DNA of 64,000 nucleotides, from positions 56,321 through 120,320 of IMG/VR virus record IMGVR_UViG_3300008119_000003; one strand, written 5' to 3'. The position numbers and the translations under genes are program-made. The notes below the pieces were generated by a model. That model was not told the DNA's origin. It searched no databases and was given only the letters and a program-made list of their open reading frames with translations. The DNA comes from a virus. Shown piece by piece: positions 1-64,000 of this stretch. Position 1 is the stretch's first letter, and the number at the start of each line of letters is the position of its first letter.

Positions 1-1349
1 TTCATCATAACCGCTAATGGCGACAGTTCGTCACCACCTAATACAGACCGAATGATACTCGGACTATACCCGCTAACGAGGGCAGTATTAATTGTGTTAG
101 CCTTAACAGGTACATTGCCTAAACGACCGTTAACATTCCAAAAGATTATGCCCGGCATCTCATAACCGCAGTGTGCATACATATCTTTGATAGCATCAAA
201 GTTAGTACGTATACCACAGGCTACATCAAACTCCATGTCACTGATAATCAGTAACTTGGTTGGCATATCTTCCTGTGCTACCTTACCTGCAACAGCACGG
301 TCTAGTAACACTGTGAATGTTTTATTTAGGTCTGTATTCATACCCCAATTTGCTCTACCAAGATTGAATACTTTCTCTGAAAGAGTATTGCCTTCTATCT
401 TGTGGAACTGTGGGCTCTCACTGAACGTTAACACCAAATCCTTGAAAGGACCTTCGTTACGTTCAGAGATATACAAACCTAATCCTATAGATACTTCCAT
501 AGGTTGGCCCATCATACTACCTGATACGTCGCAGACAGGTAAGATTCTATCCTTGCACCCTTCCATATAGTTAGGTAACGACTTCCACATAGCATCATAT
601 GCCTTTGTGTTAAAGCCGTCAACATTAACCTTGTGAACTAAATCACTTGGGAATAATACAGAAGCATTCATCTTCTCCTTACCGTCCATAACATCGCTGA
701 TATAAGACTGATATCTTATACCATCGTGTCTATGAAATGCCTGTACATATCTCTTACCTGCAACAGAAGGTACCTTGCTATACTGAATAGTTTCCCATTC
801 GTTAGCACACATCTTCTGCTCCACGGTATTAGACATAGAGGTAAGTCTTCTACGGAATGTACCTGCTGATACACCGAGATACTTATGCATACCTACAAAC
901 CATTCTCCCTTACGTGGGAACCATTTGGCTAATAGGTTAGCGTTAGCATTCTCGTCTAGTTGGTGCTTTAGCCAATTAAGAGTATCATCACTTGGTCTTT
1001 CTATGATAAAGATATCCTTCCAATACCCAAACGTTGGGATATGGATAGCTACCTGATCATATACTTCACCATCTAGTGTCATTAGATTTCTCATAATTAC
1101 CTGAAAGAATCGCTTCTCTCCCGCACCACCACGTGCATCTCTTGCCCAAAATAGAATCTTAAGAGCAGTTAACTTATCCTCGCGATATGCTCGGGTAAAT
1201 GCTTTTATGATATCTTGTTCAGACATAAAACGGCTCGCACCTGCTATAAAGAACAGGTCAAGACAGTCAATACCTGCAGTACTATGTGTAACTGCGCCGT
1301 TATTGGTAAGACTATCGTTAGAAAACATCGCATTTGTAAAAGCGTCCAT
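1..1349 (-). CDS. DUF2828-family protein (TROVE/Ro60-like helical domain plus C-terminal vWA); 3' end runs off the window
   Basis: Not in the ORF track. Manual translation from ATG at 1349 gives MDAFTNAMFSNDSLTNNGAVTHST...CLDLFF...KILFWARDARGGAGEK...LLAKWFPRK...ILPVCDVSGSM (MIDAS DxSxS)...LGLYISERNEGPF...IISDMEFD...IIFWNV...ALVSGYSP, which matches the DUF2828 motif pattern. Confidence 0.9.
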   Translation of the reverse strand, partial: MDAFTNAMFSNDSLTNNGAVTHSTAGIDCLDLFFIAGASRFMSEQDIIKAFTRAYREDKLTALKILFWARDARGGAGEKRFFQVIMRNLMTLDGEVYDQVAIHIPTFGYWKDIFIIERPSDDTLNWLKHQLDENANANLLAKWFPRKGEWFVGMHKYLGVSAGTFRRRLTSMSNTVEQKMCANEWETIQYSKVPSVAGKRYVQAFHRHDGIRYQSYISDVMDGKEKMNASVLFPSDLVHKVNVDGFNTKAYDAMWKSLPNYMEGCKDRILPVCDVSGSMMGQPMEVSIGLGLYISERNEGPFKDLVLTFSESPQFHKIEGNTLSEKVFNLGRANWGMNTDLNKTFTVLLDRAVAGKVAQEDMPTKLLIISDMEFDVACGIRTNFDAIKDMYAHCGYEMPGIIFWNVNGRLGNVPVKANTINTALVSGYSPSIIRSVLGGDELSPLAVMM

Positions 1350-1415
1350 AGGTAAAAAGGTTTTGGTTAAACATTAATTTAGAGGGGTAGGCCACGAGTA
1401 TCACTACTCGGCTTT

Positions 1416-1709
1416 GCACGTACGACAGAATGAAGAGAGCCTTACAGTTAACTGCTGTGGCCTACCATCTCTTGGTATGGGACTTACCCCATACCGTTAG
1501 CATTGTATTATTAGTTTTACAGTGCTGACTCATTCTTTAACGTGCTAATGTCTTTATGTTAAACAGAATAGTTGTTTAACCTTATTTAATTGTAGTTTTA
1601 ATAGTGCTGAACTATCCTTCACTAACATAAAGACAGGTTGTAAAGATACAGAATGCATTTAACTTCCCATAGTTTGTTTATAGTGCTGTTAGCATTCTTC
1701 CCTTTACAA
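1416..1709 (-). ncRNA. Array of three tandem conserved stem-loop RNAs (Y-RNA-like) upstream of DUF2828
   Basis: Units at 1638-1709, 1549-1635 and 1416-1545. Each has an outer stem, an inner AG(A/G)AU.../...AUUCUGU stem with compensatory changes, and a conserved loop CAGCACURU...AAACUA. A G-U pair favours the minus strand. Confidence 0.7.
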
Positions 1710-1711
1710 TA

Positions 1712-1978
1712 TCAATACTGAATACGATCAGACTCATCGCCGTCCCAAAAGTCGGCTTCGCTAAAACCACCTTTGTAACTATCGGTAAGTTCGCGGATAG
1801 CATCTTCGGTAAAACATTCTTCTATGTTACCTTGTCTAACATATACCAACGACTTCTCCTGTAATAGGGCTTCGTAATGGTCTATAATAGTGGCAACACA
1901 AACGTTAGGCATAACCTTGCCGTCGTAGAGATTAGTAAACTTTCTCTCAACGGCAGAACGGGCAGACATTTTATCCAT
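1712..1978 (-). CDS. hypothetical early protein
   Basis: 88-aa ORF with ATG start, 3 nt from the upstream gene, acidic C-terminus. Confidence 0.7.
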   Translation of the reverse strand: MDKMSARSAVERKFTNLYDGKVMPNVCVATIIDHYEALLQEKSLVYVRQGNIEECFTEDAIRELTDSYKGGFSEADFWDGDESDRIQY

Positions 1979-1981
1979 AGT

Positions 1982-2245
1982 CTAATAGATATCGTGATAA
2001 GGTGAATAATAAGTTACTTGATCACTCCCGGGAACGTACCTTTCGAATGTCGCGGTCCTTCCCTTAATAATACCTTTGCCTGTCAGCCTATAGACTAACT
2101 TGGCTAACCACATCGGATATTCCCATACTCGGTAACCTTTCCTATAATACTCCAACATAAGGAATAGAACAGAATAAGAATCTCGGGAAGTTATCCACTC
2201 GTAGTTATTGTAGGTAGAAACAATAAAGGTTTTCTTACGTAGCAT
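1982..2245 (-). CDS. hypothetical early protein
   Basis: 87-aa ORF in the same operon-like run. Confidence 0.65.
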   Translation of the reverse strand: MLRKKTFIVSTYNNYEWITSRDSYSVLFLMLEYYRKGYRVWEYPMWLAKLVYRLTGKGIIKGRTATFERYVPGSDQVTYYSPYHDIY

Positions 2246-2280
2246 AAAGCAATACAGTTAATAGGTGAATAGATAAGAAT

Positions 2281-2372
2281 AGGTATCATAGAAGGAATAC
2301 AGCAATAGTTAAATTAACAACCTACCTGCACAATGAATACAGTCTATTGCTATATCCTTCCATAATTTACCT
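2281..2372 (-). other. long intergenic hairpin
   Basis: On the minus strand GAAGGAUAUAGCAAUAG pairs with CUAUUGCUGUAUUCCUUC (about 17 bp, one U-G pair), with an outer AGGUA/UACCU stem. Confidence 0.6.
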
Positions 2373-2399
2373 ACCATTTTGACTGATTATCAAGAAGTT

Positions 2400-2428
2400 A
2401 GGGAACAGACCTTGGTTGTCTGTCCCCT
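2400..2428 (-). terminator. GC-rich hairpin after the 138-aa gene (terminator-like, weak U tract)
   Basis: GGGGACAGAC/GUCUGUUCCC stem on the minus strand. Confidence 0.45.
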
Positions 2429-2442
2429 TCTCTGCCTCTCGA

Positions 2443-2859
2443 TTAACCGTTAAATGGGTTCAAATCCTCATCATCTTCTACCTTCTCCTCTGTCTTTACT
2501 GCTTTACGGGTTGTTCCCATCCCGCTGTTAGCCAAACCGAGCATATCCATAACAGCAGAGCTTACTTGATCCTTCAAGAAGTCGTTATTTGCTACTAAGT
2601 TAGCCGCTTTGCGCATCACACTTGTATCCGCTACCACATTACCGTTACTTGTAATGATTAGAGGACAAATCTCTCCGACGTAGTTCAAACTGAAGAACAA
2701 AGGAACGCCGGTATCCTTATCTTCTCTATACTGTTCAGCCTTAACTCGCTTATATTCAGCAAGTTGCTCATCAGTCCCATCGACGCCATATACGAATACG
2801 TCGACCATTTTGTTGTTCTTACCACGCTTCGGGTAACTGTTTAGATAGTTAATTTTCAT
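2443..2859 (-). CDS. hypothetical protein with SSB-like acidic C-terminal tail
   Basis: 138 aa, ends EDDEDLNPFNG, A-rich translation initiation region. Confidence 0.85.
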   Translation of the reverse strand: MKINYLNSYPKRGKNNKMVDVFVYGVDGTDEQLAEYKRVKAEQYREDKDTGVPLFFSLNYVGEICPLIITSNGNVVADTSVMRKAANLVANNDFLKDQVSSAVMDMLGLANSGMGTTRKAVKTEEKVEDDEDLNPFNG

Positions 2860-2930
2860 TACTACTTGTTTATAGGGTTTATATAAAATTGTTTAACCGT
2901 CACATCGGCAAGCGAAGCGAACGGGAAATG

Positions 2931-2966
2931 AGGAAAGGGCAAGAGAAATAAAAAATGAGAGAGCAG
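2931..2966 (-). promoter_or_regulatory. conserved early upstream motif, copy 1
   Basis: Minus strand CTGCTCTCTCATTTTTTATTTCTCTTGCCCTTTCCT; related copies at 3770-3804 and 5359-5423. Confidence 0.55.
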
Positions 2967-3114
2967 CGATAGTTAAAATAGAAGATTTCCCGTAAACACT
3001 GGTGTTTCATCGATGGACGAATCGCACTTTGCTCGGTAGGAAATCTCGCTAAATAGACTAAATCGGGAGGACACCGATGATGACGATGATAGTAAATATC
3101 GTCAGTCTCGCTAC
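2963..3114 (-). ncRNA. putative multi-stem structured RNA/ssDNA element
   Basis: Closing stem GUAGCGA/UCGCUGC and internal stems AGAUUUCCU/GGGAAAUCU, AUCGG/CCGAU and UGACGAU/AUCGUCA. G-U pairs form on the minus strand; no ORF-track call here. Confidence 0.4.
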
Positions 3115-3120
3115 TTTGAT

Positions 3121-3205
3121 AAAAAATAAAGGAACAGTTCCCGATGTACTTATCGAGGAACCGTCCCTGTGGAAAAAAGAAAACAACCGATTAAGGTTGT
3201 TTTCA
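3121..3205 (-). terminator. two tandem intrinsic terminators
   Basis: GAAAACAACC/GGUUGUUUUUC followed by a U tract (3173-3205), and GGGACGGUUCC...GGAACUGUUCC followed by UUUAUUUUUU (3121-3167). Confidence 0.75.
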
Positions 3206-3221
3206 GGTACGAGGAATAGGG

Positions 3222-3737
3222 TTAGTTGAACGGGTCGATATCATCGTCCGAACCGTCTGCTCCGTTCTCGTTAACGGATACAGTCGCCATAATCTTGGCT
3301 ATTTCCGCCTTACGAGCGTTAGCCAATTTATCGCGTTGGACGATTAAGTCTTCGGCATCGGAATCATATCCCGCCTTCTTGGCTTCGTTGATTTCTATCC
3401 ATAACTCGTCGGCCTTGGTCCATACAGGCTTCTTTGCTCCCGTTGCCTTATCGGTAACGATGATGCGTTTCATATCGCAACCCGCAGGCACGAATTGTGA
3501 AGTACGCAAAAGTTGCAAGCCCGTCCCTGTGGACAAATCTCCTTCGCCGTCGTCGAATATAGGCTGATGGCCTGCATCGAGGCTATCTTGCTTATACTGT
3601 TCAACGGCTAACTTGTTAGAACTTGGAAGTATGTAATAGAAATGCATCTTATACTTCTCACCTGTTTCATCGTTAGTACGTGTAATAGGTCCTGTTGGTC
3701 GCTTCGCAACTCTTAACACTTGTTTGTTCTCGCTCAT
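3222..3737 (-). CDS. hypothetical protein with SSB-like acidic tail; probable paralog of 2443-2859
   Basis: 171 aa, ends GSDDDIDPFN. Confidence 0.85.
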   Translation of the reverse strand: MSENKQVLRVAKRPTGPITRTNDETGEKYKMHFYYILPSSNKLAVEQYKQDSLDAGHQPIFDDGEGDLSTGTGLQLLRTSQFVPAGCDMKRIIVTDKATGAKKPVWTKADELWIEINEAKKAGYDSDAEDLIVQRDKLANARKAEIAKIMATVSVNENGADGSDDDIDPFN

Positions 3738-3769
3738 TTTGTGAGGTTTTTGGGGTTATTAATTCAATT

Positions 3770-3804
3770 AGGAAAGGGCAACAAAAATAAATAATGCGTA
3801 GCAG
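3770..3804 (-). promoter_or_regulatory. conserved early upstream motif, copy 2
   Basis: Minus strand CTGCTACGCATTATTTATTTTTGTTGCCCTTTCCT; it contains TAnnTTTG. Confidence 0.55.
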
Positions 3805-3916
3805 GCGTAGGACGGTAGGAGGACGAGGATTGATGATAGTAACCCCTCGTTATGTCGATGCATTAGCCGTCGCGTACGTAAAATAAATAGTGATGGAACA
3901 GCCCCCGATTCATTTG

Positions 3917-3969
3917 TATAGGAATAAGATCGAGGAATAAGATATAGGAATGAGATCGAGGAAACGGAG
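3917..3969. repeat. 13-bp-period tandem repeat, about 4 copies
   Basis: AGGAATAAGAT-CG / AGGAATAAGAT-AT / AGGAATGAGAT-CG / AGGAAACGGAG. Confidence 0.8.
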
Positions 3970-4025
3970 TGAACAATAAGACGAGCCATTACGGCCCGCC
4001 CTACTGTCTTCACCTATGATATACC

Positions 4026-4241
4026 TTACAGCCCGCGTCTACCTTTCTCAAGGTAATCTCGATGACTTAATGGTTTATCCATATAGTTACGGTGATTCAT
4101 TACCACCACTTTGCCAACGGCTTCGTGATGATGACTACTTGTAACTACATAGCCTTCGTCTTCTTTAGCCTTAACTAAATCAGACAAAGGAATGTCTTGC
4201 GCAAGCGCTTGGTCTTCTGTGACCCAAATCTTCTTTTCCAT
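4026..4241 (-). CDS. hypothetical early protein
   Basis: 71 aa with ATG and AT-rich leader. Confidence 0.75.
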   Translation of the reverse strand: MEKKIWVTEDQALAQDIPLSDLVKAKEDEGYVVTSSHHHEAVGKVVVMNHRNYMDKPLSHRDYLEKGRRGL

Positions 4242-4261
4242 AGGTATAGGATTAATTAATT

Positions 4262-4290
4262 AAAAAAGAAAAGGGATTGCTCCCTTCTCT
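4262..4290 (-). terminator. terminator-like hairpin with U tract
   Basis: AGAGAAGGGA-GCAA-UCCCUUUUCUUUUUU on the minus strand (GNRA loop). Confidence 0.65.
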
Positions 4291-4351
4291 CTGACGCCTT
4301 GCTATAGGTGACGCCTACCGCTTCGGTCCTATGTTATCAGGACTTGGACTC

Positions 4352-4564
4352 TTAATCATCTGCTTCCACAGACCAAAATATCAGTATGACTAATATGGCG
4401 AGGAAAGACAGTATCGCCATATATTCAGCCGAATGTATACAATTGAGATAGATATTCAAATCTCCAAAGATGATACAGCCGATTAAAGCAGGTGACACGA
4501 TGATAGTAACATAGATTAGAGCGGTTATCCCAACGGCTCTAAAAAAACTTGTTAATGTTTTCAT
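4352..4564 (-). CDS. small membrane protein with two hydrophobic helices; start reassigned to 4564
   Basis: MKTLTSFFRAVGITALIYVTIIVSPALIGCIIFG...AILSFLAILVILIFWS. The track's upstream GTG start lies inside a terminator hairpin. Confidence 0.75.
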   Translation of the reverse strand: MKTLTSFFRAVGITALIYVTIIVSPALIGCIIFGDLNIYLNCIHSAEYMAILSFLAILVILIFWSVEADD

Positions 4565-4580
4565 ATAGGTGTTATTAATT

Positions 4581-4611
4581 AAAAAAGAAAAGGGCTTATT
4601 AGCCACCCTTT
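4581..4611 (-). terminator. terminator-like hairpin with U tract
   Basis: AAAGGG...CCCUUUUCUUUUUU on the minus strand. Confidence 0.55.
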
Positions 4612-4698
4612 ATGAGTAACGCTCTACGTTACAGGCTATGCATTGCAACCTTGCATAAGGGACGAGTTTGTATACAGGTATCTCGTCAACCTGTTTGC

Positions 4699-4794
4699 TT
4701 ATTCAGCAAGTTCTGAATACGATTCCAACTCTTCCATAGAGTTTGGCTCGCGACCATATTCTTTCACGAATAGGTCCCACAATAATCCCATCAT
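4699..4794 (-). CDS. 31-aa micro-protein
   Basis: Manual translation MMGLLWDLFVKEYGREPNSMEELESYSELAE*, on the same strand as its neighbours. Confidence 0.5.
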   Translation of the reverse strand: MMGLLWDLFVKEYGREPNSMEELESYSELAE

Positions 4795-4847
4795 ATCGGT
4801 GAATATTAGGCATTACATCGGTTAGTTATAGTCAACCGATTTAACTT

Positions 4848-4886
4848 AAAAAAGAAAAGGGCAAACCATATTGGTCTACCCTTTTC
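4848..4886 (-). terminator. intrinsic terminator
   Basis: GAAAAGGGUAGACC-AAUAU-GGUUUGCCCUUUUC followed by a U tract. Confidence 0.75.
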
Positions 4887-4905
4887 AGTTAGTTAACGAT
4901 TACCA

Positions 4906-5340
4906 TTAGAATGGCAAGCCGTCGTCTTCGTCCGTCATCCAATTGTAGACACGAGACTCGTTCCGTTGCAACCGCTCCCTAATCATAGCGATATGAATAG
5001 GTTCGTACCACGGATTGTTCATACGCAAACGCGTTGCTTCGGTTTCCATAACTTCCGCTCTCGCTTCGTTAATGGCATCCTTAACAACCTGTGCTTCGTT
5101 AAACACAGTCGTTGCAAATTCGTAATATGCATATGTCTTACCCTTCCTACTCTCGACAAGTCGAGAATGAAGGTTCATACGCAAATTCGCGTTGTTATCC
5201 CGTTTGTCTTCGATGAAGCATCGAAGCAAATCAAATTGGTTAACGCGCAACTTAACAGTGTATAGGTTGAAACCCATCACATTCATAGTGTCGTACCCGA
5301 AGGTGGCGGAAACACTTGTCGCCTTTGCAGTTTTTGCCAT
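4906..5340 (-). CDS. hypothetical protein with SSB-like acidic tail
   Basis: 144 aa, ends DEDDGLPF. Confidence 0.85.
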   Translation of the reverse strand: MAKTAKATSVSATFGYDTMNVMGFNLYTVKLRVNQFDLLRCFIEDKRDNNANLRMNLHSRLVESRKGKTYAYYEFATTVFNEAQVVKDAINEARAEVMETEATRLRMNNPWYEPIHIAMIRERLQRNESRVYNWMTDEDDGLPF

Positions 5341-5358
5341 AGGATGTTAATTAAAGCA

Positions 5359-5423
5359 AGGAAGGGCAACCCCCGATGCAACTTTTTTTTGCTACTCTAA
5401 AAAAATAATAAATGAGAGAACAG
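5359..5423 (-). promoter_or_regulatory. conserved early upstream motif, copy 3 (split)
   Basis: CTGTTCTCTCATTTATTATTT (19/21 identical to copy 1), then about 30 nt, then TTGCCCTTCCT. Confidence 0.5.
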
Positions 5424-5447
5424 TTTTAGCTTCGTCTCCCGTTTCAA

Positions 5448-5600
5448 GGGGGGTACCCCCGAAGAATTTTTGAAGCCGGGGAATTTTCAATAGGGATCCC
5501 CTACATCCTCTCCTACAATAGTTTTCCCCTACACCAGGGGGTAAGTTCGCCCTTACGTGTACCCGGGGTATGTCCCGTGGAACCTTATTACCCGGGGGTT
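5448..5600. other. cluster of G/C-run palindromes at the early/late divergence (candidate genome terminus, packaging site or origin)
   Basis: GGGGGTACCCCC 5449-5460, GGGATCCC 5493-5500, CCCCT-N5-AGGGG 5526-5540, and TACCCGGGG twice (5560, 5589) in an otherwise AT-rich genome. Confidence 0.5.
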
Positions 5601-5603
5601 ATT

Positions 5604-6151
5604 TGTCCAGTTTTTTGTGTAATAAACTTGACATTCTTATATGCCCCTACATATAGATAAGCCGTATATCGAATTACTATATGCCGGCGCATGTAATTTC
5701 TGGAAAAATTCATGCAGTAATTCGGGAAACTTCCGAGTTTGTCCATGTTTTGTTACGGAGTTTGGCATTCTATAAGTCGCCAATACTCCTAGAATTTTCC
5801 AGTAATGGCGGATTAGCGCATACCCCTTGGGGATTATTTTCCACTAAAAGCCTGATTCTGTAGATTATTTTCCACAATGCTTGTCGCAAGAGTTTACTAT
5901 ATATGAGACAGATGTTATAAACCACATCTAACTCATACCCTTCCGGGTACGGAGTATATTCTCCATACAGGATAATGTCCCTTACAGGGTATAAAACTGA
6001 GGTTTCTTGTTTTTTATAAACCACATTATAGTATGGTATACTATACATTATCTAGAAAAACTAGGGGTTTTGACTGTTATATCATACTTTAGTGTGGTAA
6101 CAATTTTACGCTAAATTTGTTACGAGACAGAACTTTGTATATATTTGTCTC
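5604..6151 (+). repeat. dense array of about 19 sequence-diverse short hairpins/inverted repeats
   Basis: Back-to-back 15-33 nt inverted repeats; see the finding for the list. Confidence 0.65.
6116..6147 (+). promoter_or_regulatory. Bacteroidota sigma-A-type promoter
   Basis: TTTG-N20-TATATTTG matches the TTTG / TAnnTTTG consensus. Confidence 0.7.
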
Positions 6152-6169
6152 AGCTAAACCAATAAACAT

Positions 6170-6460
6170 ATGTCAGCATTTAAAGAATTACGCGGTAAAC
6201 GCATCCTAGTTACTAAGCCGGTTGCAGAAACAAAGTCTCTTATCGAGATCACTCCTGAGGTTCAGGCAGAGTTAGACAGAGAGATGATGAGCAAGTGGAC
6301 TCGTCTTACTGTATTTGCAGTAGGTACTGAGGTTACTGATATTAAATCTGGTGACCAGGTTTATATTAACGCTAGTATGCTAGCTAATGCTGAACTTATT
6401 CAGTTAGACGGAGTTGACTACATGATGGTTCTTGACCATGCTGTAGCAATTGTCTACTAA
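6170..6460 (+). CDS. groES: GroES-like co-chaperonin
   Basis: 96 aa with LRGKRILV...VFAVGTEVTDIKSGDQV...LDGVDYMMV...VAIV, the Cpn10 pattern. Confidence 0.8.
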   Translation: MSAFKELRGKRILVTKPVAETKSLIEITPEVQAELDREMMSKWTRLTVFAVGTEVTDIKSGDQVYINASMLANAELIQLDGVDYMMVLDHAVAIVY

Positions 6461-6476
6461 GAGCTACCTTAACTAA

Positions 6477-6551
6477 TAGGGTCTACTTTACTCCAAACGC
6501 TTTTTATCTCGGGATAGAATCGCGCTCGTAATGTAGGCCCTACTTTTTTTT
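6477..6551 (+). terminator. long nested hairpin ending in U8
   Basis: UAGGGUCUAC/GUAGGCCCUA encloses an inner UUUUAUC-UCGG-GAUAGAA hairpin and is followed by T8. Confidence 0.65.
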
Positions 6552-6580
6552 GTCCTGCTTCTAAAATTATTGTATCTTTG
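6549..6580 (+). promoter_or_regulatory. Bacteroidota-type promoter giving a near-leaderless transcript
   Basis: TTTG-N20-TATCTTTG, ending 4 nt before the ATG at 6585. Confidence 0.55.
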
Positions 6581-6584
6581 ATAT

Positions 6585-6875
6585 ATGAGAAATAGTCTAG
6601 CCGGAAAATCCACAGGTAAATCTAAGTCTGCTAAGTACTTTGCTGCTAATCCAGAGGCTCGTGCTAAAAAGAATGCTTATAATAAAGAGTATCATTCTGA
6701 TCCTAGCCGAGTTAACTACCGTGAAGATTTAAACAGCGCTAATCGCAAAGCTAAGACATACGGTAATGGCGATGGTAAAGACATGTCTCATACCAAAGCC
6801 GGGAAACTTGTAAAGGAATCTCGCTCTACTAACCGAGCTCGTAACGGAAAAGGAAACAATAAAAGACTTAAGTAA
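6585..6875 (+). CDS. small basic HNH-like protein
   Basis: GDGKDMSH...NRARN resembles small phage HNH-like proteins. Confidence 0.55.
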   Translation: MRNSLAGKSTGKSKSAKYFAANPEARAKKNAYNKEYHSDPSRVNYREDLNSANRKAKTYGNGDGKDMSHTKAGKLVKESRSTNRARNGKGNNKRLK

Positions 6876-7312
6876 TGGCACAACCACCTAATAACTTCTT
6901 TGCTACAAATATATTTAGACAACCTGATCCGGTATCAACACCTACAGGATCACCATTGGTTATTACTATAAACCCTTTTGCGGAAGGTATTACAGACTAT
7001 ACCTTGAGCTGTGCTATACTAGGTAGTTATGTTACATACTTTAATATAGTAGGTCCTACTATAGGTGGTACATTTACTTTTTACGTACCTAGTGTTGCAG
7101 GTTTACTAGGTCAGACTATTACTGTAAAGAATAGTGCTGATTACACAGTTAATATAGTACCATCTACTAATGCCCTTATTGATGAAGGTGCTTATTCCAA
7201 TATTGCAGTTAAAAAACCAGGAAGTACTGGAGAAATAGGAGCGGCTACATTAATGGCTAATCCTACAAATGATGACAGTTGGTATGTTGTTAACACATTT
7301 ACACAGATCTAA
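6875..7312 (+). CDS. virion fibre/decoration-like beta protein
   Basis: 145 aa, beta-rich (GQTITVKN...WYVV), coupled by a TAATG overlap. Confidence 0.6.
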   Translation: MAQPPNNFFATNIFRQPDPVSTPTGSPLVITINPFAEGITDYTLSCAILGSYVTYFNIVGPTIGGTFTFYVPSVAGLLGQTITVKNSADYTVNIVPSTNALIDEGAYSNIAVKKPGSTGEIGAATLMANPTNDDSWYVVNTFTQI

Positions 7313-7698
7313 TGGCTACTATAAATAACCGTTTTGAGAACGAGACCCTTGAGCGTCTCCGCACAATATTAACCACATTAGCTACCACCTTGAACGTAGA
7401 AATAGTTGACCCAGCTACCGGACTCCCTATGACTCCGGCTTATGACTCCAGCGTAGTTGCTGTAGGAGATGCAGTAGAAGCACTTAATGAGTCTGTAATA
7501 TTACTTAGAAGAATAGCTAAACTTCTTGAGCCAATGGCTACACAGGATACTAACCAAAGACAAAGGATTGTTATTGATAATTCCGTTGTACAACTCACAA
7601 CAAACCCTACGTCTATGGGTAATGTTGATACAAGATTTATGATTGCAGACTGGGCAAGAACAGCTTATAACACAGGGATAAGAGCAAAATTAACTTAA
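7312..7698 (+). CDS. hypothetical, possibly fibre-associated protein
   Basis: 128-aa ORF translationally coupled to its neighbours. Confidence 0.65.
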   Translation: MATINNRFENETLERLRTILTTLATTLNVEIVDPATGLPMTPAYDSSVVAVGDAVEALNESVILLRRIAKLLEPMATQDTNQRQRIVIDNSVVQLTTNPTSMGNVDTRFMIADWARTAYNTGIRAKLT

Positions 7699-7699
7699 T

Positions 7700-10516
7700 A
7701 TGCCAATTACTAATAACCTTAAAAAGCAAATAGACCAACCTGTATGGGAGTGGACTAGGTTTGCTTTAACTACTTTTAACTCTGCCGCAGCAGGATTTGC
7801 AACAGCTATAGACGGATCGGATAGATATATTTATTATCAATATCCAGGTATTTTCCAAAGATATGATACTTGGAGTGATACATGGGCATCATTGACTCCT
7901 CCAACTTGGTATGCTTCTGTTACAATAGCGTCAATGGTTTACTCTAAATCTCAAGGAAATAGAGGTAAAGTATTAGCAGGTGGAGCAAGTACTATAACTA
8001 TTCCATCTCTTATATCAGGTGCTAAATTAGTTGGGCAAAAGATTAGAATTACAGCAGGTACTGGAGCAGAGCAAACTAGAACTATATCAGCGGCTAGTGA
8101 TCCAATAACAGTTGAATCAGGAGTTCAAACAGGTGGTAATGCTAATAGTATTATAGACACCACTAAAAGATGGCAAATTAACCAATGGGTTGGATATACA
8201 GTTAGAATTGTATTCCAAGGTACTAACGTTGCTATTCAAAGAACTGTAATGTACAATGATACTAATACATTGTACTTTATAGATATTAACTTACAGCAAT
8301 ATGATCCATGGGATAACCAAGGTTTTCCTGCTGCTTTCTCAACTAGCACTTATTCTACTTATGAAATAGCTGCTCAAACAGTAACTGTAAGTTCTCCATT
8401 TACTATTGCCCCAACTACCGATAGTAGATTTATGATTATGTCTGGGGTTATTTGGTTAATGTCCTCAGCATCAGGGGCCCCATTCTTTACATGGCAAATG
8501 TATGATATACTTACAGATGTTTGGTATCAAAAAACAATGCCTCAAAACTTATTTGCTGCAGGAATAGGTGTAGAAATAGCCATTACCCCTATAGATGAAG
8601 TTGAAGCTGCTTATATATCTAGTACAGCAACAGCAGCTACTAATAGAACTTTGACTGATTCTACATTAACTCTTACTACTGACCAATATCGTAATTACCA
8701 AATCAGGACTACAGGTGGTACAGGTGCTGGGCAAAGAAGAAGAATTGTATCTAACCGTGCTACTACATTTGAAGTAGATGCTAAATGGGATGTTACTCCA
8801 AATGCAACTACTACCTATGAAATTTGGCCAGATACTGATCTTATACACTTTGTTGGTGCTTCCCAATCTGTGCATATGATATACAACGTAGAAGCAGACT
8901 TATGGTCTACGGGTCCTCACTTTGATTATGGTGTTGTTACAAATGCTAGTATAAGTAAAGTAGGAGAATTACCAATTGGTATTGCCTCAGCAATAGATGC
9001 TGGAACAGGTTCTGTAACAACAGTTGTTGTAAATGCGGCAGGATCAGGATATGCTGTAAATGATATTATTCAAATATCTGGAGGCGGTGCTAACTGCCGT
9101 CTTTATGTTACATCAACTACTACAGCAGGTGGCGTTACAGGAGTTGCATTTAAAAATAATGGGTCAGGATATGCTACATCTACTGCTACTGCGACAACAG
9201 CAGTATCAGGCACAGGATCTGGATGCACTATAAATGTAACTGCTATTGGAAGAACAGGTTTAGTTTCAACTAGTATAAATCATTTCCTTAAAGTAGGAGA
9301 TAGTGTAACAATTGCAGGATCTTCCGTAGCAGGGTGGAATGGAACTTATACAATTTTAAGTGTTGATACCAATACTAATTTTACTATAGCAAGTACAGCA
9401 ACAGCATCTCTTACAGCAACCTCTGCTAATAGCACAGTTCTTTTAGTAGATAGTGTAAAAAATTGGGATGTTAACGAACACGTTGGAAAATTTGTATTTA
9501 TAGCAGCAAATGCAATTCAACCTGCGACTCAAATGAGACGGATAACATCTAATACTGCTAACACTATTACAGTACCTGCATTTACGGCATTTACTCCTAC
9601 ATCAGGAACAACTAGATATATAATTATTGACCCTGCATCTTACGGAAGAGATGTTAAGTTTTTAACAGATAATCAATTGTCTTGGGGATATCCAACAAGT
9701 GGAACTACAACCTCTATTGTAGATACAACTAAGAACTGGATTAGAGGTACATGGGTAGGTCACGCTGTAAGGATTACAGCAGGTACAGGGCTTGGAAATG
9801 AGTTAACAATTACTGCTAACAACAACAATACTCTAACTTTTGCTACCGCATCATTTACTCCAGATACTACTACTCGTTATGAGATAATGGACACATTTGG
9901 GACTGCTACATCAGGAGCAGGAAATACTTTAACAGATACTACTAAAAACTGGGTAACTAACCAATGGCTTGGTAAACGTATAAGAATTATAGGAGGGACA
10001 GGAGCTGGAACAGAACTTAGTATTACTAGCAATACAGCAACAGCCATAACTTTCTCTGGAGCTACTCCTGATAATACATCTAACTATGTAATTCTTGGTC
10101 CTCCTGTAAGGGGTGCTGGAACTAATCTTAAATGGTTGTGGGGTAATGGCAATCATAAATACCTATTCTCCCCACTTGGTTCAGCAACAATAGGTGTGAC
10201 AAAAATTGATCTTACTACAGGTATATGTGATTACTGGTATCAGAACTCTGGTCAAGGTGAAACATTTACCACAGGATCTATGTGGGCATATGATGGTGCA
10301 GATAGAGTATATGTTCAAAAAGATGCTACAGGCCGTATATTCTACTTTGACATGGTTAAAAGAGAAATGGTTAACTCAGGAACTGTGCCTTATGGTATGT
10401 CTACTGCATTTGTAGGAAATAGAATGGAGATAATTAAAACCGAGGATGGTTTGAAGTATCTTTATGTGGCGAGACATAATGCTACAGAAATGTGGAGAAC
10501 TTTGGTATTTTGGTAA
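7700..10516 (+). CDS. large fibre/spike-like virion protein with about 6 repeated beta modules and propeller-like ends
   Basis: Repeats of DTTKNWxxNQWxGxxxRIxxGTGAG...IxSNTA; Thr/Gly-rich. Confidence 0.7.
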   Translation: MPITNNLKKQIDQPVWEWTRFALTTFNSAAAGFATAIDGSDRYIYYQYPGIFQRYDTWSDTWASLTPPTWYASVTIASMVYSKSQGNRGKVLAGGASTITIPSLISGAKLVGQKIRITAGTGAEQTRTISAASDPITVESGVQTGGNANSIIDTTKRWQINQWVGYTVRIVFQGTNVAIQRTVMYNDTNTLYFIDINLQQYDPWDNQGFPAAFSTSTYSTYEIAAQTVTVSSPFTIAPTTDSRFMIMSGVIWLMSSASGAPFFTWQMYDILTDVWYQKTMPQNLFAAGIGVEIAITPIDEVEAAYISSTATAATNRTLTDSTLTLTTDQYRNYQIRTTGGTGAGQRRRIVSNRATTFEVDAKWDVTPNATTTYEIWPDTDLIHFVGASQSVHMIYNVEADLWSTGPHFDYGVVTNASISKVGELPIGIASAIDAGTGSVTTVVVNAAGSGYAVNDIIQISGGGANCRLYVTSTTTAGGVTGVAFKNNGSGYATSTATATTAVSGTGSGCTINVTAIGRTGLVSTSINHFLKVGDSVTIAGSSVAGWNGTYTILSVDTNTNFTIASTATASLTATSANSTVLLVDSVKNWDVNEHVGKFVFIAANAIQPATQMRRITSNTANTITVPAFTAFTPTSGTTRYIIIDPASYGRDVKFLTDNQLSWGYPTSGTTTSIVDTTKNWIRGTWVGHAVRITAGTGLGNELTITANNNNTLTFATASFTPDTTTRYEIMDTFGTATSGAGNTLTDTTKNWVTNQWLGKRIRIIGGTGAGTELSITSNTATAITFSGATPDNTSNYVILGPPVRGAGTNLKWLWGNGNHKYLFSPLGSATIGVTKIDLTTGICDYWYQNSGQGETFTTGSMWAYDGADRVYVQKDATGRIFYFDMVKREMVNSGTVPYGMSTAFVGNRMEIIKTEDGLKYLYVARHNATEMWRTLVFW

Positions 10517-10585
10517 ACTGTTGCATAATTACCTATTCCTTTGTATATTAGTATATAAATATTTATAACTCAAACCTTTAAAGAA

Positions 10586-11062
10586 ATGGATATCCTAAAC
10601 TGGTTATTTACCCAAGATCAGAACTTGATCAAAACTACCATTAACAACAAGAATACAGACTTGATTGCTATGGCAGCTGACGTTTCATTTGATAAGCGTT
10701 CAGATAAGTGGCAAACTTATGCAATGACAGCGGCTAACTTTGCTCCAGCATTGTATGATACAGCTAACGTTACACAACTTACTAGTAATAATACAAATGT
10801 TACTGTTAATGCTCATACAGGTGTTATTACCTTATTCGGTACGATTAACACGTCAAGCCAAGCTTCATTTGGTGTTCGTAATACAAAAGTTACAGCAAAC
10901 TCTAAAATCTTTTTGCAGTTAAGCCATACTGCTGGTATAAGTGTTGTAATTTCACAAGTTACCATTGAAGCACCAACAGCAGGAACTTTTGGAATTCAAA
11001 TTACAAATGGAGCAGGTGCGCCTTTAACTGGTGTGAAGATCCATTATATGATAATCGACTAA
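10586..11062 (+). CDS. head fibre/decoration-like protein, paralog A
   Basis: First about 53 aa shared with 12434-12964; beta-sandwich-like C-terminus. Confidence 0.7.
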   Translation: MDILNWLFTQDQNLIKTTINNKNTDLIAMAADVSFDKRSDKWQTYAMTAANFAPALYDTANVTQLTSNNTNVTVNAHTGVITLFGTINTSSQASFGVRNTKVTANSKIFLQLSHTAGISVVISQVTIEAPTAGTFGIQITNGAGAPLTGVKIHYMIID

Positions 11063-11073
11063 TACTTATTACT

Positions 11074-12432
11074 ATGTCTATAGGGAATCTAAAAGATGAA
11101 GGTAACAAAGGTAATAACTTCCCTTGGCAGCTGAAAATGCTCCAAGGGCTTAGTGCTCTTAGTACCGGAATAAATAATTTAGTTGGAGCATTGACTCCAA
11201 CACCTAATCCAGCAGTACCTGCAGCACTTACGGTAGTACCTGAGGATGTTGCAGAAGATGCTTCTTTTAGGTCTCGAGTATCTCAGATTACTACACTGGG
11301 CGATCTTAAATCTATTAACAGATACCGCACAGACATCTGGTTACAGAACTCTATAGGAACAGGTGCTGTATCTTGGGGTAATAATATTTTTAATCTTGCT
11401 GTTACCGCAAATGGAGATAGTGCGATAATTCAATCTAAGGTATCGTTTCCTTACTTTGCAGGTAAATCCCAACTTGTAGAATGTACTTTCTCTGACTTTG
11501 ATCCAATACCTAATGTAAGTAAAAGAGTTGGTTACTACGATTATTTTTCAGGTGGTAGTAAACCAGATGGTTTTTGGTTAGAATCTGGCCCAAACAATAC
11601 TGTTACTTTCAAATTTAATAATGCTATAGGAGGTGTTAGTTACGAATATCCTGCTTCTGACTGGACCAATAGGGATTTTGTTGATCATGACTGGGCTCAG
11701 TTTAACGTAGTCATGTTTGACTTTTTATGGTTAGGCGGTTTACGTTTACGCATGTTTATATCAGGACCTAAGGGCTTTACCTTGGCTCATGAAGTAAATT
11801 ATGCAGGGCAAATGGGGGAAGCCGAACCGTTTATAGGGTATCCTTCACATCCTGTTACATATGAGATATCTACTTCTGCAGCACCAGGAGGTACTTATAG
11901 CTTTAAGCCTATTTGCTCACAAGTAGCATCCGAAGGAGCTGTTGATAACGCGGGTATAATGAGAGCTTGTGGTAATAGAAATACAGCAATTACTTTAACC
12001 GGGGCTGGTACTAGTTTTCCAGTACTTGCTGTACGTAAAGCATTTGCAAATTCTCCAGTCAAACTAGTAAGTTTTGAATTATCAGTTGCTACTGGTTCAG
12101 ATAGAGTATATTGGGAAATACAAATTAATCCTACACTAAGCGGGGCATTAACGTATAATCAAATTGATGCTCAATCTACTACGCAGTTTGCAGTAGGTAA
12201 TGGTACACTTACAGTTACAGGAGCAGGTAGAGTAATTGCATCTGGTTATTTATCTACAGGGCAAGCTGTAAGAACTGTAAACTTTGAGGATAATTTTTTA
12301 TCTCTTTTAGGTGGTGTTAATCCTGCTATTCCTTCTTCACCAACATTTGCCCCAGACCAATACGTACTTGTAGTAATCCCATTAACCTCACCTGTAAACG
12401 TGCTTGCTAGTATGCAAGTTAAAGAATTATAA
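11074..12432 (+). CDS. virion structural protein, beta-sandwich/lectin-like
   Basis: 452 aa with FPYFAGKSQL and DFLWLGGLRLR, resembling phage fibre/decoration domains. Confidence 0.6.
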   Translation: MSIGNLKDEGNKGNNFPWQLKMLQGLSALSTGINNLVGALTPTPNPAVPAALTVVPEDVAEDASFRSRVSQITTLGDLKSINRYRTDIWLQNSIGTGAVSWGNNIFNLAVTANGDSAIIQSKVSFPYFAGKSQLVECTFSDFDPIPNVSKRVGYYDYFSGGSKPDGFWLESGPNNTVTFKFNNAIGGVSYEYPASDWTNRDFVDHDWAQFNVVMFDFLWLGGLRLRMFISGPKGFTLAHEVNYAGQMGEAEPFIGYPSHPVTYEISTSAAPGGTYSFKPICSQVASEGAVDNAGIMRACGNRNTAITLTGAGTSFPVLAVRKAFANSPVKLVSFELSVATGSDRVYWEIQINPTLSGALTYNQIDAQSTTQFAVGNGTLTVTGAGRVIASGYLSTGQAVRTVNFEDNFLSLLGGVNPAIPSSPTFAPDQYVLVVIPLTSPVNVLASMQVKEL

Positions 12433-12433
12433 A

Positions 12434-12964
12434 ATGGATATCTTAAACCTTCTTTATTTAAAAGCAAAGTCTTATCTAAAGACAACAGTTGATAATCGTA
12501 ACCAAGACTTAGTTGTTCTTGGAGCTAATGTTGGTTTTGACAAACGCCAAGATAAATATCAGGTTTACGGTATGACTGTATCTGATTTTGCTTTACAGTC
12601 AAGACCTTATAAGTCTTATGTTGCAATACTTACACAAACCGGTACCGCTGCTCCAACTGTAGCTACGATATTAGATAATACATTAGGTGGTACTATTGTA
12701 TGGACCCGAACAGCTGCAGGTAACTATACAGGTACTTTAACGGGTGCATTCACTGCTAGTAAAACTATTGGTGTAGCAAGCCCTATTGCACTTAGTGCAA
12801 CAGCTATGTCAGTTGCATCAGGAGCGATTAGACAGAATAATGCTAATACCATAAATCTTCTAACATATGGTGGAGATGGGTCAGGAGGTTTTATATATGG
12901 AGACTTTAGTGGTGGTGGAGGATTTACAGGAACAATAATTGTAGACATTAAAGTATATTTATAA
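12434..12964 (+). CDS. head fibre/decoration-like protein, paralog B; start reassigned to 12434
   Basis: MDILNLL...FDKRQDKYQVYGMT aligns with paralog A; YKSYVAILTQTGTAAPT domain follows. Confidence 0.7.
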   Translation: MDILNLLYLKAKSYLKTTVDNRNQDLVVLGANVGFDKRQDKYQVYGMTVSDFALQSRPYKSYVAILTQTGTAAPTVATILDNTLGGTIVWTRTAAGNYTGTLTGAFTASKTIGVASPIALSATAMSVASGAIRQNNANTINLLTYGGDGSGGFIYGDFSGGGGFTGTIIVDIKVYL

Positions 12965-12968
12965 TAAC

Positions 12969-13322
12969 ATGGGATCAGCAGACGCATGGATGTTTAGCAC
13001 CAAAGATGTAATCTGGATAGCAATGACAATAGGTTCAGGTTTATCAGCGTATTACGCTCTTAAGCAAGAGCTAGGAAAGTTAAAAGGAAAAGTAGACAAA
13101 CTTGCTGGAGATATGGTATCTCTAGAGGCTGATCTTACAGCTAAAGAGACTAATATCTATAACAGAATGGAAATACTAAAAGAAGATCAGAAAGCTGCGC
13201 ACGAGAAGCTTGATCTAAAAATGGATAACTTAACTACTCATATGACACAGTTAAGTACTAATATTGCAGAGCTTACGGGCTATATAAAAGCAAAGAGAGA
13301 AGAGGACGGTAAACGTTCTTAG
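12969..13322 (+). CDS. single-TM coiled-coil protein (holin-like candidate)
   Basis: Hydrophobic VIWIAMTIGSGLSAYYAL followed by heptad repeats. Confidence 0.55.
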   Translation: MGSADAWMFSTKDVIWIAMTIGSGLSAYYALKQELGKLKGKVDKLAGDMVSLEADLTAKETNIYNRMEILKEDQKAAHEKLDLKMDNLTTHMTQLSTNIAELTGYIKAKREEDGKRS

Positions 13323-13351
13323 TTTTCATAGATTAGTTTAGTTTTAGGTTA

Positions 13352-13384
13352 AGTACCTGGGCAAACGTGCCTGGGTATTTTTTT
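13352..13384 (+). terminator. intrinsic terminator
   Basis: AGUACCUGGGCA-AACG-UGCCUGGGUAUU followed by a U tract. Confidence 0.75.
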
Positions 13385-13392
13385 GTTTAAAT

Positions 13393-13423
13393 GTTGTAAG
13401 TTTAAACTTTTTATCTATATTTG
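13393..13423 (+). promoter_or_regulatory. Bacteroidota-type promoter with a palindromic operator in the spacer
   Basis: GTTG-N19-TATATTTG, with the perfect palindrome AAGTTTAAACTT at 13398-13409. Confidence 0.6.
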
Positions 13424-13445
13424 TCTAAACCTAAATAAGTTAGAC

Positions 13446-13700
13446 ATGGAAAACCAACAAGTTTCAGCAGAAGAAATGGCTGCTAAAAAACAAGAATTGA
13501 TCGCATCATTTGCCGAACAATCTGAAATGTTAGAAGTACAATTGAAGTACGAAACATTAATTGCTGATATCGAAGAACAACGTCTACGTGCTTTAGTAGC
13601 ACAGATGCGCGCTGCTCAGATATTAGCTCCGGCTCCTGAGCCAAAAGAAGAAGGTCCTAAAGAACCTACTGCTCCACGAACTCTTAAGAAAGAGAAATAA
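13446..13700 (+). CDS. coiled-coil hypothetical protein; start reassigned to 13446
   Basis: MENQQVSAEE...; the track's TTG start overlaps the terminator and promoter. Confidence 0.75.
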   Translation: MENQQVSAEEMAAKKQELIASFAEQSEMLEVQLKYETLIADIEEQRLRALVAQMRAAQILAPAPEPKEEGPKEPTAPRTLKKEK

Positions 13701-14083
13701 TGGCTGTAGTAAATCAGGTACGAAAAACAGTTAGAATGGACTTGTGGAGTATTGTCAAGTTCCAACTAGCTGTGCATTGCCATTTAAAGGCACTAAATGT
13801 ATCTGATCAGGACTTAAGCTGTCTTACTTTCTTAGCTCTATCGGGGGAGAAAGAACTTACGGAATTCTGTGAGGCTGCTACTAAGAACAAGATTTTTGGT
13901 AGCAGCCAATCAGTTCGTAATGCAATTACTAAAGCTGAAAAGAAAAGCTTAGTAGTTAAGAACGGAAAAAGCAAGAAAAAGATATCTTTAAGCGATGACC
14001 TAAAGATACAGATTACAGGTAATATTTTGTTGGACTATAAATTCGTACACGTTGAACCCAAAGAAGTCCAACAACCTGCATAA
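13700..14083 (+). CDS. winged-HTH-like DNA-binding protein
   Basis: LSCLTFLAL...SSQSVRNAITKAEKKSLVVK fits a wHTH pattern. Confidence 0.55.
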   Translation: MAVVNQVRKTVRMDLWSIVKFQLAVHCHLKALNVSDQDLSCLTFLALSGEKELTEFCEAATKNKIFGSSQSVRNAITKAEKKSLVVKNGKSKKKISLSDDLKIQITGNILLDYKFVHVEPKEVQQPA

Positions 14084-14447
14084 AGATTTAGCTGAAGAGC
14101 TAGGTCTATCTGAAGCACTAGTTTCTGATATTGTTTCATACTACTGGAGTAATGTTAGAAAGTATTTAGAATCGATGGATGAGCCCGTTATAGACGTGGA
14201 GAATCTCGGAGTATTCTATACAAAAAGTAAATGCCTTCATAAAGAGATACAAAAAAATGAAGACTACGTTAGAATTATCAATCCTGCCAACTTAAAAAAA
14301 TTTCAGTTTTATAATACAGCTCAACAACGTTTGAAACGATTCTATTCCTTAAAGCAAAAGCTTGAAGATCAGTTAAGTTTGAAACACCAATTTAAAGCAA
14401 CTAAAAATGAAAATCTTAGAAAAGATCAAGACGGTTTGGAGCACTAA
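14052..14447 (+). CDS. HU/IHF-like DNA-binding protein
   Basis: DLAEELGLSEALVSDIV...IDVENLGVF. Confidence 0.65.
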   Translation: MNPKKSNNLHKDLAEELGLSEALVSDIVSYYWSNVRKYLESMDEPVIDVENLGVFYTKSKCLHKEIQKNEDYVRIINPANLKKFQFYNTAQQRLKRFYSLKQKLEDQLSLKHQFKATKNENLRKDQDGLEH

Positions 14448-14739
14448 GTGGCTCATTATCGAAGGAGTTTTTAACTACTATTTTACCCGCAAAAAAATAG
14501 AGAAGATTGCATATTGGCGTAATGAAATATGTAATAGTTGTCCATTAATAGATTTAGTAGGAGATAAATGTCTGGTGCCTGGTACTCAACCTTGTTGTAG
14601 CGACTGCGGTTGTTCCCTTAAATATAAACTTCGTAGCATGTCTTCGGAATGCCCTAAGGGTCAATGGTTTGCTGTAATGACTGAGGAAGAGGAAGATGCA
14701 TTAAATGCTAAACTAGGAAACAATGGCAATAGTATTTAA
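14407..14739 (+). CDS. Cys-rich zinc-finger protein
   Basis: CNSC...CCSDCGCSL...CPKGQW. Confidence 0.7.
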   Translation: MKILEKIKTVWSTKWLIIEGVFNYYFTRKKIEKIAYWRNEICNSCPLIDLVGDKCLVPGTQPCCSDCGCSLKYKLRSMSSECPKGQWFAVMTEEEEDALNAKLGNNGNSI

Positions 14740-15532
14740 ACCCGAGACCCATAGTTACATAAGTATAGATCCTAATGAGAATATCACATGGACTAGTGTA
14801 ACAGGTATTATATCTAAACTTAAGAAAACTTTCGATGCTGATGCTATAGCTCTTGCTTCATCTAAGAAGAAGAAAAGCAAATGGTATGGTATGTCCCCTG
14901 AGGATATTAAAGAAGCCTGGAAGAATGAATCACAGAAGGCTGTTAATCTCGGCACATGGTATCATAACCAAAGAGAAGCTGCTTATACATCTTGTAATAC
15001 TATAGAACAAGATGGGATTATTATCCCTATTTTTAAACCTATAGAGTCTGACGGTATTAAAAAAGCTCCGGAACAAAAGCTTGTAGACGGGATATATCCT
15101 GAACATATGGTGTATCTCAAGAGCGCTGGATTATGCGGACAGGCCGATAGAGTAGAAGTAATAAAAGGTATAGTAAATATTTATGATTACAAGACTAATA
15201 AAGAAATTAAAACTGAGGGTTATACTAACTGGGAAGGAATCACTGATAGAATGCTTGATCCAGTTAGTCACTTGGACGATTGTAATCTTAACCATTATGC
15301 ATTACAGTTAAGTTTCTATATGTATATGATTCTTAAACATAATCCTCGCATGCGCGCGGGAAAAATGATCATAGAACATATAGTATTTAAAGAGGCCGGA
15401 AGAGATGCATATGATAACAGAGTTGTACTATATGATGAATTTGGTGAGCCTGTAGTAGACAAAATTGTACAATATGATGTACCTTATTTAAAAGAAGAAG
15501 TCATTAACGTTATCAAGATGCTTAAAGAATGA
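14723..15532 (+). CDS. PD-(D/E)XK family exonuclease
   Basis: SVTGII...GTWYH...E...CGQAD...IYDYKT...YALQLSFY. Confidence 0.85.
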   Translation: MAIVFKPETHSYISIDPNENITWTSVTGIISKLKKTFDADAIALASSKKKKSKWYGMSPEDIKEAWKNESQKAVNLGTWYHNQREAAYTSCNTIEQDGIIIPIFKPIESDGIKKAPEQKLVDGIYPEHMVYLKSAGLCGQADRVEVIKGIVNIYDYKTNKEIKTEGYTNWEGITDRMLDPVSHLDDCNLNHYALQLSFYMYMILKHNPRMRAGKMIIEHIVFKEAGRDAYDNRVVLYDEFGEPVVDKIVQYDVPYLKEEVINVIKMLKE

Positions 15533-15723
15533 TGCTTCAGTTAGATCCAATGCTCCCGATTAAAAGGATATCGGATAATATGGAAGGCTATGCTTTTCTT
15601 ATTATAGATTATTCTCAGGAGCATGATCTACTGTTCACATGTGCTATGGATGACGGAGAGATTTGGACTCTTAATAATAAAGAAATACGCTTTTGTAAAA
15701 ATATAAGCCTAGACAGAAAATGA
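15529..15723 (+). CDS. hypothetical protein
   Basis: 64 aa with overlapping ATGA junctions at both ends. Confidence 0.7.
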   Translation: MMLQLDPMLPIKRISDNMEGYAFLIIDYSQEHDLLFTCAMDDGEIWTLNNKEIRFCKNISLDRK

Positions 15724-16238
15724 TTGTTAAACTATTTGATATACAGAATCATAAGGTGATTCCTACAGAACATTGCTATACTTTAAGTACGTTAAAGAAT
15801 ATTATGGATAAGTATCCAGAACAGTACTTAAAGATCTACGAGTACTTATTCTATATGACCTGCCCTAATCCTGATTTAAATCCTTTCTTTTATATTGAGG
15901 ATATTCATAAGGAAGATATTATCTTAGCTGAAATTGAAGCAGACTTTAGTCCAGAGGATGATTATATCCCCGGTGCATTACAGTTCTGCAAGAAGTTATA
16001 TGAAACACCAACATCGAGAGCTTATAATGGTATCAAGAAGATGCTAGATAATCTTGCAACCTATATGGAAAAAACTCAGATAACTGATGGAAGAGATGGT
16101 AATATAACAGCGTTAGTTAATGCTGCATCAAAATACCAACAAATCAGAGAGAGTTATAAAGGTGCTTATAAAGACCTTCAAGAGGAACAAACTAGTCATG
16201 TTCGCGGAGGAGCAGGACTTGCATATGATCAAATGTAA
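15720..16238 (+). CDS. conserved phage protein, possible terminase small subunit
   Basis: 172 aa, helical, upstream of terL; function inferred from position only. Confidence 0.5.
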   Translation: MIVKLFDIQNHKVIPTEHCYTLSTLKNIMDKYPEQYLKIYEYLFYMTCPNPDLNPFFYIEDIHKEDIILAEIEADFSPEDDYIPGALQFCKKLYETPTSRAYNGIKKMLDNLATYMEKTQITDGRDGNITALVNAASKYQQIRESYKGAYKDLQEEQTSHVRGGAGLAYDQM

Positions 16239-16254
16239 TCTTAACTAATATACA

Positions 16255-16917
16255 ATGGCTACTGAAAACATTAAGAAGAACCCGCCAAAGGGAGATATAA
16301 AGTTTGCAATAACTTTATCTGAGGAGCAGAAGAGAGCTAAAGAACTAATTTTAGCAAAGCCTTATAACTTTATTATTGGTCAAGCTGGTAGTGGTAAAAC
16401 ACTATTGGCTGTACAGATAGCCTTAGACCTATACTTTAAACGTGAGGTCAACAAGATAATTATAACAAGACCTACTATATCTACAGAGGACAATGGATTT
16501 TTACCAGGATCTGAAAAAGAAAAGATGGAGCCTTGGTTAGTACCTATCAAATCTAACATTAAAAAGGTTTACGATAAGCCTGATATCATTACTAAGTTAG
16601 AAGATTCAGAAGCTTTAGAACTAGTATCCCTTACACACTTTAGAGGTAGAACCTTTGAGAATGCCGTATGCATTATAGATGAATGTCAAAACTTAACTAA
16701 ACCTCAGCTCCAAATGTGCTTAGGTAGATTAGGTAAAGGATCATTAATGATCTTTACAGGAGATAATCACCAGATAGATCTTAAGTTTAAGAATGACTCT
16801 GCTATTCATGAGGTTCCTAAACTAGAAAAATCTCAATGGGTAAATAAAGTAGTTCTGAAAGATAATCATAGACATGAGGCGTTAAATGAAGTTCTAAGAT
16901 TACTAAATGAATATTAA
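16255..16917 (+). CDS. phoH: PhoH-family ATPase
   Basis: GQAGSGKT, IITRP, GFLPG, RGRTF, IIDECQN, GDNHQID and NHRH motifs. Confidence 0.95.
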   Translation: MATENIKKNPPKGDIKFAITLSEEQKRAKELILAKPYNFIIGQAGSGKTLLAVQIALDLYFKREVNKIIITRPTISTEDNGFLPGSEKEKMEPWLVPIKSNIKKVYDKPDIITKLEDSEALELVSLTHFRGRTFENAVCIIDECQNLTKPQLQMCLGRLGKGSLMIFTGDNHQIDLKFKNDSAIHEVPKLEKSQWVNKVVLKDNHRHEALNEVLRLLNEY

Positions 16918-19120
16918 TAACAACATACAAATACCTACTTATGAAAACGGAGTATGGACTGTGTCTACTTTTGATACTAGAGATGCTTTTAGGGATTTTG
17001 TGGTATCTATATTTAAGGAGCCAGGTAAGTATAAGTTTAATGAGACTAGTCTTAAATTTAACGAGCAAGCCCGTTTGTTTAATCAACAAGGTTTTTATTG
17101 CGCTTCGCCTCAAGGCACTAAGGACTTTATTATTTACTGGAACGACCAAAAAAATAAATGTCGAGTAGGGGCAATTTACAAGGATGGTAAGGATACATGG
17201 TACATACCACGTGATTATTACATGTGGCTAAACTTCCTACCTATCTTTAATAAGGAAACCCAGAAGTTTGGTTTTGCTGATGTCCGTGATGCCCAGTATC
17301 ATATGGCTCTTTACGAATGTCTAGCAGAATTACATTATAGACATGTAGCTATCTTAAAGAAACGTCAGATTGCATCATCATATTACCATGCGGGTAAGTT
17401 AATTAATCAGATTTGGTTTGAAGAAGGGGTTACCCTTAAAATGGGCGCCAGCCTTAAAGATTATATTAATGAGAAAGGTACTTGGAAATTCTTAAATGAA
17501 TATGAGGCTTTCTTAAATCAGCATACTGCCTGGTACCGCCCTATGAACCCTAATAAGGTTATGATGTGGCAGCAGAAGATTGAGACAGTGTCCGGAATAA
17601 ACAGACGTAAGTCGGAAGTAGGTCTTAAAGGTGTAATGCAAGGGATGTCCTTTGAGAAAGATCCTACTAACGGGGTAGGGGGACCATGCAAGTACTTCTT
17701 CCATGAGGAGGCCGGGATTGCTCCTAAGATGGATACAACTTTTGAGTACATCCGTCCTGCTATGAAATCCGGTTTTATGACTACCGGGATGTTTATTGCT
17801 GCAGGATCTGTCGGAGATCTATCTCAATGCGAGCCTCTTAAGAAAATGATTACCCGACCTGAAGGTAATGACATTTATGCCATTGAATCTACATTACTAG
17901 ATGAAACAGGCGCAAAAGGGATGACGGGACTCTTTATTCCTGAGCAATGGTCGATGCCTCCTTTTATAGATCAATACGGTAACTCTAAAGTAGAGGAAGC
18001 GCTAGTTGCTTTAGATGAGCAATTTTCACAATGGAAAACGGAACTGGATCCACAAGAGTTTCAACTTCGTATATCCCAGCACCCTAGAACTATTAAGGAA
18101 GCATTTGATTTTAGATCTGTATCTGTTTTTCCATCACATCTTATTACAGCACAAACTCGACGTATTGAAGATAAAGAATATGCTGAGGAGCATTTAGACA
18201 TTTACAGAAACGAAAAGGGCGAACCAGCAGTAACATCCACAAATAAGTTACCTATCAGAGAGTTTCCTATTACAAAAAATACTGAGGATAAAACAGGATG
18301 TCTTGTAGTATGGGATAGACCAGTAGAAAATCCAGAGTTTGGAATGTACTATGCATCTGTCGATCCCGTGGGAGAAGGTAAGACTACTACATCCGATTCT
18401 CTATGTGCAATATATGTATACAAAACATCTGTTGAAGTAACTAAAAAAGATGTAGATGGGGTTCAAACATTTATTGAAAATGATAAGATAGTGGCAGCAT
18501 GGTGCGGCCGTTTTGATGATATCAATAAAACACATGAGAGATTAGAGCTTATTATAGAATGGTATAACGCATGGACCATTGTGGAAAATAACATTCCACA
18601 GTTTATTACCCATATGATTAACCGTAAAAAGCAAAAGTATCTAGTACCAAGACAGCAAATTTTATTCTTAAAAGATATAGGAGCTAATGCTAATGTATTC
18701 CAGGAGTATGGCTGGCGTAATACGGGTACTTTATTTAAAAGTCATATGATAAGTTATGCAATCGAGTTTGTTAGACAAGAGCTTGATCAAATAACTCTAG
18801 AGGACGGTAAAGTTGTTAAAACAGTTTTTGGTATTGAACGTATTCCTGATATAATGCTGCTTAGAGAAATGATGGCATATAGAGATGGGGTCAATGTCGA
18901 TAGACTTGTATCGTTTGCTGCTTTAGTAGCTTTTGCTAAAGTACAACAAGCTAATAGGGGTTATAAAAAACGTTTTGAAGAGACAGCAGCGTCAAAAAAC
19001 TTGGATAACACCAATAAATTCAGTAAATTAAATATGAGCCCTTTCCGTCACATGGGCGGAGGAGGTCATAAATTTTCAGGTATGAAAGTACCTAAAAATC
19101 CATTTAGAAACATAAGATAG
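16907..19120 (+). CDS. terL: terminase large subunit
   Basis: LKKRQIASSY (Walker A variant), FFHEEAG (Walker B), YYASVDPVG nuclease motif and NVDR; lies directly before the portal gene. Confidence 0.9.
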   Translation: MNINNNIQIPTYENGVWTVSTFDTRDAFRDFVVSIFKEPGKYKFNETSLKFNEQARLFNQQGFYCASPQGTKDFIIYWNDQKNKCRVGAIYKDGKDTWYIPRDYYMWLNFLPIFNKETQKFGFADVRDAQYHMALYECLAELHYRHVAILKKRQIASSYYHAGKLINQIWFEEGVTLKMGASLKDYINEKGTWKFLNEYEAFLNQHTAWYRPMNPNKVMMWQQKIETVSGINRRKSEVGLKGVMQGMSFEKDPTNGVGGPCKYFFHEEAGIAPKMDTTFEYIRPAMKSGFMTTGMFIAAGSVGDLSQCEPLKKMITRPEGNDIYAIESTLLDETGAKGMTGLFIPEQWSMPPFIDQYGNSKVEEALVALDEQFSQWKTELDPQEFQLRISQHPRTIKEAFDFRSVSVFPSHLITAQTRRIEDKEYAEEHLDIYRNEKGEPAVTSTNKLPIREFPITKNTEDKTGCLVVWDRPVENPEFGMYYASVDPVGEGKTTTSDSLCAIYVYKTSVEVTKKDVDGVQTFIENDKIVAAWCGRFDDINKTHERLELIIEWYNAWTIVENNIPQFITHMINRKKQKYLVPRQQILFLKDIGANANVFQEYGWRNTGTLFKSHMISYAIEFVRQELDQITLEDGKVVKTVFGIERIPDIMLLREMMAYRDGVNVDRLVSFAALVAFAKVQQANRGYKKRFEETAASKNLDNTNKFSKLNMSPFRHMGGGGHKFSGMKVPKNPFRNIR

Positions 19121-19121
19121 T

Positions 19122-21872
19122 ATGCAGATATATAATGCAATGCAGATTAAGGCTGGGGCCAAGGTTGAGTACAACAAAATGGGTACTCTTAACCAGCCTA
19201 TTCAGTTTATTCCTAGAAGTGAGAAGGATACTGACTGGGCAGCCTGGAACCTAGACTGGTTAGAATGGAAAGGCTTACAGCACGTACGCCGTAATGCTCG
19301 TCGCCTGATGAAGAACTATAAACTTGCAAAAGGTATTATAGATAGGGGTGACTATATTATCGAAGAGGATAATGAATATGCGGATCTTATTGAAACCCTT
19401 ACTAAAGAGGATGCATCAGCATTAGAGCTAAAGTTCTATCCTATTATTCCAAATGTTATTAATACTCTTGTTGCTGAATTTGCAAAACGTTCTAGCGCTA
19501 TTACTTATAAGTCTGTTGATGAGACATCTTATAATGAAATGATGGAACTTAAGAGAAGTCAAATCGAAGATTCTCTTACTAAAGCAGCAGAACAACAATT
19601 AATGATGAAACTTGCTGAGGATGGTGTAGATGTTAATTCAGAAGAATATCAGCAAGCATTATCTCCAGAAAATGTTAAATCTTTACCAGAGATCCAAGAC
19701 TTTTTTACTAAGTCTTATAAGTCTTTAGTAGAGCAATGGGCGTCTCACCAACATCAGGTAGACGTAGAACGTTTTAAATTAGACGAGTTAGAGGAAAGAG
19801 GTTTCCGCGATATGTTGATTACAGACCGCGAGTTCTGGCATTTCCGTATGATGGAGGATGACTATGATCTAGAGTTATGGAATCCAGTACTTACATTCTA
19901 CCATAAATCTCCTGATGCACGTTATATATCTCAGGGTCAATGGGTTGGTAAATATGATATGATGACCGTAGCAGATGTTATTGACCGTTACGGATGGTTG
20001 ATGACAGAGGAGCAGATGAATACTCTAGAGCAAATCTATCCTGTACGCTCTGCTGGTTACCCTATTCAAGGTTATCAAAACGATGGTACCTATTATGACG
20101 GTACTAAGTCTCATGACTGGAATACCAATATGCCTTCTTTAGGATACCGTCAATATACTTCAATGTGGGATAATACTCTACGCGGGGGAGATATTGTTAA
20201 CTGGATTCTTTCAGATAGCGAAGACTGGTTCGATATGGGTATGACCAACTTACTACGTGTAACTACAGTTTACTGGAAGTCACAACGTAAAGTAGGGCAT
20301 TTAACTAAGATCGATGATATGGGATCTGTTACTACGGATCTTATAGATGAATCATATAAGATTACGGATAAACCTCTTTATAATACGGATCTCTTTAAAA
20401 ATAAGACGAAGGATAACTTGTTATTCGGAGAACATATAGATTGGATCTGGATTAACGAAGTATGGGGAGGAGTAAAGATTGGACCTAACCATCCAACTTA
20501 TTGGGGAACTAATAACCCAGGTGGTATTAATCCTATTTACTTAGGTATTAACCAGAATAATATTGCGCCAATAAAATTCCAGTTTAAAGGTGATGACAGC
20601 CTATACGGATGTAAGCTTCCTGTAGAAGGTTCTGTATTCTCAGACCGTAATACAAGATCTACATCTCTAGTAGACTTAATGAAGCCTTTCCAGATTGGAT
20701 ATAACATTGTAAATAATCAGATTGCTGACATCCTTGTAGATGAATTAGGAACTGTTATCTTACTGGATCAGAATGCTTTACCAAGACATTCTTTAGGAGA
20801 AGACTGGGGAAAGAACAACTTAGCCAAAGCATATGTGGCTATGAAGAACTTCCAGATGCTCCCATTAGATACTACTATTTCTAATACAGAGAATCCTTTA
20901 GCGTTCCAGCACTACCAGAAATTAGATCTAGAACAGACTAATCGTTTGATGTCTCGTATTCAATTAGCTCAGTATTTTAAAACACAGGCTTTCGAAGTAA
21001 TTGGTATTACTCCACAACGACTTGGTCAGCAAATTGGTCAGCAAACTGCTACGGGGATTGAACAGTCTTTGAATGCATCTTATGCTCAAACTGAAACTTA
21101 CTTTATACAACACTGTGATTATTTAATGCCTCGCGTACATGCTATGCGTACAGACTTAGCGCAGTACTATAACTCCACTAAACCATCAGTACGCCTACAA
21201 TATATTACTTCAGCAGATGAAAGAAAGAATTTCGAGATTAATGGCACTGACCTTCTTCTTAGAGACCTTAATATTTTTTGTACTACTAAAGCTAATCATC
21301 GTTCCGTTTTGGAGCAGCTTAAACAAATGGCTGTTTCTAATAACACTTCTGGTGCTTCCATTTATGATCTGGGTAACATACTTATGGCTGATTCGATTCC
21401 TGACGTTACTCAAATACTTAAGAAGACTGAAGCGAAAGCTCAGCAACAGCGTCAAGAGGAGATGCAGCAACAACAACAGATGCAAGAACAAATGATTCAG
21501 GCTAAGCAAGAAGAGGCAAAAATGAAAATGGAGTTTGAAGCTGCTGAAAATGAGAAAGATAGACAGAATAGAATCTATGAGGCCAAGATTAAATCTGCCG
21601 GCTTTGGCGCTGCTGTAGATATTAATCAAAACCAGCAAAGTGATTATCAAGATGCTCTTAAAGAAATCAATCGTACTGAAGCTCAGAACGAAAACATTAA
21701 TCTTCAAAGAGAAAAAGAAGTCTCTAGGATGACAGAGCATCGCGATAAGATGGGGATCGAACAAGAAAAAATTAATACGCAGCTAAAGATTGCGCAAACA
21801 CAACTGGACATAGCTAGAGAAAATAAAAACAAATTTGACAAAAAGTCGAATGATAAGAATAAGAAAAAGTAA
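19122..21872 (+). CDS. portal protein, crAss-like
   Basis: 916 aa after TerL; YPIIPNVINTLVAE, WIWINEVWGG, SLVDLMKPFQ, TATGIEQ and a long coiled-coil C-terminus. Confidence 0.9.
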   Translation: MQIYNAMQIKAGAKVEYNKMGTLNQPIQFIPRSEKDTDWAAWNLDWLEWKGLQHVRRNARRLMKNYKLAKGIIDRGDYIIEEDNEYADLIETLTKEDASALELKFYPIIPNVINTLVAEFAKRSSAITYKSVDETSYNEMMELKRSQIEDSLTKAAEQQLMMKLAEDGVDVNSEEYQQALSPENVKSLPEIQDFFTKSYKSLVEQWASHQHQVDVERFKLDELEERGFRDMLITDREFWHFRMMEDDYDLELWNPVLTFYHKSPDARYISQGQWVGKYDMMTVADVIDRYGWLMTEEQMNTLEQIYPVRSAGYPIQGYQNDGTYYDGTKSHDWNTNMPSLGYRQYTSMWDNTLRGGDIVNWILSDSEDWFDMGMTNLLRVTTVYWKSQRKVGHLTKIDDMGSVTTDLIDESYKITDKPLYNTDLFKNKTKDNLLFGEHIDWIWINEVWGGVKIGPNHPTYWGTNNPGGINPIYLGINQNNIAPIKFQFKGDDSLYGCKLPVEGSVFSDRNTRSTSLVDLMKPFQIGYNIVNNQIADILVDELGTVILLDQNALPRHSLGEDWGKNNLAKAYVAMKNFQMLPLDTTISNTENPLAFQHYQKLDLEQTNRLMSRIQLAQYFKTQAFEVIGITPQRLGQQIGQQTATGIEQSLNASYAQTETYFIQHCDYLMPRVHAMRTDLAQYYNSTKPSVRLQYITSADERKNFEINGTDLLLRDLNIFCTTKANHRSVLEQLKQMAVSNNTSGASIYDLGNILMADSIPDVTQILKKTEAKAQQQRQEEMQQQQQMQEQMIQAKQEEAKMKMEFEAAENEKDRQNRIYEAKIKSAGFGAAVDINQNQQSDYQDALKEINRTEAQNENINLQREKEVSRMTEHRDKMGIEQEKINTQLKIAQTQLDIARENKNKFDKKSNDKNKKK

Positions 21873-21978
21873 GCTTTTGCTATAAAATCAGCTATATTTT
21901 TTCTAACTACTTAATTTTTAAAGTTTAAACCATAGATTTGCGTATATTAATATTGTAGAGAATTAAAAAACCAACCAT

Positions 21979-23193
21979 ATGTCTACACAGAATGCAGAAA
22001 CTACCTCTATTGAACAAGTAGAGATGAACCTAGACGAGATTCTAGGAACCCCGGGAGCAGAAAACGTTATGCTTCCAGAAGAGGAGAAAAAGCCGAGCAT
22101 GTTTAGCTCGCCTAAAGTAGACCTCAGTTTTGTTGACAAGGCCGACGATGAAGACGAAGGCGAAGAAAAAGAAACCGCATCTATAGATGATGTAATTGGC
22201 GAAGTTGATCCTGATTCAGATTTCAGAAAAAAAGAAGAAGCTGATGATAAACCAAAGGCCGGAAGACCTAAGGTGGACAAAAGCGGAATGGCAGAGCTAG
22301 TTAATAAACTTATAGAAGCAGGTAAGTTAGTTCCGTTTGAGGACGAGAAACCTATGGAAGAGTATACCATTAAGGATTACGAAGAACTTATTGAGGCAAA
22401 CTTTGCTGAGATTGAGAACAAAGTAAGACAGGAGACTCCAGTAGAGTTTTTTGAATCTCTTCCAGAAGAACTTCAGTATGCAGCTAAATATGTGGCAGAT
22501 GGAGGTCAGGATCTAAAAGGACTGTTTAAAATTCTTGCGCAAGCTGAAGAAGTTCGTGAATTAAATCCAAGTTCTGAGAGAGACCAAGAACAAATTGTAC
22601 GTGAATATTTACGTGCAACTAACTTTGGTTCAGCAGAAGATATTGAAGAAGAGATCGACGGTTGGAGAGACCGTGGAGACTTAGAAGCAAAAGCTCTTAA
22701 GTTTAAACCAAAGTTGGATAAAATGCAGGAGCATGTTGTAGCTCAGAGACTTGCTAAACAAGAGCAAATGAAGAGGCAACAACAAGCAGCATCTGAAGCA
22801 TATATGCAAAACGTATATAATACAGTTGCCGCTGCAGATCTAAACGGAATTAAGTTAGATAAACGTACGCAGAATATGATTTATACAGGACTAGTACAAC
22901 CTAGTTACCCGTCTATCTCAGGTAAGCAAACTAATCTATTAGGACATCTATTAGAGAAGTATCAATACGTTGAACCTAACTATAATAAAATTGCTAAAGT
23001 ACTTTGGTTACTTGCTGACGAGGAAGGATACGAATCGAAAGTAAAGGAACAAGGTAAAGCAGCACAAGTGGAGAAAACAGTACGTCAGCTTAAGACTGAA
23101 CAAGCTAAGATGGCTACAAGTACTCCAGTTGTAGAGAAAGAAGAAACAACCCAAAGAAGAATCCCACGAAGTGGTAACTTCTTTAAACGATAA
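21979..23193 (+). CDS. acidic scaffold-like protein
   Basis: Very acidic N-terminus and helical C-terminus, between portal and major capsid protein as in crAss-like phages. Confidence 0.7.
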   Translation: MSTQNAETTSIEQVEMNLDEILGTPGAENVMLPEEEKKPSMFSSPKVDLSFVDKADDEDEGEEKETASIDDVIGEVDPDSDFRKKEEADDKPKAGRPKVDKSGMAELVNKLIEAGKLVPFEDEKPMEEYTIKDYEELIEANFAEIENKVRQETPVEFFESLPEELQYAAKYVADGGQDLKGLFKILAQAEEVRELNPSSERDQEQIVREYLRATNFGSAEDIEEEIDGWRDRGDLEAKALKFKPKLDKMQEHVVAQRLAKQEQMKRQQQAASEAYMQNVYNTVAAADLNGIKLDKRTQNMIYTGLVQPSYPSISGKQTNLLGHLLEKYQYVEPNYNKIAKVLWLLADEEGYESKVKEQGKAAQVEKTVRQLKTEQAKMATSTPVVEKEETTQRRIPRSGNFFKR

Positions 23194-23219
23194 AATAACC
23201 CTTAAATAAATAAATAAAA

Positions 23220-24839
23220 ATGCCAACTCCAGTTTTAAACAATGGTATATTTCTACGAGATACCAACTACGCCGCTAGTTCACACGTAGATTCTTACCAC
23301 TTAGTTAACATGCTAAAGAATGCTGAGCCTATGGATTTAGGACCAGTAGATCTTTGGGCAATGGCTCAAAAAATTGAGATGCCTTTGTACCAGATGTCTA
23401 GCTTCGGTGGAAAGAACGTAATTAATGTTGATAATGCTCGCGGAGAGTACAAATGGCAAACGCCAGTTGTATTAGATCTTCCTTACATTGTTGACGATGT
23501 TGAATTAAATGGAGCTACAGCAGTAGGTGCTGATGGTTCTCTATTTAAAATTAAACTTTCACGTCGCGAATTTGGACATGGTGATATCATCACTTATGAC
23601 AAGTACAACGGTGCTGAAATGTACATCACTGCTGATGATATCTTCCCAGTAGGTGATGGTTTTGTGTATACTGTACAATTGGTAAACAACGATAACGCTT
23701 TTGCATTATCTTCTGCTTACCTTGCACCAGGTACTAAAATCTTCCGTAAAGGTTCTGCTCGTGGTGAGTACGGAGAGCGTTTCTCTGACATCACTACACA
23801 AGCTGGTTTCCGCGAATTCTACAACTTCGTAGGAGGAGCTGAAGCGCATGTACACTATTCTGTATCTTCTCGCGCTGATCTTATGATCAAAGGCGGAATG
23901 AATGCAGATGGTACTGTACCAGTTACTGAGATCTGGCGTAACTTTGACAAGAACATTGATCCATCTATCGCTAACCTAGATTCTATGGTTTCACGTATGG
24001 GTAAGGATTACGTTAAACGTGCAATGGGTAACGGTTCTTTGTCTCGTACTTTCTTGACTACTATGGAAGCAGCTCACTTGACTAAGGTAGCTAGCGACAT
24101 TGAAACTTACTTAATGTGGGGACAAGGTGGACGCGTTCGTCAAGACGGTCCAGATGATGTACGTTTGTCAGTCGGTCTTTGGAAGCAATTGGACAACTCG
24201 TTCAAGCGCGTTTATAACAAATCTGGTTTCAACTTAGATTTGTTTCGTTCTGAATTATACAACTTCTATGCTGGTAAGGTTGACTTCCAAGGTCCAGATC
24301 CTAAGCGTCAGTTGATCGTACAAACAGGTATGGGCGGTATGCGCATGGTTAACGAAGCAATCAAACGTGAGGCTATGTCTTCAGGATTGTTGATCCAAGC
24401 TGCGGATATTGGAGCTATCACTGGTAAAGGTATGGATTTGAACTTCGGATTTGCTTACACTTCTTATGTTATCCCATTCTTGGCTAACGTTAAGTTCGTA
24501 TTGAACCCAGCATTCGATAACTTACATACTAACGATATTGAAAACCCAATTATCGATGGTTTCCCATTGTCTTCTTATAGCTTCATCATCTTTGATATTA
24601 CCGATAACACTAACGATAATATCTTCTTGTTGAAACTTAACTGGGATAACCAATTGAAATGGTGGTACCAAAACGGAACTATGGATTACATGGGTCGTAC
24701 TCAAGGATTCCAAAGTTCTGGACAGTTTAACGGATACCGCGTATATATGACACAAACAATGCCTGCAATCTGGGTTAAAGACCCGACCAAAGTATTGAAA
24801 ATCGTTATGCGTAACCCAGTTACTGGTGGATCATTCTAA
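23220..24839 (+). CDS. major capsid protein, crAss-like HK97 fold
   Basis: 539 aa with strongly biased codons, YLMWG, GLWKQL and VQTGMGG; followed by a strong terminator. Confidence 0.9.
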   Translation: MPTPVLNNGIFLRDTNYAASSHVDSYHLVNMLKNAEPMDLGPVDLWAMAQKIEMPLYQMSSFGGKNVINVDNARGEYKWQTPVVLDLPYIVDDVELNGATAVGADGSLFKIKLSRREFGHGDIITYDKYNGAEMYITADDIFPVGDGFVYTVQLVNNDNAFALSSAYLAPGTKIFRKGSARGEYGERFSDITTQAGFREFYNFVGGAEAHVHYSVSSRADLMIKGGMNADGTVPVTEIWRNFDKNIDPSIANLDSMVSRMGKDYVKRAMGNGSLSRTFLTTMEAAHLTKVASDIETYLMWGQGGRVRQDGPDDVRLSVGLWKQLDNSFKRVYNKSGFNLDLFRSELYNFYAGKVDFQGPDPKRQLIVQTGMGGMRMVNEAIKREAMSSGLLIQAADIGAITGKGMDLNFGFAYTSYVIPFLANVKFVLNPAFDNLHTNDIENPIIDGFPLSSYSFIIFDITDNTNDNIFLLKLNWDNQLKWWYQNGTMDYMGRTQGFQSSGQFNGYRVYMTQTMPAIWVKDPTKVLKIVMRNPVTGGSF

Positions 24840-24854
24840 TCTTAAATAACCTGT

Positions 24855-24892
24855 AAAAAATTGGGGGAGGCTAAAAATCTCCCCCTTTTTTT
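24855..24892 (+). terminator. intrinsic terminator
   Basis: GGGGGAGG...UCUCCCCC followed by U7. Confidence 0.85.
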
Positions 24893-24929
24893 ACTACTTT
24901 TACAAAAACCAATTAATTAAAAACCAACA

Positions 24930-25949
24930 ATGGCGACAACATTTACAAAAGTCGAAAGGTATTCCGAAACTAAAAGGAGTCCAATCGCAATTAGACCCTA
25001 CTTCGATGATCGTATCGGAAATATGGGATTAGAGAAATATGGTATGGCTCTTTACGAAGGAGTTAAACATATGGAACAATTAGCATGTCTTGAATTCAAC
25101 GGAATCAAGAGATATGTAACCGGACTTAACGAGTTTGCTCCAGAGATCAAGAGTATTCCTGATCCTGAATTAAGAGAAGCAATTATTCGTGATATCCGTA
25201 GCGTTATTGCAGAACTTGAAAAAGAACTTGCGGCTAACGTAATTGACGTTGAAGACAAAGACTTCTGGGCAAAAGTTAAATTACTTAGACCGGATAACGA
25301 TGACTTCTGGGGAAAGATTGAAATAAAAGCTGGAAACGAACCAATCTATTTGGATCCAAAAGATCCTTATGACTTGGTAAAACTTTACGCTATTAACGCT
25401 GGAGGTTTTAGTATTGTAGCGAGAAGCTATGAGGAAGCTAGATCAAAGATGCCTGCACCTAAGTTTTACTTAGACAAGCATGTTGAAACTGTTTCTACCA
25501 AAACTGAAAGTAAGAAGTTACGTAATAAAGCTCTTGCTGAATTACAGAAGTTGTTCGATAAGAATACAAACAAACTTCTTTATATTGCTAAAGTTGTAGA
25601 TACGGCTAGTGCTCAGTACAGAAAGAGTACTCCTAATGATGTTATTTATGACAATATGGATAACTTTATTAATGGTACAGGTTCTGAAAAGAATCCTAAT
25701 CGTGCTGCACAAATGTTCTTAGACGCTGCTGGTTTAGGTATGGAAGTACTTAAATTAAAGGCTATGGTTAAGGACGCTACGTTTTATAAATTTATTGTAA
25801 CAAAAGCTGATGGGTTTGTATACACTGCTGAGAAAAATATTCTTTTGGGACGTAACCAAACGGATGCAGTAGAATATTTAAACAATCCTCTTCATGAAGA
25901 TGTTTTGGTAGATTTGTTAAAAAAAGTAGAAAAATATTGGAATCAATAA
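24930..25949 (+). CDS. conserved protein downstream of the capsid gene in crAss-like gene order
   Basis: 339-aa ORF; call rests on synteny only. Confidence 0.6.
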   Translation: MATTFTKVERYSETKRSPIAIRPYFDDRIGNMGLEKYGMALYEGVKHMEQLACLEFNGIKRYVTGLNEFAPEIKSIPDPELREAIIRDIRSVIAELEKELAANVIDVEDKDFWAKVKLLRPDNDDFWGKIEIKAGNEPIYLDPKDPYDLVKLYAINAGGFSIVARSYEEARSKMPAPKFYLDKHVETVSTKTESKKLRNKALAELQKLFDKNTNKLLYIAKVVDTASAQYRKSTPNDVIYDNMDNFINGTGSEKNPNRAAQMFLDAAGLGMEVLKLKAMVKDATFYKFIVTKADGFVYTAEKNILLGRNQTDAVEYLNNPLHEDVLVDLLKKVEKYWNQ

Positions 25950-25976
25950 CTATCTTATATATAAATACTTAAAGAA

Positions 25977-26165
25977 ATGAAAAATTCAGGTGCAAAAGGT
26001 ATTGGTGGAAAATCCAATCCTAATAACATGGCAGTATTTAATGCTATTAAAAATTCTGCTGGTAAGTCTTCTGGTAAAGTAAACCCTAGCCCAGATGCTA
26101 CAAAGAAGTCTAAAGGTAAATCATCAGGTGGGGTTAATAAACCACAACCTAAACCAGGACGTTAA
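25977..26165 (+). CDS. small basic protein
   Basis: 62 aa, K/G/S-rich. Confidence 0.65.
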   Translation: MKNSGAKGIGGKSNPNNMAVFNAIKNSAGKSSGKVNPSPDATKKSKGKSSGGVNKPQPKPGR

Positions 26166-26287
26166 TGGCTATCCTTACTAAACAGGAAGCTAAAAACTTA
26201 ATTCATTATAAGAAGGCCTCTCCTCCTAAATTTGCAGGGGGAGGGACTTCTAAATGTGGCTTAGTTCAATCTTCTAAAAAGAAATAA
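26165..26287 (+). CDS. small basic protein, 40 aa, not in the track
   Basis: MAILTKQEAKNLIHYKKASPPKFAGGGTSKCGLVQSSKKK*, coupled by TAATG. Confidence 0.6.
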   Translation: MAILTKQEAKNLIHYKKASPPKFAGGGTSKCGLVQSSKKK

Positions 26288-26288
26288 C

Positions 26289-26507
26289 ATGGCAGCTAAA
26301 AAATCAACTAGCCCTAGAAAATCTACTGCTTCAATCAGTATCTCTTCTCCAAATAAAGCGGAGATGCGTAAATGGGAAATTGAATCAGCTATGAATACTT
26401 TACGTCGTGCAGAAGAAATTCGTAAGGACGCTAAGATGATGACTGATGTAAAGAAATTTGCCCAAGAACAAATCAAGATGCTAGGAGGCATGGTAAAAGG
26501 AAAATAA
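26289..26507 (+). CDS. small basic protein
   Basis: 72 aa. Confidence 0.7.
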   Translation: MAAKKSTSPRKSTASISISSPNKAEMRKWEIESAMNTLRRAEEIRKDAKMMTDVKKFAQEQIKMLGGMVKGK

Positions 26508-26508
26508 C

Positions 26509-26664
26509 ATGGCTAAAAAAGAAATGATTAAACGCAAGGACGGTAGCACATCTCAAAGAGGACTTTGGGATAACATCCGTGCTAATAAAGGTTCTGGAAA
26601 GAAACCTACAGCAGAAATGCTAAAGCAAGAAAAAAAGATTAACGCTAAATCTAAAAAGAAATGA
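26509..26664 (+). CDS. small basic protein, 51 aa, not in the track
   Basis: MAKKEMIKRKDGSTSQRGLWDNIRANKGSGKKPTAEMLKQEKKINAKSKKK*. Confidence 0.7.
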   Translation: MAKKEMIKRKDGSTSQRGLWDNIRANKGSGKKPTAEMLKQEKKINAKSKKK

Positions 26665-26849
26665 TGAAGAATATAAAAAAACAAGATGCGGGCAAGAAGC
26701 CTAAATATGCTGCAGGAGGTTCTACTACTAGCAAGTTAGCTGGAATGTACGGTGATCCAAATAAAGTAACAAGAGGAGATGTTATTACCGCTGCTAAGAA
26801 AAATGCAGGTACTATGAAAAGAGGCGGTGGTGTAAAAAAGAAATGTTAA
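26661..26849 (+). CDS. small basic protein with YAAGG and MKRGG motifs
   Basis: 62 aa. Confidence 0.7.
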   Translation: MMKNIKKQDAGKKPKYAAGGSTTSKLAGMYGDPNKVTRGDVITAAKKNAGTMKRGGGVKKKC

Positions 26850-27115
26850 TGACTAAGAAAGCTAAAGTATCTGCAGGAGGCGAGAAGCACGTAGTCTATA
26901 AAAAGACTACTAAGAGAGGAGAAGGTAAGGTTGGTAATATTATGGTTAACCATCCTACCAAAGATAAAGGCGAATGGGATACTATAGATCTTACTAAAAA
27001 AGCTGGTGCAAAGACAGTACGTGAAGGAGTAGCAGCTACAAAGAAATGGCATAAAGAAAACCCTTATCCTAAAGACAATGGCAAAAAGTCCGGCATGGCA
27101 AAGAAAAGAAGGTAA
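26846..27115 (+). CDS. small basic protein; the in-frame ATG is at 26849
   Basis: About 88 aa, Lys-rich, ATG overlapping the upstream stop. Confidence 0.6.
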   Translation, partial: LMTKKAKVSAGGEKHVVYKKTTKRGEGKVGNIMVNHPTKDKGEWDTIDLTKKAGAKTVREGVAATKKWHKENPYPKDNGKKSGMAKKRR

Positions 27116-27326
27116 GGCTCCAAGCGGAGGCCTTAACGCTAAAGGGCGTGCTTCTTATAATAGAGAAACTGGTGGGAACCTAAAAGCCCCACAACCAGAA
27201 GGCGGTTCTAGAAAGAAATCTTTCTGTGCTCGCATGTCTGGTATGAAAAAGAAACTAACCTCTTCAAAAACGGCTAATGATCCTGATAGCAGAATCAATA
27301 AGTCACTTAGAAAATGGAAATGCTAA
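27078..27326 (+). CDS. DUF6321-like basic phage protein
   Basis: MAKSPAWQRKEGK..GGLNAKGRASY...RKKSFCARM...SRINKSLRKWKC. Confidence 0.75.
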   Translation: MAKSPAWQRKEGKAPSGGLNAKGRASYNRETGGNLKAPQPEGGSRKKSFCARMSGMKKKLTSSKTANDPDSRINKSLRKWKC

Positions 27327-27338
27327 AACTATAATACT

Positions 27339-27539
27339 ATGATGAAAGGTTGTGCAAAATGCGGAGGATCCTATAAGAGAGGAGGAAGTCATCCGGGATT
27401 TAAAGCAGTACAAGCAGGTATTGCAAAAAAGCAAGGAGTATCTAAAGAAGCTGCTGGAGCTATCTTAGCTTCTGCTGCTCGTAAGGCATCTTCTGCTGCT
27501 AAAAAAGCTAATCCTAAATTGAAACGCGTTAAAGGATAA
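27339..27539 (+). CDS. small basic protein
   Basis: 66 aa with YKRGG and ASSAAKKANPKLKRVKG. Confidence 0.7.
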   Translation: MMKGCAKCGGSYKRGGSHPGFKAVQAGIAKKQGVSKEAAGAILASAARKASSAAKKANPKLKRVKG

Positions 27540-28246
27540 TGAATAACACTACTCTACAGCTTAAGATTAAGCAAAGACTTAACAAGCTTGCTAGTAACGA
27601 TTACGATAATTTCGAATGCTGGCAAATTGTAGAGGCTTTTAATAAAGCGCAGATTCAATGGGTTCGTCGTCAACTTATCGGAATGAATGCCGAAAAGCAA
27701 GGAGATGAACAATCTACTCGTAAAGTAGATGACCTTCAGAACTTATTAAAAGAAGTTTCAGTAGAGCTTTATCAAAAAAATCTTTACCAGGAAACAGAGC
27801 TTCTTCCTGCAGACTATTTACAGTTTAAACGTATTGATGCTAATGCTAGAAAAGGATGCTGCGAAGATCCTCAGAGCATAACTGTTACGTATTTAGCGGA
27901 AGAACAGAACGTTCCTGTTTATCTACAGGATTACTTACGTAAACCTAGTTTTGAATGGGGAGAAACTTTCTGTACTCTTGTTGGAGATAAAGTACGTATA
28001 TATAATGACAATGATTTTGAAGTTGTTAACTGTTATTTGATGTATTATAGAAATCCAGTTATGATTCAAATCGCGGGTTGTACTGACCCGTATACCCTAC
28101 AAGTATCTGCCGCTGATGTTATTTGCGAATTTGCAGATAATATAATTGAAGTACTTATAGACGAAACAGTACAAGTACTTGCAGGAGATATTGAATCGAT
28201 GAATCAGTATTCTATTGCTAAATCATCTGGAGAAGAAAACACATAA
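27539..28246 (+). CDS. head-tail connector/ring-like protein
   Basis: 235 aa; FNKAQ...DDLQNLL...LPADY...YYRNP resembles adaptor rings; supported by synteny. Confidence 0.6.
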   Translation: MNNTTLQLKIKQRLNKLASNDYDNFECWQIVEAFNKAQIQWVRRQLIGMNAEKQGDEQSTRKVDDLQNLLKEVSVELYQKNLYQETELLPADYLQFKRIDANARKGCCEDPQSITVTYLAEEQNVPVYLQDYLRKPSFEWGETFCTLVGDKVRIYNDNDFEVVNCYLMYYRNPVMIQIAGCTDPYTLQVSAADVICEFADNIIEVLIDETVQVLAGDIESMNQYSIAKSSGEENT

Positions 28247-28258
28247 TAACTAGAAATA

Positions 28259-28780
28259 ATGGCTGAACAACCAAGAAATTTACTAAAGCGAAATCCTGAA
28301 CCTGTTAAAAAACTTAGCAGACCTGAGGTTGCTGTAACACAGCCTAAAGAGGAGCCGGCAAGACCGCAACCTACCGCTGATACTGGAGTAGGGGGTAGTT
28401 CACTTGATAATATGACTGCTGCATGTGCAACAGAAATGATGAATGCTGCCGTAAGTTTTCACAGATTACATTTAAAGATAAAGGGTGACGGTTCTTATGC
28501 TGCTCACAAAGCTCTTGGTGATTTTTATGACGGACTACACGGACATGCTGATACTCTTGTAGAAAGTTATCAAGGCGCTGCCGAAAAACTTTTATCCTAC
28601 AAAGACATGCCTATACGTACCTTAGATACTGTAGCGGATGCTGTAGCTTATCTTAGAGATATGTATAACTCTATTAGTAAACTTCAAGGCATGTTGCCTT
28701 ATTCAGAGATAGTTAATAACCTTGACTTAGTTAAGGATGCTATAAACTCTGCTAAATACAAACTACTTTTCTTGAAATAA
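28259..28780 (+). CDS. ferritin/Dps-like four-helix-bundle protein with Pro-rich N-terminal extension
   Basis: HRLHL...SYAAHKALGDFYDGL...DTLVESYQG...KYKLLFLK. Confidence 0.8.
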   Translation: MAEQPRNLLKRNPEPVKKLSRPEVAVTQPKEEPARPQPTADTGVGGSSLDNMTAACATEMMNAAVSFHRLHLKIKGDGSYAAHKALGDFYDGLHGHADTLVESYQGAAEKLLSYKDMPIRTLDTVADAVAYLRDMYNSISKLQGMLPYSEIVNNLDLVKDAINSAKYKLLFLK

Positions 28781-28844
28781 TTTGGAAGGAATAAAAACTT
28801 TCCTTATATTAACTATATATTTATAACCCTTAAAAACAAACAAC

Positions 28845-30860
28845 ATGGCTTATTTTAATCATGCGTTCCAGAAAGCGTTCATCGGAACAAGCGCTTTCAA
28901 CATGAATGCTAGCAGCTCTAACGTAGCACCATATGTGTCTGCGGCTGGAGCAACATCGTCCGGGACCACCATTACGGTTGGTTCAACCACTAACCTTACT
29001 GTTGGTATGCAGGTAACTGTAACAGCGGGTCTTGGTAATTTTGGCGTAGGTACATTTGTAACTGCAATTGTATCTGCTACAGTATTTACTGTTAACGTTG
29101 CTCCAGTTGTAGCCCTTTCAGGCGGTGCTTCTGTAGTTAGCGGTTTCTTCTCAAGTATGTCTCAGCCTACTGGCGGATTTACTTTTGTTGATCCTAACAC
29201 TTTGCAAACTCCAATTATTGACAACGCTACCATTGCTTCACACGGTCTTAAGTGTCCACTTGTATTAGCTTCTGGTTCTGTTCACGGACAATGGACCGCA
29301 GGTAAAGACAAAGTTGGTCCTTTCCACGGTGGATATTCTGAGTCTATCAAGTCTAAGACTATTAACCCTAAATATGTTAGCAACTTCTACCGTGTAGATT
29401 CTTGCCCAGCGCAACAAGCTCAAGTAACTGTAGGTTTGACTACTAGTACTCCAATTGTTCTTACAAGTGTTTCATCTTCTTCTACAACTATTACAGTATC
29501 TTCTACTGCTGGTATCTTACCAGGTATGACAATTGCTGTTGTATCAGGAACAGGTACTCTTGCTACTTCAGTAAATGCTAACGTTGTACAAGCTGTAACT
29601 GGAACAACTACATTTACAATTTTAACTGCTCCAACTGTAGCATTAAGTTCTGCAACAATCTCTGTATCTAGCGCTCTTACTGCAACTTGTCCACAAGAAT
29701 ACTTGTGCGGAGAGACTTATAGCTTGCGCGTTGACCTTAAAGGTTCTCCAGCATTGCGTTTCTTAACTCGTAACTCTTACTATACAGCTTCTGCTTATAC
29801 CGGATGTTGCCCAACAGGTTCTCTTGCTCCAACAGCTGTTAACCCATTGATTGTTTACGTTAACTGGGCTTACCAATTGTTGAACTCTCCTTTGATCGGC
29901 CCATTCATTCAAGTACAAGTTACTTACTCTACTGACTTAGGTGTAACATTTGCAGCTCTTGGTGACGGTACTAACTCTGCTGCTAACTTAGCTTTATTGC
30001 AAAGTTATGTACTAGGTAATACTGCTCTTCCAAGTAATACTACTTCAGCAAGTTTGACTCAAGCTGGTATCATTATCAATGGTGCTTATGCTGATACTCG
30101 TTTCTTAGATTGTACTTTCTACCCTAACGATTCTATTATTGCATTCTTGGAGCCAATTCAAGTTTATGCTTCTGAAGTAGATTTGAACGGAGATCCTTGT
30201 ACTTTCTCTGGAGTTTGTGTAAACAACAGCTGTAAAGCTATCCAACAAAAAGGAACTGGTGAGAACATCATCCGTAGCGTAATCATGACGCAGGCTTATA
30301 GCCAAGATCCTTTCTACAATGGTCAAGATCTACGTATTCGTGAGATTACTAACGGTAATGACGTTTACGGTACTATTAACCGTAACTCTCAGTACTCTCG
30401 TTACTACTTACAACACAGCGTACCACGTTTCAACAATCCTACTGGAACATTTGATAACGAACAGTACTTGTTGGAAATCATTGCTCCCGCTACCGTAAGC
30501 TTAACTACTAGCGCATCTGTTGCTACTGGTGCTCAGAACTTAACTGCAAGTAACATCATTAACTTCACTACTAGCGGTGTAGTAACTGGTTATGTAGCAA
30601 CAATTACTTACTTCCCTCCTGGATCAACTACAACAGCTACTATTACTGGTACTGTTACGGTTAGTGCAGGTAACATAGCAATTACAGTAGCAACAGCTGC
30701 TATTCCTGCTGGATCAGTAATTACTTTCCAAGCTGCATTTACTAAGAACTTTGAAGACTTCACAAACCGTTGGATTGCGAATGCTCAAGGAGCTTCATGT
30801 GTTGCACTAAACGTGCATAACTGCCCAGTAGCTTGTGCTGTAATTCCTGCTAACCCATAA
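28845..30860 (+). CDS. abundant virion protein (auxiliary capsid-like) with inserted beta repeats
   Basis: 671 aa with capsid-like codon bias, its own promoter and terminator, and two about 70-aa T/S/V-rich repeats. Confidence 0.65.
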   Translation: MAYFNHAFQKAFIGTSAFNMNASSSNVAPYVSAAGATSSGTTITVGSTTNLTVGMQVTVTAGLGNFGVGTFVTAIVSATVFTVNVAPVVALSGGASVVSGFFSSMSQPTGGFTFVDPNTLQTPIIDNATIASHGLKCPLVLASGSVHGQWTAGKDKVGPFHGGYSESIKSKTINPKYVSNFYRVDSCPAQQAQVTVGLTTSTPIVLTSVSSSSTTITVSSTAGILPGMTIAVVSGTGTLATSVNANVVQAVTGTTTFTILTAPTVALSSATISVSSALTATCPQEYLCGETYSLRVDLKGSPALRFLTRNSYYTASAYTGCCPTGSLAPTAVNPLIVYVNWAYQLLNSPLIGPFIQVQVTYSTDLGVTFAALGDGTNSAANLALLQSYVLGNTALPSNTTSASLTQAGIIINGAYADTRFLDCTFYPNDSIIAFLEPIQVYASEVDLNGDPCTFSGVCVNNSCKAIQQKGTGENIIRSVIMTQAYSQDPFYNGQDLRIREITNGNDVYGTINRNSQYSRYYLQHSVPRFNNPTGTFDNEQYLLEIIAPATVSLTTSASVATGAQNLTASNIINFTTSGVVTGYVATITYFPPGSTTTATITGTVTVSAGNIAITVATAAIPAGSVITFQAAFTKNFEDFTNRWIANAQGASCVALNVHNCPVACAVIPANP

Positions 30861-30875
30861 GGTTAACTAATATTT

Positions 30876-30914
30876 AAAAAAAAGGGGAGGGACAAAAATC
30901 CCCTCCCTTTTTTT
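30876..30914 (+). terminator. bidirectional intrinsic terminator
   Basis: A run, GGGGAGGG...CCCCUCCC stem, U7. Confidence 0.85.
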
Positions 30915-30946
30915 ATTTTTACACTATATCTTTGTAACTTAGTACT

Positions 30947-31519
30947 ATGGCACAACACCTATTATCTTTAGATATTCCAGATACGTTAACTACTTGCGTA
31001 ATACGTATAGTAGACACAAGTACGTATAATATTAACGTACCTATTGAATGCCCTCGTTTAGAGATTACTTGCCCTGGTTTTACTACGGCTTCTGTATTTG
31101 AAGATCTTGGTACTGTTAGCACTACAAGTAGTTTTGATGTTAATATTACAGCCTGCGGCTTAGATACACAAACTACTAATTGTGATAGTTACAGAAACAA
31201 TGTTACAGATGGGGTTTATGTTATCAGATATAGCGTAGCCCCACACCAATTAGTTTTTGTGGAATATAACCATCTGAGAACAACAGATGCAATGAATAAA
31301 ATCAACGAACTTCTATGCTGCCTAGATGTTCCTAATTGTGAGCCTCAAGCTCCAATTAAAGCTAAGTTACAAGAAGTGCAACTTCTTACAACTATGCTTA
31401 AAGCAGCAAAAGCTAAAGTAGAATATTGCCATGAGCCTTCACAAGGTATGGCTATTTATAATTACGTAATTACAAGATTAAATAAATTATCTTGTGGATG
31501 CGGATGTGGAACATGCTAA
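30947..31519 (+). CDS. Cys-rich tail hub-like structural protein
   Basis: LEITCPGF...DGVYVIRYSVAP; ends CGCGCGTC. Confidence 0.6.
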   Translation: MAQHLLSLDIPDTLTTCVIRIVDTSTYNINVPIECPRLEITCPGFTTASVFEDLGTVSTTSSFDVNITACGLDTQTTNCDSYRNNVTDGVYVIRYSVAPHQLVFVEYNHLRTTDAMNKINELLCCLDVPNCEPQAPIKAKLQEVQLLTTMLKAAKAKVEYCHEPSQGMAIYNYVITRLNKLSCGCGCGTC

Positions 31520-31541
31520 TTTTTTTAAAAACCAATATATT

Positions 31542-31694
31542 ATGTCAATAGCAAAATGTTCAAACTGTGGAAACGCTATGTCTTGCGGATGTCAAAGAAG
31601 AGTAACAGCTGACGGAAGACAAGGATGTACGAATTGTATTAACCAATTACAGGCTCAGCCCGCCCCAAGGCCTGCTCAGCCGCAAAAAAATTAA
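31542..31694 (+). CDS. 50-aa Cys-rich micro-protein; start reassigned
   Basis: MSIAKCSNCGNAMSCGCQ...GCTNC with an AAAAACCAA leader. Confidence 0.65.
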   Translation: MSIAKCSNCGNAMSCGCQRRVTADGRQGCTNCINQLQAQPAPRPAQPQKN

Positions 31695-31697
31695 AGA

Positions 31698-34559
31698 ATG
31701 GCATTATTTGGTAAAACGTATTTAACAGGAGATAGCGGCCTTTTTAGAGTTTATAACCATTCTACTGAGTTATGGACAGACTATAGTGGCTTTACATCCG
31801 TAGATCTTTATGATGTTAAAACTGATAAGTTTTATCTAAATCCTGATTATGCTATTATATGTGGCGTAAATTATATTGGCTATACGAGTAATGCTGGAGC
31901 ACTAGTTACACAAGTAACTCCACCTGTAGGTAGTATTACATCGGCTTACCAAATATCTATTCCTGAAGGAACCATACCAGGTACTACCTTATATCCCCCA
32001 GCTATCTATATAGCCGGTAGCAGAACAGCGGGTTTACCAGGAGTAATAAAATCTACAGACGGCGGCCTTACTTATACAATTGTAACAGGAGGCTTAAATA
32101 TACTATTTGGTAATACTGCTAGAAGTATATATTTTTCAAGTGCTGATTATGGAATTCTAGGTCATGGCGGAGCAATTGCTTTTACAGTAAATGGAGGAGC
32201 CAGCTGGTCATATTTAAATGGAGGTTTAGTTCTTGCTGTTGGTGAAACTGTATCAGGCTTATTAATGAGTCAGGATCAGCAAACTATTATTGCAGCAACT
32301 GATAAAAAAATATATAGGAGTACAAACGGTGGAACAAGCTTCTCAGTTGTATATACCTGGGTAGATCCTGATTATTACACGGTATCTCCAAAATACACTA
32401 CTCTGACGCAATATAATATTAACGGTGGCGAATTAGATAATAATTCGCACATATGGGTATCAGGAGGAAACGGTCCTATATTATACAGTTCAGACATTGG
32501 AGTAACGTGGTCAACAGTATTTCCTGGACAAACTATTGGTGATGATAATCGACAGATGTTTGGTGCAAGTTTTTATTCTCAAAATGAAGGATTTTTTACA
32601 TATGATAAACCAGCCGACTCTCTAGGTCTTGTTTATAAAGCAACTAATGCGAATACATCAATTTCAACAACATCCTCTAATGTATATTTTCCAGATTATG
32701 ACAACGGTTACTCTTTATGGACTACAAAACTAATAGAGGGTTGTGGATGTGAACCTGGATTCTTTTGGGATGAAGCTTCTCAACAATGTATTACACATAC
32801 CCCAATGTGCCCAGAGGGTATGATTTATAATCCAGATAATGATCAATGTGAAGGCACAATTCCAGGATGTGAGACAGACATAGCGATAGTTATAGATGTA
32901 TCAGGATCAATCAGCCTAACTGAAATGCCGGAGTATAAGAATATGCTTCGCGGTATTATAGACGGTCTAGAAATGGGCTATGATATTAATGGTAATTTAA
33001 ACACTATTGCTAATAGTCTGGGAAGAATTACTTCTGGAGAAATTAGAGTAGGGCTAGTATTTTTTGCAACTGATACATCTACTCCTGTTGGTGGAGTTAG
33101 TTTAAATTATGGTCCTGCCGCATGGCAAGCAGGTGGAGCTAATAACTCTCCCGCAGGTACCGTAGCTAATCCTGGATCTCTTAAAGCTGCAATTAATAGC
33201 ATGGGGATTCCACCTAGTAATATAAGTAATATTCCACCTGATAGTATAGACCCATATGGGATACCTTATACTGAGGGTATTTTATTTACAAACAGCTTTG
33301 CTGGTTTAGGCAGGGGCTATGATGTCGTATGGGGATTTAATAGTCGATCTGGGGCAAATAAAAAAATATTATTTGTAACAGATGGTTGGCCAAATTATAT
33401 TAATCCTACCGCTTTATTAAGCAATTATGGAGTAACGCTCCCCCCTATAATAACATCCTTTGGTACAACTCCGGGACTTCCTGTATGCGGGGCAGACGGT
33501 ACAAATGATATTAATAGCGTTATCCAAGCCACTTATCAAGAAAGAAGACTTGCTGATTACATTGCTACAATGGATTTAGCTCAGGAAATTAAGGCGGGTA
33601 CAGCTAGTACAGCTACGGGAGCATCTGCTGGAGCTACAGATATAACATTAATAATTACTGGAGAAACACTAGAACAAAATGTTACTAAAGCAGCTTTTGT
33701 TGGAATAGACCCAACTGATTCAGGAACAGCATGTTATTTAGATACATCATCTATTTTCGGAGTTGGCTACGATTCAAATAAAGATAATGCTGGAATAGAT
33801 GTTGCCTCCCCTATAAATGTAGGCGACTGTCCGAGTTGGAATGGTAGCTATACAACATGGGATAAATTCCCAAGCAATGCTGTTTCTGGCTTACCGGATT
33901 ATTTCCAAGTAGATCTTATACCTAGCGCCTATGCTAATATAGGATCTTTTATAGCACCGTCTTTAATTTGTGCTACTACAGCTTCTGCTCTTACTTGCAC
34001 AAATCCTTGTCAAATAGTACAGGACCCTACAACAGCCGTTTATTATTGCGACTGCGTATCTACTACGCCTTTTAATACTTGCTGCTATGATTTAATCAAT
34101 TGCGCTGATAATACTGTTTACGCATCCGTAAATACTACTGGTCAGAGCGTTGATTTTATGGCTCAGTTTATAGGTCAATATATATTTATAGAAGGAGTTG
34201 CGGCATGTCTTTATGTAACGTTAAATAGCGGATGCACAAGCTCTACTACATTAAATGTTACTGTAGACCAAATTACCGCATATGTAGACTGCGTAAGTTG
34301 TAACGAAGTTGAGGAAGTTGACCCTTACTATAACTTATATAATTGCTCAGATCCAGGTACTGTGGTATTTCAGACTACTACGGATTTGTCATCTTATATA
34401 ACAGATGGAGCAAATGAAATGACCCCTATATTAACTTTTGTAGAGTACCCTGATTTATGTTTTACTGTAGAACAAACATTTACATTCCTCCCTCAAGTTG
34501 ATGTAACTGTAGATGTAGCTTATAACGATTGTCCAACCTGTTTATCTTATCTCTGCTGA
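31698..34559 (+). CDS. tail fibre/adhesin: BNR beta-propeller, Cys module, vWA, Cys repeats
   Basis: Asp-boxes (STDGGLTY, TVNGGASW, STNGGTSF, SSDIGVTW), CPEGMIYNPDNDQC, DIAIVIDVSGSI (MIDAS) and FVTDGWPN. Confidence 0.75.
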   Translation: MALFGKTYLTGDSGLFRVYNHSTELWTDYSGFTSVDLYDVKTDKFYLNPDYAIICGVNYIGYTSNAGALVTQVTPPVGSITSAYQISIPEGTIPGTTLYPPAIYIAGSRTAGLPGVIKSTDGGLTYTIVTGGLNILFGNTARSIYFSSADYGILGHGGAIAFTVNGGASWSYLNGGLVLAVGETVSGLLMSQDQQTIIAATDKKIYRSTNGGTSFSVVYTWVDPDYYTVSPKYTTLTQYNINGGELDNNSHIWVSGGNGPILYSSDIGVTWSTVFPGQTIGDDNRQMFGASFYSQNEGFFTYDKPADSLGLVYKATNANTSISTTSSNVYFPDYDNGYSLWTTKLIEGCGCEPGFFWDEASQQCITHTPMCPEGMIYNPDNDQCEGTIPGCETDIAIVIDVSGSISLTEMPEYKNMLRGIIDGLEMGYDINGNLNTIANSLGRITSGEIRVGLVFFATDTSTPVGGVSLNYGPAAWQAGGANNSPAGTVANPGSLKAAINSMGIPPSNISNIPPDSIDPYGIPYTEGILFTNSFAGLGRGYDVVWGFNSRSGANKKILFVTDGWPNYINPTALLSNYGVTLPPIITSFGTTPGLPVCGADGTNDINSVIQATYQERRLADYIATMDLAQEIKAGTASTATGASAGATDITLIITGETLEQNVTKAAFVGIDPTDSGTACYLDTSSIFGVGYDSNKDNAGIDVASPINVGDCPSWNGSYTTWDKFPSNAVSGLPDYFQVDLIPSAYANIGSFIAPSLICATTASALTCTNPCQIVQDPTTAVYYCDCVSTTPFNTCCYDLINCADNTVYASVNTTGQSVDFMAQFIGQYIFIEGVAACLYVTLNSGCTSSTTLNVTVDQITAYVDCVSCNEVEEVDPYYNLYNCSDPGTVVFQTTTDLSSYITDGANEMTPILTFVEYPDLCFTVEQTFTFLPQVDVTVDVAYNDCPTCLSYLC

Positions 34560-34561
34560 TT

Positions 34562-35419
34562 ATGATTGTAATGTGCTGTTTAAAAGCAATTAATTGCGAT
34601 ACCGGAGCTGTAGTATGGATCAATATTGGTCCAGAAGGAGCACCATCATATATTGCATGGGATGCTGAAATTGGTAATAACTTTACCACAACTGATCCCT
34701 TACTACCAGGAACCTGGATAGTAGATTCAATCTGCTGCAGCGGCAGCTGTCCAGGTTATTTAACAAACTGTCAAGTAGGGGCAATTGTAATAGATCTTTC
34801 TTCTGTAACTTTTGGTGCAGCCGGTTGCCCTGTGGCAAGTATCCAATTACTTAATTGTCAAGACGGTACATCATTATTTGTTGACGGTATTGATTTTAGT
34901 TATGTAGGTTCTGTAATAACTATTGAAGAATATCCCGGTTGTTGGGAAGTTATAGATGCTGCGGTTGTACCTGATGAAACAGTAACATTCTTAAATGGAT
35001 TTACAGATTGTACTTGCTGTTTAGGGGAAGTATATCCGCCACCGCCGCCACCTCCTCCTCCGCCACCGCCAGATCCAGAGATAGATCCAGAACCACCTGT
35101 AATAGTAGTAGTTCCTGGACCTGGAGCTGTAGCACAGGAAGTATCGGAACTTCAAGCAGCAACTACTCCTGCATCACCTAGATTATTTTATCAGGTTACA
35201 CAAGGAGCATGTGATATTAAGGCTAATGTTAAGTTTGCTAATGGTTATTATAAGCTATTCTTAGGTCTTAAGAATGGATACGGTAACTGTTGCGATACGA
35301 TCGACCTAGATAAACTATGGATTAAGAAAGAACAATCTGACTATTCCGTAATGAATGATCCAAATGCTTGTAGCACGCCTGCAGAGGTAACGCCAATTAT
35401 TTGCCCAGAACCTAGCTAA
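34562..35419 (+). CDS. Cys-rich structural protein with a 12-Pro linker; start reassigned to about 34562
   Basis: CCLKAINC...FTDCTCC, with Pro12 at 35036-35071. Confidence 0.7.
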   Translation: MIVMCCLKAINCDTGAVVWINIGPEGAPSYIAWDAEIGNNFTTTDPLLPGTWIVDSICCSGSCPGYLTNCQVGAIVIDLSSVTFGAAGCPVASIQLLNCQDGTSLFVDGIDFSYVGSVITIEEYPGCWEVIDAAVVPDETVTFLNGFTDCTCCLGEVYPPPPPPPPPPPPDPEIDPEPPVIVVVPGPGAVAQEVSELQAATTPASPRLFYQVTQGACDIKANVKFANGYYKLFLGLKNGYGNCCDTIDLDKLWIKKEQSDYSVMNDPNACSTPAEVTPIICPEPS

Positions 35420-35447
35420 TTAAATAAAAATTTTGTAAATTATATAT

Positions 35448-36926
35448 ATGGCACTTCCATTAGAACCTACGAATACACAGAGAAGCTGTACGCCTATCTC
35501 TAGTAACTGCGTTACCTGGCAAGGTCCAGATATCTCATGTATAAACTTATGCAGAGGAGATAGTATCTCCGACGTAACATATAAGATGGCTGTACAGTTA
35601 TGTACTCTTCTTGATGATTTAAAAGTATCAGGATTTGACGTAGATTGTTTCCCTCCTATTTCACCAAAACCGGAGAGTGTAAAAGACATTATTCAGTTTA
35701 TCTTAGACCAGATTTGTATTTTACAGGGTAATACACCTACGCCTTCAACAACAACTAAGGCAAGTGTTGTAAGTACTGAGCTAGTTCCTGTTCCAGCATG
35801 TTTACAATTTCCTAATCCATTAGGCGATATGGTAGTTCAGCTACCCGTATACGATTTTGCTACGCTTATTGGTAATACTGTTTGTGGAATCATAGATGGT
35901 ACAGTAACTATAAACAGAACCCTTTCTGTACACACTAAAGAGATTAGTTCTATATCACAAGTTGTATTTCCAGCAGGGGGATTAGTTAAATCTGTAAAAG
36001 ATCAGATAATTATTCCTGAAGGCGCATGCACACTACCTGGTAGCACTAATATTCCTATAGTAGATTTTATTGAAGTATTTGAAGCAGACTTTTGTGCTTT
36101 ACAAAATGCTACAGGAGACATTAATGCTATTAACTCGGCTATTAGCCAACAATGTATTAATCTTGATACTTCACCTACCTTAAGTAATCCTAAAATCTCT
36201 ATGGCCGGTTTACCAGGATGGTTAGGCGCAGGAGATGTTAATACTATGGCAGCAGCCGTAAATAACCTATGGGTTACTTTATGCGATATGCGTTCTGCTT
36301 TACAAAACGTAGTTACAAATTGCTGCAACACTAGTTGTGATGCTGTTGAAATTAGGATGGATGCATCATTTGATAGCCCTAATATCGACCTTGCATTTAC
36401 AGGATCAGTAGGATCTTTTGTAGACTGTTTTGCAGACGGTATGTTTGTTACTATTACAGATGCCTTTGGTTTGACTTACACTGAGCAAGTTTCAGTAATT
36501 CCTAGTCTTGGTGGATCTGTTCAAAGTATCGATTTATCATCTAGCCTACTAAACTTATATACAGACTATACCGTTAAACTAGATGTATGTGCTTCTAATG
36601 GAGATATTACATGTAACAAGTGTTTAACAGTAGGAGTAGAGAATTCTAATACTTGTCCAGCTATGAGCTACTCTATAGGATCACCTTATGATTACATAGA
36701 CTTTAGCTTTACTAATGCTATTGCCGGAGGTGTAACATACATTGTAGAATGTTGGAATAGCGGTATAACTGCTGTAGTAACAACTGCTACTATTGTAAAT
36801 CCATCGACAGGTACTGTAAGCGGAAGACTGGAGGGGCTTGCTGGTACAACATACCAGGTTAGAGTAAGAGTTATTATAGGCGGTCTTATCAAAGACTGTG
36901 ATTATCAAACAGTAGTGGTCGACTAA
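35448..36926 (+). CDS. Cys-rich fibre-like structural protein with Ig/FN3-like C-terminus
   Basis: SSNCVTWQGPDISCI; ends TYQVRVRV. Confidence 0.65.
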   Translation: MALPLEPTNTQRSCTPISSNCVTWQGPDISCINLCRGDSISDVTYKMAVQLCTLLDDLKVSGFDVDCFPPISPKPESVKDIIQFILDQICILQGNTPTPSTTTKASVVSTELVPVPACLQFPNPLGDMVVQLPVYDFATLIGNTVCGIIDGTVTINRTLSVHTKEISSISQVVFPAGGLVKSVKDQIIIPEGACTLPGSTNIPIVDFIEVFEADFCALQNATGDINAINSAISQQCINLDTSPTLSNPKISMAGLPGWLGAGDVNTMAAAVNNLWVTLCDMRSALQNVVTNCCNTSCDAVEIRMDASFDSPNIDLAFTGSVGSFVDCFADGMFVTITDAFGLTYTEQVSVIPSLGGSVQSIDLSSSLLNLYTDYTVKLDVCASNGDITCNKCLTVGVENSNTCPAMSYSIGSPYDYIDFSFTNAIAGGVTYIVECWNSGITAVVTTATIVNPSTGTVSGRLEGLAGTTYQVRVRVIIGGLIKDCDYQTVVVD

Positions 36927-36938
36927 TAAACTAAAAAT

Positions 36939-37496
36939 ATGGCTTGCACAACTTGCGGTTCTAATACCGTATCATCAAATAAAACATGCGGTTGTAAGGA
37001 TTTACCCCTTACAACTGCTGCTACTTTTACATGTCCTCCTGATATAACTTGCCCAGATCCAACTCCATGCTATGAGACTATTCAAGATACCTGTGTAAAA
37101 CACAGCTCTCTATATTCTATATATCAGTTTGGTAATACGATAAATGATAATGGTTATTATCCAGCATTACCTGCAGGAGCATCTTTAGAGAATGCTTATC
37201 AGGCTATGTCTGTACAAAGTTGGGATATAGATTGTCTTCCTCCAATTAATGTTCACCCTAGTTATGTAGGCACAACTACTATTATTCTTAACTGGGAACT
37301 TACTGGAGCTGATTATTATAATGTAAGTTATGGTACAATACCGGGTATATGGACAACAACTTCTAACTTAACAACTAATAGTTATACCCTTACCTTACTT
37401 AATCCAAATACCAGTTATTATTTTATGGTAACAACCAACTGTGTTGACGATGACGCCAATTCTGATAGCGCTATTATAATCATTAAAACATTATAG
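36939..37496 (+). CDS. Cys-rich protein with an FN3 domain
   Basis: TIILNW...YNVSY...YTLTLLNPNTSYYFMV FN3 signature. Confidence 0.75.
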   Translation: MACTTCGSNTVSSNKTCGCKDLPLTTAATFTCPPDITCPDPTPCYETIQDTCVKHSSLYSIYQFGNTINDNGYYPALPAGASLENAYQAMSVQSWDIDCLPPINVHPSYVGTTTIILNWELTGADYYNVSYGTIPGIWTTTSNLTTNSYTLTLLNPNTSYYFMVTTNCVDDDANSDSAIIIIKTL

Positions 37497-37529
37497 TCCA
37501 CGTTTGTTGGTTTAGCGTGACTAAACAAG

Positions 37530-37562
37530 AGAGACCCTCAGGCAAAGGCTTGGGGGTTTTTC
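37530..37562 (+). terminator. intrinsic terminator
   Basis: AGACCCUCAGGC-AAAG-GCUUGGGGGUUU followed by U residues. Confidence 0.7.
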
Positions 37563-37636
37563 ACTATATTTGTTTAGTATTCAATGATGTATTACTTTTA
37601 AAGCTAGAATAAATTTCGTAAATTGTACTAAGGCGT

Positions 37637-38224
37637 ATGCAGAATTTTAAAAAACCAGACCTCAATGCCCCGCGATATAGAGCCCCAAAAGTTAAGTTAA
37701 TTACTAAACAGTATCTTAAAGACTTTAAAGCTAAGTATCCAGAACATAAAGACGTTGACTACGCGTTAACTAAAAAAATAGTAAAGGCTTTTAACGAAAA
37801 GCTTTGGAGAGAAACTATTGAAAATAGAGATGGTATAGAGTTACCTGAGAACCTAGGTTATTTATTTATAGGGGCTTGCCAGCAACCTACTAAGGAAAAC
37901 ATAGATTATGGTAAGTCAATTAAATACGGTGTTAGAGTTACTCATAAGAACTGGGATACAGATGGTTACATTAGTAAGATATTCTATAGTAACTATCAGT
38001 CTCGATATAAATTACGGGACAGGGTTCTATGGGGATTTACCGCAAACCGATATTTTAAACGAGCTGTTACTAAAGAGTTTCGAGATAACTGGAAGAAGTT
38101 TATAGTAATAGATAAGATGTTTACAGTATCAAAGCTCTTTGATAAAGCAAGTATGAAGAATCGAATAGCTAGACAGACAAAAGAAAAGTTAAAAGAATAT
38201 AACGAATTTGATCTAGAAGATTAA
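37637..38224 (+). CDS. IHF/HU-like protein at the head of the crAss-like tail module
   Basis: KKIVKAFNEKL...DGIELPENLGYLFI; lies before the tail ring genes. Confidence 0.7.
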   Translation: MQNFKKPDLNAPRYRAPKVKLITKQYLKDFKAKYPEHKDVDYALTKKIVKAFNEKLWRETIENRDGIELPENLGYLFIGACQQPTKENIDYGKSIKYGVRVTHKNWDTDGYISKIFYSNYQSRYKLRDRVLWGFTANRYFKRAVTKEFRDNWKKFIVIDKMFTVSKLFDKASMKNRIARQTKEKLKEYNEFDLED

Positions 38225-38226
38225 TT

Positions 38227-38895
38227 ATGAAAACAGTAGGAGAAGCAGTATCTCGCGTTAGAAATATTATTAAGGCCGTAGACATGGATGATTTTATCAC
38301 TGACCGTGTTATCTATAGCCTTATAATGAAATACGCAGGGATGTACATTAAGCGTCAAAGTAATCAGGGAACTGGAACAAAGTTCTCTAGTATGTTTAAA
38401 CGTTTACCATGTATACCACTTATCGATGTTGATAAAGTAGAAGCATGCTGCGAACCTAGATCGGGTTGTACAATTAAACGTACACAAACTAGAATACCGA
38501 ATGTAATGGAAGGACCTCAAGGACCATTATTACGTACTGTAACATCTATGGATGGTTTTACTGAGGCCTATCGGACAACTCCTACTTTATATAATAGTAT
38601 GAGTAAAACATCTGCATTCAAGTATAACAAAAATACTTATTTCTGGCTTATGGATGATTATATATACATTCCTAATGTTGAATGGGAAGGTTTATCCGTA
38701 GAGGGGATTTTTGATGCAGGAGTTATGGGATTTAGTTGTGAAGATCCTTGTATGCAACGTCAACAAGAATTACTAGGAATACCTCCCGAACTTTTTGCAG
38801 AGATAGAACAACAGGTTGTTAACGATTTCCTTAAATCTGCTCAAATACCTCAAGATCAATTTATTTCAGATAAACAATCTATATATAGATCATGA
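38227..38895 (+). CDS. tail ring/tubular protein
   Basis: 222 aa, YFWLMDDYIY; supported by synteny. Confidence 0.6.
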   Translation: MKTVGEAVSRVRNIIKAVDMDDFITDRVIYSLIMKYAGMYIKRQSNQGTGTKFSSMFKRLPCIPLIDVDKVEACCEPRSGCTIKRTQTRIPNVMEGPQGPLLRTVTSMDGFTEAYRTTPTLYNSMSKTSAFKYNKNTYFWLMDDYIYIPNVEWEGLSVEGIFDAGVMGFSCEDPCMQRQQELLGIPPELFAEIEQQVVNDFLKSAQIPQDQFISDKQSIYRS

Positions 38896-39800
38896 ACTAT
38901 AATTACACTCTTAAATATAGAACTTTTGAATCACTACTTGAAGATGTCAAGCTTGATTTAAAAAGTTTAGTTACTGACGGAAGTATAGATCCTTCACAGT
39001 TAATTAAAGTAGCTACACGTATTAATTACGATCTTGGTCTACGTATATACATGACTAAGGAGAGACTACTTATTGTAGAGAAGGGCCGTGTACGTTTACC
39101 GGATGATTTTTATGTAATGAACTTTGCATTAGTATGCGGGGAATATACAGAAGATGTATCAATGCCGCAAGGTACTAATGTCCAACAAGTTACGCCAGAA
39201 TGGAGACCGTGGGTAGAAGCTAACTATTGCTCAGATATATCATTACCGTCTCAACCTGTATGTTTAACTCAGTGCGGAACTGAATATCAGTTAGTACAAA
39301 TTGTCAATAAACAGACTAGAACTTACAAGTTGTTTTCTCCAATTAGATTTAGAAACTCCCAGTTTGTAGATTGTGAATGCCCCAACTTACAGGCTAGCTG
39401 GGCAAGAGACGAAGCTTATATTAAAGATGGTTGGATTTATACCAACTTTAAAGAAGGTAAGTTATATATTAATTATCAAGGAACTCTAGAAGATGCTGAC
39501 GGACATTTAATGGTTCCTGATCATCCTTATCTTAACGAGTATTATGAATACGGATTAAAGAAACGTATTCTAGAAAACTTAGTGATGGATGGTGTAAACG
39601 TAGCAGCACAAATTCAATTAGTTGCGCAAGAATATCGTGCAGCAAGAAATAATGCTCTTACCGTAGTTAATACTCCAAACTTCTCTGAGATGGAGAAAGT
39701 ATGGTCTATGAACCGTAAAGCAATGTATGGTAAGTATTATGACATGTTTAAGTCATACCCTTATCCAATGAGTAACCTAAGAGTAAATAACGCTGTTTAA
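38892..39800 (+). CDS. tail tubular protein (P22 gp4-like)
   Basis: VRLPDDF...YIKDGWIYTNFKEGKLYINY...MVPD. Confidence 0.7.
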   Translation: MNYNYTLKYRTFESLLEDVKLDLKSLVTDGSIDPSQLIKVATRINYDLGLRIYMTKERLLIVEKGRVRLPDDFYVMNFALVCGEYTEDVSMPQGTNVQQVTPEWRPWVEANYCSDISLPSQPVCLTQCGTEYQLVQIVNKQTRTYKLFSPIRFRNSQFVDCECPNLQASWARDEAYIKDGWIYTNFKEGKLYINYQGTLEDADGHLMVPDHPYLNEYYEYGLKKRILENLVMDGVNVAAQIQLVAQEYRAARNNALTVVNTPNFSEMEKVWSMNRKAMYGKYYDMFKSYPYPMSNLRVNNAV

Positions 39801-39802
39801 AC

Positions 39803-42800
39803 ATGGCTAAACAAAGAGGATCACAAGCTGGTGCTGCTAACCCAGCTCAGGCTAATACATCTGATATAACCGTAAACTCTTTTAACAAGGGTATGGTTAA
39901 AGACTATGATGTCACGTATGCTCCTGAAGGTACGTGGAATCATGCACGAAATGCTATTAATAATAGTAAGTCGGGAGATGTAGGTTTGATTGGTAATGAG
40001 CCGGCAAACGAGTTTTGTACGCAAGCCCCCTATACAGTAATTGGATCAATTCCTATTTATCAAGATTACTTTGCAATCTTTTCTACAAATGATACTGACT
40101 CGGAGATTGGGATATTCCATGAACCAAGTTGTACGTATATACCTGTAGTAAACGACCAGTGTCTAGCATTTAATAGAAACAATCTTATTATTGGAGATGC
40201 TAAATATAAATTTGACTGTACTTATGACCTTTATTGGGATGACGGATTAAACGTAAGTCGTAAACTAAATATCGGTCAGGTTGAATTAGACTCCTATCCT
40301 AATATATATAATAATGAACCTTGGCCGGGAGTACCTTATATATGTAATGAAGTACCAGCTGGTTCAAATGCCGACTGTATTATATGTGAGAACGTTATAC
40401 CTCTTGCGTTAAACTGCGAAAAAATACGTTTAAATAAACGTATGCTAATTCCTTGTGTTTCAGTTAGTAAGGGTTTATCTGGCGGTCAACTACGAAATGG
40501 TTCTTATTATGCAGTAATTGCATATTCGGAAAATCAGCAAAGAGTTACGGATTATTTTTCTCCGTCTAATATCCAAGCTTTATTTTCCCCTAATACAGCG
40601 GGGAGTTCATTAAATATAAGTTTTGGTAATTTAGATACAGAGAACTTTACTGAGTTTCAGTTAGTTGTGGTACATACTACAGATCAACAAACCGTAGCAT
40701 CTCAAGTAGGATTCTATAGTACCCAAACGCATTCAATAAGTTTTGATTATGTATCAGCTACATTACCTTCTATTCCATTAGAGTATATTCCGTTACGTAC
40801 GCCCGGCTATGATAAATCTGAAGCTATGTACGATGTTAACGGATATCTTATTCGTGTAGCTCCCACTGAAAAGTTTGATTTTAACTACCAACCCTTTGCA
40901 AACCAGATAGAAGCAGAATGGGTTATGATAGAGCAACCTTGGGACTATTATAGAAAAGGTGGTAGTACTGTAGGATACATGCGAGATGAGGTATATGCAT
41001 TTTGGATAAGATTTGTATATAACGATGGTAAGAAATCTAGCTCATATCATATTCCGGGTAGACAGGCGTTTGACTGGGAGTTAGAAAATTATAGTCCTAG
41101 CGATTTAGATAACATCGAGCGTTCTCAAGACCCTAACTACCAAACTAAAGTATGGGAAGTAATTAACACTGCTTATCCGACTAACTTACAAATACCCTTA
41201 AATAATGCTCCCGTGACTCCTGGTCAAGTAATTGCTTCAGGTAAAATGGGATATTGGGAATCAACTGAGCAGTATCCTAATAGTAATCCCGAAGTATGGG
41301 ACGCCTCATCTAATCCAGGTTTGTTTACTATATCAGGTAATAACACATCGTATGATCTATGTGGTAAACAAATTAGACATCATAAGATGCCATCTGACTT
41401 TTTAAACTCGAATGGTAATCAATTTGGTGATTTATACGTTAACCAAAATACAACGCACATTCGTGTAGATGATTATTTTCTTGCAGCAAACGGAAACCTT
41501 ACTCCATCTAAGCCTAAAGCAATTCGTTTACTAGGAGTTAGATTTGGAAATATAAAAGCACCTAGAGATAATAATGGAAAAATTATTCCAGGTATTGTAG
41601 GATATGAAATACTTCGTGCTTCAAGACAGGGTAACAAAACAGTTGTAGCAAAAGGCGCTATTAATAACATGCGTTCTTATAGAGAAGCTGGTGCGGCCAC
41701 AACAAATTCAGGAGCTCCTTTTGGAATAGCTACTGGAGATAAAATTCTTTATCCTAATTATGTAGGTAACTATTTAGGTTATGATTTTACTCTAACAAAC
41801 CTTAGTGAGCAAGCACCTTTTGTTAATGGTATTAGCCCACAAAATGACCCTGATACCTTTTTTGGATTTAATCCTAATGTACCAGCATATGAATCATCAT
41901 ATCTTACTTTCCATTCTCCAGATACAAATTTAGAATACCCATTCTTGTCGGTAAACGAATTAAAACTATACGGTCAGCTTGGAGATAAGTTTAATATGGA
42001 GGGTAAGTTTGAGGCCGTGCCTGGTCACCCCAAAGAAAAACTAATTACAAATAGAGCATTAGTTATAGCGGCCGTTGCTGGTTTAGGTATTGCGGCAAAG
42101 GCTGTTCGTGGTCAAAGAGTTACTAGTCAAGCTTTACCATTAAACGCTCCTATTGCATCTCCTGCTACAGCAACACAATCAGCAATTGTTGCGGGGGGTT
42201 TAACAGGTTTTGATATAGGTGCTGCATCAGCACTTCATTTATTAACTGCGGCTATAGGTGGTACTAACCCTGCTCTTAATCCCGATGAAAATGCCGCTGT
42301 AGCTGCTTACATATTAGCCCAGTCTTTAACAGCTGGTGTATCATCAGCTGGATTAGCACCGCCTTCTTTAAGTAGATCCCTAACGTACGGAGATTATCAA
42401 TATGTTCCAACTGGAGTATTAGCCGGTAATTCTATTGTAACTTTTGCATACTACTGGTCACAAGGTATAGATAGTATACTTGATTTAATGTATGCTTTAG
42501 CGCCGTATAAGGATTTTGTTCTTCGTTCCGTAAGTCATCTTAATTTACATAAGATGCAACCTGGTAATATTAAAACTGCATTTCAAGGAAGCGGTAATAC
42601 CCGAAGATTAATTAATGATATTAATTACCTAAAAGATCAGTTTCAGTTTATAGGAAACTATAAGGTTAATAACTTATTCCGACCTAAGTGTGTAGCAATA
42701 CATTTAGGTAAAAATCTTAATGGTACAATAGTAGACAATCCTGTCTTTATGCAGGGTGCTTTTACGCCAACTGTATTTGATAACTCAGTTCAAACAGTAG

Positions 42801-45091
42801 GTAGCGTTATTAATAATACCCAATCTGCTAGTTTGATCAATAGAGGTATTAATCAGAATAACTTTACATCAGGTAAATTCTTTGCTAGCACATCCTGTAT
42901 GTACGGAGCCCTTAAAATAAGACTTCGTAACCAATACGGTCAAATAGAATCTGCTAATCAGATTACTACAGGGTGTGTTCAAAGATTTAAAGCTTCTATA
43001 AATCAGGAGCTTACACAGGCTGAAGCAGGTCAAGTAGTAGTTATAAAATCTCCTGCAATATTTGGGGGTGACACATATGTGGGTCGTTATACTGAGAAGA
43101 ATACCTTCTTCTATTTCTACGACTGGTTATATGATGTTCCTGCAGGAACAGAGATTGATTATACTCTAAAGTACATGATAACTTATCCTCGCTTCTGGGC
43201 AGACTTTACTAAGTTCTCTGCAAGCGAGTTTATGCAGAATGTTACAACAGGTATATTAGGTCTTACTTCTAATACCTTGCGACAAGCAATGCCTGCTGGA
43301 AAATATAATCTAGATATGTATGTTGGTCAATCAGATACTGGTGCAGTAGATGATCCTGGACAAGGTACTGGTTTACAAAGAGGAGTTCTTGGAGTACTAG
43401 CAGGAGGTATGTATTTATTCCAATCAGGAGTAAGAGACTTCTTTGTAGAATCTGAATACAATATTGACTTACGAGAAGAAGGAGAATTACCGGAAGAAAA
43501 GTTCTATAACCCCTATGGTTATAAAGACCTTAAAGGATTATTCGATACAAACATAATCAAGTTTGGTAATTACTTTAACTATGACATCTCTCTTGGAGTA
43601 TCTCGTACAATGAACAACTATATAACTTGGGGATCTATGCAGAATAGATCTTACAATCCGTTAGTTGCCGAGACATGTTACCAGTATTATCCTTATCGAG
43701 TAATTTATTCTTTGCCAAACAATTCTGAGGATAAGAAAGATTACTGGCAGATATTCTTAGTAAATAACTACTATGACTTTGACAGTAGGGTAACAGCATT
43801 TAAGTCTATCAATAGAAATGGCGCGATTATTCTTCAAGAGAAAGCTACGCCTCTAATGTTTAATGCTGTAGATAGTCTGCAAACTACAGCAGGTACAAAA
43901 ATTACAATTGGTGACGGAGGACTATTTAGTCAGCCTTTACAAACTTTAAGTAATGCTGACATAGAATTCCAACACGGTTCTTGTCAAGATAGATTATCCG
44001 TAATTAATACACCAGCCGGAGTATATTGGATGAGCGCTTCTCAAGGTAAAATCTTTACTGTAGCAGAAGGAATGCAACCTATCTCAGATATAGGAATGAA
44101 ATGGTGGTTCTCTAAGTACCTACACTATTTCTTGTTAGACCAATTCCCCGACTTCCCAATTGTAGGAAATCCTGTAGTAGGTATCGGTTGCCAAGCTACA
44201 TTTGATAACGAAAACCAAATTATATATTTCTCTAAAACTGACTACAAGGTTAAAGAAGAGTTTGTAAGTATGGTTACTATTCAAAAAGGAGATCAGTTCT
44301 ATTACGGTAATAATCCAATCGAACTAGGAAATCCAATCTACTTTGACAACTTATCTTGGACAATAAGCTTTGACCCTAAAATTAAAGCTTGGTTATCTTT
44401 CCACGACTGGCATCCTGAATTAGGAATCTCTAACATCAAAGGTTTCCTTACTACTAAAACTGATGCTGGAATTGGTAAGATATGGAAACACTATAATAAT
44501 ACATCTAAGTTCTGTAACTATTACGGAATAGACTATCCATTTGAGATAGACTATATCTCAGCTACCGGTCAAACTGTAACAACTACACGAAGTGTAGAGT
44601 ACTTACTAGAATGTTATATATACGATCAGGATGGTATTGACCGCTATGAAGTTCTAGACTTTAACTTTGATAAAGCTATTGTATATAACAATGAGCAAGT
44701 TTCTGGTAACTTGAGATTAAATCTTAGTCCAAAAAACAATGCTCCAGTAATTGTAAACTATCCACAGGTAGACCCAGCAACAGGTATTATAAATATCCTA
44801 TTCTCTAAAGAAGAACAGAAGTATAGATTCAATCAGTTCTGGGATTTTACAAGAGACCGTGGAGAATTTCCAACAGGAGGTGTTTTAGTACAGCAACCTA
44901 TTTGGAATACAGAACTTAACGGTTATATTCGTACATTAAATAGTAACAACATTAACTTGAATAAATCACCTTTTGAAAGAAAGAAGTTTAGACATTACGC
45001 TAATCACGTTGTGTTAATAAGAACTGTATCTGATAATGTAAAGATGCTTCTTAAGGTGACTAATAATAAATTGCTTAACTCTCCTCGCTAA
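39803..45091 (+). CDS. tail stabilisation/nozzle (muzzle) protein, P22 gp10-like
   Basis: 1762 aa; FNKGMVKD...NEPAN, GYMRDEVYAF, FGGDTY, WTISFDP..KAWLSFHDW. Confidence 0.8.
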   Translation: MAKQRGSQAGAANPAQANTSDITVNSFNKGMVKDYDVTYAPEGTWNHARNAINNSKSGDVGLIGNEPANEFCTQAPYTVIGSIPIYQDYFAIFSTNDTDSEIGIFHEPSCTYIPVVNDQCLAFNRNNLIIGDAKYKFDCTYDLYWDDGLNVSRKLNIGQVELDSYPNIYNNEPWPGVPYICNEVPAGSNADCIICENVIPLALNCEKIRLNKRMLIPCVSVSKGLSGGQLRNGSYYAVIAYSENQQRVTDYFSPSNIQALFSPNTAGSSLNISFGNLDTENFTEFQLVVVHTTDQQTVASQVGFYSTQTHSISFDYVSATLPSIPLEYIPLRTPGYDKSEAMYDVNGYLIRVAPTEKFDFNYQPFANQIEAEWVMIEQPWDYYRKGGSTVGYMRDEVYAFWIRFVYNDGKKSSSYHIPGRQAFDWELENYSPSDLDNIERSQDPNYQTKVWEVINTAYPTNLQIPLNNAPVTPGQVIASGKMGYWESTEQYPNSNPEVWDASSNPGLFTISGNNTSYDLCGKQIRHHKMPSDFLNSNGNQFGDLYVNQNTTHIRVDDYFLAANGNLTPSKPKAIRLLGVRFGNIKAPRDNNGKIIPGIVGYEILRASRQGNKTVVAKGAINNMRSYREAGAATTNSGAPFGIATGDKILYPNYVGNYLGYDFTLTNLSEQAPFVNGISPQNDPDTFFGFNPNVPAYESSYLTFHSPDTNLEYPFLSVNELKLYGQLGDKFNMEGKFEAVPGHPKEKLITNRALVIAAVAGLGIAAKAVRGQRVTSQALPLNAPIASPATATQSAIVAGGLTGFDIGAASALHLLTAAIGGTNPALNPDENAAVAAYILAQSLTAGVSSAGLAPPSLSRSLTYGDYQYVPTGVLAGNSIVTFAYYWSQGIDSILDLMYALAPYKDFVLRSVSHLNLHKMQPGNIKTAFQGSGNTRRLINDINYLKDQFQFIGNYKVNNLFRPKCVAIHLGKNLNGTIVDNPVFMQGAFTPTVFDNSVQTVGSVINNTQSASLINRGINQNNFTSGKFFASTSCMYGALKIRLRNQYGQIESANQITTGCVQRFKASINQELTQAEAGQVVVIKSPAIFGGDTYVGRYTEKNTFFYFYDWLYDVPAGTEIDYTLKYMITYPRFWADFTKFSASEFMQNVTTGILGLTSNTLRQAMPAGKYNLDMYVGQSDTGAVDDPGQGTGLQRGVLGVLAGGMYLFQSGVRDFFVESEYNIDLREEGELPEEKFYNPYGYKDLKGLFDTNIIKFGNYFNYDISLGVSRTMNNYITWGSMQNRSYNPLVAETCYQYYPYRVIYSLPNNSEDKKDYWQIFLVNNYYDFDSRVTAFKSINRNGAIILQEKATPLMFNAVDSLQTTAGTKITIGDGGLFSQPLQTLSNADIEFQHGSCQDRLSVINTPAGVYWMSASQGKIFTVAEGMQPISDIGMKWWFSKYLHYFLLDQFPDFPIVGNPVVGIGCQATFDNENQIIYFSKTDYKVKEEFVSMVTIQKGDQFYYGNNPIELGNPIYFDNLSWTISFDPKIKAWLSFHDWHPELGISNIKGFLTTKTDAGIGKIWKHYNNTSKFCNYYGIDYPFEIDYISATGQTVTTTRSVEYLLECYIYDQDGIDRYEVLDFNFDKAIVYNNEQVSGNLRLNLSPKNNAPVIVNYPQVDPATGIINILFSKEEQKYRFNQFWDFTRDRGEFPTGGVLVQQPIWNTELNGYIRTLNSNNINLNKSPFERKKFRHYANHVVLIRTVSDNVKMLLKVTNNKLLNSPR

Positions 45092-48000
45092 TGGCTAAAG
45101 TTTCGACCAAAGGTTACAAAAAAAATTCTAAGGATAAAGCGGAACCATCTCTTAGAATACCTTCATCTATTATCACAATGAAGGAAGATGACGGAACACC
45201 ATTAAAGAAAGGACCAATACTTGGTATTGATAACTTAGGTAACCAGCAGATGATGTTACCGGGTATGGACTACCAATTTCCCGGCAACTATGTAGATGAA
45301 ATACCTATGGCTAAAAGGGGAGGAACTAAAAAGGTCAAGATAGATAGTTTACCTAAGGCACAGAATGGAGAAGAGGTTACCCCTGAATATAGTTTTGTTC
45401 CACCAGACGCCGACAGGTATGGTATGAACAAATTTATACTAAAGGGCGATGATACTCAGTATGTAGATCCGGCATTGTTTCAGCAAGTACAAGATCTACA
45501 GAACAGAATCAACCCGCTTGCCCAAAGTAGTTCATCTTCTAGAAAAGAATATGAGAGAAGAGTTTTGGAAGCAATCAATAGGGTTGAACCACAAAACTAC
45601 GATGTAACAACATCAGGATACATTCCTGAATCAGTAAGACAATCGGAAGACGTTAGAAGGAACGGATTAAATGGATGTATCTCAGGAGTTTGTTACACAC
45701 TAAATGAAGCTGGTGAACCTGTAAGATATTATTCAAACTCGATGTTCCAGGATGCTATAAAGGCTGGTACTGAAAAAGATTGGGAACTTGATTTCGATAC
45801 TAAGAATATTAGCGGAGGAGATATTGTGCAATTTACAGGAGAACGTGAAGGTCCTCATCATGGGGCTCTAGTTGTACCTAATAGTGTTGTTAACAATGAA
45901 GATGGGACAATTACTTTTGAAGCGTTTATGAATTCTGGTACAGGTCCAATGTACAGAAAGACTTATACACTTGATCCTAAAGAAGACCGAGTGGACAATT
46001 TTAGCAATGAAACTATTCAGTTGATTAAACGTAAATCTCCATCTGATTTAGATAACCTTGTTGCACAAAGAGATCAATTAAAAAATCAGATAGAAGCGGC
46101 GGATCCTTCAGCTTTTAAAAAAGGACGTGCTCGTCGCTGGAACACATATATGCCTGGCGCATTTACAGAGGTAGGCGTAGATTACAGCAGATTCGATGGA
46201 CTAGACCCCGAGCGTTTAGTAGCAGGTAGTATGATGCAGAACTTAAAATTAGAAGATGCAGCACGGTTGCTAAGACAAAGTACTATATCTACTCCTAAAC
46301 CAATAGACGGAATAAATATAAAATTTGATTCAAAATATGATATTGACTATGATGCCTTACGTAAAACAGGAGGCTTTGAAAATATTCTGAATCAGATTAA
46401 TGATCCTGAATTCAAGATGAATTTCATGAAAGACATGAACATTACTAATAGAGAGTATAATGCTCTTGTATTAAATAGTTTTGGTCTTTATGGTCAGGAA
46501 AGCGGCTTTGGTACTAAGACTGGGGGGATCGAGGAAACAGATGTTGCTAGAAAGGCGGACTCTGTTGCAGAAGATATATGGTCTCGTGTTACCGGTAAAG
46601 GTGCATTCAGACGAGATGTTGATGAAGACTATAGTAGAGGATTAACTCAAGTTAAATTAAGAAACATTAAAGGTCAGGACAGAAGACAATATGGTATTGA
46701 TAAAGAATCCGTAGAGGATGATCCTACGAAAGCATTTACGGCAGCAATGATTGTTAATGCACAAAACCTACCAGAGCTAAGGAAGCTTGCTGATAAAGGA
46801 GAGACCGATGCGCTAAATATGAGTAACTATTTAGACTTCATTCCTTATATGTATAACCAACCAAACCGATTGAGAAGAGGGGATAGAAAAACTATTGAAC
46901 GAGCTTTGGCAGAAGGAGAAGATCCTGCTCAAGCGTTAGTTATTGATCCTAACTCTCCAATGGCAAATAATGAGTACGTTAAAAATGTACGTACCTATTC
47001 AGACCTACTTAAATTTATGCCGCTTGCTATAGACACGGTTCCTAAAAAATTCGGTGGACCTTTATATAAAGCACAGGATGGATTTAATTTTAGTTTTGAT
47101 CCTAGTAAATCTTTTGCTGAGAACACGGAGCTCAATAAAAGAGCTCAGATCATGGGTTGGAATTCCGTTGCAGAATATGAAAAATCGGGATGGGGGCAAA
47201 ACGAAGTAGCTTTAAAACAAAGAGCTTTAATCAACAATCCGCAGGTTCAGCAAATGGCTAAAACGGCTGCAGAAATGAATCCTGAATTAGCTAATGTACA
47301 AGCTAGACAGGATCAACTCTACGCTAATAAAACTAGTAACACCCAAAAAGCAGTTAACCAAGCTTACTATACATTAAGTAATCCTTTAGATGCTTTAGGT
47401 CAATATTCAAAATATGGGTATATACCTCAAGGTAATGTTGGTAACTATGGTTATAAGGATGATTCTGCTGGACCGGTATCACTTGCAAATACTACATTTA
47501 ATCCTTTTGCATGGGGTAATGCAGCCTACAGATTTGCTAATGAAGTTGGTAATGCTGATTCCTGGACTACAGGAAGAGGTGCTGTAAATATGACAACAGA
47601 TTTTCTAGAGGCTCTTCCATTGTTTTCTGAGGCCAGTAAAGCCGCAGAACCTGCGCTTAAATATATGGGTGAAGGATTGAATACTGCTGCAAAATACCCG
47701 GGACAGTTATATAATAATGTAGCTACGGGTAACAGCTTTATACCATATGCTTGGAAAAGTCCTGCAGTTGGGTTATCACAAGAAAAAAGTGCTGAAATGT
47801 TTAAAGGTCTTTTAAACAGTGGTAAATTAACACCTGCCGAAAATGCTTTAATAATTGAATATCAAAGTAATAGTAGACCGTTTACAGGAAGATCCACAGT
47901 TGGTGCAAATGTTTTAAATACAGAAAAGAGAGCAGCACTGAATGATATAATTAAAAAATATAACTTGGATGTTAATAGCGATGCTATATTAACAAGAAGA

Positions 48001-51000
48001 TTTAATTTTGATCGGGGTACCCTTGGCACAGGAATAGAAAATGGTAGGATGAATTTTGGGGATAGACCTACATCTTTTAGTGCAGGAGTTGGAACTGAGG
48101 GATATTCTGGTGCTCCAGATAGACTAGTTATACCTAATAGGTATGTTAAAAATATGGGTAATAATCTTTTAGCCAATCCTTACGGAAAAGTATCTGATGA
48201 AACGTTAAGTTTTCTTGAGGGTTCTGCAAAAGACTTTGCTTTAAATGCACCTAGTTTAAATGAAGCTATTATTGGCGAAAGAGAATTAATAGGTACAGGA
48301 CTAGACTTTAAGCAAATAGGTAAAGTTAAAAATGATATTGGTGGATTTGACTATGTGGTTAAACCAAAGAATATTAAAGGCGGAACAAATATTAATAGTG
48401 GTGATAAAACATTTAAGTCTGAAATAGATTGGGCTAAATGGAATCCTGAAACTCCTAATCATCCAGAACTTATTAATGAGTATAACGCTATAGAGCAGAA
48501 TACAAAAATGAGCGGGGATTGGCTAAAAAGAATAGATGGTAAAAAATGGAAACCTAGTGCAGAAGCTAAAAAAATGGGTTTGGTAGAACAGGAGTATATA
48601 ATGCAATCAAGTGATAGATTTAAAAAAGCATATCCTGAAGGATTCGAAACTACTTATAGAGGACAAAATACGGGTACCGAAGTTATGGGAGGTGGTGATA
48701 GAGGATATGACCCAAGAATTGTTTTTACTGGCGATAAGGATGTTGCTTTATCATACGCACAAACCCCTTTTAATGGTAAAAAACATTCTGGAGAATTATT
48801 TATGCCTGGTATCTCAGATCCGAGCCAACCTGCTTTCTATAAACTAATGTATCCTAAAACTAGTAAAAGTAAGACACTTACAGCTCGTAATGGTGACTGG
48901 CGATTTATAAAAGATGCTGAAATTGCAAAAGCTGTTAATCCCCATTTTACAAATACTCTTAGTACTGACGATCTTACCAAGTACTTAAGTAAGAGTGATT
49001 TAGACCTTATAAATATTAATGGTGTCAATGACTATATGGTCGGCTCAGATTTAAGAGACTTTGCTAAAAATTTTATTACGACAGGGAAAATATTTCCAAA
49101 TACAAAAATTATAAATCAATCACCAGGTAGATATTTAAAATCAGTTATAGGTAATAACGGTATGTTTGACATGAACAACCCTAATATATATAAGACGCTG
49201 CTACCTCCAGCCCTTTTAATTGGAGCAGGAGCTATCAGTCAACAGAAAGATGGTGGAGAATTACCTAAAGCACAAAATGGCAGAGACATATCTGTGCCAG
49301 ATCTAAGAAGAGTTAAGATACAGTTATTACCTAAAGCGGAGAATGGTAGTAACTTTAAACCTAGTTATGATTGGAGAAAAAGTCCTGCAGAAAATGCAGA
49401 ACTCAATAGACGAGCGCAAGTTATGGGATGGAACTCTGTTGCTGATTATGAGGCATCAGGCTGGGGACAAAATGGTTATGTTAAAGTACCTGAGGTAATC
49501 CGTCAACAAAGAATTGATAAAGGGATTCCGGCAGATCAAATACCCGAGTACGAAAAGATAGAGGAGAAGAAAATTAGTCCTGAACTAAAGTCTATTATAG
49601 ATAAACAAGAGGCTAGAAGTACCGCAGACAAAAATAAAGCAGCTAAAGAAAAGTATGATAGAGATATAAAAAACTTTAGACCTGCGCCTGTTAATGATCC
49701 AGCTGGTTTACCTAGTGTACCTATTATTGAAGCAGCGCTTATGGCTCCGGTGGCTCTTGGAGAAGCCGGATTAGCTGGACTTGGCGAATTAGCGTTTGGT
49801 GCAGCTGAGGCATCTCCGCTTATACAGAGTGCGATAGCTGGAGGAAGAGGTTTATTAAATGCTGCGCCTTCCTCAGTACCTTGGCTTAATGCTGGTAATG
49901 CATTAACATATGGATTTGGAGTACATGGTGCAAACGCTATAAGAACCGGAGAAGTTGCTAAACCTTGGATACATGCTAATGCTACAGGTAATCCAATGGA
50001 CTACGGAAACGCCTTTGCTGAAAATTTAATGACTGCTTTAGAGGTAGCACCTTTTGTTGGACCGACTGTAAAAGGAACATCAAAAATAGTGCAATCAACT
50101 GCTTCAACTTTTGCTGATAACTATAAAATCAGAGCAGAATTAGCAAAAATTCAAAATGAAGGCTTACAAGCAGGATTAAATGATTTTGAAATTGCCTATA
50201 GACAACTTAACCAAGTAGGTATAACATCTAATCAACGTAAAGGTTATGTTCCAGGAGTTTCAGAATTTTTCCATAAGTATATAACACCTTTTGGTTATAC
50301 TGGGGCAAATGAATCAAAACTTGCACAAAGTTATAAAAATATTAAAGCAGGAGGATGGGAAGAAGCATATAGACGTGGTATTGGACCAAAACCTAATACC
50401 ACTTCACAAGCAATGTTAGATTATTGGTACAATAAACATGCTAAACTAAATACTAGAGATGATGCTTGGAGAATGTATTTAGGGATGCCTCAAAAACACG
50501 GTACATTTAGTTTGGCTGATACAGCACCTGTAATGCACCCTGCTTACAAACCTGGATCTTTAGCAGGAATGGATATTTATAATATCCCTAAAAATGTAGT
50601 ATTTGAAACAAAACCGGTCGACCTTTTTAATAGTAATAAGAGAAAAGTAGATGGATTTAGTGAAGTAACTAGACGGATGGGTAGTATACCAGAAGAAGGT
50701 ATGGGGCCTCTGGATAAACCAATATTTCTAGATCGTGATATGGTGGTTATGGGAGGATACAATAAAGTATTAACTAAAGATGGATTACAATATAATGATA
50801 TATGGGATTTAGATCCGACAATTAACTTTGAAACTCTAGTACCAGGCCGCGTTAAAAAAATGATGCCTGGAAAATGGAAAGAAAAACTTTTTTATAAAGA
50901 CGTTCCTATATCAAGTGCCGCATATCATCCTAGTCATACATCTAGCGGCTATATTAATCAGCCAATGCAGGTTACTGTACCTAGACAAGTTACAATTCCA

Positions 51001-51951
51001 ACAAGTAAGTTTTTTGGAAAACCTTTTATGCTTCACGGTAATCTAGATTATACATCAGCAGATTATACTAATGATTTATTAAAAACACTTCAAGCGGAAC
51101 TGCAGGAAATTGCCCCTTTTGGTTCAGCCTCTCCATCAATTGGACGTGACTATAGAAAAGCTCTTGACTTAGAACAAAAGATAGAGTTATTAAAAAGTGG
51201 TCAATACCCTAAGTATAAAAAAGGAGGTAAGTTACCTAAAGCACAGGACGGAACCTTTGACTACTATAATGCAGCAGCAAAACTTAATACTGAGAAAAAC
51301 AGAATAGCTGGTATGAGAAATCAGATTATTCCTATTGCTATTAGTCACGATGCTACTTCAGATAATAGACCTTTTCATGTACGCCTTCCTGAAGGTCAAC
51401 CCTATTGTACAACAAGAGCATGTGAAGCAGAACGTGAAGCGGGTTTTCCTATAAAACAAGTAGCCTCAGGGTATAAACTTATGAATGAGGCAACTCCGGA
51501 AAATGGATGGTATCCTACATCATATGATAAGTTACTTCCTGGAGATATGGCACAGGTTGTAAGAAATAGCGGATTTGGTCATACAATGTTATCTACAGGT
51601 AATGTGTCTAATATGCCAGAGGGTTGGAGAGGAGATGCTGATCCAAACCAGAAAGGATTTTATTGGGATAACGGATCAGGCCAGGACTTTCAATTTGCTA
51701 GTCCTAAGTCGGAAAATCAATTAGCTGGGTGGATGAATAATGTAAAGAGGATGAACTACTATACCTATAAAGGTAATCTTCCTCAGTATGAAAAAGAATA
51801 TCAGCAAGCTATACAAAACTACTTGCATGATACTTCAGAAGGGGATAATGGACCTATGGTACCTATTGATGCAATACCTTATAAAAAACAGGGTGGTGCT
51901 GTAAAGAGAGTAAAGATAAACGGCTTACCTAAGAATTGGAAAAGCCAGTAA
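45091..51951 (+). CDS. multidomain (polyvalent) virion cargo protein with NlpC/P60-like, lysozyme-like and ART-like modules
   Basis: 2286 aa; modules separated by KxGG...LPKAQxG linkers; catalytic-like motifs are listed in the findings. Confidence 0.7.
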   Translation: MAKVSTKGYKKNSKDKAEPSLRIPSSIITMKEDDGTPLKKGPILGIDNLGNQQMMLPGMDYQFPGNYVDEIPMAKRGGTKKVKIDSLPKAQNGEEVTPEYSFVPPDADRYGMNKFILKGDDTQYVDPALFQQVQDLQNRINPLAQSSSSSRKEYERRVLEAINRVEPQNYDVTTSGYIPESVRQSEDVRRNGLNGCISGVCYTLNEAGEPVRYYSNSMFQDAIKAGTEKDWELDFDTKNISGGDIVQFTGEREGPHHGALVVPNSVVNNEDGTITFEAFMNSGTGPMYRKTYTLDPKEDRVDNFSNETIQLIKRKSPSDLDNLVAQRDQLKNQIEAADPSAFKKGRARRWNTYMPGAFTEVGVDYSRFDGLDPERLVAGSMMQNLKLEDAARLLRQSTISTPKPIDGINIKFDSKYDIDYDALRKTGGFENILNQINDPEFKMNFMKDMNITNREYNALVLNSFGLYGQESGFGTKTGGIEETDVARKADSVAEDIWSRVTGKGAFRRDVDEDYSRGLTQVKLRNIKGQDRRQYGIDKESVEDDPTKAFTAAMIVNAQNLPELRKLADKGETDALNMSNYLDFIPYMYNQPNRLRRGDRKTIERALAEGEDPAQALVIDPNSPMANNEYVKNVRTYSDLLKFMPLAIDTVPKKFGGPLYKAQDGFNFSFDPSKSFAENTELNKRAQIMGWNSVAEYEKSGWGQNEVALKQRALINNPQVQQMAKTAAEMNPELANVQARQDQLYANKTSNTQKAVNQAYYTLSNPLDALGQYSKYGYIPQGNVGNYGYKDDSAGPVSLANTTFNPFAWGNAAYRFANEVGNADSWTTGRGAVNMTTDFLEALPLFSEASKAAEPALKYMGEGLNTAAKYPGQLYNNVATGNSFIPYAWKSPAVGLSQEKSAEMFKGLLNSGKLTPAENALIIEYQSNSRPFTGRSTVGANVLNTEKRAALNDIIKKYNLDVNSDAILTRRFNFDRGTLGTGIENGRMNFGDRPTSFSAGVGTEGYSGAPDRLVIPNRYVKNMGNNLLANPYGKVSDETLSFLEGSAKDFALNAPSLNEAIIGERELIGTGLDFKQIGKVKNDIGGFDYVVKPKNIKGGTNINSGDKTFKSEIDWAKWNPETPNHPELINEYNAIEQNTKMSGDWLKRIDGKKWKPSAEAKKMGLVEQEYIMQSSDRFKKAYPEGFETTYRGQNTGTEVMGGGDRGYDPRIVFTGDKDVALSYAQTPFNGKKHSGELFMPGISDPSQPAFYKLMYPKTSKSKTLTARNGDWRFIKDAEIAKAVNPHFTNTLSTDDLTKYLSKSDLDLININGVNDYMVGSDLRDFAKNFITTGKIFPNTKIINQSPGRYLKSVIGNNGMFDMNNPNIYKTLLPPALLIGAGAISQQKDGGELPKAQNGRDISVPDLRRVKIQLLPKAENGSNFKPSYDWRKSPAENAELNRRAQVMGWNSVADYEASGWGQNGYVKVPEVIRQQRIDKGIPADQIPEYEKIEEKKISPELKSIIDKQEARSTADKNKAAKEKYDRDIKNFRPAPVNDPAGLPSVPIIEAALMAPVALGEAGLAGLGELAFGAAEASPLIQSAIAGGRGLLNAAPSSVPWLNAGNALTYGFGVHGANAIRTGEVAKPWIHANATGNPMDYGNAFAENLMTALEVAPFVGPTVKGTSKIVQSTASTFADNYKIRAELAKIQNEGLQAGLNDFEIAYRQLNQVGITSNQRKGYVPGVSEFFHKYITPFGYTGANESKLAQSYKNIKAGGWEEAYRRGIGPKPNTTSQAMLDYWYNKHAKLNTRDDAWRMYLGMPQKHGTFSLADTAPVMHPAYKPGSLAGMDIYNIPKNVVFETKPVDLFNSNKRKVDGFSEVTRRMGSIPEEGMGPLDKPIFLDRDMVVMGGYNKVLTKDGLQYNDIWDLDPTINFETLVPGRVKKMMPGKWKEKLFYKDVPISSAAYHPSHTSSGYINQPMQVTVPRQVTIPTSKFFGKPFMLHGNLDYTSADYTNDLLKTLQAELQEIAPFGSASPSIGRDYRKALDLEQKIELLKSGQYPKYKKGGKLPKAQDGTFDYYNAAAKLNTEKNRIAGMRNQIIPIAISHDATSDNRPFHVRLPEGQPYCTTRACEAEREAGFPIKQVASGYKLMNEATPENGWYPTSYDKLLPGDMAQVVRNSGFGHTMLSTGNVSNMPEGWRGDADPNQKGFYWDNGSGQDFQFASPKSENQLAGWMNNVKRMNYYTYKGNLPQYEKEYQQAIQNYLHDTSEGDNGPMVPIDAIPYKKQGGAVKRVKINGLPKNWKSQ

Positions 51952-51992
51952 AAATCAGTATCTTATAACTATAATGCTTATCTTAGCACATT

Positions 51993-54900
51993 ATGAATAA
52001 AATGATCAATCGATATAAGTCTAAGGAAGGGGGTACAATGATACCTATGCGTTTCCAAACAGGCGGAAGTAATTTATTCTTAACCATGCCTAACGGAGGG
52101 AACGTTGGCCCTATGGGGTCATCTCCTATGGGACTTCCTGAATACAGAACGGGAGCAAACTACGGTTATCCGTTTATGCAAGAAGGCGGCGGCGCAGATA
52201 TGGACGGCGATGATCAAAGCTTTTACAGCGGCCGTATGAATACTTTTATTCAAAAGATTCGTGATGCTGCTGAGAAAAATCTTGAGACTGCTATTATGGA
52301 GCAAGACCAACAACAGCCTATGGCAGCATATGGTATGAGTATGGGTAGCGATCCTATGAATTCATATGATCCGGGAAACTTAGGGATATTTGCTAAGACT
52401 GCTGACTTCATGAAGAATGCGGGTCAAGGAGCTCTATCTGGTTATATACAGCGCATGGGAGCTTTGGGTCCTAATGACTATTACTATAAGGAGAAAAACA
52501 TCTATAAAGATAAAAGTAAGGGAGCACCATTAGGTACACAAACTTTTACCGATGCTGATGGCAATCAATCTAGTATCTCTCCAGAAGAAGCTTACAATAG
52601 AGCTAACTATGCTTTATATACTAAAAAACATGGAGGAGGATTATTAAGAGCTAAGGATGGTTTAACAGGTGTGTTTGCAGGAGTTATGGATCCAGAGTTA
52701 TACAGAAGAGCTTTGGAGATGGGTCATGAGAGCATAGAAGATTATCAAAAGTCTGGCTGGGGATATGGAAAGAAACATCCACAGTATAAAGCACCTAGCT
52801 ATCCAAGTCGTGTACGTATTAATGATCCACGTACTATTAACGCTACATCAGGTAATCCTATTAACCCGAATGTAGATTTAAAAAGTGGAGATTACCATAC
52901 TGGCGTAATCGGAGATATTGCAAGAGCTGCTAGAGAGTACGGTGTTGATCCTCAGGAGTTAATAGCAATGGGTCTTCAGGAAACAAACTTAGGAAAGACT
53001 GATCCAAACTATGGTCATGTTTTAAATTATCAGGATCCTGCAAATAGAGGTGCTGCTTATGATATGGCTTTTGCTAAAACACAAAAAAATAAACTTGCTG
53101 ATGAAAAAGGATATTCAAATGACGAGGTCCGTAGAATTCAAACTTATAATGGGTTAGGTACAGTATATCCTTGGACAGAATTAGACTACCACGGATTTCC
53201 CATGAAAAGTATTTATGGAGTACCTTTAACTAATGCTGGAATCAACATGGTTGAAAATCCACTTTACGGAAAACGTATCATGGATTTACGAGACAATGTT
53301 TTAAAGAATCCTAAGAATGCTGAGTACAATCAATTTTTAGATAAGTACAATAGAGACTTGGCTAACGAAGAAGCTGTTTCCCAACAGCAACTAGGTATGT
53401 ATGATATATTTAATACATTCGGTCCTCAATATGGTAACCAGTTTAGAGATATGCTACAGGGTGCTTATAATGATTCTATTAATAATTCATTAAATTCTGA
53501 ATACATATACCCTGATGGAGATTTAAACCTAGGATACTCTGTACCTAATTTAGATAATACAAGACAAAGAAATGCTTTAGATAGATTTAATCAAGGTATA
53601 GGATATGAGCAAATCCCTTATAGAAACGGGGGAGCCCTAAAAAAGTTTACTGGGGATGAAGATGGCAGTACTACAGGAGATAACTATTGGAGCGCTGATG
53701 AAAAAGCATATTTAGATGCTCTACCTAAAGCCCAACGCGATGCTATTATATCTAAAGGAGATAAAGGACGAGAAGCTTACACAGCTTACAGAACAGCTAA
53801 TGATAAACCTAAAGCATCGCAACAATCTACTACGGCTAATAACACAGGTAATAATACAGCTAATAATACGACAACACAACAAAAAACTGTTACAAATGGA
53901 CCTGAAGTAATAGGTGGGAACGGAGATCCAAATATGCTTTATAATGGTCATAACTCAAGTAATGAGAATACAACAGTAATTAACGGAGTACGATATGCTG
54001 TAGATCCTGTCACAAGGGAGGTTCTAGGATATAATCCCCAATCTTCAGCAAGAACTCAGAATTATGACAATTACAATCCTTATGGTGCATATAATCCATA
54101 TGGTGAATATGGAAGAATGAGAGGTAGAAACTTAGGAGTCATATCTAAAAATAGACTTACTCCAGAGTTTAGAGAAAACATGTTAGCTGGTAGCTACGAT
54201 AATCCGCAACTACTTGGGGTATCAGAGATTAAAACTCGTAGGGCTATGGATCCTGGTAACAGAGTTAAGTCTATTACTTACAGCTATGGTCAACCGATAC
54301 CAGGAGGACGTACAACTATAAATAAATCTCAGCCAAATAGTTCTACACAGACTAACAGCGGTTCTAGTAGTACTACGCCTGGAAATGCTAATAATCCTAC
54401 GCCTGGAAGTTCTAGTAGTACTACGCCTAATACTTCGGTTAATCCATCAGTTAGTACGCTTACGCCAGAACAAAAAATACAGCAGGCTATGGACTTTACA
54501 TTCCGTCCAGGTCAAGGTCCTTATAGTACTCCAATAGATTTTCCAGGACTAGAAAAACCAAAAGTAGGACCTTGGGCAGATTACGGTGATGATCAACCTG
54601 TTCCTAATGTACCAGGGGCTATACCTAATGTTCCTACAGTAACAAATAATAATACTGGTTACACTCCTCCAGCTTTTGATATGAATAGATCTTTTGGTCA
54701 GATATCTAATAATGAGCTGAACTATTTTAGTACAGAGGGGGACATGAGTAATCCAGATTGGAGATCTCAAAGAATAGATAATTACGGATCAACACAATAC
54801 GGTAGTGCTAAACAGGTTGGAGATAAATGGAATAATATTAAAGGTAAACCTGTTAATGATGATAATGATATTGGTAGGAAAGGATTAACTAAGGATCAAG

Positions 54901-55967
54901 TTGCTAAAGAGTACGATAAAGTACCAGCACCATTAAAAGATATTGCTATGGACCATTTGTTTAATGCAAGTTCTGATCCTAGAATATTTACATTAGCTGC
55001 TGCAGGAGCTATTGAAATGAACGATAGTTTAATGTATAAAGATAATCCTAAACTACTTGAGGATGCATGGGCTAAGAATATTGATCTTATAAACCAGCAA
55101 TATAAAGATGATCCGCAAGCATTTACATCTGCTGTAAATGACTATAGAAAAATTATCTATAGAAAGTCAAGACAAAAAGGTAAAGATCAATATGGTAACG
55201 ATATAGATACAAAAAGTACTACTGGTCAGCCAGGTCTTCAATATAATGCATGGGAGGGAAGAACAAGTAATACAGGAGACTATCTAGATCGTACTTACTT
55301 TAATCCAGCTAATGGTTATACAGCTCCACAATACTTTAAGAAACATGGCGGAGCATTAAATAAGTTTATTAGAAGGTACGATGATGGTGGACCACTTAGC
55401 GTAAGAGATATGTCTGTCGCAGATATGCCTACGACTGATGAGATTAGTATGGACGAAATTAATCAGATACTTGGTGAAGATGCATTCAAGCCTTTTGAAA
55501 TGACAGATGCCGATAGAATCAGAGCTGTTGATAAAGGTACTGAATATGAGCAGTTAGAACCAGGAGATCTTGAAGGAATAGCTCCAGCATTCGATGTAAC
55601 AACAAAAAGAAAAAAGAAGCGTATCGGTAATCCAGAAAAAGATCTTGCCGCTATTAATCTTGCTACTAAATTTTTTAAGGGTAGGGACGCAGCATATGCT
55701 GAAACGGAATTACGTAATCGTAGCCAAGCATCTCAAGTATTTAATCCTATAAGAAGTACGGAAGGAAACTACGACATCTTATCTGGGGATTTCCGCAGAG
55801 GCAAAAGAGCAGCTGATGGTAATGATGCATTCCATTCCGGATTCGGTACTTATGCTCAAATGGGAGGTAACATGCTACAGAATTTAAAAGAAGGAGATGA
55901 AGTATATTTGACAGAGGATCAAATAAACGATATTTTAAAAAGAGGTGGTAAACTTTCATATCTATAA
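51993..55967 (+). CDS. virion cargo protein with lysozyme-like modules and xxGG linkers
   Basis: 1324 aa; AMGLQETNLG...QTYNGLG; many [YFMK]xxGG motifs. Confidence 0.65.
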   Translation: MNKMINRYKSKEGGTMIPMRFQTGGSNLFLTMPNGGNVGPMGSSPMGLPEYRTGANYGYPFMQEGGGADMDGDDQSFYSGRMNTFIQKIRDAAEKNLETAIMEQDQQQPMAAYGMSMGSDPMNSYDPGNLGIFAKTADFMKNAGQGALSGYIQRMGALGPNDYYYKEKNIYKDKSKGAPLGTQTFTDADGNQSSISPEEAYNRANYALYTKKHGGGLLRAKDGLTGVFAGVMDPELYRRALEMGHESIEDYQKSGWGYGKKHPQYKAPSYPSRVRINDPRTINATSGNPINPNVDLKSGDYHTGVIGDIARAAREYGVDPQELIAMGLQETNLGKTDPNYGHVLNYQDPANRGAAYDMAFAKTQKNKLADEKGYSNDEVRRIQTYNGLGTVYPWTELDYHGFPMKSIYGVPLTNAGINMVENPLYGKRIMDLRDNVLKNPKNAEYNQFLDKYNRDLANEEAVSQQQLGMYDIFNTFGPQYGNQFRDMLQGAYNDSINNSLNSEYIYPDGDLNLGYSVPNLDNTRQRNALDRFNQGIGYEQIPYRNGGALKKFTGDEDGSTTGDNYWSADEKAYLDALPKAQRDAIISKGDKGREAYTAYRTANDKPKASQQSTTANNTGNNTANNTTTQQKTVTNGPEVIGGNGDPNMLYNGHNSSNENTTVINGVRYAVDPVTREVLGYNPQSSARTQNYDNYNPYGAYNPYGEYGRMRGRNLGVISKNRLTPEFRENMLAGSYDNPQLLGVSEIKTRRAMDPGNRVKSITYSYGQPIPGGRTTINKSQPNSSTQTNSGSSSTTPGNANNPTPGSSSSTTPNTSVNPSVSTLTPEQKIQQAMDFTFRPGQGPYSTPIDFPGLEKPKVGPWADYGDDQPVPNVPGAIPNVPTVTNNNTGYTPPAFDMNRSFGQISNNELNYFSTEGDMSNPDWRSQRIDNYGSTQYGSAKQVGDKWNNIKGKPVNDDNDIGRKGLTKDQVAKEYDKVPAPLKDIAMDHLFNASSDPRIFTLAAAGAIEMNDSLMYKDNPKLLEDAWAKNIDLINQQYKDDPQAFTSAVNDYRKIIYRKSRQKGKDQYGNDIDTKSTTGQPGLQYNAWEGRTSNTGDYLDRTYFNPANGYTAPQYFKKHGGALNKFIRRYDDGGPLSVRDMSVADMPTTDEISMDEINQILGEDAFKPFEMTDADRIRAVDKGTEYEQLEPGDLEGIAPAFDVTTKRKKKRIGNPEKDLAAINLATKFFKGRDAAYAETELRNRSQASQVFNPIRSTEGNYDILSGDFRRGKRAADGNDAFHSGFGTYAQMGGNMLQNLKEGDEVYLTEDQINDILKRGGKLSYL

Positions 55968-55969
55968 AT

Positions 55970-58873
55970 ATGTACGGTAACAATAATAACATTAGAACGG
56001 GGAATCAAATAGCCCCGTCATATATTCCAAACACGCTTGGTAAAAAACCACTTAAAGTTCGTGATTCGTTAAGTGCTGTACCAAGAGAGGTTGCTAACCT
56101 AGAAGCAGAGGGAGGAGAAACAGTTCTTATTCCTAATAAACAGGGTGGGCCTGCTCATTACCATATTAAAGGTAAACGTCACTTCGAAGGAGGCGTAGCT
56201 TTAGCTGTTCCTGCTGAGTCTTTTATTTTCAGTGATACTAAATCAATGAGAATTAAAGACCCTGTGTTATTAGCAGAGTTTGGATTAGCAGAAAGAAAAG
56301 GAGGATATACCCCAGCAGAGATTGCAAAGAAGTACGACTTAAATACTTACCGTAAGATTTTAGCGGACCCTAATTCGGATGCGTTACAAGTTAATACAGC
56401 AGAGATGGTGATTGCTAACTATAACGTTAAGTTAGGTAAGTTAGCTATGATTCAAGAATCAATGAAAGGATTTCCGGGAGGAATAGCTACAGCATCAATG
56501 CCTTACATGGCTAAATATAATCTGGAGCCTGATATGTTTTTACCACGGGATATGAATCCACAACCTGAAGGAGCTCCTCAAGCCGGACAAGAAGAAATGA
56601 TGGAAATGCAACAAGGAGCTATGGAAAACCAACAAGCAGAAATGATGCCGCCACAAATGCCTATGGGTAAACACGGAGGACAGTTGAGCCATCTAAGACA
56701 ATATGCACCCGGTGGAACAACAGGAGAACTTGATCCTAATCAAATTGCATATAGTCCTAGAATGCAAAGAAAAATGCAACGTAGAGCTCGAAGAAATGCT
56801 GAACGCGAATATTACAACAGATACTATTCACAGCTATTAGAGCAAATACGAAACGAGCCTGAATACCCTGTATATGATAAAGCTCCTAGACCAGACGCAA
56901 GTACTGGTATATATCTTCGTAAAGACGCAAATGGTAATACTTACTATGAAGACGGTAGAGGTGTTCGTATAGATAACCTTACAACTATGTCAAGTAATAG
57001 TAATCCTGACAATTACGTATTGCAAGAAGGAGAAAAGATTGTAACTAAAAACGGTAAGCGATATATTGTAAAGAAAGTTACTAAACCTGCCGTAGCTGAT
57101 GGAACAAAGATTAAATCTAAAACTGATGCAACGGCAAAAGGAGATATCTATGAAGAAGGTGGTAAGTATTACCAAGTTCAAGAGTACGATGTAACTAAAC
57201 CTATTGCTTCAACTAAGTCTGGTAAAACTAACTATACAGGAAACCTTGATGAGGATAAAGTAAAAGCTAAGGCAATTCTTGAAAAATTACAGAAAGAAGG
57301 TGGGGCTGAATATCATAAAAGCACCTGGAAAATAGGTAATGATACCTATAAACCAGGGTGGCATATTAAAGAGGATGCTCGCAACAAAATGACTACTGCT
57401 GAAAAAGAATTTCTAACTAAATTTTTGTCTTATGGTGCAGAAGATAATGTATTAGGTGTACCTGGGGAACAGGAATACCAAGTTGCTTTACAGTCTTCTG
57501 GAAATACAGGTTTCTTTGGTTATACCGATCCTAAGTTTTACGAGTACCGTTTCTGGAAAGCTCGTAATCCAAATGGTACTACAGAAGAATGGGAAGCACT
57601 TCCAGAAACAGCTGAAGGGGATGCACCTAGTAAAACAAAGAATAGAAAGAACATGTTCTACTCTTTGGGTATGGATATAGAGGATCCACATATTAAAGCT
57701 AATATTAGTAATCCAGATAAACTATATGATCCAGCCTTTGTTAAAGGCAACAAGAGGGTTAAGACAGCCAGAGAGATTAAGGACAAAGATGGTAACATTG
57801 TAAGCAATCTTAACTATGTGGACGCCGTAGAAAATTTCTTTAATCCTGGTGAATTCCGCCCAGGATTAAGCGATGATAAAAAGTTAGGATTAGAGCATGC
57901 CGATGCATTTACATTTGATAGAAAAGTAAATCCTCTTGAGCCTACTGTAGAAGAAACAGAAAGACTTCTAGACGAGGATATAAAAAAATACTCGCCTACA
58001 TATCAGAAAGGACGACCTACTCCTGACTTTATACAGGATCGCATCTTAGAAGGTAATGCTATGAGAAATATGTATAATATCAATAGATATTATCCATCTC
58101 TTCAGTCATATGAGCCGATGCTGCCTGAGCCTGTTCCTTATAACCCTGAACAAGAAATTCAAGCCAACAACGCTTTACTTACAGAAGCATCCGATGCTTT
58201 TAGAGGTACATCTGGATCTTCACAAGCATTAGGAGCTAAGATTGCGGGAGCGTCAGGAAGTTTAGCGGATAATGTTGCTAAGATCATGGGACGATATAAT
58301 AATCTTAATGTTGGTACAGCTAATGAGTTTGCTTATAAGCAATCCGATATTATGAACGATGCTCAGAAGTTTAATGCTGGTCAAATGATGGCTTATGTAG
58401 ATAAAGTTAATACTACTAACCAAAACTACGATAATGCTAAACGTGAAGCTCGTGATGCATATGCTCAAGCTGAAGCTAATAGAATTACTAACAGAGCTAA
58501 AGCACAAGTACTTAATACAATGTATCCTGAGTATGGAATCAATCCAGCAGCAGGTGGAGAACTATTCTTTGCTCCAAGTAGAGAAATAGTAGCTAACGAG
58601 AATGCAATGCTTGCTCATAACGATGCTCAACAATTTGCTGAATTCCTAAGAGAGAATCCTGACTTAGCACAAAACTATGCTGGAGCCTTAGCAAACGTTT
58701 GGACAAAAGGTAAAAGTACTGCAGGTATGGGAAATCCTATGGATGCTGCTTTCTATAATGCTTATAGTGGAATGATGCCAGGTATGGCGGAAACACCTCC
58801 TGGAAACAATCCTAACTACTACATGGAAGAAGGAGGGAGTATTCCTTTTAACTACATAGTTGGTTTACTATAA
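55970..58873 (+). CDS. virion cargo/ejection protein
   Basis: 967 aa; LEAEGGETV...GKRHFEGGV...FIFSD N-terminal domain and helical C-terminus. Confidence 0.65.
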   Translation: MYGNNNNIRTGNQIAPSYIPNTLGKKPLKVRDSLSAVPREVANLEAEGGETVLIPNKQGGPAHYHIKGKRHFEGGVALAVPAESFIFSDTKSMRIKDPVLLAEFGLAERKGGYTPAEIAKKYDLNTYRKILADPNSDALQVNTAEMVIANYNVKLGKLAMIQESMKGFPGGIATASMPYMAKYNLEPDMFLPRDMNPQPEGAPQAGQEEMMEMQQGAMENQQAEMMPPQMPMGKHGGQLSHLRQYAPGGTTGELDPNQIAYSPRMQRKMQRRARRNAEREYYNRYYSQLLEQIRNEPEYPVYDKAPRPDASTGIYLRKDANGNTYYEDGRGVRIDNLTTMSSNSNPDNYVLQEGEKIVTKNGKRYIVKKVTKPAVADGTKIKSKTDATAKGDIYEEGGKYYQVQEYDVTKPIASTKSGKTNYTGNLDEDKVKAKAILEKLQKEGGAEYHKSTWKIGNDTYKPGWHIKEDARNKMTTAEKEFLTKFLSYGAEDNVLGVPGEQEYQVALQSSGNTGFFGYTDPKFYEYRFWKARNPNGTTEEWEALPETAEGDAPSKTKNRKNMFYSLGMDIEDPHIKANISNPDKLYDPAFVKGNKRVKTAREIKDKDGNIVSNLNYVDAVENFFNPGEFRPGLSDDKKLGLEHADAFTFDRKVNPLEPTVEETERLLDEDIKKYSPTYQKGRPTPDFIQDRILEGNAMRNMYNINRYYPSLQSYEPMLPEPVPYNPEQEIQANNALLTEASDAFRGTSGSSQALGAKIAGASGSLADNVAKIMGRYNNLNVGTANEFAYKQSDIMNDAQKFNAGQMMAYVDKVNTTNQNYDNAKREARDAYAQAEANRITNRAKAQVLNTMYPEYGINPAAGGELFFAPSREIVANENAMLAHNDAQQFAEFLRENPDLAQNYAGALANVWTKGKSTAGMGNPMDAAFYNAYSGMMPGMAETPPGNNPNYYMEEGGSIPFNYIVGLL

Positions 58874-58935
58874 TAAATTTAAACTTAAAAGGTTTATTAA
58901 ACTTTAAAGATTTTTTCGTATTTTTACAATAAGAT

Positions 58936-61900
58936 ATGGCTACCTACATACAAGGAATAACAGATTACATCCCGAAGCTCCAGCCTTTTCAGCCGGACTT
59001 TAACTTCTTTCAAAAAGCCCTAGAGACTAAGCAAGGACAGTATGATGCTGGTTACGCTAAAATTAGCTCAACATATGGTCAACTACTTAATTCTCAATTA
59101 CTTAGAGAACCTAATAAAGAAAGAAGAAACGAATTCTTTACAGGGATTGATAACGAAATTAAACGTCTATCAGGCGTAGATTTATCTTTACCTGAGAATG
59201 TGAATCAGGCAAGTAAGTTATTTCAGCCGCTTATTGATAATGATTATTTTAGAGCTGACTTGTCCTATACTAAAATGTACGGGAATGCAAAAAAGAAAAG
59301 TAAAGGTCTTAGAGATAATCCTAATCCTAAAGACGACGTTAAGTGGTGGGCAGAAGGAGATACAGCTTTAGATCTTCAAGCAGAGGATTTTTCTAAGTCT
59401 AGTGATGATGAGTCACTTAGATTTTCTTCGCCGAGATATGTACCAAAAATAGATGTAACAGAAAAGCTTTTTAAGTTTGCTAAAGATAACGATATTAATC
59501 CGGAGACTCTATCTCAAACGGGACGATATAACATTATATATGCAAATGGACAAGCAGCTATCCCTAAATTACAAGATGTATTTGGAGCGGTTGTATCAGG
59601 AGATTCTCGTATTAAAGACATGTATGCTACTCAAGCTTATGTAGATCGTAAGAATGCTATAAAGACTAATGCGGAAAAATTTGGTGGAGATGAGATAGCA
59701 GCAGAAAAAGATTACTTAAGAGGTAAAGTAGATGAAATAAATAACTACTATAGACAAAAAAGCGTAGACACAAGTAAGTCTGCAGATAACGCTAAGACTA
59801 CTAAAAAGGTACTAGAGAATAAAATTCGTACAGAGGGTGTTGATCCTGATTTAGATAAAGATCTTATTGCATTATATCAAAATAGTATTGCGGACGAACA
59901 AGTAATGTCTGCAGTAGAGGAAACAAATAAAGAAGCCTTATCGCAAGCAGATGTTATAAGTTTTGATGATACTGATATGGAAAGTTTACGTTATAGAGTA
60001 GACAATGCCATGAGCTACTTCTTAATGGATAACATGGTTAATCAAACGGCCATATCTTATGCAAACGCTAAGATGAAGATCTTAAAGTTTGAGGCAGATC
60101 CGTATGCAGTTAACGCCCAAGAACATGCTTTCCGTGTATCAGAAATGGCTACTAAGTTTGGTTATGATAAGCTCCTAAAAGAAATGGACATTGCTTTAGA
60201 GATGTTAAAAGCAAACGGTGGAGTATTAGGGGGGAAAGCACCATTTACTCAAAGTGAGTTTTCGGGATATACATCATGGCAAGATTTTATGGGCGGAGGT
60301 CAGGTAACAGGGGATGTTGCTGTAATGGAGAAAAACTCTTCTGCTCAAAATTCTGTAACGCAAACTGGTAAAGCCGGTACGGCAATGAATGCTAATGAGT
60401 ATGTTAAGCTACAAAATAGTAGAATAGATGCGGCTAAGACAGAAGAAGAAAAAACTATGATCCGTCAGCAGGTTACTGAAGACTTAGGTTTATATAATGA
60501 AGTAGTAGAAAAAGGATATACATATACCGAAGATGCTCCGACTGATTGGGGACGAGCTCTCAAAGGTTTAATTAAGTTTGGTTTAGGAGCTGAAGCTATA
60601 GGAGCAGGTGTTGCTGGAGAAATTTCTAGTTTTGGTTTAGCTACGCCTGTAGCAGTTGCAGCTGCTGTAGGGGGTGCCGGTTTAGCCTATTCTGGTAGTG
60701 ACGACATATACCAAGGTTTAGCAGGAGATAGAACAATAGCGGTACCTGATAAAGTTAAATCTAAGTCAGGACTCGTTAGACAAACAAGTGATGGTAAATT
60801 TCAATTAGTAGATTTTGAAAATTCAATAGGTATAACAGATCCTAATAGTGGAGATTACTGGCAGAAAGTAAATGACCGTATTGTTGCAAGAACATCAACT
60901 ATAGCTACTACAGATAAAAATAATCCAGCAGTAAATAACACTCTTACTTTTATTGCTGAGAACAATCAGAAAATACAGACTGCAAATAAGGTTCTTTCTG
61001 AGATGCAGGAAATTACTGTAGAGAATCATAAGAAGTTAATTCCTGCTTTAGCAAATGAGTCAGGAGTTGATATTTATAATTCTGGACAATTGTTTACTGC
61101 AGATTTATCAAGAAGAAAAACACAAGAGGAATACGTAGCTGATTTTATTAGAGCTTATAAGGATGATGAGAAATATTATCCTAAGACTAAACAAGGTGGT
61201 TATCAAAGATCTCAAACATATGAAATATCAGAAGAAGAACGACTTGCTGATATGCGAGAAGATGCTATAGATAATTACGAGGATCTTACAGATGCATACG
61301 AGACTCTTTCTAAAAATCCTGATGCAAGTGTAGGTATTACTACATTTAATGCTAATATAATGAAAAATGCCGGAGGAGTTAACAAGTTAGCCGGTACTGC
61401 TCTTAGTGCGCCATTTGATCCAGTCTATTATGATGAGCTACCTTTTAAGGATGCAATGTCTTTATTTAGAGTAGACATGGGACCGGCAGCAATGTCTGAG
61501 CAATTTAGAAATCAAAAGGGCGCTAAGTTTATGTATGGTAATGGACAGAATATTACCAAAGATGATTACGAGGATACCGATAATAGTGCAACTGCCGCAG
61601 CATCAATGTATTTTGCTATGCAAGCCGCATCTTTAAACTATGGTGGAAAAACAAATCAAAATACGGCTCGTCCTACAGGAGAATGGACCTACTATAGTAT
61701 AGCAGCAAATGATCCTAACAAAGTAGCAGCAACATTTACATTTAATCCAGAGTTTGTTCAAGCTAATGCTGGAAAAGATGGAGCACCTGGAATTACAGCA
61801 GAGTTAGCAGCAAGAATGTCAAAAGGTGAAATACCACAAGTAACATTCTTTATTGATTCTGATAAAGCAAAATCTGCTCCGTTTACAAGTATGGAAACTA

Positions 61901-62220
61901 CAATGGAGGAGTTTTTATTTGAACGAGGTAAGTTAGAACTTAACTATCCTGATGGTGGTAATGTTAAATTCTCTAGAGATGCTTTAGGTGGAATTAGTAT
62001 AGACGGTTCTATTCCTTCAATTAATGCTAAAGGAGAAGTTACATATACTCCTGTTTTTGGTACTGTATATAATGAAGACATTAATGCTGTGTATAATACC
62101 TGGAAAGGATCAATGTCTAATATAGATCAAGTGAATAAACAACAGAAAGCAGCACTTTCTAGTTCGAGTACAAATAAAATAAAAGATCCTAGCTATTTCC
62201 AACCTCAACCTGAACAATAA
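58936..62220 (+). CDS. ejection protein with Gly/Ala-rich hydrophobic hairpin
   Basis: 1094 aa, helical; GLIKFGLGAEAIGAGVAGEISSFGLATPVAVAAAVGGAGLAY. Confidence 0.65.
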   Translation: MATYIQGITDYIPKLQPFQPDFNFFQKALETKQGQYDAGYAKISSTYGQLLNSQLLREPNKERRNEFFTGIDNEIKRLSGVDLSLPENVNQASKLFQPLIDNDYFRADLSYTKMYGNAKKKSKGLRDNPNPKDDVKWWAEGDTALDLQAEDFSKSSDDESLRFSSPRYVPKIDVTEKLFKFAKDNDINPETLSQTGRYNIIYANGQAAIPKLQDVFGAVVSGDSRIKDMYATQAYVDRKNAIKTNAEKFGGDEIAAEKDYLRGKVDEINNYYRQKSVDTSKSADNAKTTKKVLENKIRTEGVDPDLDKDLIALYQNSIADEQVMSAVEETNKEALSQADVISFDDTDMESLRYRVDNAMSYFLMDNMVNQTAISYANAKMKILKFEADPYAVNAQEHAFRVSEMATKFGYDKLLKEMDIALEMLKANGGVLGGKAPFTQSEFSGYTSWQDFMGGGQVTGDVAVMEKNSSAQNSVTQTGKAGTAMNANEYVKLQNSRIDAAKTEEEKTMIRQQVTEDLGLYNEVVEKGYTYTEDAPTDWGRALKGLIKFGLGAEAIGAGVAGEISSFGLATPVAVAAAVGGAGLAYSGSDDIYQGLAGDRTIAVPDKVKSKSGLVRQTSDGKFQLVDFENSIGITDPNSGDYWQKVNDRIVARTSTIATTDKNNPAVNNTLTFIAENNQKIQTANKVLSEMQEITVENHKKLIPALANESGVDIYNSGQLFTADLSRRKTQEEYVADFIRAYKDDEKYYPKTKQGGYQRSQTYEISEEERLADMREDAIDNYEDLTDAYETLSKNPDASVGITTFNANIMKNAGGVNKLAGTALSAPFDPVYYDELPFKDAMSLFRVDMGPAAMSEQFRNQKGAKFMYGNGQNITKDDYEDTDNSATAAASMYFAMQAASLNYGGKTNQNTARPTGEWTYYSIAANDPNKVAATFTFNPEFVQANAGKDGAPGITAELAARMSKGEIPQVTFFIDSDKAKSAPFTSMETTMEEFLFERGKLELNYPDGGNVKFSRDALGGISIDGSIPSINAKGEVTYTPVFGTVYNEDINAVYNTWKGSMSNIDQVNKQQKAALSSSSTNKIKDPSYFQPQPEQ

Positions 62221-64000
62221 TGAGATTTGCTTCCGACGTACAACCAAGTGTTCAACAAGATCCTATTGATAGATATCTAGGTGCTTTAGCTAGTACTAAA
62301 GCTTATCTGGATCAGAATCTACCAAGGCTTGATGCGGGTATTAATCAGATATTAGGATCCTCTACAGGTAAAATGATCCCTAACGGAATACCGCAAAACT
62401 TAGGAGCTAATGCTTATAACCCATATAAAAACGGTTACGCAAATTTTAATCAGTCTCCCCCTAATAAATCATCTGGTACTTCTGACTACGTTAATCAAAT
62501 TATTGCTAATAACTATAGACCAGGAGCATATCCTAAAGTTCAAGGTCTTGAGCAGTCAAAAGTTTGGGGAATAGAAAGTGGTACTGGTAAACAGTTTAAC
62601 TTTGATAGATACTATTCTCATGGTAAGTTTAAAGAACTAGGGTGGAATCCATATATAGATAATGAAGCATACTATAATGCTAACAGTACTTGGGTAGATG
62701 ATTTTAAAAGAGCTGCTGGTCAATGGTGGGGTCTTGCCGGTATAGGTCTAACTCAGACAGCTGGTAACTGGGATGATTTATTTTCGTTAAATTCAAGTGG
62801 AGATACTAAAGCTGCTAGAGAGATGTCAAAGGCAATGGGAATTGCAGCATCTACTAGAGGAGGTATAGGAGGATTTGTAACTAATCAATTTGCAAACTCT
62901 GCATATACATTTGGAGTTATTGGAGAAATTGTAGCAGAAGAAGTAGCACTATGGGGAGCAACTGCTCTTACTGAAGGAGCCTTAGGTGAGGTAGCATTAA
63001 TGCGCACAGCAAAAAATTTAGATAGGCTTAAAGATGCTGGTAATGCTGCAGATAAAACCGCAGATGTTATTAGAGAAGGTAAAACTGTTGAGGACGTTGG
63101 TGAAGCATTAGGTACAGCAACTAATTCACTAAATGATATTAATGGAGCACGAAAGTTTTGGAACGGTATAGGTAATTTTATAAACCCGTTTGATGATCTT
63201 ACACAAACAGTAAAGAACTTACGAACTGGAGAGAATGGGTTTGATAAGATGACTGACTTTGCTAAAACCTCAAAAACATTTGGAGCATTCTACAGGGATG
63301 TTCGTATGATGAATACAGCTTTAGCAGAATCACGATTAGAGGGAGGAATGGTTCAGAATGAAACTTTTGATAAGTTAGTTCAAGATCATATTGGTAGAAC
63401 AGGTCAGGCTCCAATTGGAGATGATCTTAACAGAATAATGTCTCAAGCTAAATTAGCAGGAGTTAATACAACATTAGCTAACGTACCAGCAATATTCTTT
63501 TCTAACAAAATTGTATTTGAAAAAGCATTAGGCGGATTCAAACCATTTAAAGAACTTACAAAAGGTGGTCTTGGTACAATGGTAGAAAACGTTGTTAAGA
63601 AAACCGGTAAAGATAGATATGCAGGATTTATAGATACGGCTAATCCTAGAAACTGGTTTACTAAAAAATATGTTAAACATACAATTAATCAGTTTAAGCC
63701 AGCAAACCTAGCTAAGAACGGAATGCGTTATATGGCAGCAAACTTATCAGAAGGTTTGCAAGAGTCATATCAAGAGTCTATCTCTAAGGCTATGACCGAT
63801 TACTATGTTAATACATACATTAGCCCAGAGATAGCAGGTACAGCTTACTATAAACAAATGTTATCTGAAGGATTTGGATCACAATTAAGTGGTCAAGGAG
63901 CTGAAACATTCTTATCAGGTTTCTTAATGGGAGGTTTGGTACAAGGGCCACAATCCCTTCTTACTCAAGCTGCTCCCCAATTAGGTAAAGATCTTTATAA
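62220..64000 (+). CDS. N-terminal part of a giant virion/ejection protein; runs off the window
   Basis: Not in the track. ATG overlaps the upstream TAA; MRFASDVQPS...; hydrophobic Gly/Ala helices and LSEGLQESYQ. Its position fits the large crAss-like cargo or virion-RNAP-associated genes, but no RNAP motif is visible in the window. Confidence 0.75.
   Translation, partial: MRFASDVQPSVQQDPIDRYLGALASTKAYLDQNLPRLDAGINQILGSSTGKMIPNGIPQNLGANAYNPYKNGYANFNQSPPNKSSGTSDYVNQIIANNYRPGAYPKVQGLEQSKVWGIESGTGKQFNFDRYYSHGKFKELGWNPYIDNEAYYNANSTWVDDFKRAAGQWWGLAGIGLTQTAGNWDDLFSLNSSGDTKAAREMSKAMGIAASTRGGIGGFVTNQFANSAYTFGVIGEIVAEEVALWGATALTEGALGEVALMRTAKNLDRLKDAGNAADKTADVIREGKTVEDVGEALGTATNSLNDINGARKFWNGIGNFINPFDDLTQTVKNLRTGENGFDKMTDFAKTSKTFGAFYRDVRMMNTALAESRLEGGMVQNETFDKLVQDHIGRTGQAPIGDDLNRIMSQAKLAGVNTTLANVPAIFFSNKIVFEKALGGFKPFKELTKGGLGTMVENVVKKTGKDRYAGFIDTANPRNWFTKKYVKHTINQFKPANLAKNGMRYMAANLSEGLQESYQESISKAMTDYYVNTYISPEIAGTAYYKQMLSEGFGSQLSGQGAETFLSGFLMGGLVQGPQSLLTQAAPQLGKDLY

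Follow-up and report, generated by a model that had tools for sequence, protein, structure and literature searches.

In phage T4, the internal proteins and Alt carry a short N-terminal capsid-targeting peptide, which the prohead protease removes at L/I-x-E. In secreted bacterial proteins, VENN of CdiA and PxxxxDPxGL of Rhs each mark just one boundary, the one that precedes a lone C-terminal toxin, and the VENN boundary of CdiA toxins is a proposed DNA-level exchange point for cassettes. Adenovirus and African swine fever virus process polyproteins at Gly-Gly-X; double-glycine leader peptides are another Gly-Gly system. Polyvalent proteins are polypeptides of phages and conjugative elements that hold 2-15 distinct domains each (Iyer, Burroughs, Anand, de Souza and Aravind 2017, PMC5512222); zincin-like peptidase processing or autoprocessing is a theme proposed for them in the same paper. 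In the Bacteroides phage crAss001, two cargo proteins are described, C1 (gp45) and C2 (gp46) (Bayfield et al. 2023, PMC10172136; PDB 7QOG, 7QOI, 7QOJ, 7QOL, 8CKB). C1 has a tail-barrel-bound segment (214-245) and a portal-bound domain reported at 425-552, and the published model includes partial unfolding of the cargo at ejection (PMC10172136). A 2018 paper on crAss001 mentions, for virion proteins, a 'moderate discrepancy' of the observed from the predicted sizes (PMC6235969).

The window analysed here, a stretch of 64,000 nucleotides, corresponds to the virion half of the genome of an uncultured crAss-like phage, complete at 120 kb; the viral record carries crAss capsid, portal and terminase genes. 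In window and genome the gene order is structural genes, a 1762-aa virion protein (39803..45091; phrog_37948 'virion structural protein', E=2e-33), three cargo-type proteins and further giants. All features given by coordinates lie on the + strand. The three cargo-type proteins, each an ORF with its translation, are P0001 (45091..51951; 2286 aa, mosaic), P0002 (51993..55967; 1324 aa, mosaic) and P0003 (55970..58873; 967 aa, conserved and non-mosaic). Among the further giants, ORFs of 4815 aa and 1908 aa match crAss001 gp50/gp47 and gp49. Like crAss001 C1/C2, P0001-P0003 are found after the tail block and before giant RNA-polymerase-related genes, and have the placement of the C1 family between a tail/muzzle gene and such giants. 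The 1762-aa protein directly 5' of the tagged genes may be the 'muzzle', to judge from position alone; BLASTP gives no match between it and crAss001 gp44, and it is untagged, with no LPKAQ core. P0001-P0003 are probably cargo that is packed in the particle and injected. Tail-gene adjacency and the crAss001 precedent suggest that they would enter the recipient cell together with the DNA.

P0003 has 61 collinear homologues (44-86% identity), and P0002 has 34, many of them partial. The 29 homologues of P0001 each share just 3-56% of its length, at 32-100% identity, and 1498 representatives match its residues 1-1200 (E<=1e-3). P0001 and P0002 string together modules that fold on their own and can be exchanged; among these are a look-alike of cell-wall hydrolases, a C3-like ADP-ribosyltransferase (ART) fold, an ART-PolyVal-related module and others. 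In this they resemble polyvalent proteins: many effector-type domains exist in one giant phage polypeptide with extensive mosaicism (at least four separately folded parts in P0001 1-1200 by AF2), ADP-ribosyltransferase and cell-wall-attacking modules are among them, and the relative P0021 bears ART-PolyVal. Unlike polyvalent proteins, P0001-P0003 match no PolyVal Pfam model and MPTase-PolyVal is absent from the genome; the link is transitive only, through the alignment of P0001 1107-1368 to the ART-PolyVal-matching part of P0021. In the accessible text of the polyvalent protein paper (PMC5512222), 'linker' and 'glycine' each occur 0 times, placing a conserved junction peptide outside the concept as described there.

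Such a peptide (…Gly-Gly … LPKAQ-x-Gly) at module joints and protein ends is real. As a short linear motif it has two parts: (aromatic/Met)-(K/Q)-x-Gly-Gly comes first, and 0-17 residues later there follows a short, basic piece resembling a strand, in its typical form (R)VKIxS-LPKAQ-x-G, with W-L-N-K-Y-K, K-L-S-Y-L and x-V-P-F-x-Y-x-V-G-Y as variants. L[PY]KA[QE]xG occurs at P0001 residues 87, 658, 1391, 1413 and 2048; in a test of 2000 shuffles, these 5 copies compare with 0.00 expected and no shuffle reaches 5. The set is completed by the terminal ...KKQGGAVKRVKINGLPKNWKSQ and by a degenerate LLRAKDG at P0002 residue 217. The polar-polar-GG pattern, which is post hoc, is found 6 times in P0001 (1.22 expected; reached in 5/2000 shuffles), 7 times in P0002 (0.99; 0/2000) and 4 times in P0003 (0.48; 6/2000). 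Bare GG is not enriched over shuffles in P0001 (15 against 17.0 expected) or P0002 (14 against 13.8), and mildly so in P0003 (11 against 6.4; 85/2000). Of all 123 ORFs in this phage, P0001 and P0002 alone contain the GG...LPKAQ-type core. The ORFs and motif positions of the preliminary description are confirmed where it states them.

P0001 begins with a small beta domain (aa 20-72; 45148..45306; AF2 strands, pLDDT 80-90), which also starts many relatives (HSPs over 1-78..104 in 17 homologues). Tag 1 follows in the long form, MAKRGG-TKKVKIDS-LPKAQNG (aa 73-93; 45307..45369), with pLDDT <50 over 76-101 and a cluster of homology breakpoints at 78-114 (n=20). Module A (aa 102-647; 45394..47031) has a confident AF2 fold and looks like a CHAP-like plus lysozyme/SLT-like cell-wall hydrolase; its ESM Atlas feature look-alikes, CHAP and Lysozyme_like/SLT (score 0.90), are at the level of a lead, and it has no Pfam match. 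Tag 2 is of the short form, KKFGG-P-LYKAQDG (aa 652-664; 47044..47082), with proline after GG, pLDDT <50 over 648-669 and a breakpoint cluster at 643-665 (n=8). Both tags sit between modules with pLDDT 80-95. The helical region that comes next (47098..47730) opens with a repeat unit, '...ELNKRAQxMGWNSVxEYExSGWG' (P0001 aa ~680-702 and ~1437-1459; P0002 aa ~235-257), and closes in a tag-less seam (aa 817-877; breakpoints, n=15; pLDDT <50 over 771-875).

The C3-like ADP-ribosyltransferase fold (aa 888-1095; 47752..48375) has pLDDT mostly >90. The best Foldseek matches of the P0001 model are C3stau2, CDTa, iota Ia, VIP2 and ExoS (prob 0.91-1.00; E 1.9e-3 to 4e-2, none <=1e-3; target TM 0.22-0.54), and they would fall on aa 888-1095. 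There, R / S-x-S / E-x-E may be read as RRFNF, TSFSAG and GERELIG, with putative roles. P0001 aa 888-1095, the one module considered for membership of the C3-like R-S-E ARTs, has the fold together with Arg, Ser-x-Ser and Glu-x-Glu, and the activity is a predicted one. A short seam without LPKAQ, KPKNIKGG (aa 1093-1110; 48367..48420; pLDDT <50 over 1096-1110), has a breakpoint cluster at 1092-1107 (n=10). The module at aa 1107-1368 (48409..49194) is akin to the ART-PolyVal-bearing part of P0021 (BLASTP to P0021 1149-1382: 30.5% identity, E=2e-19), of which residues 1223-1373 match PF18760 (E=5e-15); P0001 itself, whole or in pieces, has no Pfam match at E<=1. Tags 3 and 4 stand in tandem, short form then long, as QKDGG-E-LPKAQNG-RDISVPDLRRVKIQL-LPKAENG (aa 1385-1419; 49243..49347), within a breakpoint cluster at 1358-1427 (n=18).

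Module block C (aa 1420-2041; 49348..51213) has no family match and consists of at least two exchangeable parts with a seam near 1644-1676, as seen from HSPs at 1389-2052, 1658-2052 and 1411-1676. At tag 5, YKKGG-K-LPKAQDG (aa 2042-2054; 51214..51252), HSPs stop at 2052 or begin at 2041-2043 (breakpoint cluster 2041-2052). Module D (aa 2055-2263; 51253..51879) is a unit common to P0008, P0017, P0009 and P0007 (67-81% identity). It has no Pfam match, and a Cys...His pattern picked out by eye only suggests a papain/NlpC-like fold. The protein closes with the terminal tag YKKQGG-AVKRVKING-LPKNWKSQ (aa 2264-2286; 51880..51948), an ending that recurs in 17 of 319 fetched proteins.

P0002 starts with a Gly/Met/Pro-rich stretch containing SKEGG, FQTGG, MPNGG and MQEGG (aa 8-67; 52014..52193), whose GGs are kept in 9-16 of the 11-16 covering homologues. 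Its degenerate tag TKKHGG-G-LLRAKDG (aa 210-223; 52620..52661) lies at a breakpoint cluster (207-227, n=5). At this site the homologues mostly carry KKDGGSLPKAQKG, with the canonical GGSLPKAQKG. The GG of PYRNGG-A-LKKFTG (aa 542-554; 53616..53654; breakpoints 534-555, n=7) is present in 14/14 homologues, and GG1119 of YFKKHGG-A-LNKFIRRYDDGGP (aa 1114-1134; 55332..55394; breakpoints 1110-1119, n=11) in 20/20. Overall, the P0002 GGs listed in the preliminary description are kept in 9-20 of 11-20 covering homologues, with the exception of 1132, which is partial. The C-terminal tag is ILKRGG-KLSYL (aa 1314-1324; 55932..55964), and an identical ending occurs in 16/319 fetched proteins. In P0003, the double tag PMGKHGG-QLSHLRQYAPGG (aa 231-249; 56660..56716) lies in the linker after the conserved N-terminal domain (pLDDT <50 over 193-265). 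Among the 61 homologues, GG236 and GG248 are 97-100% conserved amid the gap-rich, poorly conserved region 181-270. GG955 is 100% conserved in the C-terminal tag YYMEEGG-SIPFNYIVGLL (aa 950-967; 58817..58870; pLDDT <50 over 913-967), of which the consensus is KGG-P-VPFxYxVGY. Other conserved GGs of P0003 (48, 74 and 862), absent from the earlier list, lie within folded parts.

Homology breakpoints are found at all four internal tag sites of P0001 and at P0002 tags 214, 546 and 1119. HSP ends, which are not independent of one another, fall within 15 residues of a tag in 41/114 internal cases in P0001 (9.8% expected) and near a tag in 23/68 in P0002 (18.7% expected). The preliminary description had put the linkers between enzyme-like modules, and AF2, Foldseek and the ESM Atlas look-alikes bear out that they separate folded, partly enzyme-like modules. 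At P0001 tags 1 and 2 and at the P0003 tags they lie in low-confidence coil. The match of motifs and boundaries is incomplete in that most seams are tag-less (only 4/21 breakpoint clusters in P0001 and 3/13 in P0002 are tagged), and in that these unlisted GGs of P0003 are not in linkers.

The peptide is found at starts, joints and ends of proteins across hundreds of relatives, although the orthologue sets behind the motif counts are not independent. LPKAQ-type cores number 129 in 86/319 fetched proteins; GG lies no more than 20 residues upstream of 98, and Gly is at +2 in 96/129. Of 27 loci examined, 11 have degenerate forms, distant loci among them, and 7 have the strict core. Thirteen proteins, with N-termini from metagenomic gene calls, open with M-(K/R)n-[VI]-[KR]-[IV]-x-x-LPKA (M-K-K-V-R-I-K-S-LPKAQ) and have no preceding GG; the cultured Leptolyngbya phage Lbo-JY46 has an annotated gene (484 aa) with the same GG-less opening. 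GG occurs in the last 30 residues of 121/166 P0001-related proteins (26.4 expected), and complete tags close proteins with just 6-17 residues beyond GG. The peptide is apparently undescribed, as no published description was found.

By sequence and profile the relationship with crAss001 cargo is not recovered. phmmer of P0001, P0002 and P0003 against PDB gives 0 matches, a profile of 48 P0003 homologues gives one chance-level match in PDB (E=1.7), hhalign against crAss001 gp45 gives a probability of 0.19%, and cargo-protein Pfam models match 0/48 members of the P0003 homologue set; membership of the C1 (gp45) family finds no support on these grounds. Foldseek against PDB gives 0 matches at E<=1e-3. 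BFVD has its best matches in a Podoviridae protein (E=1.8e-5) and in a structural protein of Cellulophaga phi4:1 (E=1.1e-4); it also lists, as weak matches, proteins with a 'Cargo protein 1 compact domain' (prob 0.99-1.00, 177 columns, E 0.04-0.4). Unlike P0001, crAss001 gp45 lacks both LPKAQ and enzyme modules. It does have [AFY][FY]GG 4 times against 0.17 expected (1/5000 shuffles), at AYGG209, AFGG332, AFGG427 and AYGG562. PDB numbering of C1 equals that of the GenBank sequence, and segments 214-245 and 425-552 begin at or just after such aromatic-Gly-Gly tags; the portal-bound 425-552 stops 10 residues short of another. GGWLN of gp45 is the start of the GGWLNKYK ending in P0001 relatives, and GGWL is found in 27/319 fetched proteins, in 14 of the 27 at the C-terminus. 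In the accessible text of the crAss001 structure paper (PMC10172136) the tags are unmentioned, and 'cleav' and 'proteoly' each occur 0 times.

The peptide may mark the ends of modules as a portable handle and hinge, a tentative reading to which we give nearly an even chance. It draws on the non-random, specific and clade-wide occurrence of the peptide, its place in linkers and at seams, its independence of position, selection at the peptide level and the crAss001 precedent. Each module would carry its own handle, composed of a recognition strand and a flexible Gly-Gly hinge, which a conserved candidate partner would read in trans at loading, anchoring or ordered ejection of the cargo, and the peptide would stay uncut in the particle. 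With a copy on every module, a functional label would survive any recombination, and this would explain the coincidence of seams and tags. The T4 capsid-targeting sequence is likewise a short portable peptide on injected proteins including an ADP-ribosyltransferase. Unlike it, the tag here is N-terminal, internal and C-terminal and of unrelated sequence, and cleavage in the T4 style is only a candidate. The capsid-docking tags proposed in the preliminary description fit this position-independence. The untagged majority of seams (17/21 clusters in P0001, 10/13 in P0002) is weighed against the handle, as are the negative searches for homology to crAss001 C1 and the HExxH motifs and metallopeptidase-like protein described below, by which a processing enzyme may exist. 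The absence of AF2 structure in the tags would be accounted for equally well by a passive linker, that is, a flexible hinge that lets modules unfold and thread the tail singly, with conservation due to spread by recombination and descent. Low pLDDT without secondary structure, the typical linker composition of Gly-Gly plus Pro and the partial-unfolding model of crAss001 (PMC10172136) agree with such a hinge. It nevertheless seems unlikely: a linker does not need a conserved sequence of 7-20 residues, the motif is kept across proteins of <50% identity while synonymous sites vary, a hinge is superfluous at the extreme N- and C-termini where the motif also occurs, and many seams do without it.

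The preliminary description also suggested recombination points. Relatives have swapped modules at the tags, and as with VENN/PxxxxDPxGL a short conserved peptide marks the exchange point of variable cassettes, here at several boundaries per protein and in putative phage virion proteins. A DNA-level version, in which the stretch supplies homologous DNA for cassette exchange and the peptide is a by-product, is highly improbable. The coincidence of tags with breakpoints, which were mapped at the protein level only, would favour it, but the six P0001 copies vary in their synonymous codons for K, Q, G, A and L, mostly use the commonest codons of the genome and share a longest common run of ~14 nt, and tag variants of differing sequence hold the same positions. 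Judged from the codons, the peptide is conserved at the peptide level and not as DNA.

The preliminary description also proposed di-glycine protease sites. That a protease of phage or host origin cuts the giants into separate effectors, either within the procapsid or once they have been injected, much as T4 internal proteins and Alt are trimmed, is rather unlikely, and cleavage at the tags is partly disfavoured. In AF2 models the tags are exposed and disordered between modules, and as in adenovirus, African swine fever virus and double-glycine leaders the Gly-Gly is preceded by conserved context. Unlike in those systems, the conserved part runs well past GG and Pro is frequent straight after it (P0001 tag 2, 4/98 LPKAQ-type tags, 18/64 C-terminal tags of P0003 orthologues, and AYGGP in crAss001). 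Some natural genes look like products, beginning with the post-GG half (including that of Lbo-JY46) or ending shortly after GG. However, the N-terminal copies lack GG and would release nothing, the strongly conserved C-terminal copies would free just 6-17 residues, and the crAss001 C1 portal segment 425-552 spans G428-W429 (A425-F426-G427-G428-W429). A zincin-type HExxH exists in 17/28 P0001 homologues but not in P0001-P0003. This phage encodes a DUF2201_N/PhageMetallopep metallopeptidase-like protein elsewhere in the genome, which has no match to MPTase-PolyVal, S78, C48, C39, ClpP or M23. A clan-CE (PF02902, C48) or C39 (PF03412) cysteine peptidase as the cognate enzyme of a Gly-Gly-directed system was looked for, with nothing in the genome at E<=0.1 and positive controls included. 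The HExxH motifs of the homologues, the metallopeptidase-like gene, zincin-like processing as already proposed for polyvalent proteins (PMC5512222) and the 'moderate discrepancy' in crAss001 virion protein sizes (PMC6235969) are on the side of cleavage.

Within this phage, the peptide is confined to these cargo-type proteins. Docking and cutting may also be combined in a clade-wide cargo-handling code, in which the label on each module would first dock it in the procapsid and later be cleaved, inside the head or the host, freeing the effectors. This is an improbable reading; if true, a tailed phage would have a polyprotein system directed by a motif, and this would explain why parts of crAss001 C1 are found on both sides of the portal.

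The tag, a short peptide with a Gly-Gly half and an LPKAQ-x-G half, recurs in the giant putative cargo proteins of this phage. In P0001 (45091-51951, 2286 aa), L[PY]KA[QE]xG is found at residues 87, 658, 1391, 1413, and 2048, and the C-terminus reads ...KKQGGAVKRVKINGLPKNWKSQ. These five positions lie where the preliminary description had noted LPKAQxG-type motifs, while 2000 shuffles gave an expectation of 0.00. Among the 123 ORFs of the whole phage, the GG...LPKAQ-type core is confined to P0001 and P0002 (51993-55967, 1324 aa). Gly-Gly by itself is not enriched in these two proteins (15 observed vs 17.0 expected from shuffles in P0001, 14 vs 13.8 in P0002) and is mildly enriched in P0003 (55970-58873, 967 aa; 11 vs 6.4). 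Gly-Gly in a polar context, a pattern chosen after the data had been seen, occurs 6, 7, and 4 times in P0001, P0002, and P0003 (1.22, 0.99, and 0.48 expected). The individual Gly-Gly sites named in the preliminary description are largely conserved. GG236, GG248, and GG955 of P0003 show 97-100% conservation in 61 collinear homologues, and those listed for P0002 are present in 9-20 of the 11-20 homologues covering them, with 1132 a partial exception. The P0002 sequence KKHGGGLLRAKDG looks odd; the majority form in homologues is KKDGGSLPKAQKG.

The 319 relatives fetched include 86 proteins with a total of 129 LPKAQ-type cores. Gly-Gly lies at most 20 residues upstream of 98 of these cores, and Gly is found two residues past 96 of them. 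The short form of the tag is aromatic-K-x-GG-x-LPKAQ-x-G. The long form has a basic strand-like insert between the halves, GG-(D)ISVPDLRRVKIxS-LPKAQ or GG-xKKVKIxS-LPKAQ, and the two forms stand in tandem at P0001 1385-1419. Protein ends are marked as well. Gly-Gly falls inside the last 30 residues in 121 of 166 P0001-related proteins, compared with 26.4 expected for a 30-residue window placed randomly within the same proteins, and stereotyped endings recur (GGxVKRVKINxLPKNWKTK, GGWLNKYK, KRGGKLSYL, and GGxVPFxYxVGY). A core within the first 40 residues is found in 25 of the 319 proteins, 18 of which have no preceding Gly-Gly and 13 of which begin M-(K/R)n-[VI]-[KR]-[IV]-x-x-LPKA. An annotated 484-aa post-tail gene of the cultured cyanophage Lbo-JY46 (PP438436; 13868-15322, minus strand) opens with the tag MKIRIIGLPKAQIG; experiments on the tag may thus be feasible in culture. 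A literature search on Lbo-JY46 returned nothing. In more distant crAss-like loci there is a single, degenerate tag per protein. The strict core is found in 7 of 27 loci, and the 11 loci inspected have variants, among them RYGGIPKAQIG and, at a protein end, NGGWLSKYK.

Directly C-terminal to three tags is a unit of about 45 residues, '...(S/P)xxENxELN(K/R)RAQxMGWNSVxEYExSGWG', found at 47098-47220 and 49348-49470 (after P0001 tags 2 and 4) and at 52662-52780 (after P0002 tag 214). It also comes after many tags in homologues. The next protein downstream of P0003 (58936-62220, 1094 aa) has 11 Gly-Gly (5.4 expected), several of them in tag-like contexts (KFGGD, KTKQGGY, and LNYGGK). In P0015, a relative, Pfam DUF5872 (PF19197, E=4e-13) covers residues 1680-1745, a C-terminal stretch ending in the tag ...KKQEGGSV, suggesting that one tag variant may already sit in an existing Pfam family. 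DUF5872 is also found in some homologues of P0002 (P0057, P0061, and P0064).

Predicted structures place tags 1 and 2 of P0001 and the P0003 tags at module boundaries, as had been proposed. In an AlphaFold2 model of P0001 1-1200 (51-sequence alignment, mean pLDDT 70.8), residues 20-72, 102-647, and 888-1095 form confidently folded blocks. Coil with pLDDT <50 is predicted at 76-101 (containing tag 1), 648-669 (tag 2), 771-875, and 1096-1110 (KNIKGG). In the P0003 model (48 sequences, mean pLDDT 67.8), values <50 are found at 193-265, which holds the double tag, and at 913-967, which holds the terminal tag. As to the blocks themselves, P0001 102-647 resembles CHAP plus lysozyme/SLT proteins (ESM Atlas score 0.90, a lead). 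The top Foldseek matches of the P0001 1-1200 model are exclusively C3/iota/VIP2/ExoS-type ADP-ribosyltransferases (probability 0.91-1.00, best E 1.9e-3, none at <=1e-3), and in our reading they belong to residues 888-1095. Here RRFNF, TSFSAG, and GERELIG can be read from the sequence as an R / S-x-S / E-x-E pattern. The corresponding stretch, 47752-48375, has a predicted C3-like fold with an apparently intact set. This module is the most widely spread, with more than 100 of 150 listed representatives matching P0001 850-1100. P0001 1107-1368 aligns to the part of P0021, another relative, that matches ART-PolyVal.

Homologues of P0001 match only 3-56% of its length, often at 58-84% identity. A search with P0001 1-1200 against 1.84 billion representatives found 1498 proteins (E<=1e-3, 185-3390 aa), each with one or a few modules in common. 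The proposed coincidence of module swaps with linkers is borne out at all four internal P0001 tag sites, which are breakpoint clusters, and at P0002 tags 214, 546, and 1119. In P0001, 41 of 114 internal BLASTP alignment ends, which are not independent events, lie at most 15 residues from a tag of the preliminary description (9.8% expected); in P0002, 23 of 68 ends are near tags (18.7% expected). Many breakpoint clusters have no tag (17 of 21 in P0001, e.g., 817-877 and 1644-1676, and 10 of 13 in P0002). P0003, unlike P0001 and P0002, is collinear with its homologues. A second type of seam, lacking Gly-Gly, is seen at 47539-47721 (P0001 817-877), a low-confidence helical stretch '...DFLEALPLFSEASK...'. 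Homology breaks off at its counterparts ('NFLGARALPGD' and 'MDFLGLGEASK') in 8 or more homologues.

The source record, 120,320 bp with 114-bp terminal repeats, is of crAss type. The window, bases 56321-120320 of that record, carries genes for a major capsid protein of crAss type (PF23898, E=1e-31), for a portal (phrog_6547, E=1e-93), and for a large terminase (phrog_6681); no tRNA or tmRNA genes were found in 1-64000. Judged by portal similarity, Leptolyngbya phage Lbo-JY46 is the closest relative in culture (33.6% identity), and identity to Cellulophaga and crAss phages is about 25-27%. Tail genes are followed by a 1762-aa virion protein (phrog_37948), then P0001, P0002, and P0003, and then more giants. 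The last ORF (62220-64000) overruns the record end and apparently resumes at the record start (G000:C1:41-3970); the two appear to be a single gene of about 1.9 kaa spanning the 114-bp repeat. ORFs of 4815 and 1908 aa at the record start match gp50/gp47 and gp49 of crAss001, a cultured Bacteroides phage. The former (G000:C1:3970-18417, outside the window; HExxH at residue 1507) matches both gp50 and gp47 and is thus an apparent fusion of two RNA-polymerase-related giants. In the accessible text on the crAss001 structure (PMC10172136), cargo proteins C1 and C2 occupy the position equivalent to that of P0001-P0003, but likeness in sequence was not found: hhalign of the P0003 profile with C1 (gp45) gave a probability of 0.19%, and neither P0001-P0003 nor a 48-sequence profile found a match by sequence in the PDB. 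We therefore abandoned the proposal that C1's portal-binding domain corresponds to the N-terminal domain of P0003; weak structural leads from BFVD for a link to C1 remain. Pfam and PHROGs assigned no family to P0001-P0003, Pfam at E<=1 gave nothing usable for P0001 cut into six pieces, and tblastn with P0001 and P0003 found nothing among 50,697 phage records of GenBank.

The tag had also been suggested as a recombination point. Protein-level breakpoints do fall at tags, and this part of the suggestion stands. A DNA-level recombination signal is very improbable, since the six P0001 copies, written mostly with the commonest codons, have synonymous differences in their codons for K, Q, G, A, and L, with no shared run longer than about 14 nt; selection thus acts on the peptide. 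That the tag is simply a passive hinge is rather unlikely. Protease processing is also rather unlikely. In its favor, the tags are exposed, natural genes resemble cleavage products, 17 of 28 P0001 homologues have a zincin-type HExxH (none of P0001-P0003 does), and Iyer et al., in the available part of PMC5512222, propose autoprocessing for polyvalent proteins. A cut right after Gly-Gly is disfavored by the Pro that follows it in P0001 tag 2, in 4 of 98 LPKAQ-type tags, and in 18 of the 64 C-terminal tags counted in P0003 orthologues, by N-terminal copies without Gly-Gly, and by the strong conservation of residues past the terminal Gly-Gly, which a cut would discard. Searches of the genome for MPTase-PolyVal, S78, C48, C39, ClpP, and M23 gave no match, a further point against processing. 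The sole predicted peptidase found by motif and Pfam scans, which counts in favor of processing, is a 397-aa protein encoded outside the virion block and the window (G000:C1:36484-37677, minus strand), matching DUF2201_N 'putative metallopeptidase' (E=2e-16), VWA-like DUF2201 (E=4e-17), and PhageMetallopep (E=5e-5). An M23-type Gly-Gly peptidase in the conserved P0003 N-terminal domain was rejected (no match to PF01551), as were tags as cross-linking sites through the conserved Lys, Gln, and Gly-Gly, because C-terminal variants lose the Gln.

The best outside evidence on cutting, as far as the accessible sources go, comes from crAss001 C1. It has [AFY][FY]GG four times (0.17 expected), as AYGG, AFGG, AFGG, and AYGG with the first Gly at 209, 332, 427, and 562 and with P, S, W, and D as the next residue, and its tail-barrel-bound segment 214-245 begins four residues past AYGG. 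The portal-bound domain is given in sections of PMC10172136 as residues 425-552. This range starts with A425-F426-G427-G428-W429, and the next tag is ten residues past 552. The 842-residue PDB chain of gp45 is identical in sequence, so the numbering agrees, and the range as reported there spans the Gly-Gly-Trp bond in mature particles. In the accessible text of that paper the motif is not discussed, and 'cleav' and 'proteoly' occur 0 times; the available part of the 2018 crAss001 report (PMC6235969) describes gel bands from 15 to >300 kDa. When the 916-aa portal was modelled in complex with P0001 1375-1425, both without alignments, the prediction gave no answer (score 0.00), which speaks neither for nor against contact.

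We tentatively favor the tag as a portable two-part handle that marks the ends of cargo modules. It would consist of a Gly-Gly hinge and a short basic strand and would be read in trans while cargo is loaded, anchored, or ejected in order. P0001-P0003 may function in the manner of the polyvalent proteins that Iyer et al. described (PMC5512222), although sequence searches place them clearly in neither that group nor the crassvirus cargo family. In the available text of that paper 'linker' and 'glycine' occur 0 times, and a conserved junction peptide is absent from the accessible descriptions of polyvalent proteins and crassvirus cargo proteins. Literature searches on LPKAQ, on Gly-Gly in crAss-like virions, and on proteolytic Crassvirales cargo found nothing relevant.

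In hundreds of divergent phages, cargo modules that are otherwise unrelated have the tag in common at their starts, joints, and ends, which points to a shared recognition step, be it in loading, anchoring, processing, or ordered ejection. Few known viruses are more abundant than crass-type phages, and the tag is a tangible feature that can be mutated to study how they load megadaltons of protein cargo and eject it. It also provides a simple sequence rule for spotting cargo proteins and dividing them into expressible modules. With a copy of the tag on every module, recombinants would stay deliverable, accounting for the free shuffling of effector modules, among them predicted cell-wall hydrolases and ADP-ribosyltransferases directed at the bacterial host, without loss of delivery.
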